Source: a virus (Duplodnaviria > Caudoviricetes). From it: 64,000 nucleotides of DNA. Numbering within the stretch: position 1 is the first letter of the stretch; every line of letters begins with the position of its first letter. Position numbers and translations under genes: made by a program. The stretch spans positions 114,043 to 178,042 of IMG/VR virus record IMGVR_UViG_3300029305_003884; one strand, given 5' to 3'. Below are positions 1 through 64,000 of the stretch, one piece after another. The notes below the pieces were generated by a model, which did not search any database, was not told the DNA's origin, and saw nothing but the letters and a program-made list of their open reading frames with translations.

Positions 1-302
1 AATACAAGGAAAACGGCGTCATCATATTCGATGCTGACGAGGCTGGAATTGACGACCTTCGTTCCGTTATGAACCTTGGATTCAAGTGGTTCGACTGGGG
101 TAAGCTTCGTAATGACAACCCTCAGTCAAAGGGTTTCGGCGGTAAGGTGAAGGATATCAACGATGCCGTGCTGAACTGTTCTGAAGTGAAGATGACACCA
201 GACGGTTATGTAGACCCTGAGTTCATTGCCAGCCACACTTACAGTGCCGAGGCTGGAATCATGTTGCTGAATCTGCGTTACGGGGCCCCTAAGAAGCGTT
301 AA
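1..302 (+). CDS. DNA primase, C-terminal part (TOPRIM; T4 gp61/DnaG-like); 5'-truncated
   Basis: Frame is open from the window edge (YKENGVIIFDADEAGIDDLRSVMNLG...). It has the TOPRIM DxD motif 'IIFDADEAG' and the downstream 'KDIND' motif typical of phage primases. Confidence 0.72.
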   Translation, partial: YKENGVIIFDADEAGIDDLRSVMNLGFKWFDWGKLRNDNPQSKGFGGKVKDINDAVLNCSEVKMTPDGYVDPEFIASHTYSAEAGIMLLNLRYGAPKKR

Positions 303-2616
303 GCTTGTCGTTGTGGTCCTTTGCGTATGCGTTATCCCAGTTACTGTCGTCAGTCAGGTTAGTATTGTCGAGTCCTACTTCCACTGTTGGAAGCAGTTGT
401 GCCAAGTCCAGATTTTCGGTATCGAACATTGCCAGTTTCGGGTCCTTCTGACTGATTTCAAGATGGATACACGGGTCGACTTCCTTCGGTCCGAAACCCT
501 TCGGGGCGTAATAGTCCATAAGCAGGGTCTGGTAGGAGTTGTCCTGTTTTCCGTTTGGCGTGTTCTTGTACGGTTCCGATGACATGTAGCAGATTGACGA
601 GAACTTCTTCATCTGTGCCTCGGTCACCTTCGGGAACTTTGCGTAACATACGCTCGTCGCAATATCGACACACTGGGAGACACTCGGGTCCTTCGTGTGG
701 TTGGAAACGGGGTTTTCATAGCCGAATGATTTGCACTTGGATATCATTGCGGCAAGTGCGGCCTTTGCTCCTGGTGAATTGGGAGGGAATGGTTCCTTTG
801 CGTATGCCTGAACATATACGGGCTTTCCGAAACGGTCGGTAACGATTGAGCCGTCCTTTGAAATCTTCGGTTCGAGACCGTCATTTCCCTTTCCATAGAA
901 CTTATACCAGATACGGGCGTACTCGTCGGTCACTGCACGTCCCTTAGAACCGTATGCTACAGTGGGCTGGCCAGTTTTCTGCATGCTGTTGAACATGATG
1001 GTGGCCTGTTTCTCGGGGCTTCTGTACAGAGATGTCACCATCACGTATTTCACCCCGGCCAGACGGGCCAGGTAAGTAATCACGTTCTTTGTCCTTGTGG
1101 ACATTTCGCCTTCCGTAGCCTTGTTGTCGATTGTAACGTCGGTTGCTGGGGGCAAGGTCGAAGCTACATTCTCATGTACGAGAACTCTTGCGGCGAAGAG
1201 TCCTTTCAGGTTGCGGGAAATCATGTTTATTCTCTTGCATCGGTTGTCAATGCGAGAAAGGTCTGTACCATACTCTGGCGGACGGAACCCGACGTATTTG
1301 TAAATCAAGTTTGCTTCGTCACAACGGCGTTTCCTCATGTCCATATCGAGTGACTCTGGGTTTGTTCCGTATGTGAGTCTGGAAAGGATGTCTGCTATGT
1401 AAGTGAAATACTGGTTGGCGAGCTTTTCGTCACGAGGAACACCCTCTACCGTAATCGACCTGGTGGAGTTCTTTTGTACTGTAACGACCTGTCCGTTTTG
1501 AATATACTTGTCACCTTTTAAAGGAACCATAGACAATGTCTTTGAGTATCCAAGGTGGTAATACATTCCTGTACGAAGGCAATAGCTCAAAAATGCCGAT
1601 GTTGCGTAGTTTCCGCTGACATCGCAAGCGAATCCAGAGGTCTTCAAGTAGCTAACCAAAGCTGTCTTAACACAATCGGGGCATGAGTTGTGGCTTAGCA
1701 TACCCCAATGGTAGTAAGGCCAATTCTGTTGGTAAACAATCGGGCCCCATACGGCCATTTGAACATAGCGGTAGAACGAGAATCTAATCTGGGTTTCGGT
1801 TAGTGTAAGTCCCTTCACGTCATCGTCAAGGTCATTATAAGTCTTCCCGAGTACGACGGCGTTGGATGCCTTCATAATTAGTTCAAACTGTTCTTCCTGA
1901 ATGCCGCCCTTCACGTCGCCTTGCGGTTCGCCATTCTCGTCAACCGTCACGACAGCAAATATCTTTTTGAGAACCATCTCACGGGTACTGCCACCGATAT
2001 CGAGAGGGATACCAGCGCCGATGTAGATGCTTCCTTCCGAATCATAGATGGTCGGGCTCTTCTTAATCTCATGGTCATAGAGGAATGACCAGTCAGGCAT
2101 GAAATGTCCTCTACGGAAACACGAACCCATGCTGATGGGAAGGCCTCCCAATCCGATAAGGAGAGGCGGTAGAATGTCGATATCGTACGGGTTCAGGCCC
2201 ATAGCGGCGGCGTTTGCGGAATACATGCTTTCGGCGGATGCTCCGACAGGGGCAAAAACACCGCTAGCGGATATACCCGCCTGAATCGTGTCGGTCTTTG
2301 CCTTGGTACAGGTAAGGAAACCATCGAGCTTGTTGATGATTTCTTCCAGCTTCGTTGTCATAACGCCATAGGACTCGTTTCCAAGGAAATCCTTTATCAT
2401 GTCGGAGATAGCGGAAGCGAGAGCGCTCATGCGGCGTTTGTTGTACTCTGGTACGGAATCTCGTTGCCAAGGGGTCAAGCCGTTGCTTTCGTCGTCGATG
2501 TCATAGAAACCGTACTTGTTCAGAATCGAGTAGAAAGCACCTTCCCTGTCGGTGGTCTGTGCAGCAGCATCGTCGATAGCTGTCTTGAGTTCCCCTGTGT
2601 AGTGACCTGAAATCAT
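289..2616 (-). CDS. Multidomain virion-associated peptidoglycan hydrolase (lysozyme-like plus M15 Zn-peptidase-like)
   Basis: GH24/pesticin-like 'FLYDHE..PTIYDSEGSIYIGAG' and the closing helix 'RRCDEANL'. C-terminal M15-like motifs 'VTSLYRSPEKQ', 'SNH...CVDI' and 'IHLEI'. Confidence 0.55.
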   Translation of the reverse strand: MISGHYTGELKTAIDDAAAQTTDREGAFYSILNKYGFYDIDDESNGLTPWQRDSVPEYNKRRMSALASAISDMIKDFLGNESYGVMTTKLEEIINKLDGFLTCTKAKTDTIQAGISASGVFAPVGASAESMYSANAAAMGLNPYDIDILPPLLIGLGGLPISMGSCFRRGHFMPDWSFLYDHEIKKSPTIYDSEGSIYIGAGIPLDIGGSTREMVLKKIFAVVTVDENGEPQGDVKGGIQEEQFELIMKASNAVVLGKTYNDLDDDVKGLTLTETQIRFSFYRYVQMAVWGPIVYQQNWPYYHWGMLSHNSCPDCVKTALVSYLKTSGFACDVSGNYATSAFLSYCLRTGMYYHLGYSKTLSMVPLKGDKYIQNGQVVTVQKNSTRSITVEGVPRDEKLANQYFTYIADILSRLTYGTNPESLDMDMRKRRCDEANLIYKYVGFRPPEYGTDLSRIDNRCKRINMISRNLKGLFAARVLVHENVASTLPPATDVTIDNKATEGEMSTRTKNVITYLARLAGVKYVMVTSLYRSPEKQATIMFNSMQKTGQPTVAYGSKGRAVTDEYARIWYKFYGKGNDGLEPKISKDGSIVTDRFGKPVYVQAYAKEPFPPNSPGAKAALAAMISKCKSFGYENPVSNHTKDPSVSQCVDIATSVCYAKFPKVTEAQMKKFSSICYMSSEPYKNTPNGKQDNSYQTLLMDYYAPKGFGPKEVDPCIHLEISQKDPKLAMFDTENLDLAQLLPTVEVGLDNTNLTDDSNWDNAYAKDHNDKLNAS

Positions 2617-3326
2617 TTCTTTTTCCCTCTGAGATGGATAATGACGCTACCGTTTTCGCCGTTGTTCTTTCCGCTGTGTCCCTTACCGACGAACGTGTAG
2701 TCCATTTGCTTGCCGTCATGCATGAATGTCAGCTTTACATCCTTTTCTATGAACCCAGTTCCATTGCATACGCTGCATTTTTCCTGAGGTTCAAGCCCAC
2801 GACCGTTGCAGAATTTACATGCGAGGACTACGTCATGGAGACCATCATCTTTGCGTTCGACCGTGCGAACCTTACCGATACCGTTGCAATGGGTGCATTT
2901 CCTGAACCTGCTGGCACCAGTGCCCGAGCAGTTGTAGCACAGGCACCTGCGGACGTACTTTACGCTGATTTCGCCTGGGCAGAACAGCTTTTCGTCACTC
3001 AACCTTATGGTGCGGGTTACGTTCCTTCCCCGTTTCTGGTATTTCTTGTCGACTGGCTTCTTGTGGAAGTTCTTGCAGATGTTGCATTCGCCGAATAGCT
3101 TTGACCATAGTGTAAAATCGGAGTTGTTCTGGTGTTCACGGTCATATTTCTTACGGAGTTCTTCTGTTTTAATCAGATTGTATGCTTCCGTGATTTCAGC
3201 CATCTTGTCGGAAGTGTCCGATTTAGAGTGGTCGGGGTGAAACTGTATCGCCAACTGGCGGTACGCCTCTTTCACCTGTTTGTCGGTGCAATCTGGCTCT
3301 AAGTTTAGTACGCTATACGGGTTCAT
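2613..3326 (-). CDS. dnaJ: DnaJ-family chaperone (J domain, Zn finger, short C-terminus)
   Basis: 'NPYSVL...YRQLAIQFHPD' J domain with HPD and four CxxCxGxG repeats. Start placed at ATG 3326 because the promoter motif lies at 3348-3357. ATGA overlap with the downstream gene. Confidence 0.92.
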   Translation of the reverse strand: MNPYSVLNLEPDCTDKQVKEAYRQLAIQFHPDHSKSDTSDKMAEITEAYNLIKTEELRKKYDREHQNNSDFTLWSKLFGECNICKNFHKKPVDKKYQKRGRNVTRTIRLSDEKLFCPGEISVKYVRRCLCYNCSGTGASRFRKCTHCNGIGKVRTVERKDDGLHDVVLACKFCNGRGLEPQEKCSVCNGTGFIEKDVKLTFMHDGKQMDYTFVGKGHSGKNNGENGSVIIHLRGKKK

Positions 3327-3347
3327 TTTGTGCCTCTTTTTCACTCA

Positions 3348-3395
3348 ATAGTTTATATTGCGTGCGGGAAATCGTGCCGCTATATTATAAACTAT
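3348..3395. promoter_or_regulatory. Back-to-back late-type promoters TATAAACTAT (- at 3348-3357, + at 3386-3395)
   Basis: Exact motif on both strands, each pointing into a gene start; resembles the T4 late promoter TATAAATA. Confidence 0.8.
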
Positions 3396-3419
3396 GTTAG
3401 AATAATGCTGGATTGACTT

Positions 3420-3914
3420 ATGGATGCAAAAATTCTGACAGAAGCTCACTGGAAACGCAAAAAGACCAAGGGCAAGAAAGGTGGAACGCCTAGGTTCCAG
3501 CCAACGATTGGGTTTGGTTCCCGTAAATTTATCGGTGCATACGCTCCTGGAAGAGCGTATGGCCCAGCATTCCCTATGGGTTTCGGTTGGGGCGAGATGT
3601 CAAGCGTTCCTGGCGGCCCTTGCGGAGACGGTACGGTGGCTGCCGACGCATCTGGTGCTATGGAAGCTGCCGAGGGAGTAGCGAACGACGACGAAGACTT
3701 GATGATTAGCGACAGGGATAAGCTCATTTATGCCCTTCGTGGAATCATCGAGAACGCCAAGGTTGCCTACGAGGCGGTTACTGGCGTTCCGTATGACGAA
3801 GAAGACGATGTCCCCGAGAAGAAGGATGAAAACCCATCCGAACAGGAAGAGCCAGGTGAAGTCGAATATGACGATGACGATGGCCCAGACGAAGACGGTA
3901 GTGACGATAACTAA
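3420..3914 (+). CDS. Hypothetical protein, basic N-terminus and acidic C-terminus (candidate head-internal protein)
   Basis: 164 aa behind the late motif; begins MDAKILTE-AHWKRKKTKGKK; D/E-rich tail. Confidence 0.65.
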   Translation: MDAKILTEAHWKRKKTKGKKGGTPRFQPTIGFGSRKFIGAYAPGRAYGPAFPMGFGWGEMSSVPGGPCGDGTVAADASGAMEAAEGVANDDEDLMISDRDKLIYALRGIIENAKVAYEAVTGVPYDEEDDVPEKKDENPSEQEEPGEVEYDDDDGPDEDGSDDN

Positions 3915-3925
3915 GCGGTAAGGTT

Positions 3926-6103
3926 ATGGATAATAATGACGTCCTACAAGATGTAGTTGACAGCGTCTACCAGAAGACGTTGCTTAGTATACCAGCATCG
4001 GTTACATCTATTGCTGACGCCGTCAATGATGAGTTCATCAACAATTTCATCATGTTCTTCAAGGGAAGTCGGTTGGATTCCGTTCCTCTGTTGGACCCTC
4101 TTAACGACAAAAGCCGTCAAAAGGTGATAGAGCTTTTCGAGTCAATCGAAACTGACTTCTACAAAACCAGCAATAGTACGACAGACGTATCGACATTGCA
4201 TAGGGACATGAACACCCTTAATATGTACCTTGACGGCAGGAAATCCTATGACGATGTGGTGAAGGATGCATACCATAACGTACAGAATATGGCGGGTGCG
4301 AACGCTGAAGCCGCTGAGCTTGTCAATAAGGTGAATGAGAAAAGACAGGGTATTCAGGCGTTCATGAGGCAGCGTGGGTCTTCATACGACAACGATACTC
4401 GTGAAGGAATACGCACGCATTTCTTGGAAAACGGTCTTATTTTCGAGACGACCGACTCGCAGGGTAATCCTATCGACAAGATAGTACCCGAGGAAATGCA
4501 GAAGCGTCCGAGTGAAGTTGAGGAACTGATGAACGCCGTCATGCAAGTAGTCAATAATGCCAGAACGATTACTGGTATTTCTGACTGTAGATGGGCGGGC
4601 TTTCTTTCGGCATCTGGCCTTAAAATTGGTAAAGAGATTGTCGGTAGCGTTGAACGGGGTGACCCTATCATGCATGCATACCAGGCATGCCAGACGGTGG
4701 CCGAGGCAAGTAAGGAAAGGGCTCTTCTTCTCAAAAAGAACATCGTTCATAACGAAGAAACTTCTTTGTCGTATTCGGGTGACCCGTACATGTCATTATT
4801 GTTTGACATGATTAAGGAAGGGAAGGTGACTAAGGAGCCTACTGGCCCTATAACTATCGTTGATGCAACTAAGATAACGGTAGATGATATCAGAACACTC
4901 TATAATCATGTAAAGAGCGCTTTGTTCAATCTAGGCCCGATTGAGACCAGTCCAGTACAGTTCACCGAGAACTTCGATGAGAAGGCAATGCGCTTGAAAG
5001 AATATATCGAGTTCATGAATAGCCGTGAGATTAGCTCTATTGTCGCTCAGGACAAAACACTAAAGAGCAATATGACGAAGTTGATTGCGGCATACATCCT
5101 ATCAAAGTCGGTGCATGATACATTTGATGGTTGTAGCATGATGTACTCGAAGACTGACGTCACGATGGATGATGGAAAGCTTCCATCGCTGGACACATTC
5201 AAACAGGCAATAGACACGAACTGCAAGTCATTCCCTAATTCGGACATTGACAGGGACTATATCTTTGACTACAAGATAATGTTCACGTCTGAAATACCGT
5301 ATTTCCCGATTGAACAAATTGTCAAACATAATCCGATTCTCTATAACCTGATGGTTGAATACTCCCGCAGTTGCATGGATGACTTTACATCAAGGGTAAT
5401 GGAAAAGCGTGCCAACTCAAACATACCCGTACAACATATTTCGGGTGAGTTTGCTGACCACTTTAACGAACAGATGCGAGGTGTTGCACGTATTGATGAG
5501 TACTGCGAGAAATTGAAGATATCTACACTGGTTAATCCGACTCAGTTTGCCGATGCTTTCAATGCGGTATCTAACGGGATTGCTTATGCATCCAGCAAGG
5601 ATATTAACGACACGGAGACTGAGTACAGGCTTTGGTCAATTCTGAAGACTCTTGCAAGCAAGACGCCCGAAGCTCTCGGAAATGACGTGAAGAAGGAATT
5701 CATCAATGTCTCACATGTACAAGAAGACCTGTTGTTTAGACTGAATCTTGCTATCAGTGCTGGCGTTCTTTCAAAGAAATCGGGATACCACTTCTCGGGT
5801 AACTTCGGTACGGTTACGGAAGGACGAAATCCACAGGCCACACGTATCGACCGAATCATGAAGATATTCTATGCATATATTATTGGGTTGCGTTTCATTA
5901 AGACTAATGCCGCATTGGCAATGGTGGGCTACCCAAGAATAATGAGCATGAAACTGGTCAAGCCTTACATGAACAAGATATATGAATTGGTGAAGGAATA
6001 CAATACCGCCTTTGAGGAAAACCATGCCGAGACATTGCAATGCTCACGGGAGTGGTCGGATAAAATAATTGCCGAGCTTGAAAGGTGTTTTAGGAGGGTT
6101 TAA
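3926..6103 (+). CDS. Hypothetical protein (725 aa)
   Basis: Long ORF with AAGG upstream, in an operon; no motif recognised. Confidence 0.75.
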   Translation: MDNNDVLQDVVDSVYQKTLLSIPASVTSIADAVNDEFINNFIMFFKGSRLDSVPLLDPLNDKSRQKVIELFESIETDFYKTSNSTTDVSTLHRDMNTLNMYLDGRKSYDDVVKDAYHNVQNMAGANAEAAELVNKVNEKRQGIQAFMRQRGSSYDNDTREGIRTHFLENGLIFETTDSQGNPIDKIVPEEMQKRPSEVEELMNAVMQVVNNARTITGISDCRWAGFLSASGLKIGKEIVGSVERGDPIMHAYQACQTVAEASKERALLLKKNIVHNEETSLSYSGDPYMSLLFDMIKEGKVTKEPTGPITIVDATKITVDDIRTLYNHVKSALFNLGPIETSPVQFTENFDEKAMRLKEYIEFMNSREISSIVAQDKTLKSNMTKLIAAYILSKSVHDTFDGCSMMYSKTDVTMDDGKLPSLDTFKQAIDTNCKSFPNSDIDRDYIFDYKIMFTSEIPYFPIEQIVKHNPILYNLMVEYSRSCMDDFTSRVMEKRANSNIPVQHISGEFADHFNEQMRGVARIDEYCEKLKISTLVNPTQFADAFNAVSNGIAYASSKDINDTETEYRLWSILKTLASKTPEALGNDVKKEFINVSHVQEDLLFRLNLAISAGVLSKKSGYHFSGNFGTVTEGRNPQATRIDRIMKIFYAYIIGLRFIKTNAALAMVGYPRIMSMKLVKPYMNKIYELVKEYNTAFEENHAETLQCSREWSDKIIAELERCFRRV

Positions 6104-6105
6104 AG

Positions 6106-7497
6106 ATGTCCGCTAGGTTGGAACTTTACAAATATACAGGAAAGGATGGAGACTTCGGCACACATGTCGAGAGTCTTGGTCTCAAACGCATCGACACATG
6201 CGTTCCCTCGGTTTACTCTGATAAACATTCGGACGGAGAAACTAAACCGTCGGATGATGCAAGCGACAGTGCGACATACTGCATTTACAGGCCTGACGAC
6301 CCTGAGTGCAAGGCATACTCTTTCGAGTGTGTTTTCAAGCTCGTGTTGAAGGACCCGCCCGATGTACAGTTGAGCAACGTACGTCTGTATCCAGTCGGAC
6401 CTCGACCAGAGGAACCAGATACTGCAAGGCTGTATATAGGCAATTCGGTGGACTATCACCAGCCGACGAACAGCAAGTCGGTAATCGCCGTAAACGACAT
6501 CTGGAATTACAGCAAGGACCATCCATTCTACCTGACGGTGGCTGGAAACAGCGGTCAGATGCTCGACTATCGTCTGACGAATACGTCGTACAATGTCGAG
6601 TGGAAGGACTATGGTTTTGGCAACGTAATGGTCATGAACGGTATCCGTCAGCCGATGATACCAGTCCCGAACAAGCAGGACGGTACTCCTGTAATGATTA
6701 CGTTCTTCAACCACACGTTCATGCCTACCGAGGACGACTTCATCAGGTTTGTCGACCCGGCCACAGGCGTAGACATCACTGGCGACAGCTCCTTTGTCGT
6801 AGACCGTGGAGTTGGCGAGAATAACGTGAAGTATCTGACGATATCGGTTGACGTGAAGTTTATGCTCGCCCACCCGAAGGGAATCATCTATCATATTCCT
6901 GGTTTCCCTCCGACTACTGGCTACTTTATTTCATGGGCGTTGTTGCCTTCTCAGGCCGAACCTGGTGGAAAGGTTACGGACAAGTTGATTGAGACAGTGG
7001 ACGTGCAGGTTAAGTGCGGTCCACACGGTCATCCAGAATACTACCTTAACGGTGCAAGGAAGCCAATGCTGACCTTGGCCCCTGGTGTAATCTACCATTT
7101 CATCAACCATGACGGCTCCCGTTTCCCGATGAGGTTCATCAAGGATTGCCGAATCCCGAACGCCGCTGATGTTAATAACATAGTGGTTGATGGCGTAACT
7201 GTCCTCAACGGGGGTACTGACCAGGAAGAAATCTTTGTTGACCCAGAAATTACCTTGAAACATGGTGCCTGCATAAACGCCTACGAGGCTGTATGCGAGC
7301 TGAATGTTGGTAATTCGGCGTTCGTCCACCCGATTTGCATGGTCGGAAACTACAATATCTGCCGTCCGATGGGTTCGATTTACAACCCGATGCTGGCGGG
7401 AGAGACGGATTACGTCTACTTGCAGCTTGAAATCGACGGAAAGACCAAGCCAGGGTACTGTGTTCCCGACATTAAGATAGAATATGATGAAAACTAA
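6106..7497 (+). CDS. Putative virion structural protein (beta-rich)
   Basis: RBS AGGAGG. 'YLNGARKPMLTLAPGVIYHF' and the related 'VMNGIRQPMI' resemble segments of T4-like virion/baseplate proteins. Confidence 0.5.
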   Translation: MSARLELYKYTGKDGDFGTHVESLGLKRIDTCVPSVYSDKHSDGETKPSDDASDSATYCIYRPDDPECKAYSFECVFKLVLKDPPDVQLSNVRLYPVGPRPEEPDTARLYIGNSVDYHQPTNSKSVIAVNDIWNYSKDHPFYLTVAGNSGQMLDYRLTNTSYNVEWKDYGFGNVMVMNGIRQPMIPVPNKQDGTPVMITFFNHTFMPTEDDFIRFVDPATGVDITGDSSFVVDRGVGENNVKYLTISVDVKFMLAHPKGIIYHIPGFPPTTGYFISWALLPSQAEPGGKVTDKLIETVDVQVKCGPHGHPEYYLNGARKPMLTLAPGVIYHFINHDGSRFPMRFIKDCRIPNAADVNNIVVDGVTVLNGGTDQEEIFVDPEITLKHGACINAYEAVCELNVGNSAFVHPICMVGNYNICRPMGSIYNPMLAGETDYVYLQLEIDGKTKPGYCVPDIKIEYDEN

Positions 7498-7519
7498 TTT
7501 TTAACAGCTGATTAAATCC

Positions 7520-7529
7520 TATAAACTAT
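7520..7529 (+). promoter_or_regulatory. Late-type promoter TATAAACTAT
   Basis: Exact motif upstream of ATG 7561. Confidence 0.8.
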
Positions 7530-7560
7530 GTGTATAATGAATCGTTTTACGAGGAAGAAA

Positions 7561-9033
7561 ATGTCTAACGAAAAAGAACAGAAACCAACGGTGCTTGAAG
7601 CAAACATGGCCTTTGATGCTTCGCCCGCTCTTTTCGAGTCAATTATGAACGAAGGTCCCATCAAGTATGGACCGGAAGACGACGGTATTGACATGATTAC
7701 TACCCCAGAAGGTGATGAGGTTGTAGACCCTCGTACCATCATGGACGTTAATATCGAAGCTCCCGTACAGTCTGGTGCGACATTCAATTCAACAGTTGAC
7801 CCGATTTCCGATGAAGAAGGCGACAACTACATGAGTCAGTTCCAGGACTACATCGAGAATATCCACAAGCAGGAAATCACTGATGACGATATTGACGTGG
7901 CTGGTGCAACGATTCAGATGTTGAATAACACTAGACAGGACGTTGCTGGTTACATCCGTCAGCAGATTGCCGACGCATCCGAACGTCTTAGCAAGCAGAA
8001 TGCCAACCCTGCACAGCCTGATGGCGTTGTTGCCGACATGACTGGCGAGGGCCGTATCCCGAGCGAAGGTACTGCTGGTGTTAGCGATGGTGCCGAAGGT
8101 GGTCTGGAACCTGGCATGGAAGAAGGCGCACCTGACCTTGGCGATGGCGGACTTGTCGAACTCGACACTACCACTCATCTCACCCCAGAGGAAGATGCTG
8201 GTGCTGGTGAAGACCTTGGTGCCATGTCTTCTGACCCCGACTTCGGTATTGGCGGTTTTGATGCTGGTAACGAAGCTCCTGCTGAACCTGCCGAACCTGC
8301 TCTTGAAGAGCCTGCTGAACCTGCTGCTGGTGAAGAAACTCCTGCCGAACCTGAAAGTGCAGAAGAACCTGCAGGAGGAGAGGAAGAGTACGACCCTTTT
8401 AGCGACCTAGACCTTGGCGACGAAGAACCGAAGTCCGGCGAAGGTGCTTCCGAGGAAGGTGCTGCTGAAGGTGGCGAATCGGAAAGTGGCGAAGTTTCAG
8501 AAGATGAACTTCCTGGTGTCGTTGACGATGGCGAAGGCGAAGGCGATGGTGACGGCGAAGAAGAGGACAAGGGTGAAAAGCCGTTGACTGAATCCGTCCA
8601 GATGAGAAACTTTCGTGCCCGTCTCGAATCCGTGCTGAACAACTACGACAGAATCTGTAAGCAGCGTGAAGCACAGGCAAAGTGCGAAGCCATTGTGAAC
8701 GCAGCCAACAAGAAGATGCTCGCTGAATCCGTACAGCAAAAGAACCTCAAGGCGCAGTGCGAATCTATCGTTGGTGCTTACCGTAAGGCCACTAGCCAGA
8801 GCAGACTGAAAACCAAGCTTGAATCTATCGTTGGCAAGTACAACCAGCAGAAGATGCTCGCTGAATCGGCTTCTTTCGCTGCTCCGCAGAGTAAGCCTAT
8901 GCTTGAAAGCGAAAACCGTCTTGCAATGATGAAGGCTCAGTGCGAGTCCATCGTTAGCGACTTCCGCAGGGCAGAATCCACTGCAAATGCGGCAAAGGCG
9001 ATTATCGATAACTACAAGCAGAAGCTCGCCTAA
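7561..9033 (+). CDS. Acidic low-complexity protein with repeated (L/C)ES(I/V) helices; candidate prohead core/internal protein
   Basis: GAGGA RBS before ATG 7561. E/G/P/A-rich centre; C-terminal repeats RLESVL, KCEAIV, QCESIV, KLESIV and KMLAES (x2). Confidence 0.65.
   Translation: MSNEKEQKPTVLEANMAFDASPALFESIMNEGPIKYGPEDDGIDMITTPEGDEVVDPRTIMDVNIEAPVQSGATFNSTVDPISDEEGDNYMSQFQDYIENIHKQEITDDDIDVAGATIQMLNNTRQDVAGYIRQQIADASERLSKQNANPAQPDGVVADMTGEGRIPSEGTAGVSDGAEGGLEPGMEEGAPDLGDGGLVELDTTTHLTPEEDAGAGEDLGAMSSDPDFGIGGFDAGNEAPAEPAEPALEEPAEPAAGEETPAEPESAEEPAGGEEEYDPFSDLDLGDEEPKSGEGASEEGAAEGGESESGEVSEDELPGVVDDGEGEGDGDGEEEDKGEKPLTESVQMRNFRARLESVLNNYDRICKQREAQAKCEAIVNAANKKMLAESVQQKNLKAQCESIVGAYRKATSQSRLKTKLESIVGKYNQQKMLAESASFAAPQSKPMLESENRLAMMKAQCESIVSDFRRAESTANAAKAIIDNYKQKLA
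8711..8867 (+). repeat. Intragenic duplicated segments
   Basis: AGAAGATGCTCGCTGAATC at 8711 and 8849; GAATCTATCGTTGG at 8761 and 8821. Confidence 0.8.
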
Positions 9034-9059
9034 TACGGTCTGTAATATATTTCATTAGA

Positions 9060-9087
9060 CGGCGTAAGTATTTACGCCGCCTTTTTT
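9060..9087 (+). terminator. Rho-independent terminator
   Basis: CGGCGTAA/TTACGCCG stem followed by a T6 run. Confidence 0.8.
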
Positions 9088-9110
9088 ATGGTCTGAAATT
9101 CGTACCAGAT

Positions 9111-9120
9111 TATAAACTAT
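9111..9120 (+). promoter_or_regulatory. Late-type promoter TATAAACTAT
   Basis: Exact motif upstream of the baseplate operon. Confidence 0.82.
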
Positions 9121-9143
9121 TTTTGAAATAAAGGCAGTTTATT

Positions 9144-11747
9144 ATGGCAACTAACATATCTCGAAAATACACCAACATATCGTATGATGACATCAGGGAC
9201 AACCTGTTGACCATCTTTAAGGCTAAGGGTGGCAAGCTTGCTGATTTCAGCACATCTTCATACGGAAGAATGATGATTGAACTCTTCTCTGGCGTAGCGG
9301 ACCTTATGGCCTACTACGGTGAAAGCTCGTTCAACAACGCCTTCCTTGAAACTGCCTACAACACCCCTGCCATCTATGCTGGTGCGAGAATGCTTGGATA
9401 CAGCATCCGCCGCCCAGTTCCTGCAAAGGCTGCCTTCGCTATACAGACCAAGAAGACTGGCGTCTATGGCAAGATTAAGATTTTCATCCCTATGGGCACC
9501 CAGTTCAGTATCGGTAGCAGCATCCTTACTGCCGTCAGTGATTCCGAATGGGAATATGACCGTAACAACGACCCCGATGAAACGGGCTTGCTGAAACTGA
9601 TATCGGGAACATGTGTTTGTGCTGAGGGATACTTCAAGGAAACTGTCTTCGTGTCTAACGGAACTCAGAACCAGACCTTCTATCTTGCTGATGGCGGGTT
9701 TAGTGACTATTTCGGGGAAAATGACCCCAACTATGCCGAAGACCATAAGTTTGAAAGCAGGAAGAATACTTTCACGAGCGTAACTACTGATGCTTCCCTT
9801 GTCGACAACTTCGACAGCACGGATGCCATCAATGGCAACATCTATTGGAGAATCTCCCGCAGAGGCTTCATTGACCCAGCCTTGGAAAACAAGGTGAACG
9901 ACATCGAGGCTTTCGTGGAAGGCGAAAACTCCACGACCAACTATACGGTCTTGCTTGAAACTGCCAACGACGGAAGCGTTCAGGTTAGGTTTGGTGACGG
10001 TCTGAAATCCGCCATTCCTTACGGAGAAGTGAAGGTTCACTACTTCTACACCAACGGTGAGCGTGGAAACCTCATCAATGTTGTCGGAACGAAGATTAAC
10101 CCGTACAAGTCCAACATTCACATCAGGAACGAGTACGAAAACGAATCCGATATCAAGCTGGATGACCTGAGTTTCGCCTTGACGAGCGATGTGAGGGGTG
10201 GTCTCGATATTGAAAGTATCGACTCCATCAAGAATAACGCCCCGTCAATCTATGCTACTTTGGATAGGCTGGTGAACAAGCTGAGTTACCAGATATTCCT
10301 CAGCAGGTATGCCGACATCAAGTATGCTACGGCATTTGGCGAGGACATTCTGAATACGAAGCTGCCTGACGGAACGCTTGACATCAAGTATATGAACCAG
10401 GTAAGGTTTACCGCAATCAAGGACCTTTACAGGTTGAAGGAAGATAAGTATTATCCTACCGCACCTGACGAGTATTTCCTCTCTGGATTCAAGGTTAACG
10501 GCTTGATGTACATCTGGCAATATGACAACCAGAAGATGCCCGACAAGACATGTGCATACAAGTTCAGGGATGCGATGGAAACCGCTGTGAATAACATAGC
10601 GGAAGTCCTGTACAACAACGACCCATCGCACAACGTCGAGTATTACAAACAGATGATGGTAAATGCAGTTCCTCATGGCCAGTCATTCCAGGATGTCGTC
10701 ACCTTGCCGTATGTCGATACGGTGTTCGGTGCTAAGCTGACCCCGTATGACTTTGTCGAGGTAGGAAGCGAAATTGACAGCATAATGAGGGCTCTGAACC
10801 GTCGTGGTATGATTACGGTTGGCGCTGGATACCACATGTATGTGTACCCAGTTGTGCATAACTACAACATTAAGCTTGACCTTATCCTGTATCGTGGAAA
10901 CAACTTCAGTGACATCAAGGAAAAGCTGAAATACAACGTATACAAGTACCTCAAAGACAATACAGATTTCAAGACTGGAATTTACAGGTCGAGGATTGCC
11001 TCCCTGATTCACGCTTTCCCCGAAGTGGCTGGCGTTAATGTCACGTTCGAGGCGGCAAACGACATGTATGACAACCTGGATTTGACCGAGTTGACATGGA
11101 TGGGTGATGCGACGAGTGAGTACATCACTTCTGGCTCGATAGGCAAGGAAGGATTCAACATTACGCTCGACTACACGCACCATGCACCTGGTCATGAGTC
11201 CTATACGGAATCTCTCACGTTCCCCGTTCCGTCTCAGACGGAAATGTCTAGCCTTATCAGCGCCTACTACAAGCAGTATCTGGCAACTACGGCAGATGGC
11301 AGGTATGTCATCAGGGAAGGAATCAACGAGGATGACGTAGACAAGTTCGTCGCCTATATTTGGGACCTTTTGATGCAGTCCATGTTCAAGTCGATTTATG
11401 CCGCATACAAGGATACCCGTGGAACGGGAGACCTCGACCGTGCGAACAGGTATTACGACTTGATTGATGCGATAAAGGGATGGACGCTGACGAAGGAAAA
11501 TAAGCTGGCTTTCGTCGATACGGACGTTGTGACTTCCTTGAAGGAAACGAACGGAAACTTCATGTATGACTACATCCGTTACGGATTGGAATACGTGAAG
11601 CTGGTCAGAAACATCCTCCTCTACAAGGTTGCCAAGAGCCTTATCGACAAGGACGGAAACATCACGAACTATTCTATGGACAATGAGATTGTCCAGTGCG
11701 AGATACATCCCGAGGACATCACGATTTCCTACGACAGGGAAATCTAA
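9144..11747 (+). CDS. Baseplate wedge subunit (T4 gp6-like)
   Basis: N-terminus 'YTNISYDDIRDNL..DFSTSSYGRMMIELF..AFLETA..LGY', plus 'VRFGDG' and 'GGLDIESIDSIKNNAP', all typical of gp6/baseplate J. Confidence 0.88.
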   Translation: MATNISRKYTNISYDDIRDNLLTIFKAKGGKLADFSTSSYGRMMIELFSGVADLMAYYGESSFNNAFLETAYNTPAIYAGARMLGYSIRRPVPAKAAFAIQTKKTGVYGKIKIFIPMGTQFSIGSSILTAVSDSEWEYDRNNDPDETGLLKLISGTCVCAEGYFKETVFVSNGTQNQTFYLADGGFSDYFGENDPNYAEDHKFESRKNTFTSVTTDASLVDNFDSTDAINGNIYWRISRRGFIDPALENKVNDIEAFVEGENSTTNYTVLLETANDGSVQVRFGDGLKSAIPYGEVKVHYFYTNGERGNLINVVGTKINPYKSNIHIRNEYENESDIKLDDLSFALTSDVRGGLDIESIDSIKNNAPSIYATLDRLVNKLSYQIFLSRYADIKYATAFGEDILNTKLPDGTLDIKYMNQVRFTAIKDLYRLKEDKYYPTAPDEYFLSGFKVNGLMYIWQYDNQKMPDKTCAYKFRDAMETAVNNIAEVLYNNDPSHNVEYYKQMMVNAVPHGQSFQDVVTLPYVDTVFGAKLTPYDFVEVGSEIDSIMRALNRRGMITVGAGYHMYVYPVVHNYNIKLDLILYRGNNFSDIKEKLKYNVYKYLKDNTDFKTGIYRSRIASLIHAFPEVAGVNVTFEAANDMYDNLDLTELTWMGDATSEYITSGSIGKEGFNITLDYTHHAPGHESYTESLTFPVPSQTEMSSLISAYYKQYLATTADGRYVIREGINEDDVDKFVAYIWDLLMQSMFKSIYAAYKDTRGTGDLDRANRYYDLIDAIKGWTLTKENKLAFVDTDVVTSLKETNGNFMYDYIRYGLEYVKLVRNILLYKVAKSLIDKDGNITNYSMDNEIVQCEIHPEDITISYDREI

Positions 11748-11756
11748 GGGGCGATA

Positions 11757-14700
11757 ATGGCAAAGAATCCTATTGCAGTAAATGACGGCGGTCTATTCCG
11801 CTTCGTAGATTTCATGAACTACGTCCCAGACTTCCTGAAGGAAGAAGAGGACGTTGTTACCCTTATGCAGCTGTTCAGCGACTACCTGAACAACGCTTAC
11901 AGGAACCTCGAAGATTCGACTAGGTTTACGTTCAACTTTTTTGCTACCGAGAGTACGGCAAAGGCGATGAAGAACCGCATTGACGAGTTTGTCAAGAAAC
12001 TGTCTGCATGCGATAGCAACAACCTTTATGTGTACTACCTGTCATTGCCTAGAACCAATGCTACGTACAATACGACGAAGGCGTTGAGTTATATCAAGAA
12101 CAACATCTATTATGAGGGTGAGTTTAGCGAGACAATCCCTCTGGATGTGTACAAGAACATGATGAAGGGCAATAGCAGTGGCGACCCGTCGAACGATGGT
12201 GACGTAATCTATATCCAGTACAAGGACAATAGCGTTTATCCGTATTACATTAACAAGGCAGATAACCTGTTGGTGCTCGACCCGATGAGGACTTCGCAGG
12301 ACCCGTTCAAGAATACGATGAATGCGATGATTAACGGCGCCCCTCGTGTGATTAAGTTCATCCCGAAAGATGTGAGCGAAGCTGTTGTTTCCTTTGTCGG
12401 TCAGATTAACAACGCCAATGTGTACAGCATCAAGTTCGATGTCACGATTGACGAGGTGGAGAATTCCCCGTCGAGATACCGTGAGGAAATCGGTACCGAC
12501 ACCATTGATGTAGACCTTTATAAATACTTTGGTGAAAATACCAATTATGTTTCCATAGACAACGCCAACGGTGGCGAGATTTTCAGCTGGAATGGCGATG
12601 CTCCGACTGGAATATTCTACTTCAAGGACCTGTATGAGTTCATGAACGGAAAGGACTCGTATATCTATCAGGAATACAGGATAGAAAAGGTAGAGTTTAT
12701 CGAGAACGAACAGAATCCGAACCAGTCTGGCTCTGGATATCTGACTTTGTCCAATGTGGTCAACCTTAATGTAGGCGATTCGTTCATTATTGAAAGCAAC
12801 GAGATTGTCGGAACTAGCGGCGCCCGTGATGTGACGCTGGCTGGTCAGTATACTGTCGAGACCGCACCTTGCGGAAACATATTGAAGGTAAAGTTCAGGG
12901 ATGTGATAGACCTTACTCCTGGCGTATCTCGTGTAAAATACATGACTATGCCCAACAGGCTGTATAAGTATGCGGTGTCTTATTCTCATCTTGGTTACGA
13001 TTATGGCAATGTAACGCCGAAACTCGAATGGGACCCAGACGCTTCCATAAATGCGGAAGCGGTTAAGGTAGGCGATACTGTATATCCGTACACGACTAGG
13101 GGTAACAAGAAGATTGGCGAACTCCGTTTTGAAAACATGTACAGTTTTGAGGACGACCCTAACGATTCCGATAACTACATAAACGTGAAGGTTAAGAATT
13201 TCGTGGATATTCCAGGTACTATCGAAATCATTGCGGGTAACCACTACTATTTCGAATGCCGCCATGATGAGATGGAATCCGAAGAATGGGTCGATGCGCT
13301 TGACAGTGCGTTTGGTGATGCTTTTGATACTCCATTGGCAAGCTATTCCGTATCTGGCGGACGTTCGTATTTCAGAAAACTGACAGATAACGGACAGGTT
13401 AAGTTCCCGTTGGGAAAACGAAGCATAAAGAGGGCTGATGCAGATTCGTTGGTGGTCGATGTATATGCGATGGATGCTGCGATGGGATACTTTACAGACG
13501 AATATGATGCCCGAGATGTGGAGATGCACAGCGATGTCGTTCCTGAAGTAGGCGACTTCTGTTTAATATCAAAAATTGAGCGTGGTGATGAAGGAATTAT
13601 TCGAACCGAAGATAACAAATTGTATACGATTCAGCAGGCCACTCTGATGGACCCTGCTGGTGCAAAGTATCATGTATGGTTTGATAAGGATATTCCTGAA
13701 ATAACCGATGGAAACGATGAACCTACGATAAATGGATTATATGAGTTCACATTCTTGAAAGGACCCGCTAATAGGTCAAGGGCGGTTATTGGTTCAGTTG
13801 AAGGTAATACGGCAAAATGCCGTTATTGGTATGAAGATATATACACTGCGGATTACTGGATGCCGTCGGACGGTTCCTATCTGCTGAAGTGTGCCTACAA
13901 AGATGAATTTAATGATGTCATACGGATTAAGGAATTTATCCCTGGCAATGGATACAAGACTGGTGATATGGTCTACTGGCCGTTGACCAAGTCTATCTAC
14001 CGTGTTACGAAGCCTATCTCTGGTTCTGAGAGCGAGAGTGAATTGATTGAGAAAGGTGCCGTCGTACCTTATATGTACACGGTTGCCGACATTGCAAGAA
14101 AGCCGATTTACAACGATTACATGGAAGGAATCTTCCGTACATCGCAGCTTGAATATGGTGAGACGGTTGACATTGACCAGTATGAGAAGCTGAATGACGT
14201 ATTGAACAGGTTGTTCATTGAAAAGGCGGATGATAACAGGCTTATATTCGGATGGAAGGATAGGGACTTCCTGATGAACATGGCTACTTACAATACGTCG
14301 GGCAAGGCTAGGACGGGTTTCTGTGAATTCTATACGACATACGATGAAAATGACATCGTATTGAAGAACATGGAGAACTACTCGATAGCCAGCACGATTC
14401 CGGGGGAAGGCGTAACCTTGAAGGGCCTAGCCAATACGCTGGATATCACTGCAATGAGATTGAACGCAACAGAAACCGCCGCTGGCACATATATTGTTAC
14501 CGTAACTGCGGCAAAGCACAACCTGCCAGACCAGTCTAAAGTCAGGGTCAGCGGGGCGGTCAGTCCTTACGAAATGTTCGACTTCAATACCCCGCCTAAC
14601 GAATTCGATATCATTACCGTCATCGACCAGGATAACTTCACGTACGTAAGGCATTCTGATTATGACGAATCGAACATCACTGCTAGGGGAAATGTGACTA

Positions 14701-16946
14701 TCACTGGTTATCGTGACATCTACAACCCGATAACTAGGATAGACTATTATCTCACGCAGCCTGCGGAGGAAAAGTACAAACCTGGGTATCTGTACATACA
14801 CACGGCATACCCGCACGGCTATTCAATCTACACGAAGGCAACTATTGTCAATGCTCCGACAAATACCGCCAATGACGGATGGATTAACGAAGTCCTCGGA
14901 AGCAAGCACAAGGTCGATGTGATTGTAGATGACTACGTCTATGGAATTAAGCTCGATGCCGTTCACGTTCCTCTTGAAGGGGCTGAGTGGCTCCATTACG
15001 AGACGGGTTCCTCTCACTCGAACAATCAGTTGGAAAACTCGTATTCGATGGTTTCCCCTGAAGAAGGTGATGTCTTGAAGGTGGGCGACACGTACTACAA
15101 GGTTGGCATAATGGATTGGACGGAACTCTCTGGTGATACCATCGAGACACCGTTCTATCTGTATACCCACCAGAACATCATGGACATCTCGTCAACTAAC
15201 CCGTCGAGCGCCAAGGGTGACGAAAACTTGATAGAATCCATTACGTTTGACGGAAACGATACCGTGACGGTAGTGGTTCATGACAGGATGGACTTGGTCG
15301 AGAAGAAGAGCTGTGTGTACATAAGTGCGGTCTACCCGTTGGAATTTGATGGCCGATTTGTGGTGGATACCGTTGTTACCCCTCGTATGTTCACATACAA
15401 GGTGGTGCCGAAGAGCATTCCTGAAAAGGCGGTCTATGCGGTTAACAACTGCAAGATGACTTGCACGGAAGGAAAATGGTTCAAGTATCTTGTAAGCGAA
15501 GTCATGGTGAACCGTAAGTCCACCTATGAAATCTTCAAGTACGGAATTGCGATTGTTGATTCCATCGCACAGAAGCCGTCTCTGGACTATGTGGAAACCG
15601 AGATTCCACATGGATACAAAGAGGGCACACGCATTGTCCTGTATGTCGGAGAGAAATACTACAACGCCATTGTTACGGGAGTTGTCAACGAAAAGGCATT
15701 CCTGTACAAGTTTGCTGACGGCAGCCGTTCAATCGACGTGCTTGGTGGCTATGCATTCAAAGGTGTGTACATTCCAGAGAATGGACACCTTGACGATGTC
15801 GAGCCGCTTGGTATGTATAAGCAGTACCTGAACTGCATTGATGCCGAATACGATTTTAAGGAAGGCGACATTGTGTTCGCTTATGACAATCTCCATGACG
15901 ACATGCCTAAGAGGTATATCGTCAAGAAGGGTCTGTGGACACCGTGTACCGAAAAGCGTATCATGAAAATCAAGAAGATTGATATAGACAGGTATCATAA
16001 CAACGAGTGGGATAATGCCGCAACGGATGAGATGATTGATGAGTATGTGTACCACCCGTATACCTACCCTGAAATGGAACGCATGATAGCCGAGGACCTG
16101 GATAATGGAATCTCGTCCTACATAATGCCGTTCCACATCAGGAGCTACAACTTCTCAAGCCCGTACGTGGAGAACATCGACACGACGGAACAGCCGATGC
16201 CTCAGTTCAACTCGAAGCATGACTATGCTTCTGTCGCACCTCGCTTCGACATGGATGATAAGTTCAAGGGAATCCCAGATATGAAGTATCCTCTGGTTGA
16301 AAAGCTGGAACGCCTAATCTATCTCAGGGACGCCAATGTAATCGACTTTGAGCTTATCGGATATCTGGCCAGGTTCATGGGATATGACATCACCGATGCC
16401 AAGAACGACGTTGATGCCAACCGCATGTATGCCACTAGGGAAGACCGTGAAAAGGCTTTGAGGGAAACCGTGTCCAACCTTCCGCAGTACTACACGCTTG
16501 GCGGCACAAGGCCGGGCCTCGAAATGCTTATGGAAACGTTCGGCCTGGTGGCCGAGGTTATCACGATGTGGACCGATGTCGACCGTCCGTATGACGAACT
16601 CATCGAAGAAGACCAGGTTAGCATCCGTGAAAATTCCGACTATGAGCAGGGAAAGATAAGTAAGTGGGTTCCTACACATCACGTCAAGGTAAAGTTCCGC
16701 AGCGATGCCAACTTCGACAACGGTGTCGTTGGTGACGAGAAGGTAAATACCTTGATAAAGAACATCAAGTGCTTCAAGCCAATCCAGGTTGTGTTCGATG
16801 ATTTCATCAAGTATCTTGACCTTCCCCACGGGAAAATATATGTTAAGAACGTAACGTTCACGAACACTGGAAAGACGGACGTGAACATGAATTACAATAT
16901 CGATGACAGCGAATCTGAGATGTGTGGTAATATATGGGACAAATGA
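11757..16946 (+). CDS. Large baseplate wedge protein (gp7-like / tail protein I-like C-terminus)
   Basis: Follows gp6. 'YVPDFLKE' N-terminus; C-terminal 'IGYLARFMGYDI..LPQYYTLGGTRPGLEMLMETFG'; internal 'xTxxxHG/N' beta repeats. Confidence 0.7.
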   Translation: MAKNPIAVNDGGLFRFVDFMNYVPDFLKEEEDVVTLMQLFSDYLNNAYRNLEDSTRFTFNFFATESTAKAMKNRIDEFVKKLSACDSNNLYVYYLSLPRTNATYNTTKALSYIKNNIYYEGEFSETIPLDVYKNMMKGNSSGDPSNDGDVIYIQYKDNSVYPYYINKADNLLVLDPMRTSQDPFKNTMNAMINGAPRVIKFIPKDVSEAVVSFVGQINNANVYSIKFDVTIDEVENSPSRYREEIGTDTIDVDLYKYFGENTNYVSIDNANGGEIFSWNGDAPTGIFYFKDLYEFMNGKDSYIYQEYRIEKVEFIENEQNPNQSGSGYLTLSNVVNLNVGDSFIIESNEIVGTSGARDVTLAGQYTVETAPCGNILKVKFRDVIDLTPGVSRVKYMTMPNRLYKYAVSYSHLGYDYGNVTPKLEWDPDASINAEAVKVGDTVYPYTTRGNKKIGELRFENMYSFEDDPNDSDNYINVKVKNFVDIPGTIEIIAGNHYYFECRHDEMESEEWVDALDSAFGDAFDTPLASYSVSGGRSYFRKLTDNGQVKFPLGKRSIKRADADSLVVDVYAMDAAMGYFTDEYDARDVEMHSDVVPEVGDFCLISKIERGDEGIIRTEDNKLYTIQQATLMDPAGAKYHVWFDKDIPEITDGNDEPTINGLYEFTFLKGPANRSRAVIGSVEGNTAKCRYWYEDIYTADYWMPSDGSYLLKCAYKDEFNDVIRIKEFIPGNGYKTGDMVYWPLTKSIYRVTKPISGSESESELIEKGAVVPYMYTVADIARKPIYNDYMEGIFRTSQLEYGETVDIDQYEKLNDVLNRLFIEKADDNRLIFGWKDRDFLMNMATYNTSGKARTGFCEFYTTYDENDIVLKNMENYSIASTIPGEGVTLKGLANTLDITAMRLNATETAAGTYIVTVTAAKHNLPDQSKVRVSGAVSPYEMFDFNTPPNEFDIITVIDQDNFTYVRHSDYDESNITARGNVTITGYRDIYNPITRIDYYLTQPAEEKYKPGYLYIHTAYPHGYSIYTKATIVNAPTNTANDGWINEVLGSKHKVDVIVDDYVYGIKLDAVHVPLEGAEWLHYETGSSHSNNQLENSYSMVSPEEGDVLKVGDTYYKVGIMDWTELSGDTIETPFYLYTHQNIMDISSTNPSSAKGDENLIESITFDGNDTVTVVVHDRMDLVEKKSCVYISAVYPLEFDGRFVVDTVVTPRMFTYKVVPKSIPEKAVYAVNNCKMTCTEGKWFKYLVSEVMVNRKSTYEIFKYGIAIVDSIAQKPSLDYVETEIPHGYKEGTRIVLYVGEKYYNAIVTGVVNEKAFLYKFADGSRSIDVLGGYAFKGVYIPENGHLDDVEPLGMYKQYLNCIDAEYDFKEGDIVFAYDNLHDDMPKRYIVKKGLWTPCTEKRIMKIKKIDIDRYHNNEWDNAATDEMIDEYVYHPYTYPEMERMIAEDLDNGISSYIMPFHIRSYNFSSPYVENIDTTEQPMPQFNSKHDYASVAPRFDMDDKFKGIPDMKYPLVEKLERLIYLRDANVIDFELIGYLARFMGYDITDAKNDVDANRMYATREDREKALRETVSNLPQYYTLGGTRPGLEMLMETFGLVAEVITMWTDVDRPYDELIEEDQVSIRENSDYEQGKISKWVPTHHVKVKFRSDANFDNGVVGDEKVNTLIKNIKCFKPIQVVFDDFIKYLDLPHGKIYVKNVTFTNTGKTDVNMNYNIDDSESEMCGNIWDK

Positions 16947-18154
16947 GAGAACATTTCCTGTATGACGCCTTGGTCGTAACGAACAAGGTTGACCCCGAAT
17001 TGAGGGGAGGTGTACAGGCTAGAATCATAGGTGAAACCGACGAAATTGACGACGATGCTCAGTATTTCGTCCGCCCAGACATGACCTGTCTGAACGCCGT
17101 CCCCGAGAAGGGATATTACCTGAAAGTCTACTTCATCGACGGGGACATAAGGCAGGGAAGGTATGTGGCGGTTTCTCCGTCAAAGGACGGATTCCTCGAT
17201 TACAACTACACGGCAAAGAACTCCTATCCTAACGTCGCCGTCTACAACCTTGGTGGTGACGGATTCATGCGTTACTACGACAGGGCGAAGCAGATGAGTA
17301 CGATAGACTGCCCGAACGGGGGTCATATCGTATGGGATGGAGAAAGCAAGATTTTGATGACGAGCGACAAGGCTTACGGCAATGCTGGAAACGGGGCCAA
17401 CAACAATGAAGGTGTACCCGAACATGCCGTATTGACCGAGGCGTCGATAGACATATTCACCGCAATGCCTGTCGGAAAGGGTGTCCTTAACCAGGGAAGT
17501 GAATATCTGACTATCCCGCATGTTTCGGCTAAGACCATCGAGATGTACAACAACCCGACTGCGGACAACAAGAGCAATGAACCGTCCGTCATAGTCGAGG
17601 GCGACCCGAGCGCAACGTTCCTTCCTATCAATGATGCTAATGGTAAGAAGGTTGATGAAGTCGAACTGTCATTGACTCGAAACTACATTTCGAGATTCGA
17701 CAAGAAGATAGGCAAGATTATCATCGGTATCAGCGATTCCAAGACGTTCCCCGAGATGGCTGACGAGTTCATGAAGGAAGGGTCGCAGTCCAGCGCCCAT
17801 TACCTTGTGGGCCAGATAGAAGGTGACCCTGAAATTGCATCTGAATCTAAGACGGGCATACTCAACAACTCTGGTTTCTTGCAGTTCGTCCAGTTGGACC
17901 AGGATGCCTATTATGCCAGCGGACTGGAATACAATGACGAGGCGGCGAATAAGAATGCCGTATCTATCGTGCTTGTCGCATCCGAGAACCCGCTGTCTAC
18001 GATTGGTTCGTACTCTACTTACCAGAAGAACATGGTGAAAAAGCTGATTGCTCACATAAGGGCCGAAGCAAAGGATGATACGATTCCAGTAATCAACGCC
18101 AGCGATTTGGATGGGCGACCGTCGCTACCAAAGGTATCAGAAACATTTGAATAA
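16943..18154 (+). CDS. Baseplate hub/spike (gp5-like OB fold) fused to an amidase_2-like domain
   Basis: 'VTNKVDPELRGGVQARI..VPEKGYYLKVYFIDGD' matches the gp5/VgrG OB fold; C-terminal 'SSAHYLVG..QFVQLDQDAY..NKNAVSI'. ATGA overlap with the upstream gene. Confidence 0.72.
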   Translation: MREHFLYDALVVTNKVDPELRGGVQARIIGETDEIDDDAQYFVRPDMTCLNAVPEKGYYLKVYFIDGDIRQGRYVAVSPSKDGFLDYNYTAKNSYPNVAVYNLGGDGFMRYYDRAKQMSTIDCPNGGHIVWDGESKILMTSDKAYGNAGNGANNNEGVPEHAVLTEASIDIFTAMPVGKGVLNQGSEYLTIPHVSAKTIEMYNNPTADNKSNEPSVIVEGDPSATFLPINDANGKKVDEVELSLTRNYISRFDKKIGKIIIGISDSKTFPEMADEFMKEGSQSSAHYLVGQIEGDPEIASESKTGILNNSGFLQFVQLDQDAYYASGLEYNDEAANKNAVSIVLVASENPLSTIGSYSTYQKNMVKKLIAHIRAEAKDDTIPVINASDLDGRPSLPKVSETFE

Positions 18155-18182
18155 AAAATGCCGACCATTGGTCGGCATTGTT
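18153..18182. terminator. Terminator hairpin between convergent genes
   Basis: AATGCCGACCA/TGGTCGGCATT inverted repeat; the preceding A run gives a U tract on the - strand. Confidence 0.8.
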
Positions 18183-18184
18183 CG

Positions 18185-19294
18185 TTATAGGTCGGCCCAG
18201 GGGTCATCCCCTGCGTCCAGCGAGGATGTTTCGACGACATCTCCTTTGTGGGCATTAGCAAAGGCTGCCCTTTGGTTTGTTAACAGTTTTGCTCGTTTTT
18301 TCTTTTCCTTGCTGATAGGCTTGTCGAAGTCGGCTGCATCTCTGTCGGACATATCAGAACTTGGGATAAAGCTAACGAAGTCAGCGAGTGTTGTGTCTAC
18401 CGATTCCACTGTGGTGTCTGAGGAGAACCTGTCGACATCTGCTTTTGGCTTTGTGTCCTTGTCGGAAGGATTCTCAAGCATTTTTTCGGCGTCCATGCGT
18501 TCTTCAGGAGTAGCTTCATGGCTGTCATCATCGCTGTCATAGAAGCCTTTTTCGTATGTAGAGATGTCAGAAGTGACCGTTGCGTCGAACTGGTTCGCAA
18601 CGAAATTGTTAATATCTTTTGCTAACGAGAAGATTGACGATTCGTTACTAAGAGTGGCTACTCTGAGCTTATCGTGGAATGCAGCAGCAATATCTTTCAA
18701 TAGCTGAACTACATATGTACCTGAACCGATAACGCTAAGACATTTGTCCATGCGGTCAGTATTGTAAGAGTTCCTCCTCCTGCCGGCAAGCGCTTCGGCC
18801 TGCCTCATGTACTTGTCTGAGTCGAATGAATTGAACTTGCTGATTAGCCAGTCTATGAATTTGGCCATGTTGTCTATATCACTGGGTTTACATAGGTTTT
18901 TGTCAAGTAGCTTAGGTGCTACCTTGACGTAAGCGTCAGCCAGCGTTGTGCCTGCTGTCGATTCAGTGCGTTTTGGTTCGGAAATCTCATCCTCAATTTC
19001 GGCGATATCGTCCGCAGGGTCTGGAGTGGTTCGTTCGCTAAGGTTGTCAGCAAGCGTGCTTGCGTCGACACCGTTTGCATCGAAGTCGTCGTCGGTGGAT
19101 TCGTCATCATTATCAATGTTAAGGACGTTTTCGCTGTCGTCTTCGTAGTATGCTTCATCAGAGTCCAAGTCGTCATATAGACCGATAGCATTTTCAAGGC
19201 ATACCTTGAATAGTTTCGTCAGTGCTTCGAGCTCTGGTTTCTGAACCCCCATCTGTGCGACGGATTCGGTAAAAAGTCTGAGTCGGTTGGTCAT
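18185..19294 (-). CDS. Acidic hypothetical protein carrying the shared 28-aa N-terminal leader
   Basis: ATG 19294 with AGGA upstream and the late motif at 19321. Leader LFTESVAQMGVQKPELEALTKLFKVCLE. Confidence 0.75.
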   Translation of the reverse strand: MTNRLRLFTESVAQMGVQKPELEALTKLFKVCLENAIGLYDDLDSDEAYYEDDSENVLNIDNDDESTDDDFDANGVDASTLADNLSERTTPDPADDIAEIEDEISEPKRTESTAGTTLADAYVKVAPKLLDKNLCKPSDIDNMAKFIDWLISKFNSFDSDKYMRQAEALAGRRRNSYNTDRMDKCLSVIGSGTYVVQLLKDIAAAFHDKLRVATLSNESSIFSLAKDINNFVANQFDATVTSDISTYEKGFYDSDDDSHEATPEERMDAEKMLENPSDKDTKPKADVDRFSSDTTVESVDTTLADFVSFIPSSDMSDRDAADFDKPISKEKKKRAKLLTNQRAAFANAHKGDVVETSSLDAGDDPWADL

Positions 19295-19320
19295 GAACAA
19301 TCCTGTGTCATTTACTTAAT

Positions 19321-19368
19321 ATAGTTTATAAGGGGGTGGAACGGATTCCGTGCCACATTATAAACTAT
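19321..19368. promoter_or_regulatory. Back-to-back late-type promoters (- at 19321-19330, + at 19359-19368)
   Basis: Exact motifs with a 28-bp spacer, as at 3348-3395. Confidence 0.82.
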
Positions 19369-19392
19369 TGTTGTATTTCAGAGACTATCGAT

Positions 19393-22300
19393 ATGGCAGC
19401 GAAAACACAGATAACTAATAAGGGACTTGAACTATTGGCATCTTCATCTAAGGCGACTGGCCAGCACTGGTGGATTGGATGGTACGCCCTGGCGTTCGTG
19501 CCTGATGAATTGCAGGAAGAGGATGGAGAAAAGCTCAGCCCTTCGATGACGAAGCTGACGGAAAATGGAGATATCATCTATAATATCTTCCAGGGCGACA
19601 TGAACGGTGACGGCTACCAGACGACCAAGGCCAGTTCGAAATTCAAGTCCGTAAACTACGATAGCAACATCAAGAAGAACTATCGATATGTTCTTGATGA
19701 GGATGGAAAGAACAACCTCGTTACATTCGTTGACGGAACAAAGGGCTTGAAGGGTGCCTATGTCTATCCTGGTGTCGAGGTGAACACGTCCCGTGACAAC
19801 AACGGCATCGGCTATACAAAGTCTCAGATTCCGTTGCCTGCCCCGCTGTTGTACACTGGTGTAAAGGCCGCTGGCGAAGGATGGTCTATCAACGGTATGA
19901 ACATTTTCCTCGGTTCAGGAAACTATAGCATTGACAAATTCTATCCAGTGGAAGAAGTCGATGGTGTTGCCGTTCCGAGGGTGTCTACGGATTTCCGTAA
20001 CTATGAAGGTTACAAGAATGGATTGCCGAAACCAGAGTCTGGGAATAAATATGAAGATGGATTGGACGAGTTTAACTCCGACCCTTCCAACCCCAATAAG
20101 GTGGATTCAGACGGATGGACTCCTTCTGTATATACTTATACACAGAATGACGAAACGGACATGGGCGAAGACTATAACCAATACTGTTTGGAGTATTGGA
20201 AAATCCTTTCCATCTCGAACTTCAACAAGTATTGTGCCCCAGTCAACGCATCTAGCCTCCTGTATGATGAAAATACGGGTTGCCGCAACATGGCCAAGGC
20301 CACGAAGTACTTCCCGATTAGCGACTACTCTGTAACGAGTACCGCCAAGACTGCCGATAACGAGTATGCTACGGGCATTAAGCTCAAAGTCCAGTTGAAA
20401 CTCAATGGAAATGCAGAGGACGATGCTTATTTCAAGGACGTTGAAGGTGATGCCGACAATGTCGCTTCGTTGATTCCGTCTCCGACCGAAGAACAGCAGA
20501 AGTTGTTTAATAGCCAGATGGTCTCGTTCAAGTTTAACCGTATTGGTATCTATGCCGTTCCGATGAGACAGTACGGATGCTCTGGTGACAGTGCCGAGAT
20601 GAAGGCCCAGTATCAGATTGATACCGAAGCCGAACCAGTCCTGTTTGCCGTATGTGAATGGGATTCCCCAGTCACGTTGAGCGACTCTGGTGAAGGCTTG
20701 TCTGAATTCCAGTCCGATATTTTCGTTGACCTCTCCGCAGCAGTCGACGATTCTTCTGTAATCCGTGAAAGCGCCGTGTTCTACAACCTCTATGAGGACG
20801 ATGCCATCGACTGGTACAAGAACCAGCTGGTTGCTAACGCTGCCATGGGTGAAGCCATCATCAACATGCAGATTGAGATGGGCTATATCCGTGACCAGAA
20901 GAATGCCAAGGGATGCTGCCCGAAGCAGGAAGAAATCAAGCAGAATAACAAAGTTTCAACTGGGTTGAGAAACCTGGTTGATGCCGAGGATTATAATTCG
21001 AACTCTGTTCGGAACAGGCTTGCTGCGGAAGAAGGCAAGGCAATCGATGCAGTGTATTCCGATACGATACTACATTTTGGTGGATTTGGTGTCCCTCACG
21101 TAAACCGAGCAAACCTTCCTGGAATTTATGCACGAAAGACTACGGTAGTTCATGAGCAGGAAGAAGGCCAGACGCCGATAACGGAAAATCATTATTCCGC
21201 TTTCTTTGGCGAAAGCTGTTATATGAAAACTCCGTTCGAGGATGCGGTATTTAAAGACAGTGATGATAATGACATTACGTATCATGACATGGCCACAACC
21301 TCATACACGGAAGATGAGGAACGGGCTACTAGAATAGGTAAGTTGTGGGTTCGACGAGACTTGTATTATGAAGTGTACTCGTTCGTTAAGCCGATGAACC
21401 CGATGGTTGATACATTGACTTATGATTATCCTGACGACGTTGACACGAATGGACTTGTCAATCCAACAGGAACAGTGGTTGATACCTTTGGTGAGACACT
21501 GCCTGGTCGGGGCCAAAACGGAACCGTGATAATTACTAAGACCTCAGCGGGCACTAAGTGGAAGGATAAAGATGCAACAACATCAAACCCAGGGTTGCCG
21601 CCTGAGTTGACAGCGGCGGCGGTTCCTGAGCTTTATGCTGAAATAGACCGTTCGCTTTCAGACTATGAAACCCAACGTGTTTATGAAGTTCCTTATTATC
21701 AGTATACGTTAAACCGTGACTACAGTGGGTATGCTGTTGAGAGAACTACATCGTTGAGGCTGCCGAAAGTACAACTCTACAACATAAACCAGTTGTCTGA
21801 GATTAAGCAGCAGTTGAGTTCTACTAAATGGAGAATTCCTACCCTTTCTGACTGGAAAGCGATTATTGCTGAGAGTACTGATGAAAAAATGGCGAAGATT
21901 AGGTCTTCGGCAAACTGGAATCAGACTGGTGGAGATGGTGGGGTTTTCCCGCTTGGTGGTGCAATGAGTACTCGTTCAGGAAAGACTCTTTACTATGACA
22001 TGGAGTCTCCTGCAATATACTTGGCTATTGATGGAGTGACCGACCAGGTTGTGGTAATGCGTGAAAACCCAGAAACAAATAAATTTGGGTTTGAAATTAT
22101 TAGTACGCCTAGCGCTCCTAATGGTTCGGTAAATTATATAAGTATCCTCTGTGTAGCTGATGCCGTCAAGGTGTCCGACCCAATTACTAAGTATAAGCTC
22201 GGCTACGACTCATACGCCCTCATGGAAGGAAGCGTTAGTGCGGGTACGCATAATTTCAATGCTAGCGAGAATAGCATTATTACCGAGTCCGCTCATTACA

Positions 22301-24204
22301 ATAGCATATTTGGGGGAATGAACAATACTATCAACAACTCGTCCCACAATATGGTGCTGAACGGGTTTAATAACCAGTTGATGGGTGCAGTGTTTGCTAC
22401 GGTTTGCGGTAATGATAATTTACTGCAACTGGATTCTGATAATGCCCCAGTATGCAACACGCTGATGGTTGCTCGTCATAGCGTGGCTCGTGGATGTTTG
22501 ACCTCGCTAATTGCTACTGAAAATTCTGAAATTGATTCAACAAAGATATGCAGTGTATTGGGAAATAACATCAGAATCAATAGCGCTTCTGTATGTTGGT
22601 GTTCTCGTATCGCTGCTGATGGTTCAGAGTTTACCCGTGAAGTAAAATGTTCGGACGTGTTGGCGCATTTGGCACACCACATTCCTCAGCTATACATGAC
22701 TAGGGCGACGGTGTCAAATGTAGGTGTACCCAATGTAAAAGGCCTCGATGAAGGCACTGGAATACTGAATTGTAGTGACTTTATTGGATATAACGTACAG
22801 TTTTTTGCTAAACCGACCGAAGACCAGTCTGATATTAGCGATGATAGGACTCTATTCTGTAGTCGCATGGCGGGTCAGTCTTCTGGGTTGATTAAGGCAA
22901 AGGCTATTCTGTCTGATGTGTATACTCAGTTCGACGGGTCAGGTTGGAACAGTAGGTTTAAATACCGAACATTGGAATCAGTATCCATTTACGAGAGTAG
23001 CATTAAACTGTGCAATTCTACCATTGGAAGCAACTATATAGACAACCCAGTAGATTCTGGCAGAATTTCCTTCTGTGATATTTCTCTTTGTTCTAGCATA
23101 ATGCTGCTGACGACTGAGGGAGCATCTGGTACGACGAAAGATATCGCTTTCGGCGTAATGAAACTTGCAAATTCCTGCATTAAGCTGAGCGATTGTGCAT
23201 ATATCTATGATGTAGGTGATAATCATTGTCTGCGTGAATCAAACATCCGTTATGCTACATTGGTGGGTAAGACACTAACTCTGACATCTGGTACCTTCCA
23301 GAACATGCATCTGTATGGTTCATTGACTCTGTTCACATCTTTGGCAAACCACCTCATCTTGAGTGGATTGGATGGAACCAATGTAGGAAATGGATTCGCC
23401 GCAAGCAATTATATTTCTGAGTTTGGGTCTTTCATTGTGGCAAACGACCATGGATATCCGATGATTTGGTCATTGGGTGGCGTTGGTATGTACATGAACA
23501 AGATGATTCTCGGAAACTGTGGTGTAAGCGGTGCTTCTGAACCTCATATTGGTGATGTCCTTACTGTCGTAGGTGTTGAAGGTAATTTGGCGACAGTTGC
23601 CTGGATGCCGGGTGGCACGAACGGAAAGTTTGGAACAATCAATTTGGAAGTGACGTTCAAGTGTGCTAATACTGGATGGGCACAGGGTGCAGGCGGCGAA
23701 TATGCAATGAACCTGTGGGCTCTAAGAGACACCAGTAGGGCAGATTGCATTGTCCTAAATGGCGAGAATATTCCTAATAGTGGCAATGTGGTTGAGACCA
23801 TGAATGGACGCCTTGGTAATAGCGATATTAAATTCAAGGTTGAGAATGGCCTGTTGGTGCTTGAAAACACGGGTAGCGACACCTATACGATTTCGGGAAG
23901 TGCAGCTTGCGCCGAAGTATCTAGGACTAACGTCGGCGAACCGACGAGTTCATCCTATGGCTGGAATATGTGGGATACTGATGACTTTATACCTATGCCT
24001 CTTGGTCATTATTCCGCTGCATTGAATACGGATAGTAATGTCGGTGCCAACGGTACTTACGACGATATGCTTAGGTATCTCATTTTGGGCTTTAAGAAGA
24101 GCGATGATGCACAAGGTGCTGGAGAGCTATGCGGCGTGACATTGGCTGAGGACCAAGAGTTGGTATGCAAGTATAGCGTGAATATCAATTATCGGAAGTC
24201 GTAA
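19393..24204 (+). CDS. Long tail fibre / receptor-binding protein with FISUMP-like domain and Cys-rich beta-helical C-terminal half
   Basis: N-terminal 'QITNKGLELLA' and 'FKFNRIGIYA' resemble tail-collar fibre N-termini. Internal 'LYN..WRIPTLSDW..KIRSSANW..ISILCV'. N/S/I-rich repeats. Start placed at ATG 19393, downstream of the promoter. Confidence 0.7.
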   Translation: MAAKTQITNKGLELLASSSKATGQHWWIGWYALAFVPDELQEEDGEKLSPSMTKLTENGDIIYNIFQGDMNGDGYQTTKASSKFKSVNYDSNIKKNYRYVLDEDGKNNLVTFVDGTKGLKGAYVYPGVEVNTSRDNNGIGYTKSQIPLPAPLLYTGVKAAGEGWSINGMNIFLGSGNYSIDKFYPVEEVDGVAVPRVSTDFRNYEGYKNGLPKPESGNKYEDGLDEFNSDPSNPNKVDSDGWTPSVYTYTQNDETDMGEDYNQYCLEYWKILSISNFNKYCAPVNASSLLYDENTGCRNMAKATKYFPISDYSVTSTAKTADNEYATGIKLKVQLKLNGNAEDDAYFKDVEGDADNVASLIPSPTEEQQKLFNSQMVSFKFNRIGIYAVPMRQYGCSGDSAEMKAQYQIDTEAEPVLFAVCEWDSPVTLSDSGEGLSEFQSDIFVDLSAAVDDSSVIRESAVFYNLYEDDAIDWYKNQLVANAAMGEAIINMQIEMGYIRDQKNAKGCCPKQEEIKQNNKVSTGLRNLVDAEDYNSNSVRNRLAAEEGKAIDAVYSDTILHFGGFGVPHVNRANLPGIYARKTTVVHEQEEGQTPITENHYSAFFGESCYMKTPFEDAVFKDSDDNDITYHDMATTSYTEDEERATRIGKLWVRRDLYYEVYSFVKPMNPMVDTLTYDYPDDVDTNGLVNPTGTVVDTFGETLPGRGQNGTVIITKTSAGTKWKDKDATTSNPGLPPELTAAAVPELYAEIDRSLSDYETQRVYEVPYYQYTLNRDYSGYAVERTTSLRLPKVQLYNINQLSEIKQQLSSTKWRIPTLSDWKAIIAESTDEKMAKIRSSANWNQTGGDGGVFPLGGAMSTRSGKTLYYDMESPAIYLAIDGVTDQVVVMRENPETNKFGFEIISTPSAPNGSVNYISILCVADAVKVSDPITKYKLGYDSYALMEGSVSAGTHNFNASENSIITESAHYNSIFGGMNNTINNSSHNMVLNGFNNQLMGAVFATVCGNDNLLQLDSDNAPVCNTLMVARHSVARGCLTSLIATENSEIDSTKICSVLGNNIRINSASVCWCSRIAADGSEFTREVKCSDVLAHLAHHIPQLYMTRATVSNVGVPNVKGLDEGTGILNCSDFIGYNVQFFAKPTEDQSDISDDRTLFCSRMAGQSSGLIKAKAILSDVYTQFDGSGWNSRFKYRTLESVSIYESSIKLCNSTIGSNYIDNPVDSGRISFCDISLCSSIMLLTTEGASGTTKDIAFGVMKLANSCIKLSDCAYIYDVGDNHCLRESNIRYATLVGKTLTLTSGTFQNMHLYGSLTLFTSLANHLILSGLDGTNVGNGFAASNYISEFGSFIVANDHGYPMIWSLGGVGMYMNKMILGNCGVSGASEPHIGDVLTVVGVEGNLATVAWMPGGTNGKFGTINLEVTFKCANTGWAQGAGGEYAMNLWALRDTSRADCIVLNGENIPNSGNVVETMNGRLGNSDIKFKVENGLLVLENTGSDTYTISGSAACAEVSRTNVGEPTSSSYGWNMWDTDDFIPMPLGHYSAALNTDSNVGANGTYDDMLRYLILGFKKSDDAQGAGELCGVTLAEDQELVCKYSVNINYRKS

Positions 24205-24839
24205 TGAAGCTCTGCCAACTGAACCTGACAACGAAGTGCAACTTTTCCTGTCCAGAATGTCCGACAGGAGAGTGGCACAACTTTGTCGAAAAGCCTCAGT
24301 ATATTGTGAAGAATGCGGACTTGTTCCGTTTTCTTCGCAAACTGCCGCCTGATGTATGGGAAGTCGAACTGACGGGTGGAGAACCCTCCCTGTATGACGG
24401 TATAGATGAATTGGTCAACTGGCTTGAACTTAACGGTTATCACGGCGAGATAAAGACAAACGGTTCACGCAAGATTCCTCGTATGGGTTCAATGAAGATG
24501 ATATCGGCATGGCACAGATGGGACCAGAGGCCGATAGACTACGACATGATACTCATAGTCAAGAACCTGTTCGACCACGAGGCCGAGAAGATTCAGTATT
24601 GCGAGGACAACCACATCCCGTATAGGCTTACTGACCGTATTGGAGACCAGCACCCTCGGTACAGGCATGGCATCAAGGGCTACATTGGGGTAAACCCTGC
24701 TGGCTCAATCGTACCTTGCCCTAAGATGAGTGCGAATGACTCGATGCCTAGAATATCTGACAAAGAATACACATTGCCAAAGGGGTATATCTGCCCTTGG
24801 TGCAAGACGGGACAGGACTATGAGATATTTACAAAATGA
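24204..24839 (+). CDS. Radical SAM protein
   Basis: CxxxCxxC 'CNFSCPEC', 'LTGGEP', 'TNG', and C-terminal Cys 'VPCP..ICPWC'. TAATG overlap with the fibre gene. Confidence 0.9.
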   Translation: MKLCQLNLTTKCNFSCPECPTGEWHNFVEKPQYIVKNADLFRFLRKLPPDVWEVELTGGEPSLYDGIDELVNWLELNGYHGEIKTNGSRKIPRMGSMKMISAWHRWDQRPIDYDMILIVKNLFDHEAEKIQYCEDNHIPYRLTDRIGDQHPRYRHGIKGYIGVNPAGSIVPCPKMSANDSMPRISDKEYTLPKGYICPWCKTGQDYEIFTK

Positions 24840-24862
24840 AGCGGGTTATTTCCCGCTTTTTT
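24839..24862 (+). terminator. Rho-independent terminator
   Basis: AAGCGGG/CCCGCTT stem plus T run. Confidence 0.8.
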
Positions 24863-24884
24863 GATATCTTTTTTATCTCCATTA

Positions 24885-24894
24885 TATAAACTAT
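24885..24894 (+). promoter_or_regulatory. Late-type promoter TATAAACTAT
   Basis: Exact motif upstream of 24928. Confidence 0.8.
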
Positions 24895-24927
24895 ATGTGA
24901 AATTGAGTCCATTACAGGGATTTTAGT

Positions 24928-27900
24928 ATGAATATGCCGCAAATTGTGCTCGAAGCCATGTCCCCCAAAGATATTGACAAGGCAGTCAAGGCAGACGCCA
25001 GAGAGAACTTTCAGAAGCTGATAAGCTATACGTTCCCGATAACCGAGGAAATGGCGAAAAACGCCCACTCGTACGAGATTGAGAAGCGGGTAACAGAAGA
25101 GCATCAGCCAGTCACCTTTGAATGGGTTGCCAAACACTATTCGGACCGTGATGTCGGCATGATGATTGACCTTGCCAAAAGCATTCTGCCGAAGAAGCGT
25201 GTACGCAGCATTTTCTTCAGTACGAAGAGTCCGAAGGAACAGGCGTATTACGCCCGACAGTATCATGAACTTGCCGCACTTAAATGTGATGATGGTTCGG
25301 ACGGCGTTAAGGACGTGCCGACCGTATTCGAGCGGTTCTTGAAGCTTATCGGTAAGAAATTGAACGAGAAGGCGGATAACACCTTTGTTACTACGTATGA
25401 TAAAGAAGGTGTACCCACAACGAAGAAGCTGGATGGTGAGGCTCAGCTCAACGAAGTCGCTGGAAGCTACTATAGCGTGCTCGAAGAGGCATTGAAGACC
25501 AACTATGTCTCTGTCATGAAGCAGATGAGTACCCAGAAGTATACCGAATCTGAGGATGTCGGTAGATATGCGGCTTTCCTCAGGTACATCTTCCAGTATG
25601 TGGACGATGCACGTACGCAGAGGAACCCATCTACTGGCGAGAAAAAGCAAATGCCCCTGAAGGAGCTCTTCGGCATGGGTAGCGAGAACCTCGCTAGGAA
25701 AGTGTTGTCGCCGATTTCTGGAAGCTCTTTGGGTGCTAAGACTAACTGGGGTTCTGTTCTCAATGCGGGTAATGCCATACTGAAGAGAATCGACCCGTCG
25801 AGGCTGACTAACAGTAACCTGGATGATATCTATATCTATCCTCAGTATGTCGTCGATGTGCTGTCTCTGACGAATGAGACTATACCGAGGTTCTGCGCCG
25901 TGTTGAAAAACCACAATTACGGTGACATTGCCGAAGCGTTGAGTAATGGAAAGCCTACTGGTAAGGCACAGAACACGAAGCTTGACATTACGTCATCTCG
26001 CCTTATTGCGGCGTTGAAGGACAAGGGAGTCATCAGTGACTGCCTCAAGGCAGACCTTGCTGATGTTTTCAAGAAGTGGGGAGACAGCTGGGTGACTCAG
26101 GAACCTAGCGGCAATGTCACTATTTCGTTGGATAAAACCCTTGCTGAAAGGCCGAAGATGGATAATGCTGATGAGAATACTGTCAGAGCAGTCGGTGTCG
26201 CAATTGGCCAGCCTAAAAAGCGTTCTAATACCTTCCGTGAATATACGGGCGAAGACATTGTCGACCAGGCTCATAGGGACATGACCGTAGCTAAGGCTAC
26301 GGTTGTCAAGAACCTTAGCCAGGAAAAGATTGATGCGGAACTCGAACGTATGAAGATGGAAGGCGTTCCGCTTTCTCAGAGACTGGACAACTTGAAGACT
26401 GATGAGGGAATCGGTAAGGCCGAAGATAAGCTCGGACGTGATATTGGCAAGGATATGAAGGCCGCTAAGAACTATAAAGGCGACGCCGCTGAGACAAGTG
26501 TCGTGTTCTTTACGGATGACGGTAAATCTCACACATACAAGGTTGGTCCTCAGATTGATATCCAGCTTGCCAAAGATGTCGTCCCGAATGTTTTCTTCCG
26601 TAAATCGCAGGCTGGTGTCTACTTCATCGCTATTCCGCACGGAGTTGCATTTGCCACCATGCAGAATAAAGAAGGTGAAATCATTCGCAACGATACGCCT
26701 GATACCTTGACCGATGGATTGACCTGCAATAATAAGAGGGCTATCTTCGCCTCGGTGAAGGAATTGATGAATTCAGCTATCGGTAGGTATAGCAGGGCTG
26801 TTGCTCATGATGGAAAAACAGGTCGAATTCGTTTCAGCTCACCTGCAGCGAATAACGCATATGCCCAGGTTCTTGCTGCCTTGAAGGAAATGAAGGCTCA
26901 GGACCTGGCGTTCCCTGATGTAAAAGTAACGGACATGACTGGTCTAGTCACCTTGTTTAAGAGCATTCTTTCGGTGACTGTTCCTGATGAGGAGAATATC
27001 AATGAGATTCTAAAGCCGTTCTCGACCCCAGGAAACGACTTGACGATGACTGTTGAGACGTACAATCCTGCTACTGGAAAATTCGTATTCAATACTAAGG
27101 CGTCCCCGAAAACGCTAGTCACCCACTTGAAGGAGATGTACAACCTTGGTAGTCCAAAGGTTGTTATGAACGTCTTGAACGTGCTCGTTCCAAATAGGTG
27201 GAACCTGAGCGAATGGAACTACTCTAACGTAGTGAGAGCCGCAAAGGCGATGAATGCTGAGGGTGATGAGGACGAAGGCGATGCCCAGAATGCGTATTAT
27301 GGAGACCTGAACGACGCTTTTAAGAAAGCGTATGAAAGGGTGTTCCCTAATCCAGATGAGGCAAACTTCGATTTGGAACATACGAAGGATTTGCGAGATG
27401 AAATCGTCGCTGAATTGGCTGAGTATGGAAACAACGAGGCCGCACGAGATGTCTTGAAGATAAAATTCAGTGATTTTACCGATTTCACCCGTCAGCTGGA
27501 AAATGTTGGCAAGTATAATGATGCCGATACGGATGGCCAGCCAGACGATGGCACGGATAGTGTCGATTATTTTGATGACCATGCCGTCGTTGACGAAAAT
27601 GGCTATAACAGCTATGAGAATTACAATGACGCTATGTCTCACGTCGATGCACAAGAAGACGAGGAATCGATTCCTGACACAAGTGCATTCGGCGATGATG
27701 ATAGCAATCTAGCACAGAGAGCGCTCGACTCTGCAATAAGGACGGTGTGCGGAACGACTGAGCCTTCTTCTATTGATGCCGCCCGTACTTCCCGTATACA
27801 AACTACGCTTGCAAAACTTTTGGTCAAACTTCAGTCCAAAGGCTTCATTCGCATTAAAATTGCTCATGCAGTACAATCTATTCAGTTCAAGAATTATGCC

Positions 27901-30900
27901 GATTTCAGGAATAAGTACTGGTCTATTGTTGCGGATGCGATTGAAAAACGTCCTGGTGTTAGCGATAACCGTCTCCGTATGGATAAATTTGTCGAGGATG
28001 ACATCAACGCTTATGCTAAGCCGATGTACTTTACCAAGCAAATCTTGCGTTCAGGCTTGGATGATGCCGCCTATAATGGAAGTGACCGTATGGTTATTCC
28101 AGTAATGGGTGCGTTGATGATTAAATATGCGACGGAGCACGCAATCAAGAACAATAGTCTTGAGCAATTGTTCGACCGTGACGACCTGGTTGAATCGTTC
28201 AACGAGAATTTCACTAAGGAATATGACGAGAAGAAATCGGCAGGTACACCTGATTTTAATGCATATGCTGCGATGAAGCAGAAAATCGACGCTGACCCAG
28301 AATACATCACGAAGGTTGCCAATATTGTCGTGAAGAATGCCGATGGTGTTGTCAAGGATGTGATGGGAGTTCCTGTCGGTAGCGGAAGTATGCCTGTTCA
28401 GTTCGATGCCCAGACTGCAAGGACGCCTGGTTCGCCGGGTCGAGTGCTTGTAGACTTCTGCCTGTACAATGTCGAAAGCGACAAAACGGCGGAAAGGAAT
28501 AGGCTGCATGAGGCATTCGGTGCCAGCAACAGTATCCGTATCATGTTGGAGAAATTGCGTCGTTCTGTTCCGAGTGAGTGCTTGTCTATCGACTACGGCA
28601 ACGTTCCAAACGGTCCAGGAAAATTGGATACGATGGACGCAAAGAAGATTGAAGAAAGTGAATGGTCAAATCTGAAGTCATATTACGGACGTGCTTCGAT
28701 TTGGAAGGATAGGTACAGTAGCCTTAAATCCAAAATCGATGACATTTACAGGCTTGGTAGTCCAGACGCCTTCGAGGTGGATGCGGGCGATACTTCTCCG
28801 TATAAGTACGACAATAAAATGATTGACCTTGGAGCGGTTCATGATTTCTTTACGAGCCTGATGACGTTGGCTAGTACGTACAATGACCTCGGTGCCAGTG
28901 AGAAGAACGGAAGCGTTACTGAAAGACAGGTTGCTCGTCAGATGACTCTAAACAATGAGGTGCAACGCCAGAAGGTGCTCATCAATTCTCATTTCATGAA
29001 GTTGAAGGCTTCGTTTGATAGCATATACAATGGAGTGAAGAATGGTGGTACGTTGACCGAGAAGCAGAAGAACATTGTTGATATGGTGATGCATGAGGTC
29101 GTGCTGAACCCGATGAACGTGCTTATCAACAATAACGCAAGGCTCATCACGGCATTCGCCTACTATGAAGCCCTCGTCGGTATGAAGGGCGAACGTGACC
29201 TGTCGCCAACGGGACGGGAATATGGCTTTGGTAGTGATGCTGCTAAGGGTCTTGGTAAGGAAGGCGAGATTGTTGGCCGTAATTCTGCGGTTGATACAGC
29301 TGACGCTGGTCTGCAGCTGGTTTATACAATCATGGGGACGAAGGGTATCCGTGAAAAGGCGGCTCAGATTGAAAAACATATCAGCCCAGAGAAGGCTAAG
29401 TCCGACTTTGAGGAGTATTTCGCTGAGTTCGGAAGTCAGTATCCAACCGCTGTTGACCTCTTGAACAGCGTATCCACTAAGGAAGAGCTCAAAAAGAAGA
29501 AGGGCGATAGGATGTTCTTCTGTGACTATGCGGGTGATATTCCGAAGAGAATCACTGAATCCGAAAGCCTGTACATGGCACGAGTCCGCCAAATTCGTAC
29601 GAGCGAAATGATACTGCTTATGTTCAATCTGTCTTCTGATATCCTGAACTCTGTGAATGGACACGGATACGGAAATGACATGAATGAATACCATCGTATC
29701 ATGGCCGCTCAGGGTGGATTGGTGAACTCCGATGCAATGGCTGACGGAAGCATTGAGATACTATCCAAGAAACTTCTGAATGAGCTTGTTAATGTTGATG
29801 CCGAGCTTGCATTGGCAACTGATGCTGTTTCGAAACGTGGCGGTAATAACCCTGCCGAAAAGGCTCGTGGCGTTCTGCGTGGTAGGGAAAAGTATCCGCA
29901 GAACAAGACGAATGAGTTTATCGATGAGCTTGTCAGCGATGATAAGCTTGACGTTAACAAAATGCAGGACCTGCTCGTTGAAATGGGCCGTGATGGAAAT
30001 CCCACCCTCGTTGGCGGCGGTAGTGCGATGAACCTTGATGCAAGCTTGGATGTATTGGACGTAGGGGATAACAATATGCTTATCCACTCCAACAACAAAC
30101 TCAAGTTGCGCCAGGGCGATTTCCTTGTCATTCGTGCAGGTAATGCTGTCCGAGTGGCGAACGTGCAGGCTGTTGCAGGCGACGCTAAACTGAGGAACTA
30201 CTATATTGACCGAGTGTATGACCTCAAGGTTGGCGACGAGAAAGTTCCGTTCAGCCGCTTCCAGTCAAGAAACGTACTTTCTCCTCGTGATTTGATGGAT
30301 AGATTCGACGATGTCATCGTAACATTGGGCGAATGGCATGATGATTACCCGGATTTTGTCCCTGCGGATATCATACACAAACTTATCGTGTTGAACCAGG
30401 TATACCGTACGTCTGCATGTTCTGATGTGATGAAGTCAGCAGTTTCTTACTATGCATGGCGTGCCAGCAATTACCGAGAAGAGAGCCTCAAGCCACAAGA
30501 AATTGTGTTCAAGGGTGCTCCTATTAACGGTTCGGTTGTGAGAAAGCTTGTCCTGGCGATAGTTGAAGACTTGAAGAAGTTCGGTCGTGGCGGTGAGCTT
30601 GAACATCTGGACCGTTATGACACGATTTGGAATATGCTGCCTGATGATTTCAGGGAAGTTGCGGCTCAGTTCAATCTCAGCATCGGTTCTCCGTCTGCTG
30701 GCAAGGAAGAGGCCAAGGATTACTCCAACATCGTGAAAGCAACAAGTCTTGACCTGAACCAGAAAAACATCATGTCTAGTCTCGTTGCCGCTATCGGAAA
30801 GCGCTATGGACGTGTGAAGCTTGCATATATCGACAAGGCATTGCAAAAGCCAGAAATCAAGCAAAACTACAATATCAACGACGCCGAGGTCCAGAATATG

Positions 30901-31155
30901 CGTTCCGCACTCAACGGTGAATACAAGAATGAACTTGATAATATCATCAAGGAACATGCATGGCGTATTGCCGAAGCGCTTGTCAAGGCATATAAGAACT
31001 CGGATGACACCCCGACGTTCGATGGCGCTATCCAATACATCAAGGATAATTTGAAGAGCGCTAACCCACTCCTCAGAGACAATCCTGATGAATTTGGCGA
31101 ATATGTCCGTAGCAACTTTGCCGTGAAGGTGAAGTATATTCTCGGAATCCGCTAG
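24928..31155 (+). CDS. Giant hypothetical protein (2075 aa), monocistronic late gene
   Basis: Uninterrupted ORF with its own promoter and terminator; no catalytic motif recognised. Confidence 0.8.
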   Translation: MNMPQIVLEAMSPKDIDKAVKADARENFQKLISYTFPITEEMAKNAHSYEIEKRVTEEHQPVTFEWVAKHYSDRDVGMMIDLAKSILPKKRVRSIFFSTKSPKEQAYYARQYHELAALKCDDGSDGVKDVPTVFERFLKLIGKKLNEKADNTFVTTYDKEGVPTTKKLDGEAQLNEVAGSYYSVLEEALKTNYVSVMKQMSTQKYTESEDVGRYAAFLRYIFQYVDDARTQRNPSTGEKKQMPLKELFGMGSENLARKVLSPISGSSLGAKTNWGSVLNAGNAILKRIDPSRLTNSNLDDIYIYPQYVVDVLSLTNETIPRFCAVLKNHNYGDIAEALSNGKPTGKAQNTKLDITSSRLIAALKDKGVISDCLKADLADVFKKWGDSWVTQEPSGNVTISLDKTLAERPKMDNADENTVRAVGVAIGQPKKRSNTFREYTGEDIVDQAHRDMTVAKATVVKNLSQEKIDAELERMKMEGVPLSQRLDNLKTDEGIGKAEDKLGRDIGKDMKAAKNYKGDAAETSVVFFTDDGKSHTYKVGPQIDIQLAKDVVPNVFFRKSQAGVYFIAIPHGVAFATMQNKEGEIIRNDTPDTLTDGLTCNNKRAIFASVKELMNSAIGRYSRAVAHDGKTGRIRFSSPAANNAYAQVLAALKEMKAQDLAFPDVKVTDMTGLVTLFKSILSVTVPDEENINEILKPFSTPGNDLTMTVETYNPATGKFVFNTKASPKTLVTHLKEMYNLGSPKVVMNVLNVLVPNRWNLSEWNYSNVVRAAKAMNAEGDEDEGDAQNAYYGDLNDAFKKAYERVFPNPDEANFDLEHTKDLRDEIVAELAEYGNNEAARDVLKIKFSDFTDFTRQLENVGKYNDADTDGQPDDGTDSVDYFDDHAVVDENGYNSYENYNDAMSHVDAQEDEESIPDTSAFGDDDSNLAQRALDSAIRTVCGTTEPSSIDAARTSRIQTTLAKLLVKLQSKGFIRIKIAHAVQSIQFKNYADFRNKYWSIVADAIEKRPGVSDNRLRMDKFVEDDINAYAKPMYFTKQILRSGLDDAAYNGSDRMVIPVMGALMIKYATEHAIKNNSLEQLFDRDDLVESFNENFTKEYDEKKSAGTPDFNAYAAMKQKIDADPEYITKVANIVVKNADGVVKDVMGVPVGSGSMPVQFDAQTARTPGSPGRVLVDFCLYNVESDKTAERNRLHEAFGASNSIRIMLEKLRRSVPSECLSIDYGNVPNGPGKLDTMDAKKIEESEWSNLKSYYGRASIWKDRYSSLKSKIDDIYRLGSPDAFEVDAGDTSPYKYDNKMIDLGAVHDFFTSLMTLASTYNDLGASEKNGSVTERQVARQMTLNNEVQRQKVLINSHFMKLKASFDSIYNGVKNGGTLTEKQKNIVDMVMHEVVLNPMNVLINNNARLITAFAYYEALVGMKGERDLSPTGREYGFGSDAAKGLGKEGEIVGRNSAVDTADAGLQLVYTIMGTKGIREKAAQIEKHISPEKAKSDFEEYFAEFGSQYPTAVDLLNSVSTKEELKKKKGDRMFFCDYAGDIPKRITESESLYMARVRQIRTSEMILLMFNLSSDILNSVNGHGYGNDMNEYHRIMAAQGGLVNSDAMADGSIEILSKKLLNELVNVDAELALATDAVSKRGGNNPAEKARGVLRGREKYPQNKTNEFIDELVSDDKLDVNKMQDLLVEMGRDGNPTLVGGGSAMNLDASLDVLDVGDNNMLIHSNNKLKLRQGDFLVIRAGNAVRVANVQAVAGDAKLRNYYIDRVYDLKVGDEKVPFSRFQSRNVLSPRDLMDRFDDVIVTLGEWHDDYPDFVPADIIHKLIVLNQVYRTSACSDVMKSAVSYYAWRASNYREESLKPQEIVFKGAPINGSVVRKLVLAIVEDLKKFGRGGELEHLDRYDTIWNMLPDDFREVAAQFNLSIGSPSAGKEEAKDYSNIVKATSLDLNQKNIMSSLVAAIGKRYGRVKLAYIDKALQKPEIKQNYNINDAEVQNMRSALNGEYKNELDNIIKEHAWRIAEALVKAYKNSDDTPTFDGAIQYIKDNLKSANPLLRDNPDEFGEYVRSNFAVKVKYILGIR

Positions 31156-31174
31156 TGCATTAGACATATTTAAC

Positions 31175-31206
31175 AGAGCCACCGTTGAAATAACGGTGGC
31201 TCTTTT
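31175..31206 (+). terminator. Rho-independent terminator
   Basis: Perfect 12-bp stem AGAGCCACCGTT/AACGGTGGCTCT followed by Ts. Confidence 0.88.
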
Positions 31207-31244
31207 ATATTGTGTTCCAGGGGCATCCCCATTTGTTTCGGCGT

Positions 31245-31254
31245 TATAAACTAT
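31245..31254 (+). promoter_or_regulatory. Late-type promoter TATAAACTAT
   Basis: Exact motif upstream of 31280. Confidence 0.8.
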
Positions 31255-31279
31255 AGGTAAAATAGCCTATTACCACATT

Positions 31280-33685
31280 ATGTCGATGCTTGATGCTGAT
31301 TTTGATTTTACTGATGAGGAATTGGAGGAGATGGAGAAGGCCGCCTCTGATGCAGAAGCTGCGGAAAAAGAGGCTGATGCCGAGAAAGAAAAAGCTGCCG
31401 CCGACTCATTTTTCTCATCACAGGAAGCAGATGTTTCTGAATCTGACTTGGATGCATCCTTGTCTGAAGATGAGGACGAAATGTTTAGTGGTGTAGAAGG
31501 CGAGGACTCTGATATCTCCTCTGTCGATGAGAACGAGGAGTTTTTAGCTGACTTGGGCCCGCTGGATGAAGATAAAGGTGGAAAAAGAACGAAAAGTATA
31601 TTCGATTTGGGAGGATTTCGGAAAAAAGGGCGCCCTGGCCCAAGCCGTTCTAGGAGGCGTGAGGAGGAAGTCTACGATGATGATAATGATGGTAGGCCTG
31701 AACCATCAGTCTACATACCGCTTGGCGAATCATTGAAGCAGGCCGCAGAGGACAATGATGTTGACTATGCTGACGTTTTCTCGTTCATCATGGCGATAGA
31801 CTCATCGGCAAACAAGACGATTTCTACCAAGTACGATTCTACTGTATACAGCGACGATTGTGACTATTTTGTACAGTTCCTATCAAAAGTATTTCAGGCC
31901 AATAGTCAGAGGACATTGAGTATCATCGTTTCGGAAGTCATATCTTACCTCAAAAGGAATGCGGGTATGACCTTTACGGCGATTGATATCATCATGTATT
32001 GCAACGAGCTGTATGCTCAGGTTGAAGACAAGGTCCAGGTATTCTCTTTTAACGCTATTGGATACACCAAGATGAGAGTCCTGGTGGAAAATGCGTTCAT
32101 TATTGAGTATTTGAATAACATCGGAATTTCTAAGGACCTGAAAGTCGGAAACAATGTAGACGATGCGGTTAATGGTGTCATCCAACTGGCAGTGGCGGTT
32201 GCCTATCACATGTACGAGAACATGCTTGGCGATTCCGTTGAAAAGTATAGTATGGCTTACAAGAGAATAGAAACCGATAAGCCAGAAATGCTCAATGTAA
32301 TCGAGGAAGGTGATTACGAGTCGTTCTATAAGATGTTGAGGACTTTTGGAGGTTCTGGGACTATTGGCATAGACATTCGTGATATCGACCTGAATGTGGA
32401 GTCATATTCTCCTGGCGAGGCCGCCGCTCTCTATGCGGCAGTAATAGCAAAAATGGACGAATTCGCCGCAAAGTATCACCGTACGTATGACAACGAGGAT
32501 GTCGAACGTGTAGTTGACAGCATCGTTAGTAGGGGTTACCGAGCTTCGCAGACGAATGCGATAGAGTATTATTGCGATGAGCTGTTCAACCCCAAGAAGG
32601 CCGTAAAGAAGAGCGACGACAAGGATACGGTAAGTGTTGACAATGGGATGAACATTGCGACGAAGGCTTATATTCCAGCGGGTTACGGCCTGAGTAAGTC
32701 TCACATCGAGATAAACAAGCCTTATACGGAAGTGTTCGGCATTCCCTTCATCAACATACGCCATCCGCTGTTCAAGACGATTGCGATGAGGTATAGCAAG
32801 AAGTATACCAATACCAAGGCCAAGAAATCTAATGGAAAACTAAGTGCCATGGACAAGGTGTTGGAGAAGCGCTTGCGTGACGTTGAGGTAAATGCGGATA
32901 AGGCCGAGCGTCAGCTGATTAAGGAAATCAAGAAGGGAAGCCTCATGTCTAAATTCTTGATAGGCGACACCAAAAAGGATACTCAGGTCGAGGGAGAAGG
33001 TTTGGGTCTAGTGTCTACCATCGAGAAGGGTCTCCGCAAGGTCACCTCGTTTGCATCAAATCCGAGACTCGTCAAGAACATATTGAAGCTCATCAAGATG
33101 GCCATGGACGGTGAGGAAACCCCTGTGTCAAGGAACACTCTTGTGGTTGCAACTAACAGGATGAATGCTTATGACAGGAACCCGCTTGTTTCTAACTACG
33201 AGAATGACCAGTATACTAATGTCAGGGTTGTCAACCCGACTAAGCCAGAGAAGAGTGCCGCTGTATCGAAGAAGTATTTGAAGCAGTTCTATGATATCGT
33301 AAATCCGTTGGAGAATGCTGACGAATATATTGCCTGTGGTGCGTTCTCGGCAAATCTGGTGAACGGATTTGAGGGAAGGGGTATGTTCAAGGCGCAGCTG
33401 AATACGGTCTCTGGCGGGGCTATTGACCCGAGCGCCGTGTCCGATGCTGCCATAACCCTGTTCCGTCAGGATATCTTGGCACACGGTGGATATCCGTACA
33501 CTTACGTGTTGACTGACCAGTTCACTGGCGAGAACAACCAGGTATACAAGATAACCCGTAACAACAATTTCTTCGGCGACCTTATAAGGCTCGATGTGGA
33601 CCTTGTTGCTATACATGTCAAGAAGGCGGGTATAGATGGAATTTTCATCATGGAGAACCATGATGCGGAAGTGCTGTTTAGCTAG
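31280..33685 (+). CDS. Hypothetical protein (801 aa) with very acidic N-terminus
   Basis: Long ORF; the first ~95 aa are D/E-rich, followed by an Arg-rich patch. Confidence 0.78.
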   Translation: MSMLDADFDFTDEELEEMEKAASDAEAAEKEADAEKEKAAADSFFSSQEADVSESDLDASLSEDEDEMFSGVEGEDSDISSVDENEEFLADLGPLDEDKGGKRTKSIFDLGGFRKKGRPGPSRSRRREEEVYDDDNDGRPEPSVYIPLGESLKQAAEDNDVDYADVFSFIMAIDSSANKTISTKYDSTVYSDDCDYFVQFLSKVFQANSQRTLSIIVSEVISYLKRNAGMTFTAIDIIMYCNELYAQVEDKVQVFSFNAIGYTKMRVLVENAFIIEYLNNIGISKDLKVGNNVDDAVNGVIQLAVAVAYHMYENMLGDSVEKYSMAYKRIETDKPEMLNVIEEGDYESFYKMLRTFGGSGTIGIDIRDIDLNVESYSPGEAAALYAAVIAKMDEFAAKYHRTYDNEDVERVVDSIVSRGYRASQTNAIEYYCDELFNPKKAVKKSDDKDTVSVDNGMNIATKAYIPAGYGLSKSHIEINKPYTEVFGIPFINIRHPLFKTIAMRYSKKYTNTKAKKSNGKLSAMDKVLEKRLRDVEVNADKAERQLIKEIKKGSLMSKFLIGDTKKDTQVEGEGLGLVSTIEKGLRKVTSFASNPRLVKNILKLIKMAMDGEETPVSRNTLVVATNRMNAYDRNPLVSNYENDQYTNVRVVNPTKPEKSAAVSKKYLKQFYDIVNPLENADEYIACGAFSANLVNGFEGRGMFKAQLNTVSGGAIDPSAVSDAAITLFRQDILAHGGYPYTYVLTDQFTGENNQVYKITRNNNFFGDLIRLDVDLVAIHVKKAGIDGIFIMENHDAEVLFS

Positions 33686-33694
33686 GTGGAATGT

Positions 33695-34426
33695 ATGAAC
33701 GAGAAGAAAATCTTTATGGAAGCCGTAGGCAATTTCGGTCTCACCGTACGACAGTACGAGAGCATTTCTCGGCTGTATGACGTGTGTTTCGAGGCGACGA
33801 TGAAGGACCTATCGGGACCCGTAGACAATCTCAGAAAGTACAGGAGCAAGGCACTCATGTTCCATTACAACGACCTGACGAGGAACCCGAAAACTGGACA
33901 TGCTGTTGTTCACTTCGTCGTTCCGTCGGCAAGCAATGAGAAGAATTACGACGTCTACATCGAGTTCATCCCGAAAGATGGAACTTTGTTCAGCATGGCC
34001 CAGGGCCCGATGACTCCAGCAAAGAAGATTGGTTTGCTGCGTTCGTGCGATGTGAAGGTGTTCTGCACATGTCCTGACTTCAACTGGTCTGGCATGAAGT
34101 ATAACCTAAAGCATATTTACGACAGCTACCTTTCTGGATACGAGTCCATTGAAGGTGTTCCGCCTGGTGGTGAGGATATTCCTCCCAATGTTAAAGACCC
34201 TCATCACAAGAATAGGGTGTGCAAGCACTTGCTTGCGGCGTTTAATGCAGTTATGACGAACTGGATGACCATTATCAAGGCAGCCAAGAACTATCGTATA
34301 ACAGATGAGCCGCCAGTGAACGAGGAACCTGTCGAGGAAACCCCGATAGAACAGGCTCCGGCAGAAACACCAGCGGCTACTCCCGAAGTAGACGAGAATA
34401 TCTCGCCTGACGAAAACGGAATTTAG
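33695..34426 (+). CDS. SWIM zinc-finger protein carrying the shared N-terminal leader
   Basis: 'FCTCPDF...VCKHLLA' matches the SWIM CxC...CxH pattern. Leader IFMEAVGNFGLTVRQYESISRLYDVCFE. Confidence 0.75.
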   Translation: MNEKKIFMEAVGNFGLTVRQYESISRLYDVCFEATMKDLSGPVDNLRKYRSKALMFHYNDLTRNPKTGHAVVHFVVPSASNEKNYDVYIEFIPKDGTLFSMAQGPMTPAKKIGLLRSCDVKVFCTCPDFNWSGMKYNLKHIYDSYLSGYESIEGVPPGGEDIPPNVKDPHHKNRVCKHLLAAFNAVMTNWMTIIKAAKNYRITDEPPVNEEPVEETPIEQAPAETPAATPEVDENISPDENGI

Positions 34427-34488
34427 TTTTAAAAACGTATTTTAGTGTATGGGCCAGCATTGAGCGATGGTGGCCTGACGCTCTCTAT

Positions 34489-34498
34489 TATAAACTAT
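34489..34498 (+). promoter_or_regulatory. Late-type promoter TATAAACTAT
   Basis: Exact motif upstream of the head cassette. Confidence 0.8.
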
Positions 34499-34531
34499 AT
34501 ACGAATGTAATGATTATTGTGGTTTTCGGTG

Positions 34532-34711
34532 ATGTCAATACCAGGACTTAAAGACAATGATGCACGCTCGCTCATAAGCTATCTGCTTAATGGCGACTCC
34601 ACAAACGTGGAGAAGTTGGTCAATGCCTATATGGAGTCCGCATATAGCATCTGCACGAAAGAGAAGACCAAGATAGTCATGGAAAGTATTAACTCACCCA
34701 AGAAGGCGTGA
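34532..34711 (+). CDS. Small prohead core protein (T4 gp67-like)
   Basis: Directly upstream of the protease. 'LISYLLNGDSTNVEKLVNAYMES..KEK' follows the helical pattern I recall for gp67. Confidence 0.5.
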   Translation: MSIPGLKDNDARSLISYLLNGDSTNVEKLVNAYMESAYSICTKEKTKIVMESINSPKKA

Positions 34712-35460
34712 GTAGGGGAAGCGTCATGGGAAAGATGCGTGAAATCATTGGCGTACCGAATTTCAACGACAGTAAAGTGACTGTTGCGGAACGCACCGAC
34801 TTGTATGGAAATAAGGTTAAAAGGCTTATCCTGGAAGGCACCGCTATCGTGTGTGACGAACCAGGTATTAACGGTCGTTCATATCCTCGTGCAATCATCG
34901 CCAGGGAAGTTGAAAAGCTGAACAGGACGAAGATACCTCTTGGACGACTCGCCGCTGAATTGAACCACCCCCGTGTCGACATGGAAGGAAATCCGAAGGA
35001 TTACCCGATTTTCGAGATGAACCTTTGGAAGACTTGTGCCGTCATCGAGGAACTCCGAATGGACGGAAAGAATCTGTACTGTCGAATGGTTGTTGCCGAG
35101 GATACCGACGCTGGTCGAAACCTTGCAGGCCTCATCAAGGCTGGCTACACTCCTGGCTACTCCCTGCGTGGTGCGGGTGATACCATCGAGCTTCCCACTG
35201 GCTATGAAGAAATCGACCCTGATTATGTATTGATTACTGTTGACGTTGTTGGAAACCCGAGCTTCGACAACAAGGCTCTCATCACGAGTCATTTCGAAAG
35301 CGACGCTGGAAAGAAGAAGGCACACAAGATTCTTACCGAGAGCATCAATCGCTATGGAAAGGAAGTTGCCTTGAATTACAGCCTGCGTAATAAGAATTTC
35401 CTAACTGACCGTTATCATTGCTACAACAGGGAAGCTCTACTCAACAATTTGCGTGGATAA
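34708..35460 (+). CDS. Prohead core protein protease (T4 gp21-like)
   Basis: 'NGRSYP', 'ELNHP' (catalytic His), 'GYSLRGAG' (catalytic Ser), 'VDVVGNPS'. The start may be ATG 34726. Confidence 0.9.
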   Translation: MSRGSVMGKMREIIGVPNFNDSKVTVAERTDLYGNKVKRLILEGTAIVCDEPGINGRSYPRAIIAREVEKLNRTKIPLGRLAAELNHPRVDMEGNPKDYPIFEMNLWKTCAVIEELRMDGKNLYCRMVVAEDTDAGRNLAGLIKAGYTPGYSLRGAGDTIELPTGYEEIDPDYVLITVDVVGNPSFDNKALITSHFESDAGKKKAHKILTESINRYGKEVALNYSLRNKNFLTDRYHCYNREALLNNLRG

Positions 35461-35471
35461 GGTGACAAACT

Positions 35472-36422
35472 ATGGAACTGTCAAACATTTTAACAGAAGA
35501 AGAACTTGGTAGCATCGCCCCTTCGATTGTTGCGAAGATTGAAGCGAGCTGCAACAAGGCGATAGCCGACTACGAGGCGAAGGGCGACCGGCAGTTCAAG
35601 TCCTTGGTCGAGGCCGTGTCTGGACAATTTGATGCGTTGGTAAAGCCAGCTGTTCAGAAGAAGGTGGACAGCATGGGCGATAACGCTGTCAAGGGTAAGC
35701 TTTTCGAGGCTTTGCAGAAGATTGTGAATGTTCTTGAAGAATGCCAGATAGAGACCACGCAGGAAAGGGAAGCGAAGAAGGCTGTTGCCCAGTTGAAGAC
35801 GGAACTTCAGGAGAAGGTTGTCGAATACAAGCGTGCCATGAAGCAGCTTATGTACGCCAAGATTGCCGACAAGGTTCTCCGTGAGACCAACGGCTATCGT
35901 CCAGACCTCCAACAGAAGGCGGTCGAATACTTTACCAACCCTTCTCTGGACATTTCCCTAGACGACCTTAAACGTGAAGACATTTTCAACTACATCAATG
36001 GTATCGAAGACGACAAGATTTCGAGCAACGAGTTCAGCGGAATCGGTGAAATCAAGGCTCCTAACCAAGTCGATATGAATGAATTGAACGAGATAGCCGA
36101 CAGCCTGATGCATGACGACATCATGGACAACGGACTGACGAACTATCGCAAGAACAACCTCGCCGTTAACGAAGTTAGGTATCCAGCTGGTGGAAACGCT
36201 GCTGTCGGCAAAAGGATGCGTCCTGCGCCCAAACTGGCCTCCGTAGGCTTCGGCAGCAAGTCTGCTGCATTTGAAGCCCTTGGGCAAGGACTATCCAAGA
36301 ACAAGGTGTATAACAGCCCCGATGTTACCAAGGAAATGCTCGCCCAGCCGAGTTCGCTGGACAACGACGTTTCCGATGATGATGTCAGGCAAGCCCTGAG
36401 CGCAATGAACGTGTTCTCGTAA
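35472..36422 (+). CDS. Prohead scaffold/core protein (gp22-like by position)
   Basis: Immediately after the protease; coiled-coil-like, E/K/A-rich; begins 'NILTEEE'. Confidence 0.6.
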   Translation: MELSNILTEEELGSIAPSIVAKIEASCNKAIADYEAKGDRQFKSLVEAVSGQFDALVKPAVQKKVDSMGDNAVKGKLFEALQKIVNVLEECQIETTQEREAKKAVAQLKTELQEKVVEYKRAMKQLMYAKIADKVLRETNGYRPDLQQKAVEYFTNPSLDISLDDLKREDIFNYINGIEDDKISSNEFSGIGEIKAPNQVDMNELNEIADSLMHDDIMDNGLTNYRKNNLAVNEVRYPAGGNAAVGKRMRPAPKLASVGFGSKSAAFEALGQGLSKNKVYNSPDVTKEMLAQPSSLDNDVSDDDVRQALSAMNVFS

Positions 36423-36445
36423 CCAGTTTCCACTTTACACCAAAC

Positions 36446-36479
36446 GAATGGGGGTCCTATCTCACGGGGACCCCCATTC
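36446..36479. terminator. Strong intergenic hairpin (terminator or processing site)
   Basis: 12-bp perfect stem GAATGGGGGTCC/GGACCCCCATTC; no clear U tract. Confidence 0.6.
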
Positions 36480-36501
36480 AAATATTGTATTTTATATAAC
36501 G

Positions 36502-38841
36502 ATGAATCCTAAGCACGACGAACTCTGGAAACTCCCGCAAGACACGCTCGCTCTTGCATCGGAATATGACATATCTCCCGTTGTCAACGACGAGGAGATT
36601 GCTGGCATGGACTTCTTGACGGAGGAATCCGATGGCAAGGTAAACTACGACGAAATAAAGTACGAGATTCCGACGGATACGAAACAGATACTCCAAGCTA
36701 ATGTGGAATACGGACTTTACGAGCTCTCCGAAGCCGACCGTGTATTGAAGGATAATGTCAAGTACATAAGTCTGAAATATATATGCAGGAACTTGAACCG
36801 TACGGTGGAATGGGTAATCGACAGGGATATCCTGCACAACCTATTCTACATTCTTGACAGCAACGGGGATAGGCTTTACCGTGAACCCGAGGTGGTGGAA
36901 CGGTGTAAGTTTCTGGCCATCGAGTTTAGAAGGAAGGACCTTCCGTTCTCCACGTTCGGTAGGATGGAAGCCGCTGAATATCTCGGGGTATCACAGGGAA
37001 AGTTCGAGTCTATCGTGAAGGATATTCCGTTCAAGGAACAACTTTCTACCGACGGCGAAAAGCACGTAGTGTACTACAAGAAGGACCTTGATGTTTACTA
37101 CCGTCATCACAATTTCTTGGACATTGTCGCAAAGGCCAATGCAACCATTTCTTTCGAGGATGTCGTAGATATAATCGGAAACGTGTCGAAATCTAACGAG
37201 TTCTTCGCCGTGTACAAGCCGAGAAAGATGAAGACGATGGATGGCTATGTGACAGACAGGTACTCGTCCGATGACGTAAGGAAATTCATCGATTCGCACA
37301 AAGGCGACACATCTATCTACAACCCGTTGAAGGATGTCATTTCTAGCGACATGGCTAGGATATACATTGGGGCTACCAAGAAGGAATGGTTGCGTGCCAG
37401 GTACGAGAAGAAGCTGATACGCCCAGTCAGGAAGGCAAACGGTTCAAAGCTTAGTAGACCTGGAAAGGGATTCGCTATGTTCCTCGTGGATGACCTCGAC
37501 AGGTACATGTATGAAAGGGATTGCGGCGAACTGTATGGACTCGGAAAGGAGTTCATAACGAGAAAGCATATCAAGAACAGATACGGTGTCAATGACAAGT
37601 GGATTGACACTTACGCAAAGGACAGCGACAAGGTTCATGTAAAACTGGCTTCGGGAAACGTGATGACATGGGCGACCTATCATTCCAGCAAGGTGAAGGA
37701 AGTGATGGTGGGTATCAACTATGTAGATATCGAGGCTTTAATCAAGGGTGGAAACTTCATCGACATAACCCGTGAATTTATCAGGAAGAAGTTGAAGATT
37801 GACAAGGAGGAGAACGCAAAGCGCTACAAGAAGGGCAAGTTCTCCATCCTGATGATGCACAAGAAGTTTGTCGAGATGAGGAAGAAGAGTCCGTATCAGT
37901 ACCACGAGGTAACCGACGACGATGTCACCCTCGCTCTCGATACGAAGATTAACGAACCCCGATTGGTCATGGCCGAAAAGAAACGTCTCCTTAAAAAGAT
38001 TAAGCAGAAGGAAATCGAGCATGATAACAAGATGAGGGAGATACTCGGTCTGACACCAGTCAAGTGTCCTGGAGTCACCAGCAACGATGTCGTCAAGTCG
38101 TTGACGTCGCCGCAGGTGTTCCGATGCATATACAAGAGGGGCGAGGTTGACCTTTACAAGCGGTTTGATGGCGGATACAAGACGTATGATTATGTCTACC
38201 ACCCGAACCATTACTTCACTAGGAAGCACAGTGCCGACAGGGTTTCCCTGAGTGTCAAGGCGTTGTTCTCGGGCATGTTCAAGATGGAGGAGGAAACATT
38301 CAGTTGTCCCCCAGATTGGTTTGTATATATGGACAGCTCGACCTGCATATCGGATATCTTCTGGAAGGAAAAACTCGATAGGCTCCCGAGCGATGTCGGC
38401 ATGGTTGGTACTTACGGTTGGAAGACGGTGCCTGCCTCGTTCAACTGGCACGAGAGCCATGATTCTTACGGATGCTACGAGGGAATGTCGATTAAGGACA
38501 ACAGCACGAGGAAAATCGTTGGTGAACTCGGGTTCGGTGAACTTACGGACGTGGCAATTCTTGGTGGGCCTGTATTCGCAATAAGGGCGAGCATGATACA
38601 AGACATCCTCCGTGTCCGTATATTGAACGGGTATGTCATAGGTGACGACCATATTGCGGCTGAGTTGTCTATGTTCTGCCACGAGTGCCGCCAGAGGGTG
38701 TGTGTAATTGACACGAATGTCGTAACCTGTATAGATTACATGGATTACGTGGGCGGAGAGGACTGGGATGAGGACCAGATTAACTTTGTTTTGCGTTGGC
38801 AGCACCGTCTGTCAAAGATGAGGGAAGCCCCGACATTATAA
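36502..38841 (+). CDS. Tandem excisionase-type HTH repeats fused to a GT-A (glycosyltransferase-like) domain
   Basis: 'MEAAEYLGVSQGKF..YYKKDLD' and similar repeats; C-terminal 'WFVYMD..VGMVGTYG..VAILGGPVFAIR..ELSM..RVCVID'. Confidence 0.55.
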   Translation: MNPKHDELWKLPQDTLALASEYDISPVVNDEEIAGMDFLTEESDGKVNYDEIKYEIPTDTKQILQANVEYGLYELSEADRVLKDNVKYISLKYICRNLNRTVEWVIDRDILHNLFYILDSNGDRLYREPEVVERCKFLAIEFRRKDLPFSTFGRMEAAEYLGVSQGKFESIVKDIPFKEQLSTDGEKHVVYYKKDLDVYYRHHNFLDIVAKANATISFEDVVDIIGNVSKSNEFFAVYKPRKMKTMDGYVTDRYSSDDVRKFIDSHKGDTSIYNPLKDVISSDMARIYIGATKKEWLRARYEKKLIRPVRKANGSKLSRPGKGFAMFLVDDLDRYMYERDCGELYGLGKEFITRKHIKNRYGVNDKWIDTYAKDSDKVHVKLASGNVMTWATYHSSKVKEVMVGINYVDIEALIKGGNFIDITREFIRKKLKIDKEENAKRYKKGKFSILMMHKKFVEMRKKSPYQYHEVTDDDVTLALDTKINEPRLVMAEKKRLLKKIKQKEIEHDNKMREILGLTPVKCPGVTSNDVVKSLTSPQVFRCIYKRGEVDLYKRFDGGYKTYDYVYHPNHYFTRKHSADRVSLSVKALFSGMFKMEEETFSCPPDWFVYMDSSTCISDIFWKEKLDRLPSDVGMVGTYGWKTVPASFNWHESHDSYGCYEGMSIKDNSTRKIVGELGFGELTDVAILGGPVFAIRASMIQDILRVRILNGYVIGDDHIAAELSMFCHECRQRVCVIDTNVVTCIDYMDYVGGEDWDEDQINFVLRWQHRLSKMREAPTL

Positions 38842-38846
38842 ACTAT
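38837..38846 (+). promoter_or_regulatory. Late-type promoter overlapping the upstream stop codon
   Basis: TATAAACTAT contains the TAA stop at 38839-38841. Confidence 0.75.
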
Positions 38847-38861
38847 GAATGATTAGACTAT

Positions 38862-40457
38862 ATGTCGGAGTTCATAGGTATGAATAACAACAGCACGTTT
38901 GCGTATGTCCACACGGAAAGCGGACCAGTAAAACCTGCAAAGGCGGTACCCATCGAGACGATGAGGAACATTGTCGCTTCCATCCAGGGCAAACATGTCC
39001 GTGGAGAAAAAGGAACTAACTGGGCTGACCTCGCCAAGAAGGTGAACAAGGATTGCAACCCGCACGGATATACAACGATACAGACAATTTTGAATAAGGT
39101 GTTGACCGAGGCTGCCGCCCAGTCTGTCGGAAAGTCTGTGTTCCGACTTGACCTTGGAAACGTGGTGTGTGACTCTGCTCATGCAAAGTTCAAGATGAAC
39201 AGGCGAAACCATTCTGTCGTAGTGGATATGCTCTATCCTAACGACAATGGCAATATCACTATTCGATACAATGTCGATGACGTGGCTGCAAAGATGTTCG
39301 AGCTTTCCCTTGATTCGGAACACTATATCAACGGTTTCGGTATGACTATCATTAAGTGCTGTGACGATGCCATCAAGGAAGCCGAGGAAATGACCGAGGA
39401 AGAAGACATCTACTCGACCGAAAATGGATACCAGCCGATAATGTCAGCAGATATGCGTGGTCTTCTCAGCATTGCCAACTCCATAATGGAATCTCAGGTT
39501 GCTGTTGATTCTAATGGATACGGTGAAGCTGACTTTAACGCTAATCCAGCCCCCGATGCCACCATGGGCGGCATGGGCGGCATGGGAAGCGGAACCCCTG
39601 GCGGTGAAGGTGGTCAAGGTGGTGGCGCAGCTTCTCTTGGTGGAAATTTGGAAAAGCCAGAGAACGAAGTGAATTTTGTCGACTTCTGCCTGGGAAACCT
39701 CGATACCTCGCAGCCGCTTGATAAGGCACAGCATGGTTCTTTTGCTAGGCTGACAGACATCCTTGCTGATAGGATGGCAATCGAATTGAAAAAGACTCAG
39801 AAGGGCGAAACGCTTACAGGAAAACAGATTGCTAACGGAACGCAGGGTATAAAGTCGGCGCTGAACGCTAATCAAAAGCTTACTCAATTCCAGGAATACT
39901 ATCCGCAGTTCAAGGGAATGGTTTATGAAAAAGAAGCCCAAGCCCTTGCGAACTTCCTTGAGAGAACCGATGTGGACAACGCAATGGACTTCGAGGCGTG
40001 GCTATACAGCGATAAGACGATGCAGGAACTGGCAAAGCGTAAGGGTGTAGGACTGCAGACAGGAACCAAAGGCGATAACCAGGATGTCGCTCCCCTTCCA
40101 AGTGACGGAACGGAGGCCGCTGCAAACAATACTGCTATGGATGCTGGTATGGGCACTGGCATGGGTGGTATGGATGCTGGCATGGGCACTGGCATTGGCG
40201 GTATGGATTCTGGCATGGGCGCTGGCACGGATACTGGCATGGGCTTTGGCATGGGAACGGGAGTTGATAATACGGAAACAGCCCCCGCTGGCGATGGATT
40301 TGGCGGTCCTGACATAAACGATATTGGCCAATTGGACCAGATTAGTGAGAATACTAGCGAGGAACTGCCTAACTTAGGTGGTGAAGCAAATCAAACCGAC
40401 CAAGTTGACTTAGGTCTCGACACTCAACCCACGGACGAGAATAATCCGCCTGCATAA
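38862..40457 (+). CDS. Hypothetical protein with Gly/Met-rich repeats and acidic tail
   Basis: 531 aa; MGGMGGMG and (MDAGMGTGMGG)n segments. Confidence 0.75.
   Translation: MSEFIGMNNNSTFAYVHTESGPVKPAKAVPIETMRNIVASIQGKHVRGEKGTNWADLAKKVNKDCNPHGYTTIQTILNKVLTEAAAQSVGKSVFRLDLGNVVCDSAHAKFKMNRRNHSVVVDMLYPNDNGNITIRYNVDDVAAKMFELSLDSEHYINGFGMTIIKCCDDAIKEAEEMTEEEDIYSTENGYQPIMSADMRGLLSIANSIMESQVAVDSNGYGEADFNANPAPDATMGGMGGMGSGTPGGEGGQGGGAASLGGNLEKPENEVNFVDFCLGNLDTSQPLDKAQHGSFARLTDILADRMAIELKKTQKGETLTGKQIANGTQGIKSALNANQKLTQFQEYYPQFKGMVYEKEAQALANFLERTDVDNAMDFEAWLYSDKTMQELAKRKGVGLQTGTKGDNQDVAPLPSDGTEAAANNTAMDAGMGTGMGGMDAGMGTGIGGMDSGMGAGTDTGMGFGMGTGVDNTETAPAGDGFGGPDINDIGQLDQISENTSEELPNLGGEANQTDQVDLGLDTQPTDENNPPA
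40137..40260 (+). repeat. Degenerate 33-bp tandem repeat encoding MDAGMGTGMGG
   Basis: ATGGATGCTGG(T/C)ATGGGCACTGGCAT.GG.GGT twice, followed by decayed copies. Confidence 0.8.
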
Positions 40458-40467
40458 GAGGTAGACT

Positions 40468-41076
40468 ATGAGTACTGTAGTTGTTAACGCAAACCCGCTT
40501 AGCAGCGGAACCCCAGTAGCGGCAACCCTCTCTACCATAACGGGTATGGACCAGGGTACAGTGGCGGCAAAACTCGATGCTGAAATCCGTGACGAGGAAA
40601 ATCGTCGAATGATGAATCCTTCTGCCTTCCCTGAATTGGATAGCCCTTACGAAGTGGCGAAGACCTCGATGAAAAATGTGAGGGCCGAACTGTTGAATCC
40701 TGAGATGGACCTTTCTAAAGAGCCTAGCGCAACTACTACTGAACAGGCGCCAGGTGCATCAGAATTCAGTGCTCAGACGATGGACGACTTGGATGCCATT
40801 GCCGATGTGGCAAACTCCATAAATCCAGACCCGTATGATGACATAAGTGGTGCAGACATTGCAATGAACCAACAGTCGGACCCAAGTTCTGTAAACGGTG
40901 ATTCCGACCTTACTAATCAGTCACTTGATTTTATCAACTCAATTGAGCCTACGCCAGACCAGCCTGCCCCAGAGGTAGATTTGGTTCAAGGAGAGGAAAC
41001 CACGGGAGATAATCAAGAGACGGAAGATAATCAAATCGAGGACGACCCAAATATGGCATTGGGCGGTGAGATTTAG
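40468..41076 (+). CDS. Acidic disordered hypothetical protein
   Basis: RBS GAGGT; D/E/Q/P-rich. Confidence 0.7.
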   Translation: MSTVVVNANPLSSGTPVAATLSTITGMDQGTVAAKLDAEIRDEENRRMMNPSAFPELDSPYEVAKTSMKNVRAELLNPEMDLSKEPSATTTEQAPGASEFSAQTMDDLDAIADVANSINPDPYDDISGADIAMNQQSDPSSVNGDSDLTNQSLDFINSIEPTPDQPAPEVDLVQGEETTGDNQETEDNQIEDDPNMALGGEI

Positions 41077-41085
41077 GGGGCCTAT

Positions 41086-41748
41086 ATGGATTTCAATGAT
41101 GTTCCTGAGCATGAACTGTTCGAAGCTATCAGCGGCGAGTCGATGATAGAGGAATACCAGCCAGATGACGACGGTGGTGTCATCGATGGATTCGAGATTG
41201 ACGGGCAGACGAACTCTGGGCCGTTCGACGAGAATTTCAAACTGTATATAAAGAACCCGAATCAGATTGACGATGCCACCCTCGATGAACTGGGCAAGCT
41301 GATTGACGGCAAGTACAGTGACAACTTCCGAGACATTAAACACATCGTTGCTAAACCCGATACGGTGGAACAGCTCAAAAATGCGGATATGGTCGAGTAC
41401 ATAACATACGAGGGAATTCCTGTCGGCGTTCTTACCGTAAGCGACCCTACGAAGGAAAACTACATGAATATCGTCCCAGCGGAGACGTATTCCCTCCATA
41501 GCGCCTACAACCTTGATAACAGGCTCGAAATCGAGTATTTCGTCGTGTCGTCTGAGATGAATGAGTATCCTGTCGCACAGGAGCTGGTAAACCACCTCCT
41601 GGAACAGAAGATTGCCACGTTCATGGTATGCCCAGCGGACGACTTTTCGACTAACGAGTTGTTGAGGAAGGTCCACTACAAGTACGTCAAGACGTTCAGG
41701 ATAGATGCGGTCGACTACGACATCAACCTGTATGTAAACCGAGAATAA
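41086..41748 (+). CDS. GNAT-fold-like protein with degenerate acetyl-CoA motif
   Basis: 'PVGVL..LEIEYFVVSSEMNEYPVAQELV..NELLRKVHY' follows the GNAT beta4/motif A/motif B layout. Confidence 0.45.
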   Translation: MDFNDVPEHELFEAISGESMIEEYQPDDDGGVIDGFEIDGQTNSGPFDENFKLYIKNPNQIDDATLDELGKLIDGKYSDNFRDIKHIVAKPDTVEQLKNADMVEYITYEGIPVGVLTVSDPTKENYMNIVPAETYSLHSAYNLDNRLEIEYFVVSSEMNEYPVAQELVNHLLEQKIATFMVCPADDFSTNELLRKVHYKYVKTFRIDAVDYDINLYVNRE

Positions 41749-41788
41749 AAAATATACTTTAATGATGAAACATCTACTAGGGTAGATT

Positions 41789-42445
41789 ATGAACAACAAC
41801 GAATACTTTGGACAGCCTCAGCAGCCGCAGCAACCTCAATACGCCCCTCAGCAGGGGTATCCTCAGCAGCCGCAGTACTATCCGCAACAGGGTTATCCCC
41901 AGCAGGGATATCCGCAACAGGGTTATCCGCAGCAGGGTTATCAACAGCCAGTCGGAAACCCTGGTATCATGCCCCCTGGTGCGTACCAGCAGCGCCCCCA
42001 GTTTGAAGGACAGGGGTATCAGCAGGGAAGACCGAACACGCTTCCTGGTGGTCAGAGAATCGTGGAATCTCCGTACGGAAACGATACCGATGCGGCAACA
42101 CGGGACTACTGCAACCAGATTGATGCCGATGGACGACTCGAAGAGTTGAACAAAGCACTCGACATGATTAACGGAACCGCCGAAAATCCTGGCGTCGAGG
42201 GAAACATCTATGCTATGAACCAGAAGATGGAATCGGTCAGGAAAAACGGCAACACTGGAATCACCGACAGGCAGAATCTTTTTGCCGTCCTCAATTCCAT
42301 GGAACAGTTGGCACAGATTGTTTCCGACCCTGCTTCTTGGTTCCCGCAAGGCAGTCAGGAACAAGTGCCGAAGTTCAAGCCGCTTCTCAGCAAACTTGCT
42401 GCGGGTCTTCGGAACTACATCGAGAAATTGAAGATGTTGAACTAA
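41789..42445 (+). CDS. Protein with N-terminal PQQGY-repeat (prion-like) domain and helical C-terminal domain
   Basis: The first ~85 aa are Q/P/G/Y-rich with five PQQGY units. Confidence 0.8.
   Translation: MNNNEYFGQPQQPQQPQYAPQQGYPQQPQYYPQQGYPQQGYPQQGYPQQGYQQPVGNPGIMPPGAYQQRPQFEGQGYQQGRPNTLPGGQRIVESPYGNDTDAATRDYCNQIDADGRLEELNKALDMINGTAENPGVEGNIYAMNQKMESVRKNGNTGITDRQNLFAVLNSMEQLAQIVSDPASWFPQGSQEQVPKFKPLLSKLAAGLRNYIEKLKMLN
41846..41941 (+). repeat. 15-bp coding repeats (PQQGY)
   Basis: CCNCA(A/G)CAGGGNTAT repeated. Confidence 0.85.
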
Positions 42446-42470
42446 TTCGTGGACATTGCTAATATGTATG

Positions 42471-42499
42471 AGGCGACCGTTGAGGTCGCCTTTTATTTT
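42471..42499 (+). terminator. Rho-independent terminator
   Basis: AGGCGACC/GGTCGCCT stem followed by a T-rich tail. Confidence 0.85.
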
Positions 42500-42520
42500 A
42501 GGCGAAATTGGGTACAGGGT

Positions 42521-42530
42521 TATAAACTAT
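42521..42530 (+). promoter_or_regulatory. Late-type promoter TATAAACTAT
   Basis: Exact motif upstream of the collagen gene. Confidence 0.82.
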
Positions 42531-42554
42531 TGGTAAAGTTTTGCTGGTTACGTC

Positions 42555-43742
<1,188 letters not shown>

Positions 43743-43772
43743 TCCTGAACGTAGTGTATCAACAGGAGTTGG

Positions 43773-45482
43773 ATGATGGCTGCAAATGGACTTATAGTCT
43801 TCAACGGAGCTAATACTGGTGGGATATTCTATGGTAATATCCCCGTTGATGCGGTGTATTATGGCAATGTTCTTATATGGAAATTGATAAGCCTATTGAT
43901 GGGTACGGACAGATTCGTATGTATTGAGTTCACGCCTGACCATGATATAGTGTCGAGTTCGCAAAATCCCGTTGCTATAACTGTTTTCATGAATACTAAC
44001 GACTTTACTGATACGAACCCTCCAATGTTTATATTGGATGCGGCAGGCGTTACATGTGGATACAGTACGGTTGGAGTAGTCTCTGGTCAAGAGACTATCG
44101 ATGGATGTACTGGATACAAGCGAACTAATACATTTCTTGATAACAAACTGTTTTTGCAGGCTGGTAAGAAATACTATATCTGCTACAAAAAAGGCCGATA
44201 CACCGAGGCTAATGATTACTTTGCATATTATGATAAGCCAGGAAATTATAAGCTATACAATGTGTATGATGCTCATACCACTGTTCAGAATTTGATTGGG
44301 AAAAACAACATTGGTACGTTGACTTCGCTCGTTGATTTGATAGAGGCATCCCAAGACGATTTATTTATATGGGAAGGTAGTAACAGCGCAGGTATGACCC
44401 CAAATGATGAATACATTCGGAATGGCGATTCGTTGAGCAATTATGTTCCTGAATTGAATTTTGGCTCTAGCGACAAATATGAAGTTCTGAATCATATTCT
44501 GTTCATGGATAAAGGAGGTGGCCAATATGGTAGCCCTGGTGATAAATTTGTTATTACCGAAACTTATAGTACCGCAAGTGGCACCCCTGCGGGTGTTATA
44601 AGCAGAACGTCAAATTATACTACCCATGTGTGGATTCCTCCTTCGGCGAGTTTCTTTAGCAGAAAGGCGGATGCTTATAAGTATATTTTTGATGCTAATG
44701 TTCATCTATCTGATAATGATTCACAAGGAAAAGCACTTGTCTGGGGAAATAACTACATATATACCTACGGTGCATGCTATTCAAGAGGTAGTCAGTATCT
44801 AGGATATACCTGTTATGAGTCAAGAACTAACTCGTATATAGACGTCCCTGGCGATATAGCTAAGGTTAACCAAGACGAATTGTTTTATATTGAACAGAGT
44901 GTGGCGAGTTTGGTCGGTTCTAGTGAAGGATTGAAGATTAGAGGCAGCCAATCAGTAGACGCCGTTGCCATTGCTAATTCGAGTGATTCGGAGCCAAAGC
45001 AATTTGCTACAATAGCAGCTCAAATAAGTCACGGTACTGTATGGTTTGTTGGAGATAGTCTTTGGTACCCATTTGTGCCTAATAAGTTATATACAAAAAC
45101 AGGCAGTTGGAATGCTACAATTACATCAACAACTCCATTAACATCTGAGCCGTCTAACCCAGCAACTAATGATGTTTATTACAAAGCAGGCAACGTAACC
45201 TGGGGTTCAATCGGTGATGAATGCATTGTTAAATGGGATGGCAGTTCATGGGTTAAAGTTAACACCTATGAGTATAGTAACTATCTCTCATATCAAGATG
45301 CACAAAACATGTTTAGCGATGCAAATACAAATGGTATCTTGACTGAATTTCAGCCTAGCCAACTATTCCAGTCAGAAAACGTAACCAATTTGGTTACGAA
45401 GGTAACGTCGAATGAAAACTTCGCTGCGGCAACAGTCCATGATGACAAAGAACACTATTTTGAGATTGTAGAGGGAACATAA
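43773..45482 (+). CDS. Putative fibre/receptor-binding accessory protein
   Basis: RBS AGGAG. N-terminal 'IFYGNIPVDAVYYGNVLIW' is a segment often seen in phage fibre proteins; 'WDGSSWV'; visibly AT-richer than its neighbours. Confidence 0.55.
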   Translation: MMAANGLIVFNGANTGGIFYGNIPVDAVYYGNVLIWKLISLLMGTDRFVCIEFTPDHDIVSSSQNPVAITVFMNTNDFTDTNPPMFILDAAGVTCGYSTVGVVSGQETIDGCTGYKRTNTFLDNKLFLQAGKKYYICYKKGRYTEANDYFAYYDKPGNYKLYNVYDAHTTVQNLIGKNNIGTLTSLVDLIEASQDDLFIWEGSNSAGMTPNDEYIRNGDSLSNYVPELNFGSSDKYEVLNHILFMDKGGGQYGSPGDKFVITETYSTASGTPAGVISRTSNYTTHVWIPPSASFFSRKADAYKYIFDANVHLSDNDSQGKALVWGNNYIYTYGACYSRGSQYLGYTCYESRTNSYIDVPGDIAKVNQDELFYIEQSVASLVGSSEGLKIRGSQSVDAVAIANSSDSEPKQFATIAAQISHGTVWFVGDSLWYPFVPNKLYTKTGSWNATITSTTPLTSEPSNPATNDVYYKAGNVTWGSIGDECIVKWDGSSWVKVNTYEYSNYLSYQDAQNMFSDANTNGILTEFQPSQLFQSENVTNLVTKVTSNENFAAATVHDDKEHYFEIVEGT

Positions 45483-46942
45483 TGGCAGTTTACGCATTTA
45501 ACAAGAAAACGAACGTCTTGGAGTTCAAATGTTCTAACAAGAATGTTCTGGATATCATACTATCGCAGAAGAAAAAGGATATCCGTGATTATGACATCTT
45601 ACAGGAGTTTGGTATGAGGTATATATCAACCATTACCCATGTCGATGGGGTATGTATTTACAACAACAGGGAATACTGGTCGAAAACCGCTGTACAGAAT
45701 CCGTTGACCCCAGAAAACTATTCTGAACACGAGGTGTTAGACTTTATTGGAAGGGCGGTTCCTTACGATAGGTATGTTGATGAATTGAACACGAATCTTA
45801 ACCGTATCAGTGCGATTGATGGAACCATCGGTGAAGTCATATACAACATAGATATTGGCAATGAGATGATTGCGTTGTTCAAGGAAGAATGCCGTCTGAC
45901 GAACTTCAGGGGAATTACTCCAATTGAGATTGCGGCAAAGCTGGCCCAGGCGTACACGCTTGTGTTGACGGGCTCCTTCCGTGAGGCGAAGACCGTATTT
46001 CAGGCGCTCGACACCGACCCGTTCCTTACCGAGGAACGTAAGCAGAAGTATATTGACATGCTTGATGCGGCTGATGCTATCGAATATGCGTCTGGCGACG
46101 ACCTGATATTTACAACGGAAGAGAATACAGAGCCAGACCCAGAACTGGTCGAGTATGTCAGGGTCTATCTGATGGACCAGTCTAGCGACATGAGTAAGGA
46201 ACACACGTTCTACTATGCGGCGATGAAACAGCCAGACGAAACGAAGAAACCGAGATTCCAGGATGGCGACAAACTCATCTATGTAATTCGCCATGCTGAA
46301 CGTGACAGCGACAGCAGTTCAACAACCGACATCAACGATACTGGTGTAGCTCGTGCAAACGGCATCGGAAAGATACTGGCTTATGGAAACTCTCCGTCTA
46401 GCTCGGAAAGTTCTATAACTATCACGATTGAACCGAACGATGCCCATTACTTTGCAAATGACTTGGTAAGATGTAAACATACGGCACAGTGCATTGCGAG
46501 TGGACGTGGTGACACTGACAGTGCTGCATCGGACTACTCTGGAATTACCGAGGAAGCCGAACTTCTCTACGGATACCGTTATCTGCAGAGTCATCCAAGC
46601 TCAGGCACAACGGACTTGTTGAAGACATATTGTCATACCCCAGAAGACCTTACATCCGAACAGTTGGGTTACATCGGGGTTTCAACGGTGGAAGAGGCAC
46701 GGGCCAAGCTCGTGTCCGACACCAACCGTTTCATCAACGAGATAATCGCCAAGGCTGACAAGACGCTCAACTTCTTCGTCACTAGCGACTATTTCGTCGG
46801 ATGTATGCAGGCGGGTGTTACCAACTATGGTTATGACCAGTCTGGTAACAATCCATGGGTCAACTGGTGCTCTGGCGTGTGTATAGTTGCCCATACGGAC
46901 GGTACATACGACGCATTTGCGGTGAAGTGTAACAAGAAATAA
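45482..46942 (+). CDS. Phage protein with C-terminal histidine-phosphatase-fold domain
   Basis: 'YVIRHAER', 'TGVARA' and 'RCKHTA' match the His-phosphatase superfamily. TAATG coupling to the upstream gene. Confidence 0.7.
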   Translation: MAVYAFNKKTNVLEFKCSNKNVLDIILSQKKKDIRDYDILQEFGMRYISTITHVDGVCIYNNREYWSKTAVQNPLTPENYSEHEVLDFIGRAVPYDRYVDELNTNLNRISAIDGTIGEVIYNIDIGNEMIALFKEECRLTNFRGITPIEIAAKLAQAYTLVLTGSFREAKTVFQALDTDPFLTEERKQKYIDMLDAADAIEYASGDDLIFTTEENTEPDPELVEYVRVYLMDQSSDMSKEHTFYYAAMKQPDETKKPRFQDGDKLIYVIRHAERDSDSSSTTDINDTGVARANGIGKILAYGNSPSSSESSITITIEPNDAHYFANDLVRCKHTAQCIASGRGDTDSAASDYSGITEEAELLYGYRYLQSHPSSGTTDLLKTYCHTPEDLTSEQLGYIGVSTVEEARAKLVSDTNRFINEIIAKADKTLNFFVTSDYFVGCMQAGVTNYGYDQSGNNPWVNWCSGVCIVAHTDGTYDAFAVKCNKK

Positions 46943-46955
46943 ATGTGAAAACACA

Positions 46956-46983
46956 GCCGTTCAGTCAACTGGACGGCATTTTT
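46956..46983 (+). terminator. Rho-independent terminator
   Basis: GCCGTTCAG/CTGGACGGC stem followed by ATTTTT. Confidence 0.78.
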
Positions 46984-46996
46984 GTATCCGCAAGTG

Positions 46997-47006
46997 TATA
47001 AACTAT
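46997..47006 (+). promoter_or_regulatory. Late-type promoter TATAAACTAT
   Basis: Exact motif upstream of 47036. Confidence 0.8.
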
Positions 47007-47035
47007 AAGTGAAAATTAACCGATAATGGGTTACC

Positions 47036-50000
47036 ATGTTTAGCAAGAAAGCGGTTTTTGAATCTTATCTCGAACAACTCGGCCTTAACAAGACGGCCTT
47101 TGAAGCGGTAAAGAGCATCAACGGTGTCCTGTTTGAAGGCATCGATGACTTGCTTGATGATATGGATGAGAATATTGAGGTGTCCTCAGTTCCCGAGGCT
47201 GTTCCTGAGGTAGAGAAAGTTGAAGAGGAACCTGCTCAGAAGAAAGCGGAATATACACCCGACGAGTTGGCATCTAGGATGAATATCCCGTTTAATGCGG
47301 CCTGGAGACTTGCTATTTCCTGGGCCCACACCGAGCCGAGGTTTGACTTTTTCTGGGATGAGTCTGGATACCCCTTGACGGCGTTCATGATTCCGTCTGG
47401 CGACGGGAAGAATGTGTATTTCTCTCCAGAGACGGTGATATACGAAATAAGTACTGATTCGGAAGACGGCGTTCCTAAGTATGTATACCAGACGGCGACA
47501 AACCCAGTCAGGATGAGCGAGGATATCTACAACAGGATAGTGAGCTACTATGGAGAACATGGTCGTGGCGATACAGGCGACCTTAGTGATATCCCCTTTG
47601 TTGATATTAAGCGTTTGGCTCTTGGCAATGCCCTTCATCAAGCGGGCGAGGACGCTCCTAACCTTGGCGTTCAATGCACCGTTCACCTCGACCCTGAAGC
47701 CATTATGCTTTCGAACGACGCATACAAAATAGATGAGAAAGGTGGTATTTTCGCAGATACAGAAAAGCTGAGGTCCCTTGAAAAGGAATATCACATGCAT
47801 GTTGAAAGCATGCAGATTGTGTTGTTGAAGGAATGGAGTGATGCCAACGACAAGTATTACGTTGACGGAACTACTGGTCTTATCTATGATGTCACCCGTG
47901 ATACGAGGATGATGGGTAAGAACGACACTCTGGCTCCTCTTAACGCCAAGCCGACCCCAGATAAGAAAAGGAAACAGTCAGCAACACTGCGTCTTGGTAC
48001 GAGGCTTATCGACTGGGCTAAGACCCAGGACATGTTTAGGCTGTTGTTGAAGCCTAATGCCGCTGGTGTTCCCAAGAATGTTTACACGAATACGATATAC
48101 CAGGTACCAAACGATGGTAATATCGAAGGTATTTCGGGAACCTCTCCTTATGTTTACATGGATGATGACAATTACGCAAGTTATGTCAACGCTAACCCAG
48201 GATTCGACCAGAGCCAGGTAAAGAAATATGGCGTCGATGCATTGAACAACCTTGTTAAGACGGAATACGAGAGACGAAGCACGTCAGACACGTCCGCATA
48301 CAATGAGTATGGATACGACTCCAACGGATGGGTCAATAACATCGAATGCGAAGTCGCTAGTGAAGATGCCAGGATGTATAAGTTGAAGGACTCCGTCATA
48401 AAGGCAATTAAACGTGCTTATGGCAGCGAGCTCGAAGGAATAAACAATTATGTCGCTGGTAAGAACATCATCACCGTCGGCGGTAAGATGGATTTGGATG
48501 GAAACGTAGTAGGCGGTGTTGATTGCCACCCGCTAGTTTACTTGGGACGTAGCCAAGGTGGATATTTGGCTCCTCGTCTTGTCGCAGTGTTTGATGAAAC
48601 TTGCTGTAAGCCAGGTGAACCTCTGTCAAAGATTGTAGGCGAGAGCGGCCTTCGTAACGGAACGCCGACCATCTTGGGATTTGCTACAATCCTGAATGGC
48701 TGTAACCTATCAAAGAAAGGAGATTTTGTAATCAACGACTGCTTTTTGGAGAATGTTGATATCTCTGGAAGTACGGGTTTTGTTAAAATCGGTTCTAGGA
48801 CAACTGCCCCGAATACGGCTCGCACGGTTAATGCTCCTGTGAGGACCGTAGTAAAGAACACCATCATATCTGTTGGAAACCATGGCGCCGATATGACGCT
48901 TCCCAATAACCAGATTTACGGGGAAATGTCTAAAGGTATGCGTGGAGTAACCATCGCCAACTCAGTTGTTGAGGATTCTATCATTGAGAATGGTTATGCA
49001 GAAATCATAGCTTGTCACCTCACTAACTTGAATATGAGCAACGATGGCGAAAAACGCCTGAAAGGCTGGAATAGCGAAGATGCGAGCAATGTTAAGTTCA
49101 AGGGTGACAACCTGATTAGTGTATACGGCGATGCTCGGTATGAAGCGGGCTACATAAAGAGTGTGGTTCCTGGTGCAAAAAGACAGAAGAAGTTTGAATC
49201 TGGAGATGTCACTACTAGGCTTACCGGTAATGTCACTTTGGATTCTAGTATGGGTACGGTCGTATGTTGTGGTTCTACGTTGAACAACGTGATTGCCAAC
49301 GGTCCGTGCAGCATCCGTTCTTGTACTCTTAACGACACGACTATTGGTGCTAACGCCGAAGCTGGTGGAAAATTTATGCAGACCCAGCTGAACGGTGTCC
49401 ATTCGACACCGTCTACTGAGACTGGTGGATACACCATTATCGACCACGGTCGTTACAAACCGACAATCTTCGGTAACGGAAAGAAGGACCAGAATCCTGA
49501 AACCATCCTGTTGTCGGGAAAGGTGTACGTCGAAGGTGGCGCACAGGTATTCAAGTCCGAGATATCCAGTCCTGCTGGTTCGGACGATGATGTCGTTGTA
49601 CGTGCAAACATGGTGTTGAATGGTTGCTCCCCATATACGCTTAACAGGAAGGATTCTGGTACGATAGCCAAGAGTCTCAACGACGACGCTATCTTGAGAG
49701 GTGACTGCACCGACGCTATCGAGGTTTCCAGAAGGTTGCACATGGGCTCCACTGTATACGGCGGTGCTTCCAGGAAGTATACTCCTATTGAAAAATATGA
49801 GATGTTCAAGAACGGCGATATGACATCGAAGGACTTGACATTGTATGAAGCGGAATCTATTGTAGAGGACTTCTTGGCAATGAATACGAAATCTGTTCTT
49901 GTGGACAAGAGCGTATTCATGGATATTACCGACGATGGTATCGTTCCGAACGAACGTTTGAAGATGACCATATGGGACCCGATTGGAGGTTTCTTTGTTG

Positions 50001-51169
50001 GTCCTGTAAGGCAGACTATCGACGAGTCTGGTAAAAAGGTTGTTAGCTATGGACGAATGATTCTGTTGAAGTGCCCGAATGTCGTTTTGAACCATACGGC
50101 AATCATTAGGAAGAGGGAAATTGGCCAAGACCTTGACTTTAAGACGTACGCTTCTGGTGCGATTACACTTAGGCAGTATGTTGAATTCCTTGAAAATAAC
50201 GGTTATGATGATTGTTTCACTTACGTTACGGACAAGAAAGGTAGGCGTTTGCCAGATTTTGTACAGCTCTGCCTCATTAGCAATAAGGATAAGAGAACTC
50301 CACGTCCTCTGACCATCGATGAGATGAATGTCCTTTGCAAGAACTCAGAGACTATTGTGAAGCAGTTCCTCGATGTAAAGACGGATGACCCGAATCGTAT
50401 ACGAGATGTTGAAGGGTATGATGACATTACGGAAGCATACACTGACCCCCTGGGTCGTATGGTTGTGGACACTGACCATAGCCATTATGAATACGATATT
50501 CCGAAAGTCGATGATGTTGCCTCGACTATCGTATGCACTTGTTCGAAGCAGTGGCGAGATGACGATGGCAAGACGCACTATCCTGAACCGTATCAGATTA
50601 AGTGCGGCACGGATGCAATGTACAAGGCTGCATACAAGTACCTGCTCAATTCTCGTACGTCGGCTAATGCACAAGCGCTTGACATCATCAGACGTGCGAT
50701 AGCAGGTAACACCGAAGGATTGCACGCCAAGGACACTCTATCCGCTATGGTCAATGCGATGAAAGGTAACCAGATGAAATCTAACGATGTTGAGTCTGTT
50801 GAGGGAGACGTCTACAACAAGATTCTGAAACTATTGGATTTGGAACCTGGTGAAAATGTGTATCTCCTAACGGGAAGGATGACGAATAATACGTTCAGGA
50901 GTTTCGTTGCCAAGGGTAAACTTCTGAAACCTAGAAGCGATGAACGTGAACGCTATCATAATGCTGCTTGTGATAAGTTGAAATATCGCCAAATCACTTA
51001 CTCTCCAAGTAGTGGCCGGTTCGTGTTCAGTAAGGACGCACGCATTGTACCAGTCAGACTGAGTAGCAACATGAGGGAACCGACTATCGAGATGGAACAC
51101 TTGTATGGACGGAAGGCTACTCTGGAAGACTTTATCCGTATGGGCGTCCCAGTGCCGAAAAATCGGTAA
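47036..51169 (+). CDS. Large protein (1377 aa) with the shared N-terminal leader and a central beta-helix-like region
   Basis: Leader VFESYLEQLGLNKTAFEAVKSINGVLFE; central 'IANSVVEDSIIENGYAEI' and 'GKVYVEGGAQV' solenoid-like repeats. Confidence 0.78.
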   Translation: MFSKKAVFESYLEQLGLNKTAFEAVKSINGVLFEGIDDLLDDMDENIEVSSVPEAVPEVEKVEEEPAQKKAEYTPDELASRMNIPFNAAWRLAISWAHTEPRFDFFWDESGYPLTAFMIPSGDGKNVYFSPETVIYEISTDSEDGVPKYVYQTATNPVRMSEDIYNRIVSYYGEHGRGDTGDLSDIPFVDIKRLALGNALHQAGEDAPNLGVQCTVHLDPEAIMLSNDAYKIDEKGGIFADTEKLRSLEKEYHMHVESMQIVLLKEWSDANDKYYVDGTTGLIYDVTRDTRMMGKNDTLAPLNAKPTPDKKRKQSATLRLGTRLIDWAKTQDMFRLLLKPNAAGVPKNVYTNTIYQVPNDGNIEGISGTSPYVYMDDDNYASYVNANPGFDQSQVKKYGVDALNNLVKTEYERRSTSDTSAYNEYGYDSNGWVNNIECEVASEDARMYKLKDSVIKAIKRAYGSELEGINNYVAGKNIITVGGKMDLDGNVVGGVDCHPLVYLGRSQGGYLAPRLVAVFDETCCKPGEPLSKIVGESGLRNGTPTILGFATILNGCNLSKKGDFVINDCFLENVDISGSTGFVKIGSRTTAPNTARTVNAPVRTVVKNTIISVGNHGADMTLPNNQIYGEMSKGMRGVTIANSVVEDSIIENGYAEIIACHLTNLNMSNDGEKRLKGWNSEDASNVKFKGDNLISVYGDARYEAGYIKSVVPGAKRQKKFESGDVTTRLTGNVTLDSSMGTVVCCGSTLNNVIANGPCSIRSCTLNDTTIGANAEAGGKFMQTQLNGVHSTPSTETGGYTIIDHGRYKPTIFGNGKKDQNPETILLSGKVYVEGGAQVFKSEISSPAGSDDDVVVRANMVLNGCSPYTLNRKDSGTIAKSLNDDAILRGDCTDAIEVSRRLHMGSTVYGGASRKYTPIEKYEMFKNGDMTSKDLTLYEAESIVEDFLAMNTKSVLVDKSVFMDITDDGIVPNERLKMTIWDPIGGFFVGPVRQTIDESGKKVVSYGRMILLKCPNVVLNHTAIIRKREIGQDLDFKTYASGAITLRQYVEFLENNGYDDCFTYVTDKKGRRLPDFVQLCLISNKDKRTPRPLTIDEMNVLCKNSETIVKQFLDVKTDDPNRIRDVEGYDDITEAYTDPLGRMVVDTDHSHYEYDIPKVDDVASTIVCTCSKQWRDDDGKTHYPEPYQIKCGTDAMYKAAYKYLLNSRTSANAQALDIIRRAIAGNTEGLHAKDTLSAMVNAMKGNQMKSNDVESVEGDVYNKILKLLDLEPGENVYLLTGRMTNNTFRSFVAKGKLLKPRSDERERYHNAACDKLKYRQITYSPSSGRFVFSKDARIVPVRLSSNMREPTIEMEHLYGRKATLEDFIRMGVPVPKNR

Positions 51170-51187
51170 ATTTTGAAGAAAAAGCGG

Positions 51188-51210
51188 TTCCCTCAAATTA
51201 TTTGAGGGAA
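51188..51210. terminator. Inverted repeat (terminator or operator) upstream of the sigma gene
   Basis: TTCCCTCAAAT-T-ATTTGAGGGAA near-perfect palindrome. Confidence 0.6.
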
Positions 51211-51260
51211 TTGCTGTCAAATAATATATATTAGGATATACTCGAAACAATGGTTGTTTT

Positions 51261-52055
51261 GTGGATTACTGTAAGATAACACCATGCATAAAGGCAGAAC
51301 TTAACAAATCGGTTACAATGAGTCGGGAAGAGGAGCGTCGGCTGTTTGAAGAGTATGCGAGCAGCACGGACGAGGCCCGAAAGAAGGAAATCTTTGACAA
51401 AATCATCGTGGCTAACCTGAAGTTTGCGTTCAAGATGGCCAGCGATAAGGCTAAGGAATGTGACAAGTCCATTGATGACCTGTTTTCCGAGGCAAAAATC
51501 GGTTTGATTGAAGCTTTTAACAAGTACGACCCCCATGTGGGAACTAAATTCATCTCGTTTGTCGTGTGGTATGTACGCCGTGCGTTGAACACATTCGTTT
51601 CCGACGATGACTTAATCAGGATTCCTATCGCCTTGAAGGCGAACGTTTCCAAGAAGCGTCGCCTGAATGAGACGGAGTACACCGAGAGGGAAGACCACGC
51701 CAAGGAAGTGATGGCTAACTTGAAGCAGTCAGTCAAGGCTTCCAAGGAAGATGACAACGATTCCATCAGCAACGAGGCGCCAGACGTCAGTTCAGACGGT
51801 ATTGCCGAGCTGGAACACGACAACATGAAGGATACTCTATGGAAGATGCTGGAAAATAGCCTTGACAGCAAGGAACTCTACATCATGAGGTATTCGTTCG
51901 GTTTGAAGGATGATGTCATCCTTCCTGCTGCCGACATTGCTGCAAACCTCAACATGAAGAAGAATGAGTTCCAGAAAATCAAGAAGGCCGCATACGAGAA
52001 AATAGCCAAAAACAAGGAATTTTATAGTCTTTTGAAAGAGACGGTAAATTCGTAA
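51261..52055 (+). CDS. Sigma-70 family RNA polymerase sigma factor
   Basis: Region 2 'IVANLKFA..DDLFSEAKIGLIEAFNKYDP..KFISFVVWYVRRAL..IRIP'; region 4 'ELYIMRYSFGL..IAANLNM'. Confidence 0.92.
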   Translation: MDYCKITPCIKAELNKSVTMSREEERRLFEEYASSTDEARKKEIFDKIIVANLKFAFKMASDKAKECDKSIDDLFSEAKIGLIEAFNKYDPHVGTKFISFVVWYVRRALNTFVSDDDLIRIPIALKANVSKKRRLNETEYTEREDHAKEVMANLKQSVKASKEDDNDSISNEAPDVSSDGIAELEHDNMKDTLWKMLENSLDSKELYIMRYSFGLKDDVILPAADIAANLNMKKNEFQKIKKAAYEKIAKNKEFYSLLKETVNS

Positions 52056-52957
52056 TGTTCAAATTTATCAAGCGATTTTTTAAAGGAGAGAAGCATATGC
52101 TACACGATGAACCGACAATAGCCACCAGTGGCCAGTCAATCAGCGATGTTCCTAACGGTGAACCGACGATGTCTAACAGCGAAGCTGCAAGACAGATTCA
52201 GGAAGCAGCCGAACTGGCTAACAAGAGCCCTCTCGGTATCATACCTGGACAGGTTAACCGTAAGCAACCGCAGCAACAGCGTCCTATGCCAAAACAGCAG
52301 GGTCCTGTCGCACAGTACAATAACTACCAGCAGCCGCCAGTCAACAATGTCCAGCGTGTTGCTCCCGCACAGATGGTTGCCCAGCCGTTGCCACAGGCAC
52401 CGCAGCCTATTCCGCAACAGCCAGTACAGCCGCCTCCACCGCAGTACTATCAGCAGCCTCAGCAGTATTACCCGCCGCAGGGCTATCCTCAGCAGGGTTA
52501 TCCGCAGCAGCCTTACTACCAGCCGCAGATGCCGATGGCTCCCATGCAGCCTGTTCCGCAGGCTCCGCAGGCCCCGCAGATGAGCGACGGATTCGGTGCC
52601 CCGTTCTCCGAGATGTATGTTACGAGTGACCAGGTGTACGAATGCTATATCGACCTACCTGGCATCCCGCAGAGCGACCTCAAGGTAAGGGTTGTACAGA
52701 ACAGTCTTGAAGTTAGCGGTGTCCGTAAACTTCATTCGGACGCACCGTCTGCTGGAAAGAAGAACAAGAGAATTAAGGTGCTTGCAGCACAGTCTAGTGT
52801 CCCTGCTTACTTGTTGAACCACTTCAAGTTTACTTTCCCGTTTGCTAAACCTGTCGATGAGGACAATGTGAAGGCGGTCTTGGAAAACGGTCAGCTACAT
52901 GTTACCATCAACATCCTGTCTAGTGAAAAGGGTGTAAATGTGAATATCGGTATCTAG
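52055..52957 (+). CDS. Hsp20/alpha-crystallin protein with long Q/P/Y-rich N-terminal extension
   Basis: 'IDLPGIPQSDLKVRV..LEVSGVRK..FPFAKPVDEDNVKAVLENGQLHVTI' is an alpha-crystallin domain. Alternative start at 52097 after AAGGAG. Confidence 0.88.
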   Translation: MFKFIKRFFKGEKHMLHDEPTIATSGQSISDVPNGEPTMSNSEAARQIQEAAELANKSPLGIIPGQVNRKQPQQQRPMPKQQGPVAQYNNYQQPPVNNVQRVAPAQMVAQPLPQAPQPIPQQPVQPPPPQYYQQPQQYYPPQGYPQQGYPQQPYYQPQMPMAPMQPVPQAPQAPQMSDGFGAPFSEMYVTSDQVYECYIDLPGIPQSDLKVRVVQNSLEVSGVRKLHSDAPSAGKKNKRIKVLAAQSSVPAYLLNHFKFTFPFAKPVDEDNVKAVLENGQLHVTINILSSEKGVNVNIGI

Positions 52958-52966
52958 GAGGTTACC

Positions 52967-53317
52967 ATGAAGACGATTGCAGAAATTATCAATGCCAACT
53001 ATGTCCTGGTGCCACTCCTGAGAGATACGAACATGGGGTACATGGTCACTGAACGTGGAGACATGAACGACTACGAATGGAGAGTGTGGCGTAGGGCTAC
53101 TGAAATCAGGAATGTCAAGCAGCTCATGAACAGCAAGGTCATGTCCAAGAAGACGCCTGCAGAAATCCGTCTAGGACTCATGAAGATTGTCGAGTATCTG
53201 AAGTCAGAGGGAGTTGATGCTGCCCTTGTCGGAACGGTAGCGGCAAACGACCTGAGAGTCAAGGCGTATGAAGCCCAGTCTGAAACGACGGCTACGTTCA
53301 ACGATGAAGAACTCTGA
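52967..53317 (+). CDS. Hypothetical protein (116 aa)
   Basis: Strong RBS AGGAGG; in the sigma/Hsp20 operon. Confidence 0.75.
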   Translation: MKTIAEIINANYVLVPLLRDTNMGYMVTERGDMNDYEWRVWRRATEIRNVKQLMNSKVMSKKTPAEIRLGLMKIVEYLKSEGVDAALVGTVAANDLRVKAYEAQSETTATFNDEEL

Positions 53318-53331
53318 TTTACCGTTGAGGG

Positions 53332-53341
53332 TATAAACTAG
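53332..53341 (+). promoter_or_regulatory. Late-type promoter variant TATAAACTAG
   Basis: 9 of 10 bases match the motif. Confidence 0.55.
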
Positions 53342-53344
53342 AAT

Positions 53345-53476
53345 ATGGAAAGGGGGCCCAACGTGGTCCCTCTTTTCATTTGCCAGAGGGAAACTCCCGA
53401 CGGCATGAAGGTTTTGGCAAACTGTTGGAACCTTTGTACACTCAACGGTCGGCACACTGTCGACAGGAGAATAACT
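53345..53476 (+). ncRNA. Structured leader (four hairpins) upstream of the second Hsp20; the first hairpin is also terminator-like
   Basis: Stems at 53345-53379, 53381-53405, 53407-53435 and 53448-53464, several with G-U pairs; RBS AGGAGA at 53465. Confidence 0.45.
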
Positions 53477-53908
53477 ATGGACGCATACGGAACACTACCC
53501 GCACTGAATGACATCTATGAAACGGTGTTCGACATTTTCAACCCCAAGAAATACGGTCGCCCGATTTTCCCTTATGCATTCAAGAAGGCTACCATCAAGA
53601 ATCCTGAGACTCAGAAGGACGAAGAAGTCCTGATTGTGGAGATTGCCGTTGTCGGCTGCTCCAAGAAAGATGTCAAGGTGAAGGCGTCGGGTAACGTGAT
53701 TACGGTTACTGCTGCCACACCGCAGGACCCCGTTTCCTATGTCACTTACTATGATTACATCAAGAGGCCGAACTTCACGTTCTCTTGGACGTTCCCTTGT
53801 ATCTACGATGTGGCCAATGCCGCAGCTACGGTCAATGATGGCCTTTGCTCTATCGCAGTAAAGAAAAAGCCCGATAGTGGAGAGAAGGAAATCGTGGTTG
53901 GTGAGTAA
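53477..53908 (+). CDS. Hsp20 small heat shock protein (IbpA-like)
   Basis: 'IVEIAVVGCSKKDVKV..VITVT..FTFSWTF..ATVNDGLCSIAV..KEIVV' with the C-terminal IxI/V motif; RBS AGGAGA. Confidence 0.85.
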   Translation: MDAYGTLPALNDIYETVFDIFNPKKYGRPIFPYAFKKATIKNPETQKDEEVLIVEIAVVGCSKKDVKVKASGNVITVTAATPQDPVSYVTYYDYIKRPNFTFSWTFPCIYDVANAAATVNDGLCSIAVKKKPDSGEKEIVVGE

Positions 53909-53925
53909 CTAGCCCGTTAGTTATG

Positions 53926-53956
53926 AAAAAGCCCACTGATTTTTCAGTGGGTTTTT
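53926..53956. terminator. Bidirectional terminator
   Basis: AAAAAGCCCACTGA/TCAGTGGGTTTTT between convergent genes. Confidence 0.88.
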
Positions 53957-53958
53957 GT

Positions 53959-54294
53959 TTAATGTCCGCAGTTGCAGCTTTTCTTGACCTTCGCTATTGT
54001 CCGTCGAACAACTCCGCTGGCTTTGTACACTGCTTTCAGACCCTTTGTTTTCAACGACGGTGGAAGAATCCACATGAAGTCGAGAATTGCAGGGAAGTCT
54101 TTGCTCATGCGGTCTATCGCCATGGTTCCCGTGTATGTCGAGCCGTTTGCATCGGTATACTTGAAGTCCTTGGCGTCCGAACCTGCATCGAGATAGTCTA
54201 CGACATCTTCACTCACCTTCGTCTTAATCAGGCGAATGTAGCTGCTGCAGACTGGACAGCTGGCATCATAGTAGATTTTAGGTTTCAATGTCAT
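53959..54294 (-). CDS. DCC1/DUF393-like thiol-disulfide oxidoreductase
   Basis: N-terminal 'IYYDASCPVC' (DxxCxxC); RBS AAGGAG. Confidence 0.8.
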   Translation of the reverse strand: MTLKPKIYYDASCPVCSSYIRLIKTKVSEDVVDYLDAGSDAKDFKYTDANGSTYTGTMAIDRMSKDFPAILDFMWILPPSLKTKGLKAVYKASGVVRRTIAKVKKSCNCGH

Positions 54295-54318
54295 ATACGC
54301 TCCTTGAATTGAATTTTG

Positions 54319-55266
54319 TTAAGCCTTGATTGGCTCGTCTGACCAATGCACTTCGGGACCGCCGTCATACATGAACTTGTCCTTGTATCCAGTTCCGAAG
54401 ATTTCGTCCATGCGCTCGGAGATGCCCTTGAACAGTTCCTTGTTGTTCGGCTTCAGATGGCCCTTGTCGTCCATAATCTGGTTTTTGTGCAGGGTCTTCA
54501 TGTCCTGATGCATGATGGCGTTGCGGTTTTCCTTTGCACGCTTCTGGCCACGGCTATCCACGGTAGAGATTTGGGCTTCGTGAAGCTGGTGCATGCCAAG
54601 GCGGCTAGTGTCATACTCGGGGATGAGTGTCGGGCAGAGCTTTTCCCTCATCTCACGGTCGAACGCCTCGTTCTCCTTCAAGATGTTCTCGATTGCCATG
54701 ATGGTGTACATCGTCTTGCTGTCGATTTCGTCGCAAGAACAGTGCATCCTCGGCCAGCAGCCGTCGCCGCACACACGCATTTCGGCACTGTTGTTCGTCG
54801 GCTTCGCCAGCTCGTATCCGTCACCGTCGGCTGAGACGATGATGAAGATGTGCGGGATGTCCTTGTTCTTCAACGTGACAGTATCACCCACGTTGTACGG
54901 GGCTTCATAGCCGAGTGATTCGAGGGCGTTGATGGCCTTGGTAGCACGGAGGGTGTTCATCGTGTTTAGGCCAAGTCCGCATTCGCAGATGGATATCTTG
55001 TCTTCCTGAGTGAGTTCATGGTCATCAGTCGAACTGAACAGCGGTCCTTTCTTGGCGTTGATTTCCTTGCCAGAAATGCCGTATGCTTTGTAGAGAGGTG
55101 TGGTCTCGTCATCATAAGGGCTTGCCTTGACGATTACCGCCATGTTCTCTTCGTCACCGACGGAATCATCTTCGTCAGGAGGTAGATTGGCAATGGCCTT
55201 GCACTGCTGGTTCAGCTCCTCGAACATGGCCTGTGATTCAAAAATGGAAAGTTCGTCGTTCTGCAT
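54319..55266 (-). CDS. Hypothetical protein (315 aa)
   Basis: Late motif upstream; N-terminal 'IFESQAMFEE'; SH3/KOW-like 'YNVGDTVTL'. Confidence 0.75.
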   Translation of the reverse strand: MQNDELSIFESQAMFEELNQQCKAIANLPPDEDDSVGDEENMAVIVKASPYDDETTPLYKAYGISGKEINAKKGPLFSSTDDHELTQEDKISICECGLGLNTMNTLRATKAINALESLGYEAPYNVGDTVTLKNKDIPHIFIIVSADGDGYELAKPTNNSAEMRVCGDGCWPRMHCSCDEIDSKTMYTIMAIENILKENEAFDREMREKLCPTLIPEYDTSRLGMHQLHEAQISTVDSRGQKRAKENRNAIMHQDMKTLHKNQIMDDKGHLKPNNKELFKGISERMDEIFGTGYKDKFMYDGGPEVHWSDEPIKA

Positions 55267-55291
55267 TGTTGTATTCCTATTGAATTCACAT

Positions 55292-55332
55292 ATAGTTTAT
55301 ATACTTCACGCTTGGTCGGAAGTATAAACTAT
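55292..55332. promoter_or_regulatory. Back-to-back late-type promoters (- at 55292-55301, + at 55323-55332)
   Basis: Exact motifs with a 21-bp spacer. Confidence 0.8.
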
Positions 55333-55352
55333 TGAGTAAAGAAGGTGTATAT

Positions 55353-56453
55353 ATGAAGTCGAAAAAGCTTGCTGGCATCCGTTTGTTCAACTATTTGAAT
55401 GATGGTATCAACTGGAAGGACCATAAGGATATCGTCCTTGACTATTGGATAAAGAATGTTGCACCCCAGTATAACCGCTCTCCTGACAAGTTGCAGGGGT
55501 TCGTGACGGTGGAATCTCTTCCTACCGCTGTCCAGAAGGAATATGAAGAGTGGTTCAAAAAGTTCGACTTCCAGACCTCGAAAGACCAGAAATGGATTGA
55601 TTTCGTAAACGGAACGCTTAACATATTCTACCATACTAACGGATATCACCAGGAGCCAAGCAACGTATGGTATATCGACATGATGAAATCCGAGGTGAAG
55701 GCCAGGAACATTGTCGAGACACAAGTGTATCACGGAAATCCCAACCTGAACTCCTTCATGAAAATCGAGACCAACTCGAAGCCAGAAGAAGTGGGTGGTC
55801 GTCGTAACGGATATATCTATGCAAGAAAGCTCGCTTCAATCAGGCCGCGGGATACCAAGGGTTACTACTGGGGTGTCATCTTTACTTGTGAGGAAACAGT
55901 TAGCATCAATTACGACTCCAACGGCCACACAGAGCAAAGAAGCATCTGCTGGGCGGCAAACCCAGAACACATCACTCTTGTAAAGATAACTGCAGACGGA
56001 CTGTTCATCATAGTCCCCTGTGAAGTCAAGAAGAAGCTATGGATGAACCGCAGGGTTGTGCCCGAAGGTGTGATTAGCAAGAATCCTATGACAGGCGCCC
56101 GCCTAGTACAGTATTTGCAGAAGAATTTCAACGTGATGTACGGAATCTTCGACAACATAAAAAAGAGGGTTGACGAAGCCCGTGTGAACGCTACCGCCAG
56201 AAAGAACGCTCTGTGTACGATGTCTGACGAAGAAATCATGGTGGGTGAAGTCCTTGGCATGAACCCAGAAGACTTCGTCGAGAATGGTCACGTATCTCCG
56301 AAAAGGTTGGAATACAACCGTGCCGTAAGGCGTAGCATACACCAGGCCAACGTGAAACATCGACAGGAAGTAAACGCTAAGATGCGTGCCATCGAGAAGG
56401 AGGAACGCAGAAAGAGCAAGCAAAATGCCGCTCATTTCAATGCGTTAAGCTAG
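55353..56453 (+). CDS. Hypothetical protein
   Basis: ATG 55353 after AAGGT; basic helical C-terminus. Confidence 0.72.
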   Translation: MKSKKLAGIRLFNYLNDGINWKDHKDIVLDYWIKNVAPQYNRSPDKLQGFVTVESLPTAVQKEYEEWFKKFDFQTSKDQKWIDFVNGTLNIFYHTNGYHQEPSNVWYIDMMKSEVKARNIVETQVYHGNPNLNSFMKIETNSKPEEVGGRRNGYIYARKLASIRPRDTKGYYWGVIFTCEETVSINYDSNGHTEQRSICWAANPEHITLVKITADGLFIIVPCEVKKKLWMNRRVVPEGVISKNPMTGARLVQYLQKNFNVMYGIFDNIKKRVDEARVNATARKNALCTMSDEEIMVGEVLGMNPEDFVENGHVSPKRLEYNRAVRRSIHQANVKHRQEVNAKMRAIEKEERRKSKQNAAHFNALS

Positions 56454-59400
56454 TCTCTATGCCTCCTGAAATTGACGATGTCGTTTGCCGTAGGGGCATT
56501 ACCGTTGTTGATTATCTTATAGACATCTTCCACAGTGACAGTTTCCGCTTTCGGCGGATTCACTTCGAGGTGTTCTGAGCTGAGGGAAGCCAGTTTCATT
56601 CCAGCGACCTCAGCATTGGACACAACCTTTTCGTAGATATCCTTGTACTCTGTTCCGTCTTCCCCAGTGACCGTGGTGATGGCAGTTCCGTTGGACTGCT
56701 CGTTCAGGTCGGCCACGGTAAGCATGTTCTTCAACTTGTCGAAGTCGATGAGGTCTTGCTTTGCGATGATGCCGAATTCGTTTTCGAGCTGTTCGTACTT
56801 GTCTGCATACGGTCCGTTGTAGAAGGAGTCGAACATCAATTCACCCTTGTATCCTTCGAACATCTTGACGATTGCATCGAACTCCTGCTTAATCTGGTCT
56901 CCGATGAATGCGTGAAGAATGTACGCATCTCCACCGACAGGAACGAAGTTGTTGTAACCACCGATGACAGATGACTTGGATACATATTCGTCTTCAACTG
57001 TTGCTGGAACGAATATGCCGTTAACCCAGCGGCCCCTTTCGTAGTGTTCCTTCGTAACCTGCTTCTGGTCGAACAAGTTGTCAACCGACTGGGGAAGGTA
57101 TGGTCTTCCGTCGCCGCACGGGATGTGCAGCCTTCCGTCGGACAGCGTTATGTATGAGGCGTCAATCATGTCTTCCGCCCTGATTTGAATTTTGTAGTAC
57201 TCGTCTCCGAGGAAGTTCTTTACAAATGCGATTGGGTCGGTCGAATAGTAGCTTAGAACGATTGGCTTGTATCGGGTGATGTATTCACCTGCGAGCAGGG
57301 CACGGAACGATTGTAGATTTCCAATCATACCGAAATACACAAGCAGCTGCTGGTATGCTACCTTGTTCTTGTTAATCCATTCGTACATGTCGCCCTTGTT
57401 AGGCATCTTCGTTCCGTAAGCATCCATCTTCAACTGAATCATCCTGAGATATTCAATCAGGTTAATCAGAGGAAGGTTATTTGGGAACTTGAAGTTGCGG
57501 ATTGACTTAGGACTTACATACCTGACTTTGCCAAATGTATCGGCGTTCTGGTATACTGACGAAGTGCTAGGTATCCATAGCGTAGTCTTGTCCTTCATCA
57601 ATGCAGCCGACGGTTTTTTCGCATACTTGCTTGCTGGAACGTACGAGAAATCGACTATCGGGTCACGCTGGGATATCAGGCTGTCCCTGAACTTAGGAGC
57701 GTCCTTGTGGTTCACTCCAATAGGGAGGAATTCCCAGTCGAACAGGTCGGCCCCGACCGTCAAACGTCCGCACCACACGATGTTGAACCTTGCTCCGTAC
57801 TTGCCTTCCAGGCAGTCGTCCGTGAACTGCTTTGCGACATCGACGAGCTTCATCATGTCGTCGCTACCGTCCTTGATAGGAGTCTGCTTATCGTCCTGGT
57901 AAATCATTATCCTGACGGCAAGTCCGTAGTTATGCCATGACAGGAAGGCGCTCTCACTTCCACCGAGACATCTTGCCCTCTGGTCGTCAACGGAACGGGT
58001 GGTCTCGACAAGTTCTACCCTGTCCTCCCCGAACTCGTCCTTCAGAATTTTGAGAAGGTATGCAACGCACGGGTAGATGTTTATGCCTTTTCGAAGGCTT
58101 GATATCTCCTTGCTTGTGTCGTGGAATATCTGCCATCCATCCTTTCCAGAACCGAAACTTCCGCTACGGTCCTTGATGGCGTATCTCGACTGGTCGAACG
58201 GGCCGTAAGAACCGAAGGCGTAGCCTCTGATTTCCTCGTCGTACGGGAAATACGGAAGGTTGTACTCGATGTTTACCTGCGTAGTCTCATCGCCGCTCTT
58301 AGTGTCGTCTAGGCCAACCATGAAGTATTGCGTATTTCCACTCTTTGGGATGTCGGTCGGACTATCGAGTGATATCGTATGGGCATCCGTTATAGTGCCC
58401 GAGATTTCATCTGGGTACTTTTCCACTTTCAGGGATACCTTCTTGCCTGGTTCGAGTTCGCTCGGGATTTCCTGGGTTACTATCACATCAGTTCCGTATG
58501 TGTAGCTTGACTCGAACGGTATCATCCGCCTAGGTATCCTCATGTCCTTCGGATACTTGCTGTACAGACCGACGTTGATGAACCTGATTTCCGTCCAGCG
58601 TGTGCCGATATACTTTGTCTTAGTTACGGTTCGCCAGAAATAAAGGAAGCGTATCTTCTTTTTCACCCTTTTGTACAAGCGTGTAGCAACCAAGAATCTT
58701 GCGGGGTACCTTGCAGTGATAGGTATTCCGTCCGTGACATGAAAGCACATGTGGTTCGGGAGGAGGCGCTCTTTGCTTTCGAATACTGAGTCTGCTGTAT
58801 AGTATTCGAAGTATTTAATCCTATTAACAACACGGTTGAAATCGTCGACTTCACGTTTCAGCGAGTTGAGTTTTATTTTTAGTATGGCTGCCGCTGCTGG
58901 GTGTAAAAACGCCATAGCAACGATTGCGGCGTCAAACTTGTCTACAATGTCGTCGATATCGTCAACAATGCTTATCTTGTCATGCAAATGCGATGACGTT
59001 AGTGATGAATCCGCCTGGAATAGAGGGATGAGTTGGCTACGCTTGGTTTTTGCGGTATTGGTTTCCTCATCATAGTCGGCACTGCTATACCAGTCGACAA
59101 CTCTGATTGTCATCTCCTGGTGTCCGTTTATGTATTCGGTAATCGCATTGTATGTTTGTTCAGTTATGGCGGGTGTTGCGTATATAACGGGGTTAACAGC
59201 GTTGGATATCGGGATGGTCGCACCTGCTATCGCATGATTCAACAGTTTGGTAAGCCATGCGTACTTGTCGAGATTTGTATATCGAGGAGCTACATAGGTA
59301 TCGTAGATACTTTCCAGAAGGTCGAAGAAATCTGGCAATTTGTATTCGGTATATGATATCAGGGCGTTTGTATAGTTGGAGTCCTTGTAGGCTTTACCCA

Positions 59401-60703
59401 AATTCGTGTAGTTCACGGGGTATGTCATTCTGCTGTAGGAATATTGACCATTAACTGGTCCTGTATATTGATATCGATTATATTTCCCATATGCGTAGTA
59501 TGGAGTTACGATAGTGAGGTAGCTGTTTATATCGCTAGCCTTGTCATCATCCTTGTCCGCCCCCATCTTACATTTCAGAGATTCGACATCTATCAGGAAA
59601 GTTTGGTTCGAGTCTGCGTATGCGATTTCTTGTGCTGTGGCGTTACGGAAATCGGTTCCAGAGACCTTCTGAATCTTGTTTCGTGTGGATTTTTTCAGGC
59701 ATTTCTTCAAAGCCCAGAGGCTCTTTATTCCGGCAAGCACATCGTTGAACTGGTCTTCGAAATCTTCGGCAACTTCTTCCTTGGGGAAGTATGCCTCGAA
59801 TGCGTCACGCAAGGAAGGCAAGAACGGGGTCTGGTTGTCGCCAGTGCAATCAATCATGTAGCCATAACCCTGCATCCTGTCGCAAAACTCTTTCGTGCCT
59901 GCATTGGTTACCCCAGTAGCGTTCATACGCCTTGGAAGGTTGACTGCGGTAACGTCGATGGCGGATTGTCCTTTGACTGGCGGAGCTGCGTTCGGGTCAA
60001 CAAGGTCGTAATAGGTAGAAACTTCGACCTCGAACCTGTTTTCCCTAACGTCTCTTGCAACCTTGCTCATGCGTCGTTGCAGAGTGGAGTAAGATAGAAC
60101 GCAGTTTTTCTTCTTGTACTTTTCGTCGGATTTTGCCCACTTGTAGGTTTCGCATCCACTGCCGAACAGACCGAACATTGCCATGGCGTGAGCATATACG
60201 TCGTCATTATCGGCTACTGGCTGCGGGTTCTTTATAAGGGTGTATTTCGGAACGACACTCATCACGACGGGAACTCTCTGGTCGATACTGGCATCGTCGT
60301 CATAATGGGCGTAACCGCTAACGCTAGATATTAAGGTTCCCCCTGGTCTTGGTACTTCGTACTCGGCATCGCCAAGGGATGAGCCTATTCTGAAAGCGTA
60401 TCTGTCATCGCTTTCTGTTCCGTCCTCTGTGATTACAGAACAGCTTTGTATTAGATGGCCTTCATCCTTGTCAATTTTATCGTCTCCATCGAAATACTTG
60501 TCCGTGTTGAAATACCTGCTGGTATCGCCTAGTGCTATACCCGTAACGAGGTAGTCGATGTTTTTGGTAACGTATTCGTTCAGCGTGGTATCGCCGTCAT
60601 CGCTGGATACGGACGAATCTGCCTTTATGGGCACGTCTTTTAACTCTATTTTGGAATCCGTCTTAGCGGACATCTTTTTGAAAAATTTGCTGAAATCGAA
60701 CAT
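56450..60703 (-). CDS. Large virion-type protein (1417 aa) with an internal M15C peptidase-like domain
   Basis: 'ETTRSVDDQ..SWHNYGLAVRI..WCGRL..DLFDWE' parallels the L-Ala-D-Glu peptidase motifs. Confidence 0.65.
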   Translation of the reverse strand: MFDFSKFFKKMSAKTDSKIELKDVPIKADSSVSSDDGDTTLNEYVTKNIDYLVTGIALGDTSRYFNTDKYFDGDDKIDKDEGHLIQSCSVITEDGTESDDRYAFRIGSSLGDAEYEVPRPGGTLISSVSGYAHYDDDASIDQRVPVVMSVVPKYTLIKNPQPVADNDDVYAHAMAMFGLFGSGCETYKWAKSDEKYKKKNCVLSYSTLQRRMSKVARDVRENRFEVEVSTYYDLVDPNAAPPVKGQSAIDVTAVNLPRRMNATGVTNAGTKEFCDRMQGYGYMIDCTGDNQTPFLPSLRDAFEAYFPKEEVAEDFEDQFNDVLAGIKSLWALKKCLKKSTRNKIQKVSGTDFRNATAQEIAYADSNQTFLIDVESLKCKMGADKDDDKASDINSYLTIVTPYYAYGKYNRYQYTGPVNGQYSYSRMTYPVNYTNLGKAYKDSNYTNALISYTEYKLPDFFDLLESIYDTYVAPRYTNLDKYAWLTKLLNHAIAGATIPISNAVNPVIYATPAITEQTYNAITEYINGHQEMTIRVVDWYSSADYDEETNTAKTKRSQLIPLFQADSSLTSSHLHDKISIVDDIDDIVDKFDAAIVAMAFLHPAAAAILKIKLNSLKREVDDFNRVVNRIKYFEYYTADSVFESKERLLPNHMCFHVTDGIPITARYPARFLVATRLYKRVKKKIRFLYFWRTVTKTKYIGTRWTEIRFINVGLYSKYPKDMRIPRRMIPFESSYTYGTDVIVTQEIPSELEPGKKVSLKVEKYPDEISGTITDAHTISLDSPTDIPKSGNTQYFMVGLDDTKSGDETTQVNIEYNLPYFPYDEEIRGYAFGSYGPFDQSRYAIKDRSGSFGSGKDGWQIFHDTSKEISSLRKGINIYPCVAYLLKILKDEFGEDRVELVETTRSVDDQRARCLGGSESAFLSWHNYGLAVRIMIYQDDKQTPIKDGSDDMMKLVDVAKQFTDDCLEGKYGARFNIVWCGRLTVGADLFDWEFLPIGVNHKDAPKFRDSLISQRDPIVDFSYVPASKYAKKPSAALMKDKTTLWIPSTSSVYQNADTFGKVRYVSPKSIRNFKFPNNLPLINLIEYLRMIQLKMDAYGTKMPNKGDMYEWINKNKVAYQQLLVYFGMIGNLQSFRALLAGEYITRYKPIVLSYYSTDPIAFVKNFLGDEYYKIQIRAEDMIDASYITLSDGRLHIPCGDGRPYLPQSVDNLFDQKQVTKEHYERGRWVNGIFVPATVEDEYVSKSSVIGGYNNFVPVGGDAYILHAFIGDQIKQEFDAIVKMFEGYKGELMFDSFYNGPYADKYEQLENEFGIIAKQDLIDFDKLKNMLTVADLNEQSNGTAITTVTGEDGTEYKDIYEKVVSNAEVAGMKLASLSSEHLEVNPPKAETVTVEDVYKIINNGNAPTANDIVNFRRHRD

Positions 60704-60725
60704 ATTGGCTCACGTGTTTTCGTTT

Positions 60726-60735
60726 ATAGTTTATC
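60726..60735 (-). promoter_or_regulatory. Late-type promoter variant GATAAACTAT
   Basis: 9 of 10 bases match, upstream of ATG 60703. Confidence 0.6.
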
Positions 60736-60815
60736 ATGGTGGAATTAAACCGTTTCTATACAAAAATACCTTCCGAAAAATGTATTTTAACATTAGTTTA
60801 ACAGAGGGATACCCC

Positions 60816-61505
60816 ATGAAACATACATTTACCATCCATTCCAACAACCTCAACCTTACCATCGACGAACAGAAGACCTTTTTTGACCAGTTTTTTGGTC
60901 GAGGCCGTAAGAATGCGGGAAACGAGTACAAAATCGCCGATTTTGACATTGTCCGTCATGCCTTCGTTACTAATCTCTGCACGAAGTTGGACAGCGAAGA
61001 TTACAGCAAGATTTACACATTCCTCGAAGGAATCGAGCGTTCGGTGAAGGAAGGCTTCTGCCGTGTTGCTAGCGACCTCATATCGAGTTCCACCAACACC
61101 CTGGACGAGGTTGAAACGGTTAAGTGCGACACGGATATCAAGGGCTCTGAACCGACTGTGCTCAACTGCGATGTGCCGTCCATGTACCAGCTCATCATCC
61201 TGCTTCTTGAAGGAATGAAGGGCTGCTGCCACGACCGCCTGTGGAACGATGAGTCACTCCCGCACAAGAAGGAAGCATGTCCGAACGCCTTAAAGGTTTG
61301 CGAAAAGATTGCCAAGGAGGCTGGATTGATGGGTGAATGCGAGTCCGAGACTTCTGACGAGGCTAATGCCGCACTGAAAGGAAAGACTCCTAGAAAGAAG
61401 AAGGGTAAGGCAAAGGCCAAGAAAGAGAAGCCTGTCCTCACCAAGGAATTCGTCAACAAGAAGGTTATCAAACTGGACGAAAAGAAGACCAAGAAGGCCA
61501 AGTAA
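60816..61505 (+). CDS. Hypothetical protein with Lys-rich C-terminal tail
   Basis: ATG 60816 after GAGGG; an earlier start would overlap the divergent gene. Confidence 0.72.
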   Translation: MKHTFTIHSNNLNLTIDEQKTFFDQFFGRGRKNAGNEYKIADFDIVRHAFVTNLCTKLDSEDYSKIYTFLEGIERSVKEGFCRVASDLISSSTNTLDEVETVKCDTDIKGSEPTVLNCDVPSMYQLIILLLEGMKGCCHDRLWNDESLPHKKEACPNALKVCEKIAKEAGLMGECESETSDEANAALKGKTPRKKKGKAKAKKEKPVLTKEFVNKKVIKLDEKKTKKAK

Positions 61506-61783
61506 TGGACGAGTGGTCAGAATGGAAAGAAGTTTCTGACTGGTCGCTTGTGTCAGATGTTAGCGACGAGTTTACCTACGACTGGGATAGCCATGAGGTT
61601 GAATACCGAATGGCTGACGGCACCGTTAAGAAAGGTATTGTGTGGGCTGGTGAAGACTTGTTCACATATACTGATTCGGACGGTGAAGAAGTAGAAGACT
61701 ACGACAAACGCTGGTACATCGAGGACGACAAGGGAAACCCGTTCGATTCATCTAATGTGACTGCTTGGAGATACAAGAAATGA
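61505..61783 (+). CDS. Hypothetical acidic, Trp-rich protein
   Basis: TAATG coupling; ends with 'VTAWR', seen in small phage proteins. Confidence 0.7.
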   Translation: MDEWSEWKEVSDWSLVSDVSDEFTYDWDSHEVEYRMADGTVKKGIVWAGEDLFTYTDSDGEEVEDYDKRWYIEDDKGNPFDSSNVTAWRYKK

Positions 61784-61793
61784 GGTACCGATT

Positions 61794-62264
61794 ATGACAA
61801 TGCAAGAATATGTAGATACGCTTGCTGAAATGGATGAGCTCCTTCGTCTACCAAGGACCAAGTTCGTAGAATTTGTCAAAGCGACATACGGAAATAACGC
61901 CCTGCTGCTAAAGCCTAGCCTTTATTTCAGGTTGGTCCGTAGGCCGTGGAACTTCATCTGCACTCCGTACAACAAACTTCTGAGGTGGGTTGGACGCAAG
62001 TTGCCTGTATGTGATGCCGAAGGTAAACCGATGAGCGACAATTACATTCATTTCACCGTAATGCTGCAAATGGCTGGTTTCATCCCGTTTCAGGACTATG
62101 GCTGGCATGTAGTTGATGCGATACCGATTTCCCAGATTGAACCGAAGAAGTTCAAACGGTACTTCAAGACTCAGTGCAAGGCGACCGAGAGGATGCCGAA
62201 GGACAAGGCGGTAAAGTTCCTCGAAACTTTATACGAAGAGTACAAGAAGAAGCACCAGGACTAG
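61794..62264 (+). CDS. Hypothetical protein
   Basis: RBS GAGGT; in an operon. Confidence 0.7.
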   Translation: MTMQEYVDTLAEMDELLRLPRTKFVEFVKATYGNNALLLKPSLYFRLVRRPWNFICTPYNKLLRWVGRKLPVCDAEGKPMSDNYIHFTVMLQMAGFIPFQDYGWHVVDAIPISQIEPKKFKRYFKTQCKATERMPKDKAVKFLETLYEEYKKKHQD

Positions 62265-62287
62265 CGGTTCGCCCCATATAACAAGAA

Positions 62288-62317
62288 AGCCTCCCTTTGC
62301 AGGGAGGCTCCTTTGTT
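62288..62317. terminator. Terminator between convergent genes
   Basis: AGCCTCCCT/AGGGAGGCT stem. Confidence 0.75.
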
Positions 62318-62345
62318 GTGGCTATAAGGAGGCAATTCACCACAA

Positions 62346-62828
62346 CTAAAGCTTAATCTGGTCCTGATAGTCCTTCTGAGTAATCGGCTTGTCGGATGTA
62401 GCAGAAGCAGTAGTGCAGATTGCGAAACGGTTCTGTCTCAGGTTCCTGAGAAGTTCGTCCTTGTTCCATACACCACGTTCCTCGGCGGCCTCACGGTCCC
62501 TCTGTGCGGACTTGCCGATGTTGCTGGCATCCTTGGGAATGTCATACTCCATGCGGCGATAGTTGCGGTAGCCCCGACCTGGGGTATTGTTCACCATGTC
62601 GTCTTCAAGGAACTTATCCTGTTCCGCAGCGAGCCTGTCTGCTGTATGCCAGTAGTTCTGGTTATAGGCACGGTCAAGGAACTTCTTTGCCTTGCCGCTG
62701 GAAATGTCGCTCACGTTCTTGGCATATTCCTGGCACATAGTGAACATGTCGTGTCGGTAATCTGGGTGGGTGTCGAAGTTGTCACCAGCACTGCGATAAG
62801 CGTATTCAGAATTTTTTAACGTACCCAT
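62346..62828 (-). CDS. Hypothetical protein (160 aa)
   Basis: AAGGT RBS; late-motif variant upstream. Confidence 0.7.
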   Translation of the reverse strand: MGTLKNSEYAYRSAGDNFDTHPDYRHDMFTMCQEYAKNVSDISSGKAKKFLDRAYNQNYWHTADRLAAEQDKFLEDDMVNNTPGRGYRNYRRMEYDIPKDASNIGKSAQRDREAAEERGVWNKDELLRNLRQNRFAICTTASATSDKPITQKDYQDQIKL

Positions 62829-62889
62829 AATAAACCTTCTATGTGGTGTCGACAGACCTGTATGTCAGGATGTCTCTACCTTTTCTCAT

Positions 62890-62899
62890 TTAGTTTATA
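62890..62899 (-). promoter_or_regulatory. Late-type promoter variant TATAAACTAA
   Basis: 9 of 10 bases match. Confidence 0.6.
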
Positions 62900-62913
62900 T
62901 ATTCGCACACCCC

Positions 62914-62942
62914 TTGCCAAAAACCTATAAATGGATTATATT
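62914..62942 (+). promoter_or_regulatory. Sigma-70-like promoter
   Basis: TTGCCA-17 bp-TATATT, ending 7 bp upstream of ATG 62950. Confidence 0.5.
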
Positions 62943-62949
62943 TGCTTTT

Positions 62950-63504
62950 ATGCGTACTATTGAAGAATACAGCTTTTCTGACCTGTTGAATGACATCAAC
63001 GGCTACCACCTGGAACGGTGGAACAAGACGACCACGGCGTATGGTTTCAAGAGGTACTCATCCATAGACGAATGGAAGGGTATAGCGCTAATGGAAGTCG
63101 TTACCATCAAGTCTGAGAAGAAAGTCAAGGACTGCAATATAGGCATCATAGTGAACGTGCTGGATGGCGGCTCTGTCCAGCTATGTCTTACATTCAAGAG
63201 CGAATATGTTCAAAAGAGGCATTACTACGCTGGTGACAAATCCATGTACCGTATGAGGATGGAGTTTCTTTTCTCCAAACTGAAATGCAAACAGTGGGTC
63301 AGGTTCGCCCTTGTTGAGAATGACCGTTGTTGGCTTGGTATTCCTCCATCTCATGCGAATGAGGTTCCAGACCTGCTGTGGGAGATATACAAGAACATCC
63401 TTATGTATCCTTGCGACGAAGCGTATGCCGATGTAGGGAAGAAGGTGGACCAGTCGGCCACTTCGGTCCCAGACCTCTCGTTTTCCGAGCTGGACGGGGT
63501 ATAA
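62950..63504 (+). CDS. Hypothetical protein
   Basis: ATG 62950; no motif recognised. Confidence 0.65.
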   Translation: MRTIEEYSFSDLLNDINGYHLERWNKTTTAYGFKRYSSIDEWKGIALMEVVTIKSEKKVKDCNIGIIVNVLDGGSVQLCLTFKSEYVQKRHYYAGDKSMYRMRMEFLFSKLKCKQWVRFALVENDRCWLGIPPSHANEVPDLLWEIYKNILMYPCDEAYADVGKKVDQSATSVPDLSFSELDGV

Positions 63505-63509
63505 ACTAT
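63500..63509 (+). promoter_or_regulatory. Late-type promoter overlapping the upstream stop codon
   Basis: TATAAACTAT contains the TAA stop at 63502-63504. Confidence 0.75.
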
Positions 63510-63536
63510 TGATGATTGAATCAGTGGTTTACCTCG

Positions 63537-64000
63537 ATGACGTTGTGCGATAACATTAGAATAGAAACACCGTTTATTATCTATGGCCGAAACTATACAG
63601 GTCAGTTCGTTTCTCACATATGTGTCAATGATGGTATCGAACTTGAACTGGCTGATAAGAACGGATTGTTTGAACTAACTCCGATTAGTTTAAAAAGTTT
63701 GGGCCTTGCGAATGAAGGCGAGGGTGCTGACTCTGAGATTGCGTACTACGAATTGACGTTGTACAGGTGCGCCCTCATCAATGTACAGGCCTGTTGCCCC
63801 GTTATAAATGACTTGGCACTGACTGTCAGGGATGTCGACGGCAATGTTGAATACTGTACGCTCTCGATATACACTGTCATACCTGGCTATGTCCAGAATG
63901 CTGCGACCGAGGCTAATACTTTCGGTAAACAGATTGTACTGAACTTTAATATGCTTCCTGTTCTTGATGCCGAGGGGTGGGCTCCGTGTAACAAGGACTT
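63537..64000 (+). CDS. Hypothetical protein, 3'-truncated (not in the ORF track)
   Basis: Manual translation from ATG 63537 (MTLCDNIRIETPFIIYGRNYTGQF...) stays open to the window end. Confidence 0.7.
   Translation, partial: MTLCDNIRIETPFIIYGRNYTGQFVSHICVNDGIELELADKNGLFELTPISLKSLGLANEGEGADSEIAYYELTLYRCALINVQACCPVINDLALTVRDVDGNVEYCTLSIYTVIPGYVQNAATEANTFGKQIVLNFNMLPVLDAEGWAPCNKD

Follow-up and report, generated by a model that had tools for sequence, protein, structure and literature searches.

A predicted helical-hairpin leader shared by unrelated proteins of an uncultured giant T4-like phage is a probable capsid-targeting propeptide

Three otherwise unrelated proteins of an uncultured giant T4-like phage share an N-terminal leader, an observation that is genuine and that was understated when first made, as the three are part of a much larger family of tagged proteins. 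The leader, referred to here as the tag, probably targets proteins to the capsid as a propeptide, in a larger, folded form of the T4 capsid-targeting sequence (CTS) that would be removed after a glutamate. The DNA analyzed, termed the window, is a stretch of 64,000 nucleotides from a 178-kb contig (positions 114,043 to 178,042 of IMG/VR record IMGVR_UViG_3300029305_003884); complete relatives of the phage measure 419 and 422 kb. How giant phages choose the proteins packed beside their DNA is poorly understood, and the T4 tag, to our knowledge, is only ten residues long and has never had its partner defined. Here, one recognizable module, predicted with confidence to fold, labels every predicted cargo protein in a clade of uncultured 420-kb phages. 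The cargo list is obtained from sequence alone and comprises ∼20 proteins in each genome, with at least 39 families of bodies; an amidase, a lytic transglycosylase, and a NUDIX hydrolase are among those that would accompany the DNA on delivery. The tag is predicted to be a tractable docking domain and might become an additional, orthogonal means of loading capsids with foreign proteins.

The leader of a 369-aa protein (19193..19294, minus strand; HMM score 39-40 bits) comprises Met and a 28-aa core and ends in VCLE↓N, in which the arrow follows the terminal Glu. The other two leaders belong to a 243-aa protein (33695..33793, plus strand; VCFE↓A) and a 1377-aa protein (47036..47137, plus strand; VLFE↓G). 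The three frames start with ATG at 19294(-), 33695(+), and 47036(+), and the 28-residue core begins at residue 7, 6, and 7, respectively. The initial annotation had given exactly these coordinates, a leader beginning at residue 6-7, and F2, G10, E17, V25, and E28 as invariant residues, all of which are identical in the three leaders. Its statement that the bodies are unrelated beyond E28 also holds, with no BLASTP pair among the 13 tagged bodies of the contig at E<0.01.

The body of the 369-aa protein (18185..19192, minus strand) is strongly acidic in the first 30 residues past the tag (12 D/E), and the large body of the 1377-aa protein (47138..51169, plus strand) opens with an acidic linker directly after the tag. 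Compared with its orthologue in the 422-kb relative, the 369-aa protein is 71% identical in the leader and 36% in the body; for the 1377-aa protein and its orthologue in a relative, the values are 71% and 54%. The body of the 243-aa protein (33794..34426, plus strand) contains a CxC...CxH (SWIM-like) pattern, and the protein is kept beside the protease in all close relatives. Its designation as a SWIM protein is in line with this pattern and with a weak lead in the ESM Atlas, where matches were confined to viral hypothetical clusters and SWIM occurred in 10% of one cluster, but it has no Pfam match. Neither Pfam nor PHROG matched the bodies of these three proteins or the 801-aa gene that precedes the 243-aa gene, and an AlphaFold model of the full 243-aa protein with eight orthologues was unusable (pLDDT 48).

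The size of the tag family emerged from profile searches, which the initial annotation had proposed for the genome and its relatives and which recovered many more tagged, unrelated proteins. The 178-kb contig yields 2,037 stop-to-stop frames, all of which were searched with an HMM built from the three window leaders alone; its next-best matches were full-length and located at the very start of other genes. After iteration, 12 genes scored 34-44 bits with the next candidate at 9.7 bits, giving 12 firm members and 1 weak member on the contig. The relatives harbor 19 (419 kb), 22 (422 kb), and, in another relative, 14 members. Among 1.84 billion public proteins, the family profile matched 131 clusters at E≤0.001, with the best E-values reaching 1e-10; four of these clusters were discarded as repeat-protein false positives, leaving ∼127. 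The 128 public tagged members fall into at least 39 unrelated body groups that include an amidase, an SLT transglycosylase, a peptidoglycan-binding protein, and a NUDIX hydrolase. In one relative, the NUDIX and amidase cargos have paralogues that lack the leader. In most members, the Glu is followed by an acidic or low-complexity linker. The diversity of bodies, the leaderless paralogues, and the linkers indicate that the tag is modular, and the earlier description of it as portable is borne out by the first two. Cargo genes are replaced quickly, whereas the tag persists.

The end of the tag conforms to the motif [A/V/I]-[C/L/I]-[L/F/M/Y]-E↓A/S/G. The P1 residue is Glu in 128 of 140 members (91%) and the P1' residue is A/S/G in 114 (81%); P2 is L/F/M/Y and P3 is C/L/I, with Cys at P3 in 100 of the 140. 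The Glu is thus invariant in the window trio but not universal in the family, as 12 of 140 members lack it at the canonical position, two of which have a Glu four residues earlier. A gp21-type site, in which hydrophobic residues precede the Glu and a small residue follows it, is matched by the tag at the level of motif. The 28-aa core extends to 30-36 aa when counted from Met, and the tag is longer than the T4 CTS, as had been claimed. The claim that it is helical agrees with structure prediction, which yields a two-helix hairpin from the family alignment (pLDDT 90.8), and a Foldseek search of this hairpin against the PDB returned generic helical matches only (best E 1.6). The tag is amphipathic, unlike a hydrophobic signal peptide. 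Among the leaders, third codon positions are 33% identical compared with 49% at the first and second positions, which places the conservation at the protein level, and the leader is conserved at least as much as the body in nine of ten orthologue pairs, consistent with selection on the tag.

A Met lies 2-10 residues before the core in 12/12 firm members of the contig and in 22/22 members of the 422-kb relative. The tag had been expected to be strictly N-terminal; 103 of 128 public matches (>80%) carry it at the annotated N-terminus, but a few proteins have an internal or double tag. Most apparently internal tags have their own Met, and one that was read at the DNA level has a late-promoter box embedded in the upstream frame. 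In P0088, P0118, and P0110, the tag is internal or doubled without a nearby Met. One tag family has a nested start. Apart from this family and the three truly internal copies, the tag occupies the extreme N-terminus of the precursor, as a CTS does.

The phage encodes T4-type head machinery. The gp21 homologue noted in the initial annotation is a prohead protease (Peptidase S77; 34726..35460, plus strand) that matches Pfam S77 (51.8 bits), PHROG 207 (1.9e-31), and the T4 gp21 structure 5JBL (1.3e-7). In the alignment to 5JBL, the catalytic His (ELNHP) and Ser (GYSLRG) are in place. A megablast search with the protease region found no match among GenBank phages. The following gene (35472..36422, plus strand) encodes a putative scaffold-like helical protein in the position of gp22, assigned from synteny with the T4 gene order 21-22 and from composition, and confirmed by no family model. 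The scaffold-like protein has conserved h-x-h-E sites (KIE↓A, LVE↓A, LFE↓A, VLE↓E, and AFE↓A). Mimicry of a scaffold segment by the tag is not supported by an hhalign comparison of the leader and scaffold families (probability 0.3%). The same phage encodes a gp23 capsid protein (217 bits) and a gp20 portal (Portal_T4, 229 bits), whose genes are located ∼60 kb upstream, outside the window. Among the neighboring genes, no meaningful PHROG match was found for the 797-aa and 531-aa genes, and the 801-, 797-, and 531-aa genes had no match when their sequences were searched against the PDB.

A late-promoter-like TATAAAC box is present at 19324..19330 (minus strand), 30 nt upstream of the ATG at 19294, and at 46997..47003 (plus strand), 33 nt upstream of the ATG at 47036. 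A third box (31245..31251, plus strand) heads an operon that consists of the 801-aa gene, the tagged 243-aa gene, the protease gene, and the scaffold-like gene. All three proteins had been assigned to late-promoter units, and the assignment stands at motif level only, with the TATAAACTAT box 30-33 nt upstream of 19294 and 47036 and before the 801-aa gene that heads the operon of 33695. The box is common to structural genes and precedes 10 of the 13 tagged members of the contig. The tagged 243-aa gene lies immediately upstream of the protease gene; in T4, genes 67 and 68, which encode core proteins, lie directly upstream of the protease gene. Another tagged gene, which is interrupted, lies between the portal and capsid genes, and its orthologue was sought in three relatives and found to be absent.

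In the explanation that we favor, the core is a portable, autonomously folding helical-hairpin propeptide that would function as a capsid-targeting sequence. Late in infection, the tag would dock each protein onto the prohead core, most likely through the gp22-like scaffold or another core component, and the shell would then assemble around the cargo. The S77 protease would cut after the conserved Glu with which helix 2 ends and free the cargo inside the head, and the amidase, SLT transglycosylase, peptidoglycan-binding protein, NUDIX hydrolase, and many proteins of unknown function would exit with the DNA at the next infection. We infer the head location, cleavage, and ejection of the tagged proteins by analogy with T4 (PMC9026906, PMC5694885), and several features agree with this reading: the Glu-ending motif is compatible with the T4-type protease that the phage encodes, tagged genes lie beside the protease gene and between the portal and capsid genes, and the promoter box at most members is a signal of late expression. 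Other features count against this reading. The presumed cut falls within a predicted helix, which would have to unwind, and relatives with a 55-60% identical protease have no match to the tag model. The non-Glu members, the internal or double tags, the greater length of the tag, and its lack of evident similarity to the T4 CTS or to the scaffold are also difficult to accommodate. In myoviruses, moreover, peptidoglycan hydrolases usually belong to the tail and not to the head cargo.

A confidently predicted folded hairpin, as opposed to a linear motif, could instead be an assembly module that is retained, such that the tagged proteins bundle with each other or with the scaffold into a permanent phiKZ-like inner body and the Glu is structural. 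With over 20 tagged proteins in a genome, the internal mass would be large, and the prevalence of Cys at P3 is unexplained by a cleavage site alone. Retention is nonetheless unlikely because the Glu and the A/S/G residue fall exactly at the module boundary, with a flexible acidic linker after them, and such a boundary is the signature of S77 protease sites (PMC5694885). That the tag is an inhibitory or chaperone-binding prodomain, which would hold enzymes inactive or present them to a common partner with no head targeting, has in its favor the leaderless paralogues and the several hydrolases that are potentially harmful to the producing cell. We regard this as quite improbable, given that the same hairpin is found on 39 unrelated bodies of 23 to 1,366 aa, most of which are not recognizable enzymes; inhibition of all of them is implausible for a 30-aa domain, and the flexible linkers disfavor intramolecular inhibition.

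The tag might also send its carriers elsewhere, for example to the tail or baseplate, to the cell envelope, or to a different structure built by the phage, as three cargos bind or cut peptidoglycan and peptidoglycan activities of T4-like phages are usually tail-borne. Such sorting is hard to reconcile with an amphipathic tag that does not resemble a hydrophobic signal peptide, with a Glu-ending motif that fits a protease active inside proheads, and with the location of one tagged gene in the protease-scaffold operon and of another between the portal and capsid genes, and we consider it very doubtful. The common promoter box and its similar spacing to the ATG could suggest that the similarity is due to chance, a remnant of paralogy, or a DNA/RNA element at the 5' ends of late genes. 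This is effectively refuted by the 12-gene score gap, by the codon-position identities that mark protein-level conservation, and by the public profile matches, whose E-values against so many proteins accompany bodies without similarity.

Capsid-targeting sequences of T4 were reportedly treated by Mullaney and Black in 1996, for IPI, IPII, and IPIII together with the propeptide of Alt. In T4, internal proteins with no other relationship share the CTS as an N-terminal propeptide (PMC3012670, PMC9026906); with its 10-19 residues, it works as a short peptide (PMC9026906). The tag is alike in being an N-terminal, propeptide-like element on unrelated proteins of a phage with gp20, gp21, gp22-like, and gp23 genes, in having a terminal Glu that agrees, as a motif, with the cleavage rule of gp21-type proteases, in belonging to late gene products (at motif level here), and in having a cargo set that differs between related phages. 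In contrast with the CTS, the tag is two to three times longer and predicted to fold as a hairpin, is carried by ∼20 proteins per genome as opposed to a handful in T4, has cargo that includes peptidoglycan hydrolases, a NUDIX enzyme, and a 1377-aa protein, and is sometimes internal or double. No homology to the T4 CTS MKTYQEFIAE (PMC8442874) is apparent by eye, and ten residues are too short for statistics. Both have a hydrophobic or aromatic residue and then an acidic residue near position 7-10, with the Phe position of the tag varying from 4 to 10.

Every S77-type protease studied cuts after Glu (PMC5694885). The giant phages phiKZ, 201phi2-1, and SPN3US likewise have a prohead protease of T4 type with this specificity; many of the proteins inside their heads lose N-terminal propeptides thought to target the prohead, and the giant-phage paralogues gp53 and gp54 have an identical 15-residue N-terminus (PMC5694885, PMC7411985). 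Those propeptides are mostly >100 residues long, protein-specific, and end in an A/S/G-x-E motif, whereas the tag is short, conserved, and reused on dozens of unrelated bodies, with hydrophobic P2-P4 residues and C/L/I at P3. Small terminal modules that dock proteins inside an HK97-fold shell during assembly include the coat-binding domain of the P22 scaffolding protein, a C-terminal helix-turn-helix that forms a helical hairpin of ∼30 residues, and the cargo-loading peptides of encapsulins. Unlike the tag, they are C-terminal; they bind the shell protein and undergo no removal by a protease, whereas the tag would be removed.

A further possibility, advanced tentatively, is that the tag represents a new cargo-loading device, an autonomous folded docking domain for one site of the prohead core in the ∼420-kb phage clade, which would load more than 20 proteins, including cell-wall enzymes and even polyprotein-like or nested units with an internal tag. 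The tag would diverge together with the scaffold, and distant relatives would possess their own unrecognizable versions. In a distant relative, a 253-kb record with a ∼59% identical protease, the tag HMM had no match, and a de novo jackhmmer search for another shared leader found only three close paralogues; clustering of shared leaders by BLAST-short was too insensitive even on the home genome. In this record, an h-x-h-E[GASDN] site at residues 25-42 is enriched 1.9-fold (p=0.004), and the orthologue of the 243-aa protein has only a ∼15-residue extension, which ends in TFLE↓G. The enrichment and the extension are no more than suggestive of a different shared leader there.

The three leaders recognized in the initial annotation belong to a larger family. 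Their open reading frames begin with ATG at 19294(-), 33695(+) and 47036(+) and encode proteins of 369, 243 and 1377 residues, in which a gapless 28-residue core starts at residue 7, 6 and 7, respectively. The nucleotide ranges assigned to the leaders (19193-19294, 33695-33793 and 47036-47137) are exact, and all three share F2, G10, E17, V25 and E28. The window represents bases 114043-178042 of a 178,042-bp IMG/VR virus record, with a CheckV completeness of 42%. When an HMM built from these three leaders alone was compared with every stop-to-stop frame of the contig (2,037 in all), the next-best hits were more full-length matches, each at the extreme start of a gene. Two rounds revealed 12 genes at 34-44 bits and one weak candidate at 9.7, with no other score near these across the contig; three of the 12 firm genes fall within the window, and the other nine lie elsewhere on the contig, as does the weak candidate. 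Identity among the tags is 33% at third codon positions vs 49% at positions 1 and 2, and the same codon is used for only 44% of identical residues; the tag is thus conserved as protein rather than as DNA.

The bodies that follow the tag are unrelated, as had been proposed, with a best E of 0.044 when 13 bodies were compared pairwise by BLASTP. None of the three window bodies matches a family in Pfam or PHROGs. The body of the 369-aa protein, described as acidic, opens with a strongly acidic linker, as does the 1377-aa body; the CxC...CxH pattern behind the name 'SWIM protein' is present in the 243-aa protein, the SWIM lead itself being weak. Tagged members outside the window include an Amidase_2 peptidoglycan amidase, an SLT lytic transglycosylase, a peptidoglycan-binding protein and a NUDIX hydrolase (Pfam, PHROGs). 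A 422-kb relative encodes paralogues of the NUDIX and amidase proteins without the leader, which argues that the tag is an add-on module.

The prevalence of the tag varies among relatives. The family model detects 19 and 22 copies in two complete relatives, the two that bear terminal repeats (419 and 422 kb), and 14 in a 66%-complete relative whose protease is 72% identical, with zero matches in relatives with a protease identity of 55-60% and a scaffold identity of only ~25%. In the 422-kb genome, fetched in full, a Met lies 2-10 residues upstream of the tag in 22 of 22 matches. Between this relative and the present genome, conservation of the tag equals or exceeds that of the body in nine of 10 orthologue pairs (for example, 71% vs 36% and 79% vs 46%). 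Among 1.84 billion representative proteins, the profile matched 131 clusters at E<=0.001, four of which were rejected as repeat-protein false positives. Public members have bodies of 23 to 1,366 residues, which form 39 groups unrelated by BLAST, in keeping with a portable tag. The expectation of a strictly N-terminal position holds for most: 103 of 128 public matches are at the annotated N-terminus and three more are start-codon miscalls, while a few are internal. A truly internal tag without a nearby Met is limited to three proteins, of which one is two-tagged. This protein, P0110 (L063:3001-4419; 479 aa, on a 32-kb viral contig), has tags at its N-terminus and at residues 308-343, the second without a nearby Met, and is possibly a two-cargo polyprotein.

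The proposal that the three genes lie in late-promoter units holds at the level of the promoter motif. Of 156 genes, 33 have a TATAAAC(TAT) box 15-60 nt upstream, among them the baseplate-wedge gene, a small gene immediately before the portal gene and the 801-aa gene that leads its operon; 10 of 13 tagged genes are preceded by it. The box resembles the T4 late promoter, which suggests late timing. About 19 of the 128 public matches belong to a single family, of at least 19 clusters, in which the tag comes after a conserved N-domain of ~55 residues and, in some members, further domains. This N-domain (MQPLYEYVCH..KGHRNSKGE..) matches no Pfam family; the optional inserts that follow it are zinc ribbon, HExxH-like or P-loop-like, and beyond the tag the body is variable and its C-terminus ends in EF (G002:C1:359684-361492 (-) in a relative; L045-L046; public proteins P0005-P0090). 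In the copy of this relative, GGT TAT AAA CTA TTG GGT, which is the late-promoter box TATAAACTATTGG in frame, encodes the conserved linker G-Y-K-L-L-G (YKLLGE); ATG and the tag follow ~30 nt later. Given a promoter box and ATG inside the longer ORF, these members look like nested late genes, in which a nested start would make the tag N-terminal again on a short product.

The helical character suggested for the leader agrees with an AlphaFold model of the 31-sequence family alignment (mean pLDDT 90.8), which predicts a helix at 3-14, a three-residue turn and a helix at 18-36; a Phe occupies core position 2 in every sequence of this alignment. At the end of helix 2, 140 members have A/V/I at P4, C (100), L (22) or I (12) at P3, L/F/M/Y at P2, E (128) at P1 and A/S/G (114) at P1'. 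Two of the 12 members without Glu at P1 have one four residues earlier. The P3 Cys, two residues ahead of the conserved Glu and found in the window at 19205-19207(-) and 33782-33784(+), is unusually conserved for a residue of a presumed cleavage motif.

The phage is T4-like. The gp21 homologue noted earlier is a Peptidase_S77 prohead protease at 34726-35460 (51.8 bits, cut-off 27; PHROG 207, 1.9e-31) that aligns to the T4 gp21 structure 5JBL (E 1.3e-7). Its His in ELNHP and Ser in GYSLRG, which we take to be the catalytic residues, are both Ala in the crystallised protein. The next gene, 35472-36422, encodes a helical protein with conserved h-x-h-E sites that is kept in all relatives; by position it would be the counterpart of T4 gp22, an assignment that no family model confirms. 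Directly before the protease gene, the place of core-protein genes 67 and 68 on the T4 map, is the tagged 243-aa gene. The operon that holds the protease and scaffold-like genes also includes unknown genes of 801, 797 and 531 aa. The Gp23 (217 bits) and Portal_T4 (229 bits) genes are ~60 kb upstream on the contig, so that the head genes are split between window positions 31280-40457 and G000:C1:84140-88200 of the full record. A second tagged gene sits between portal and capsid, outside the window (G000:C1:85970-86572 (+), L006:271-873). Within its 200 codons, the tag is interrupted by an in-frame TGA in the column that holds the conserved Gly of the three window leaders, and the two tag halves flank this stop in an unchanged frame; three relatives lack the body. 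The gene may be cargo in decay, the stop may be a sequencing error, or it may mark a read-through site.

In T4, the internal proteins and Alt carry N-terminal propeptides of 10-19 residues that confer affinity for the prohead core and are removed by gp21, which cuts after Glu; the IPIII tag, MKTYQEFIAE, can bring foreign proteins into the head (PMC9026906, PMC8442874, PMC3012670). In giant phages of the phiKZ group, many head proteins are processed after Glu, the propeptides there being long and particular to each protein (PMC5694885). In all features visible in sequence, the present module follows the T4 logic; its length, its predicted fold, the number and kind of its cargos and its occasional internal placement set it apart. 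It is probably an enlarged, folded variant of the T4 capsid targeting sequence; tagged proteins would dock, be cleaved and be ejected. Profile comparison of tag and scaffold gave no sign of mimicry of the scaffold by the tag. In G004, a distant 253-kb relative, the orthologue of the 243-aa protein (around C1:76114-77202 (-)) carries an N-extension of only ~15 residues, with TFLE|G at its end, similar in length to the T4 sequence. Many N-termini of G004, unmatched by the tag model, have h-x-h-E then a small residue at residues 25-40.

Two other genes in the window also matched PHROG families. A 211-aa protein at 24204-24839 (+) with a radical-SAM / QueE-like match (PHROG E 5e-8) is flanked by two very large structural-looking genes (1603 and 2075 aa), and a 395-aa collagen-like repeat protein at 42555-43742 (+) matches PHROG tail-fibre families very strongly (E down to 7.6e-66).

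What the first reader, a model, noticed from the sequence alone, without database searches (positions are those of the whole stretch)
52055..52957. Phage Hsp20 fused to a prion-like Q/P/Y/G domain (possible sequestrase)
Seen: about 110 aa of Q/P/Y-rich sequence, including QYYPPQGYPQQGYPQQPYYQ, precede a complete alpha-crystallin domain. Established: yeast Hsp42 uses an N-terminal prion-like domain to sequester misfolded proteins, whereas bacterial and phage sHsps normally have short N-termini. Inference: a phage-encoded condensate-forming chaperone that could concentrate assembly intermediates or trap host proteins.
Basis: partly seen in the sequence, partly recalled or inferred. Interest (0 to 1): 0.75.

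Follow-up and report, generated by a model that had tools for sequence, protein, structure and literature searches.

The report
Giant-phage chaperone with long disordered head
A roughly 420-kb gut phage encodes a small heat-shock chaperone with an unusually long, conserved, glutamine/proline/tyrosine-rich disordered head, one member of an undescribed virus-only family always encoded next to a phage sigma factor; whether the head makes it clump proteins into droplets as in yeast Hsp42 is untested.

Summary
ORF 52055-52957 (+) encodes 300 aa: a real alpha-crystallin domain (Pfam HSP20 E=1.8e-9; Foldseek probability 1.0 to solved sHsps) behind a ~107-aa region with 31% Q, 28% P, 9% Y and no charge over 76 residues.

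The extension is translated and conserved. All 56 full-length homologues have it. An ACD-only search of 1.8 billion proteins returns mostly 230-390-aa proteins with the ACD at the C-terminal end. No true short form was found.

- an N-terminal basic amphipathic peptide;
- a ~55-aa head with a helix and an I/V-P-G motif;
- an I/V-x-I/V motif at the extreme C-terminus;
- a likely internal second start;
- an invariant operon with a sigma-70-family factor (15/15 loci).

A second protein in the window (41789-42445) carries the same Tyr-Pro-Gln-Gln repeat.

"Prion-like sequestrase" is only partly supported. Tyr clusters and absence of charge resemble the Hsp42 PrLD. Against it, 28% proline argues against amyloid, Tyr enrichment is not family-wide, and P/Q-rich linkers occur in other proteins of this phage, such as its SSB. 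Condensation is untested.

I classify it as a new variant of a known kind. This scan has noted Q/N-rich Hsp20 heads before in other genomes, for example a Halomicrobium operon.

The parts
51261..52055 (+). Sigma-70-family sigma factor gene (264 aa from the GTG; an ATG lies at 51318). Its stop overlaps the sHsp start (TAATG). First gene of the operon.
   Evidence: Pfam Sigma70_r2 9.5e-7. phrog_351 1.4e-26. NCBIfam RpoD/RpoS-type alignments over aa 14-250. A ~265-276-aa sigma homologue lies directly upstream of the sHsp, with gaps of -4 to +20 nt, in all 15 related loci that have upstream sequence.
52055..52957 (+). Long-headed small heat-shock protein gene, 300 aa.
52055..52093 (+). N-terminal basic amphipathic peptide (aa 1-13, MFKFIKRFFKG...; net charge +4).
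   Evidence: Hydrophobic moment 0.85 at 100 degrees, higher than 99% of the N-termini of this genome's own long ORFs. The same hydrophobic/basic pattern recurs in relatives with ~30% ACD identity, e.g. MLKFLKRFFG. AF2 does not model it as a helix and pLDDT is below 50.
52083..52099 (+). AAGGAG (52083-52088) followed by an in-frame ATG (52097, Met15). Candidate internal start giving a 286-aa isoform without the amphipathic peptide.
   Evidence: GGAG or GGAGG lies 6-10 nt before a conserved internal Met in 8/8 loci from two clades. The same signal precedes only 2.9% of internal in-frame ATGs in this genome, against 21% of first ATGs. The first ATG has no SD. Many gene callers chose the second Met.
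52100..52261 (+). Conserved non-repetitive head (aa 16-69): a P-T-[LI] strand-like motif, invariant G35, a predicted helix at 41-56, and an I-I-P-G-Q-V motif at 62-67.
   Evidence: Alignment A1 has P64, G65 and Q66 at >=90% and G35 invariant. Helix 41-56 appears in the AF2 model at pLDDT ~55. A hydrophobic-x-hydrophobic-P-G motif is also present in remote subfamilies.
52262..52585 (+). Uncharged Q/P/Y-rich low-complexity region (aa 70-177), with a Tyr-rich core at aa 128-157.
   Evidence: Composition and charge. pLDDT is below 50 throughout. The region is in frame with variable length in all homologues.
52607..52927 (+). Alpha-crystallin domain (aa 185-291).
52934..52954 (+). C-terminal tail ending in an I/V-x-I/V motif (I-G-I at the last three residues).
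   Evidence: The motif is conserved at the extreme C-terminus across the family, with variants such as V-x-V, I-A-I and I-P-I. It is disordered in the monomer model.
52967..53317 (+). 116-aa ORF of unknown function with a strong SD (AGGAGG). Same operon.
   Evidence: No Pfam, PHROG or NCBIfam hit. Not detectably related to the small ORFs that follow the sHsp in L003 and L008.
53331..53908 (+). Second sHsp unit, canonical size. It comprises a late-promoter motif (TATAAACTA at 53332), a leader, SD AGGAGA plus ATG at 53477, and a 143-aa Hsp20. A terminator hairpin follows at 53927-53956.
   Evidence: Pfam HSP20 7.9e-7 and phrog_432 7.8e-8. The motif occurs 27 times in the window against 11.5 expected. 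Sequence, terminator. No BLASTP similarity to the long sHsp's ACD.
41789..42445 (+). Second protein with the same Tyr-Pro-Gln-Gln-Gly repeat (218 aa): a ~80-aa Q/P/Y/G head plus a helical C-terminal part of unknown function.
   Evidence: The repeat is retained, with copy-number variation, in 120 homologues of >=78% identity. The protein is present in both complete 420-kb relatives.

Best explanation
**What it is (shown).** This is a genuine, translated gene for one member of a virus-restricted, previously undescribed sHsp family found in very large T4-like phages.

**Family architecture (shown).**
- N-terminal basic amphipathic peptide.
- Conserved ~55-aa head ending in a hydrophobic-x-hydrophobic-P-G motif.
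- ~100-aa uncharged Gln/Pro-rich disordered region. In this clade it is studded with Tyr doublets.
- Alpha-crystallin domain.
- Extreme C-terminal I/V-x-I/V motif.

**Most likely mechanism (inferred).** It acts as an ATP-independent holdase of the aggregase/sequestrase type.
- The ACD dimerises and oligomerises through the terminal I-x-I motif, as in other sHsps.
- The long head supplies several weak 'stickers': the amphipathic peptide, the I-P-G motif, and Tyr/Met residues spaced along an uncharged Q/P 'spacer'.
- These stickers bind non-native proteins and bridge sHsp oligomers, so that clients are collected in large co-assemblies.

**Expression (partly shown, partly inferred).** The gene is transcribed with the phage sigma factor from a non-late promoter, so it is made before the burst of late structural proteins. 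The phage's second, canonical-size sHsp is made from a late promoter. Two isoforms, with and without the N-terminal peptide, are probably produced from two starts.

**Untested.** Whether the co-assemblies are liquid condensates.

The confidence given (0.45) is for this mechanism; identity as a conserved long-headed phage sHsp is about 0.95.
For: **Identity and fold.**

**Family-wide architecture.**
- All 56 full-length homologues are 237-330 aa.
- The only form shorter than 165 aa is cut by a 639-bp contig end.
- With the ACD alone as query, nearly all of the top ~45 of 96 hits are 229-387 aa with the ACD at the C-terminal end. Canonical 140-160-aa sHsps appear only at E>1e-6.
- In 43 representatives the median NTD is 167 aa and the median Q+P after aa 60 is 41%.

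**Selection on composition.** The LCR stays Q/P-rich, with 47% GC DNA, in relatives whose loci are 34-37% GC. It turns Asn/Pro/Met-rich only at 30% GC.

**Disorder.** pLDDT is below 50 over most of aa 1-180.

**Sticker features.**
- Amphipathic peptide with hydrophobic moment 0.85.
- P64, G65 and Q66 conserved at >=90%.
- Terminal I/V-x-I/V motif.
- Tyr doublets.

**Precedent.**
- Hsp42 PrLD tyrosines are essential and contact substrates (PMC5881502).
- Aromatic and Met residues of the NTE, plus the CTE, are needed for sequestrase activity, which is widespread among sHsps (PMC9458469).

**Timing and operon.** There is no late motif before the sigma/sHsp unit, whereas one precedes the second Hsp20. 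The sigma stop overlaps the sHsp start. Adjacency holds in 15/15 loci.

**Viral origin.**
Against: - No functional data of any kind exist.
- Tyr enrichment is not universal in the family: median 3.7% in the NTD, and YY doublets in 15 of 43 representatives. If Tyr stickers were the key, they should be more conserved.
- Proline at 28% favours extended, non-associating chains.
- The same phage uses P/Q-rich segments as plain linkers, for example in its gp32-like SSB.
- A long NTE does not predict sequestrase activity: C. elegans Hsp-43, with a 108-aa NTE, was negative.
- AF2 gives no confident contact between the head and the ACD and does not model the N-terminal peptide as a helix.
- The beta6-loop region (aa 224-255) is modelled with low confidence, so the dimer type is unknown.
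Confidence: 0.45

Rival explanations
1. Membrane-tethered sHsp. The N-terminal basic amphipathic peptide is a membrane-targeting helix of the MinD/FtsA/SepF type. The P/Q-rich region is an extended spacer, as in ZipA or FtsK, that holds the chaperone domain tens of nanometres from the inner membrane. This would suit membrane-associated steps such as T4-type prohead initiation or membrane-protein handling. The internal start would give a soluble isoform.
For: - The peptide is the most widely conserved feature of the head, with a recurrent M-x-x-F-[IL]-K-x-x-F pattern across subfamilies.
- Its hydrophobic moment is 0.85, in the top 1% of this genome's N-termini, and its net charge is +4.
- The conserved internal SD+ATG would remove exactly this peptide.
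- P/Q-rich segments serve as linkers elsewhere in this phage.
- The resemblance to the MinD, SepF and FtsA targeting sequences and to the ZipA and FtsK P/Q linkers comes from my own knowledge. It was not tested here.
Against: - AF2 does not predict a helix for aa 1-13.
- Similar aromatic/basic N-terminal motifs in sHsps, such as the conserved Phe-rich motif of alpha-crystallins (own knowledge), act in oligomerisation rather than membrane binding.
- There is no membrane-related gene in the conserved neighbourhood.
- The Tyr-rich repeats and selection for Q/P against AT pressure go beyond what a passive spacer needs.
Confidence: 0.2
2. Partner-specific adaptor rather than general chaperone. The conserved head (aa 16-69) binds the co-transcribed sigma factor or RNA polymerase, acting as an anti-sigma, co-factor or thermosensor. 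The Q/P region would be only a flexible, solubilising linker to an sHsp-type oligomerisation domain.
For: - Sigma-to-sHsp adjacency with overlapping or near-overlapping stop and start holds in 15/15 loci. These span ACD identities down to ~30% and locus GC from 30% to 56%.
- The gene directly downstream of and coupled to a sigma factor is classically its anti-sigma factor (own knowledge).
- The head is conserved in sequence, unlike the LCR.
Against: - The whole region is syntenic in these phages: a DCC1-like gene and terminase also keep their places. Adjacency may therefore only reflect conserved gene order.
- The head has no resemblance to known anti-sigma domains in Pfam or NCBIfam.
- No interaction test could be run.
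Confidence: 0.12
3. Assembly scaffold or chaperone dedicated to virion morphogenesis, as proposed for cyanophage HSP20. The Q/P/Y region would recognise the matching repeat on the late protein at 41789-42445, or other phage proteins.
For: - Only two proteins in the 178-kb record carry the Tyr-Pro-Gln-Gln repeat. The other lies in a late tail-gene operon.
- The repeat is kept in all 120 homologues of that protein.
- A scaffolding role for phage HSP20 has been suggested in the literature (PMC7674155).
Against: - The partner protein was found only in close relatives, whereas the sHsp architecture is far older.
- In a distant relative the only other Q/P/Y-headed protein is a DnaB-like helicase, not a structural protein.
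- The sHsp itself is not behind a late promoter.
Confidence: 0.1
4. True prion or amyloid-forming domain that switches the chaperone into a self-propagating aggregated state.
For: The region is Gln-rich and uncharged with Tyr, and superficially resembles Q/N-rich oligopeptide repeats of yeast prion domains (own knowledge). Aromatic residues promote prion formation (PMC6059496).
Against: - Proline is 28% and evenly spread. Pro was significantly depleted among prion-forming isolates in one of two libraries, and Pro breaks cross-beta structure (established knowledge).
- A lytic infection cycle offers no obvious use for heritable states.
Confidence: 0.03

Closest known systems
Cyanophage sHsps (e.g. 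HspSP-ShM2 of Synechococcus phage S-ShM2; PHROG 432)
   Same: Both are encoded by T4-like myoviruses. Both have an alpha-crystallin domain followed by a C-terminal L/I-x-I/V anchoring motif, and an ATP-independent chaperone is expected (PMC3827213, PMC5028025 and PMC8546028, abstracts). The window's second, 143-aa Hsp20 does match PHROG 432.
   Different: [quoted passage not shown]
Yeast Hsp42 (sequestrase with an N-terminal prion-like domain)
   Same: Both have an exceptionally long disordered N-terminal extension in front of the ACD, with an uncharged segment containing Gln and clustered Tyr (PMC5881502). Both are paired with a canonical-size sHsp in the same genome.
   Different: The Hsp42 PrLD has 17.4% Tyr and 17% Q+N and is followed by an acidic IDD. 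Here the figures are 9% Tyr (27% in a 30-aa core), 35% Q+N and 28% Pro, with no acidic subdomain. Here there is also a conserved non-repetitive head and an amphipathic N-terminal peptide. Homology of the extensions was not tested because no Hsp42 sequence was on hand, and is not expected. Function is unknown here.
E. coli IbpA/IbpB two-sHsp system
   Same: Two divergent sHsps are encoded close together. IbpA shows partial sequestrase activity in yeast (PMC9458469).
   Different: Ibp proteins have short N-terminal regions and are heat-shock regulated host genes. Here the two genes have different promoters (non-late and late) and their ACDs are not alignable by BLASTP.
Bacterial P/Q-rich flexible linkers (ZipA, FtsK, the SSB intrinsically disordered linker) and terminal membrane-targeting amphipathic helices (MinD, FtsA, SepF)
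   Same: The shared layout is a short terminal basic amphipathic peptide, a long uncharged Pro/Gln-rich spacer and a folded interaction domain. This phage's own gp32-like SSB has a ~110-aa P/Q/M-rich linker before an acidic DDDLPF tip.
   Different: The comparison rests on composition and layout only, and for the cellular proteins on my own knowledge. No sHsp with such a tether is known to me. The Tyr-rich repeats are not typical of these linkers.

Membership tests
Small heat-shock protein / Hsp20 (PF00011) | Alpha-crystallin domain: a beta-sandwich of 7-8 strands. | tested here: met
   Pfam 38.1 bits against a cut-off of 20.8. AF2 pLDDT 80-90 with seven strands. Foldseek probability 1.00, TM (target) 0.6-0.76 to many solved sHsps.
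Small heat-shock protein / Hsp20 (PF00011) | C-terminal I/V-x-I/V anchoring motif. | tested here: met
   The last residues are I-G-I. Equivalent motifs sit at the extreme C-terminus in all aligned relatives.
Small heat-shock protein / Hsp20 (PF00011) | Dimer and higher oligomer formation, and holdase activity. | not testable with these tools
The beta6-loop region 224-255 is modelled at pLDDT ~55.
Hsp42-type sequestrase | Unusually long disordered N-terminal extension. | tested here: met
   About 184 aa lie before the ACD, with pLDDT below 50 over most of them. This is conserved family-wide.
Hsp42-type sequestrase | Tyr-rich, Q/N-containing PrLD, whose Tyr residues are essential in Hsp42. | tested here: inconclusive
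   Tyr is 9% over 106 aa and 27% in the 30-aa core with YY doublets. However, Tyr enrichment is absent in most remote family members, and Pro is 28%.
Hsp42-type sequestrase | Second, acidic IDD that modulates foci number. | tested here: not met
   No acidic segment is present. Only one acidic residue occurs between aa 67 and 180.
Hsp42-type sequestrase | Drives misfolded proteins into foci in vivo. | not testable with these tools
   This needs experiments.
Prion-like domain (PLAAC/PAPA sense) | Q/N-rich, low-charge, low-complexity stretch of >=60 aa. | tested here: met
   Q+N is 35%, and a 76-aa stretch has no charge. PLAAC and PAPA themselves are not installed and were not run.
Prion-like domain (PLAAC/PAPA sense) | Few prolines, so compatible with cross-beta assembly. 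| tested here: not met
   Pro is 28%. Pro was depleted among prion isolates in one library.
Terminal membrane-targeting amphipathic helix (MinD/FtsA/SepF type) | Short terminal peptide with basic and hydrophobic helical periodicity. | tested here: inconclusive
   The hydrophobic moment is 0.85 (top 1% of this genome's N-termini) with charge +4, and the pattern is conserved. AF2 predicts no helix. Membrane binding is not testable here.

The most novel reading that the evidence does not exclude
The long-headed sHsp is the scaffold of a phage-built, membraneless or membrane-anchored compartment. Two isoforms and several stickers on a Q/P spacer would drive network formation. Other phage proteins would be recruited through matching Q/P/Y heads: the late protein at 41789-42445 in this clade and a DnaB-like helicase in a distant relative. 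This would be a bacterial-virus counterpart of eukaryotic chaperone-organised condensates, switched on together with the phage's own sigma factor.
Probability: 0.12. Interest if true: 0.85.

Novelty: new variant of a known kind. Interest (0 to 1): 0.55.

Why it matters
Phage sHsps have been studied only as short, canonical cyanophage proteins. Why viruses carry them remains unsettled, with host protection and capsid scaffolding both proposed.

This finding defines a separate, virus-only family with a fixed and elaborate N-terminal architecture. It is conserved down to ~30% ACD identity in huge phages and always sits in an operon with a phage sigma factor.

The family offers a compact bacterial system for asking how disordered N-terminal extensions programme sHsp behaviour: holdase, sequestrase, tether or condensate scaffold. 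That question is currently addressed mainly with yeast Hsp42. It also bears on how giant phages manage the folding load of hundreds of genes.

The Gln-to-Asn switch of the repeat under AT pressure, with Pro and Met kept, is a natural experiment on which features of such regions are under selection.

Tried and rejected
- **blastn and tblastn of the locus or protein against 50,697 deposited phages:** no match. The ACD alone gave one weak hit in an uncultured 484-kb phage.
- **PHROGs:** no family for the long sHsp.
- **Fold of the second repeat protein (A3):** mean pLDDT 43, helical C-terminal part only. This is too poor for a fold search, so none was run.
- **ORFs after the sHsp:** the 116-aa ORF here is not detectably related to the small ORFs in the same position in L003 and L008.
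- **Search for the second repeat protein in distant relatives:** absent from three records, but these are 9-59% complete, so this is uninformative.
- **Rejected: the LCR is a by-product of nucleotide bias.** Its DNA is 61% GC in a 47% GC genome, and it stays Q/P-rich in 34-37% GC relatives.
- **Rejected: the extension is an annotation artefact or untranslated.** The N-terminal peptide, head motifs and reading frame are conserved across clades. The overlapping +2-frame ORF 52128..52583 is a low-complexity shadow.
- **Considered: a T4-type capsid-targeting leader.** The N-terminal peptide does not resemble the shared late-protein leader described in earlier notes on this genome. I did not test this further.
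- **Literature:** no paper in the library combines phage sHsps with prion-like or amphipathic N-terminal features. The Jug-phage paper mentions no Hsp20, chaperone or sigma factor.
Full report
**1. The observation**

ORF 52055..52957 (+) is open and encodes 300 aa. The quoted 20-mer is at aa 137-156. Residues 70-175 are 31% Gln, 28% Pro and 9% Tyr, with Gly at only 3%. No charged residue occurs between R101 and D178, and the 30-aa core at 128-157 has 8 Tyr in three YY doublets plus two singles.

Only two ORFs in the 178-kb record reach this Q/P/Y density.

The C-terminal part is a real alpha-crystallin domain:
- Pfam HSP20 covers aa 190-291 at E=1.8e-9, above the gathering score.
- The AF2 model has pLDDT 80-90 over 185-287.
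- Foldseek gives probability 1.00 to solved non-metazoan sHsps.

One correction: about 69 non-repetitive residues precede the low-complexity region.

**2. What genome this is**

The window is the 3' part of a 178-kb IMG/VR viral record that CheckV rates 42% complete. It carries baseplate-wedge and collagen-like tail-fibre genes. It also has a recurrent TATAAACTA motif in front of many genes, 27 copies against 11.5 expected, reminiscent of T4 late promoters.

Close relatives of the gene lie on complete records of 419,423 and 422,150 bp with direct terminal repeats. Earlier notes of this scan call these T4-like jumbo phages of ruminant guts. I verified the genome size but not the habitat.

No deposited phage genome has a close relative.

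**3. Is the extension real and conserved?**

Yes, by three independent routes.

(a) All 56 full-length homologues are 237-330 aa and have the long head. The single shorter protein is truncated by the end of a 639-bp contig.

(b) With only the ACD+tail (125 aa) as query against 1.84 billion cluster representatives, nearly all of the best ~45 of 96 hits are 229-387 aa with the ACD at the C-terminal end. Ordinary 140-160-aa sHsps appear only at E>1e-6.

(c) In 43 such representatives the median head is 167 aa, with a median of 41% Q+P after residue 60.

The reading frame is kept through many length changes. ESM Atlas neighbours are unnamed, HSP20-bearing, 83-100% viral clusters.

**4.

Alignment A1 and the ACD-retrieved set show a fixed order of parts.

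(i) An N-terminal basic amphipathic peptide:
- Its hydrophobic moment is 0.85, exceeded by only 0.8% of this genome's other N-termini.
- The pattern recurs in subfamilies with ~30% ACD identity.

(ii) A conserved internal Met:
- It is preceded by GGAG(G) at 6-10 nt in 8/8 loci from two clades.
- That signal precedes 2.9% of internal ATGs in this genome.
- The first start has no SD. It overlaps the sigma stop (TAATG) or is GTG/TTG in distant clades.
- I infer two isoforms.

(iii) A head with a P-T-[LI] motif, invariant G35, a helix at 41-56 (pLDDT ~55) and a hydrophobic-x-hydrophobic-P-G motif, with P64, G65 and Q66 conserved at >=90%.

(iv) The uncharged low-complexity region.

(v) The ACD.

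(vi) An I/V-x-I/V motif at the very C-terminus.

**5. What is selected in the low-complexity region?**

- In relatives whose loci are 34-37% GC the region is still Q/P-rich and its DNA is 47% GC. The composition is therefore held against mutational bias.
- At 30% GC it becomes Asn/Pro/Met-rich, with NMNNP-type repeats.
- The conserved property is thus an uncharged amide-plus-proline chain with a hydrophobic residue (Tyr, Met, Val or Ile) about every fifth position. Several clades show VYQQP-type repeats.
- Tyr itself is enriched only in some clades. The median is 3.7% in the NTD, and 15 of 43 representatives have YY doublets.

**6. Context**

A sigma-70-family factor lies directly upstream in 15/15 loci, with gaps of -4 to +20 nt. 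A convergent DCC1-like gene and terminase follow in the relatives.

No late motif precedes the sigma/sHsp unit. An AT-rich region after a hairpin at 51188-51210 is the likely promoter.

Two genes downstream, a second, canonical-size sHsp (143 aa from ATG 53477) has its own late motif, leader and SD. A terminator follows at 53927-53956. Its ACD is not alignable to the first by BLASTP.

**7. Shared repeat**

- DNA identity to the sHsp repeat is only 82-86% over 40-60 nt with differing codons.
- All 120 homologues of this protein, at >=78% identity, keep the repeat with copy-number variation.
- Its fold could not be modelled.

In the distant relative G003 the only other Q/P/Y-headed protein is a DnaB-like helicase.

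Plain P/Q-rich segments without Tyr occur in this phage's gp32-like SSB, as a linker before an acidic tip, and in a 245-aa protein. P/Q disorder is therefore a house style of this phage. The Tyr-bearing repeat is specific to two proteins.

**8. Mechanism**

Established knowledge:
- sHsps dimerise through the ACD.
- They build oligomers by docking the C-terminal I-x-I motif into the beta4/beta8 groove.
- They bind clients mainly with disordered, aromatic-rich N-terminal regions.

Findings from the papers read:
- Sequestrase activity is widespread among sHsps.
- It depends on aromatic and Met residues of the NTE together with the CTE.
- It does not need a PrLD, and a long NTE alone does not confer it (PMC9458469).
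- In Hsp42 the Tyr-rich PrLD binds substrates and is essential. Whether its deposits are liquid is unresolved (PMC5881502; PMC13287201).

On this basis my best reading is a holdase/aggregase whose head is a multivalent sticker-and-spacer arm, made with the sigma factor before late protein synthesis. I put this at 0.45, while identity as an sHsp is about 0.95.

The rivals are:
- a membrane-tethered sHsp (0.2);
- a sigma/RNAP-specific adaptor (0.12);
- a morphogenesis scaffold (0.1);
- a true prion (0.03).

None can be separated further without interaction predictions, which were unavailable, or experiments.

**9. Comparison and novelty**

The protein is a member of the Hsp20 family, since both defining sequence features are met. 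It works perhaps like Hsp42, but it fails one Hsp42 feature (no acidic IDD), and the Tyr-rich criterion is inconclusive. As a 'prion-like domain' it meets the Q/N and charge criteria but not the low-proline one.

Known phage sHsps (cyanophage, ~18 kDa, short arms) differ in architecture. I found no description of this family in the literature.

I rate it a new variant of a known kind, of moderate-to-good interest. The family-level architecture and the sigma operon are solid and new. The condensate idea remains a hypothesis.

This scan has flagged Q/N-rich heads on Hsp20 domains before in unrelated genomes, so long amide-rich sHsp heads may be a recurrent solution.

Noticed in passing
window 52083-52099, and L003, L010, L011, L014, L017-L019 at the equivalent place: A conserved internal Met is preceded by GGAG(G), which is encoded by conserved Gly-Glu or Gly-Gly codons. 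The long sHsp is therefore probably made as two isoforms, with and without the N-terminal amphipathic peptide.
   Followed up: partly
window 41789-42445: A 218-aa late-operon protein has four to five YPQQGY repeats nearly identical to the sHsp core, attached to an unmodelled helical domain with no family match. The repeat copy number varies among 120 close homologues.
   Followed up: partly
G000:C1:109522-110952 (outside the window; L035:523-1953): The gp32-like ssDNA-binding protein (Pfam gp32 9.6e-10) has a ~110-aa Pro/Gln/Met-rich disordered linker ending in an acidic DDDLPF tip. This resembles the bacterial SSB linker and tip rather than the T4 gp32 tail.
   Followed up: partly
L025:6002-7714 (distant relative G003, 224 kb): A DnaB-like helicase carries an N-terminal Q/P/Y/M repeat head (PQYTAPQQMM x3). 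It is the only other Q/P/Y low-complexity protein in a genome whose sHsp has VYQQP repeats.
   Followed up: partly
window 53331-53908: The second Hsp20 is a canonical 143-aa sHsp behind its own late-promoter motif and a ~135-nt leader. Its ACD shows no BLASTP similarity to the long sHsp, so the two are ancient or independently acquired paralogues.
   Followed up: partly
L008:1791-2651 (30% GC relative): The low-complexity region of the orthologous sHsp is built of NMNNP and NP repeats instead of Q/P/Y. This is a Gln-to-Asn switch under AT pressure with Pro and Met retained.
   Followed up: partly
window 53959-54294 (-): A convergent DCC1-like/thioredoxin-like CxxC gene is kept next to the sigma-sHsp pair in distant relatives (L004, L007, L008). 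Together they form a conserved three-gene block of unknown joint meaning.
   Followed up: no
protein P0177: A homologue of the repeat protein on a 418-kb contig is labelled by NCBI as coming from a Bacteroidaceae MAG. This is probably a phage genome binned with its host, and is a weak host hint.
   Followed up: no
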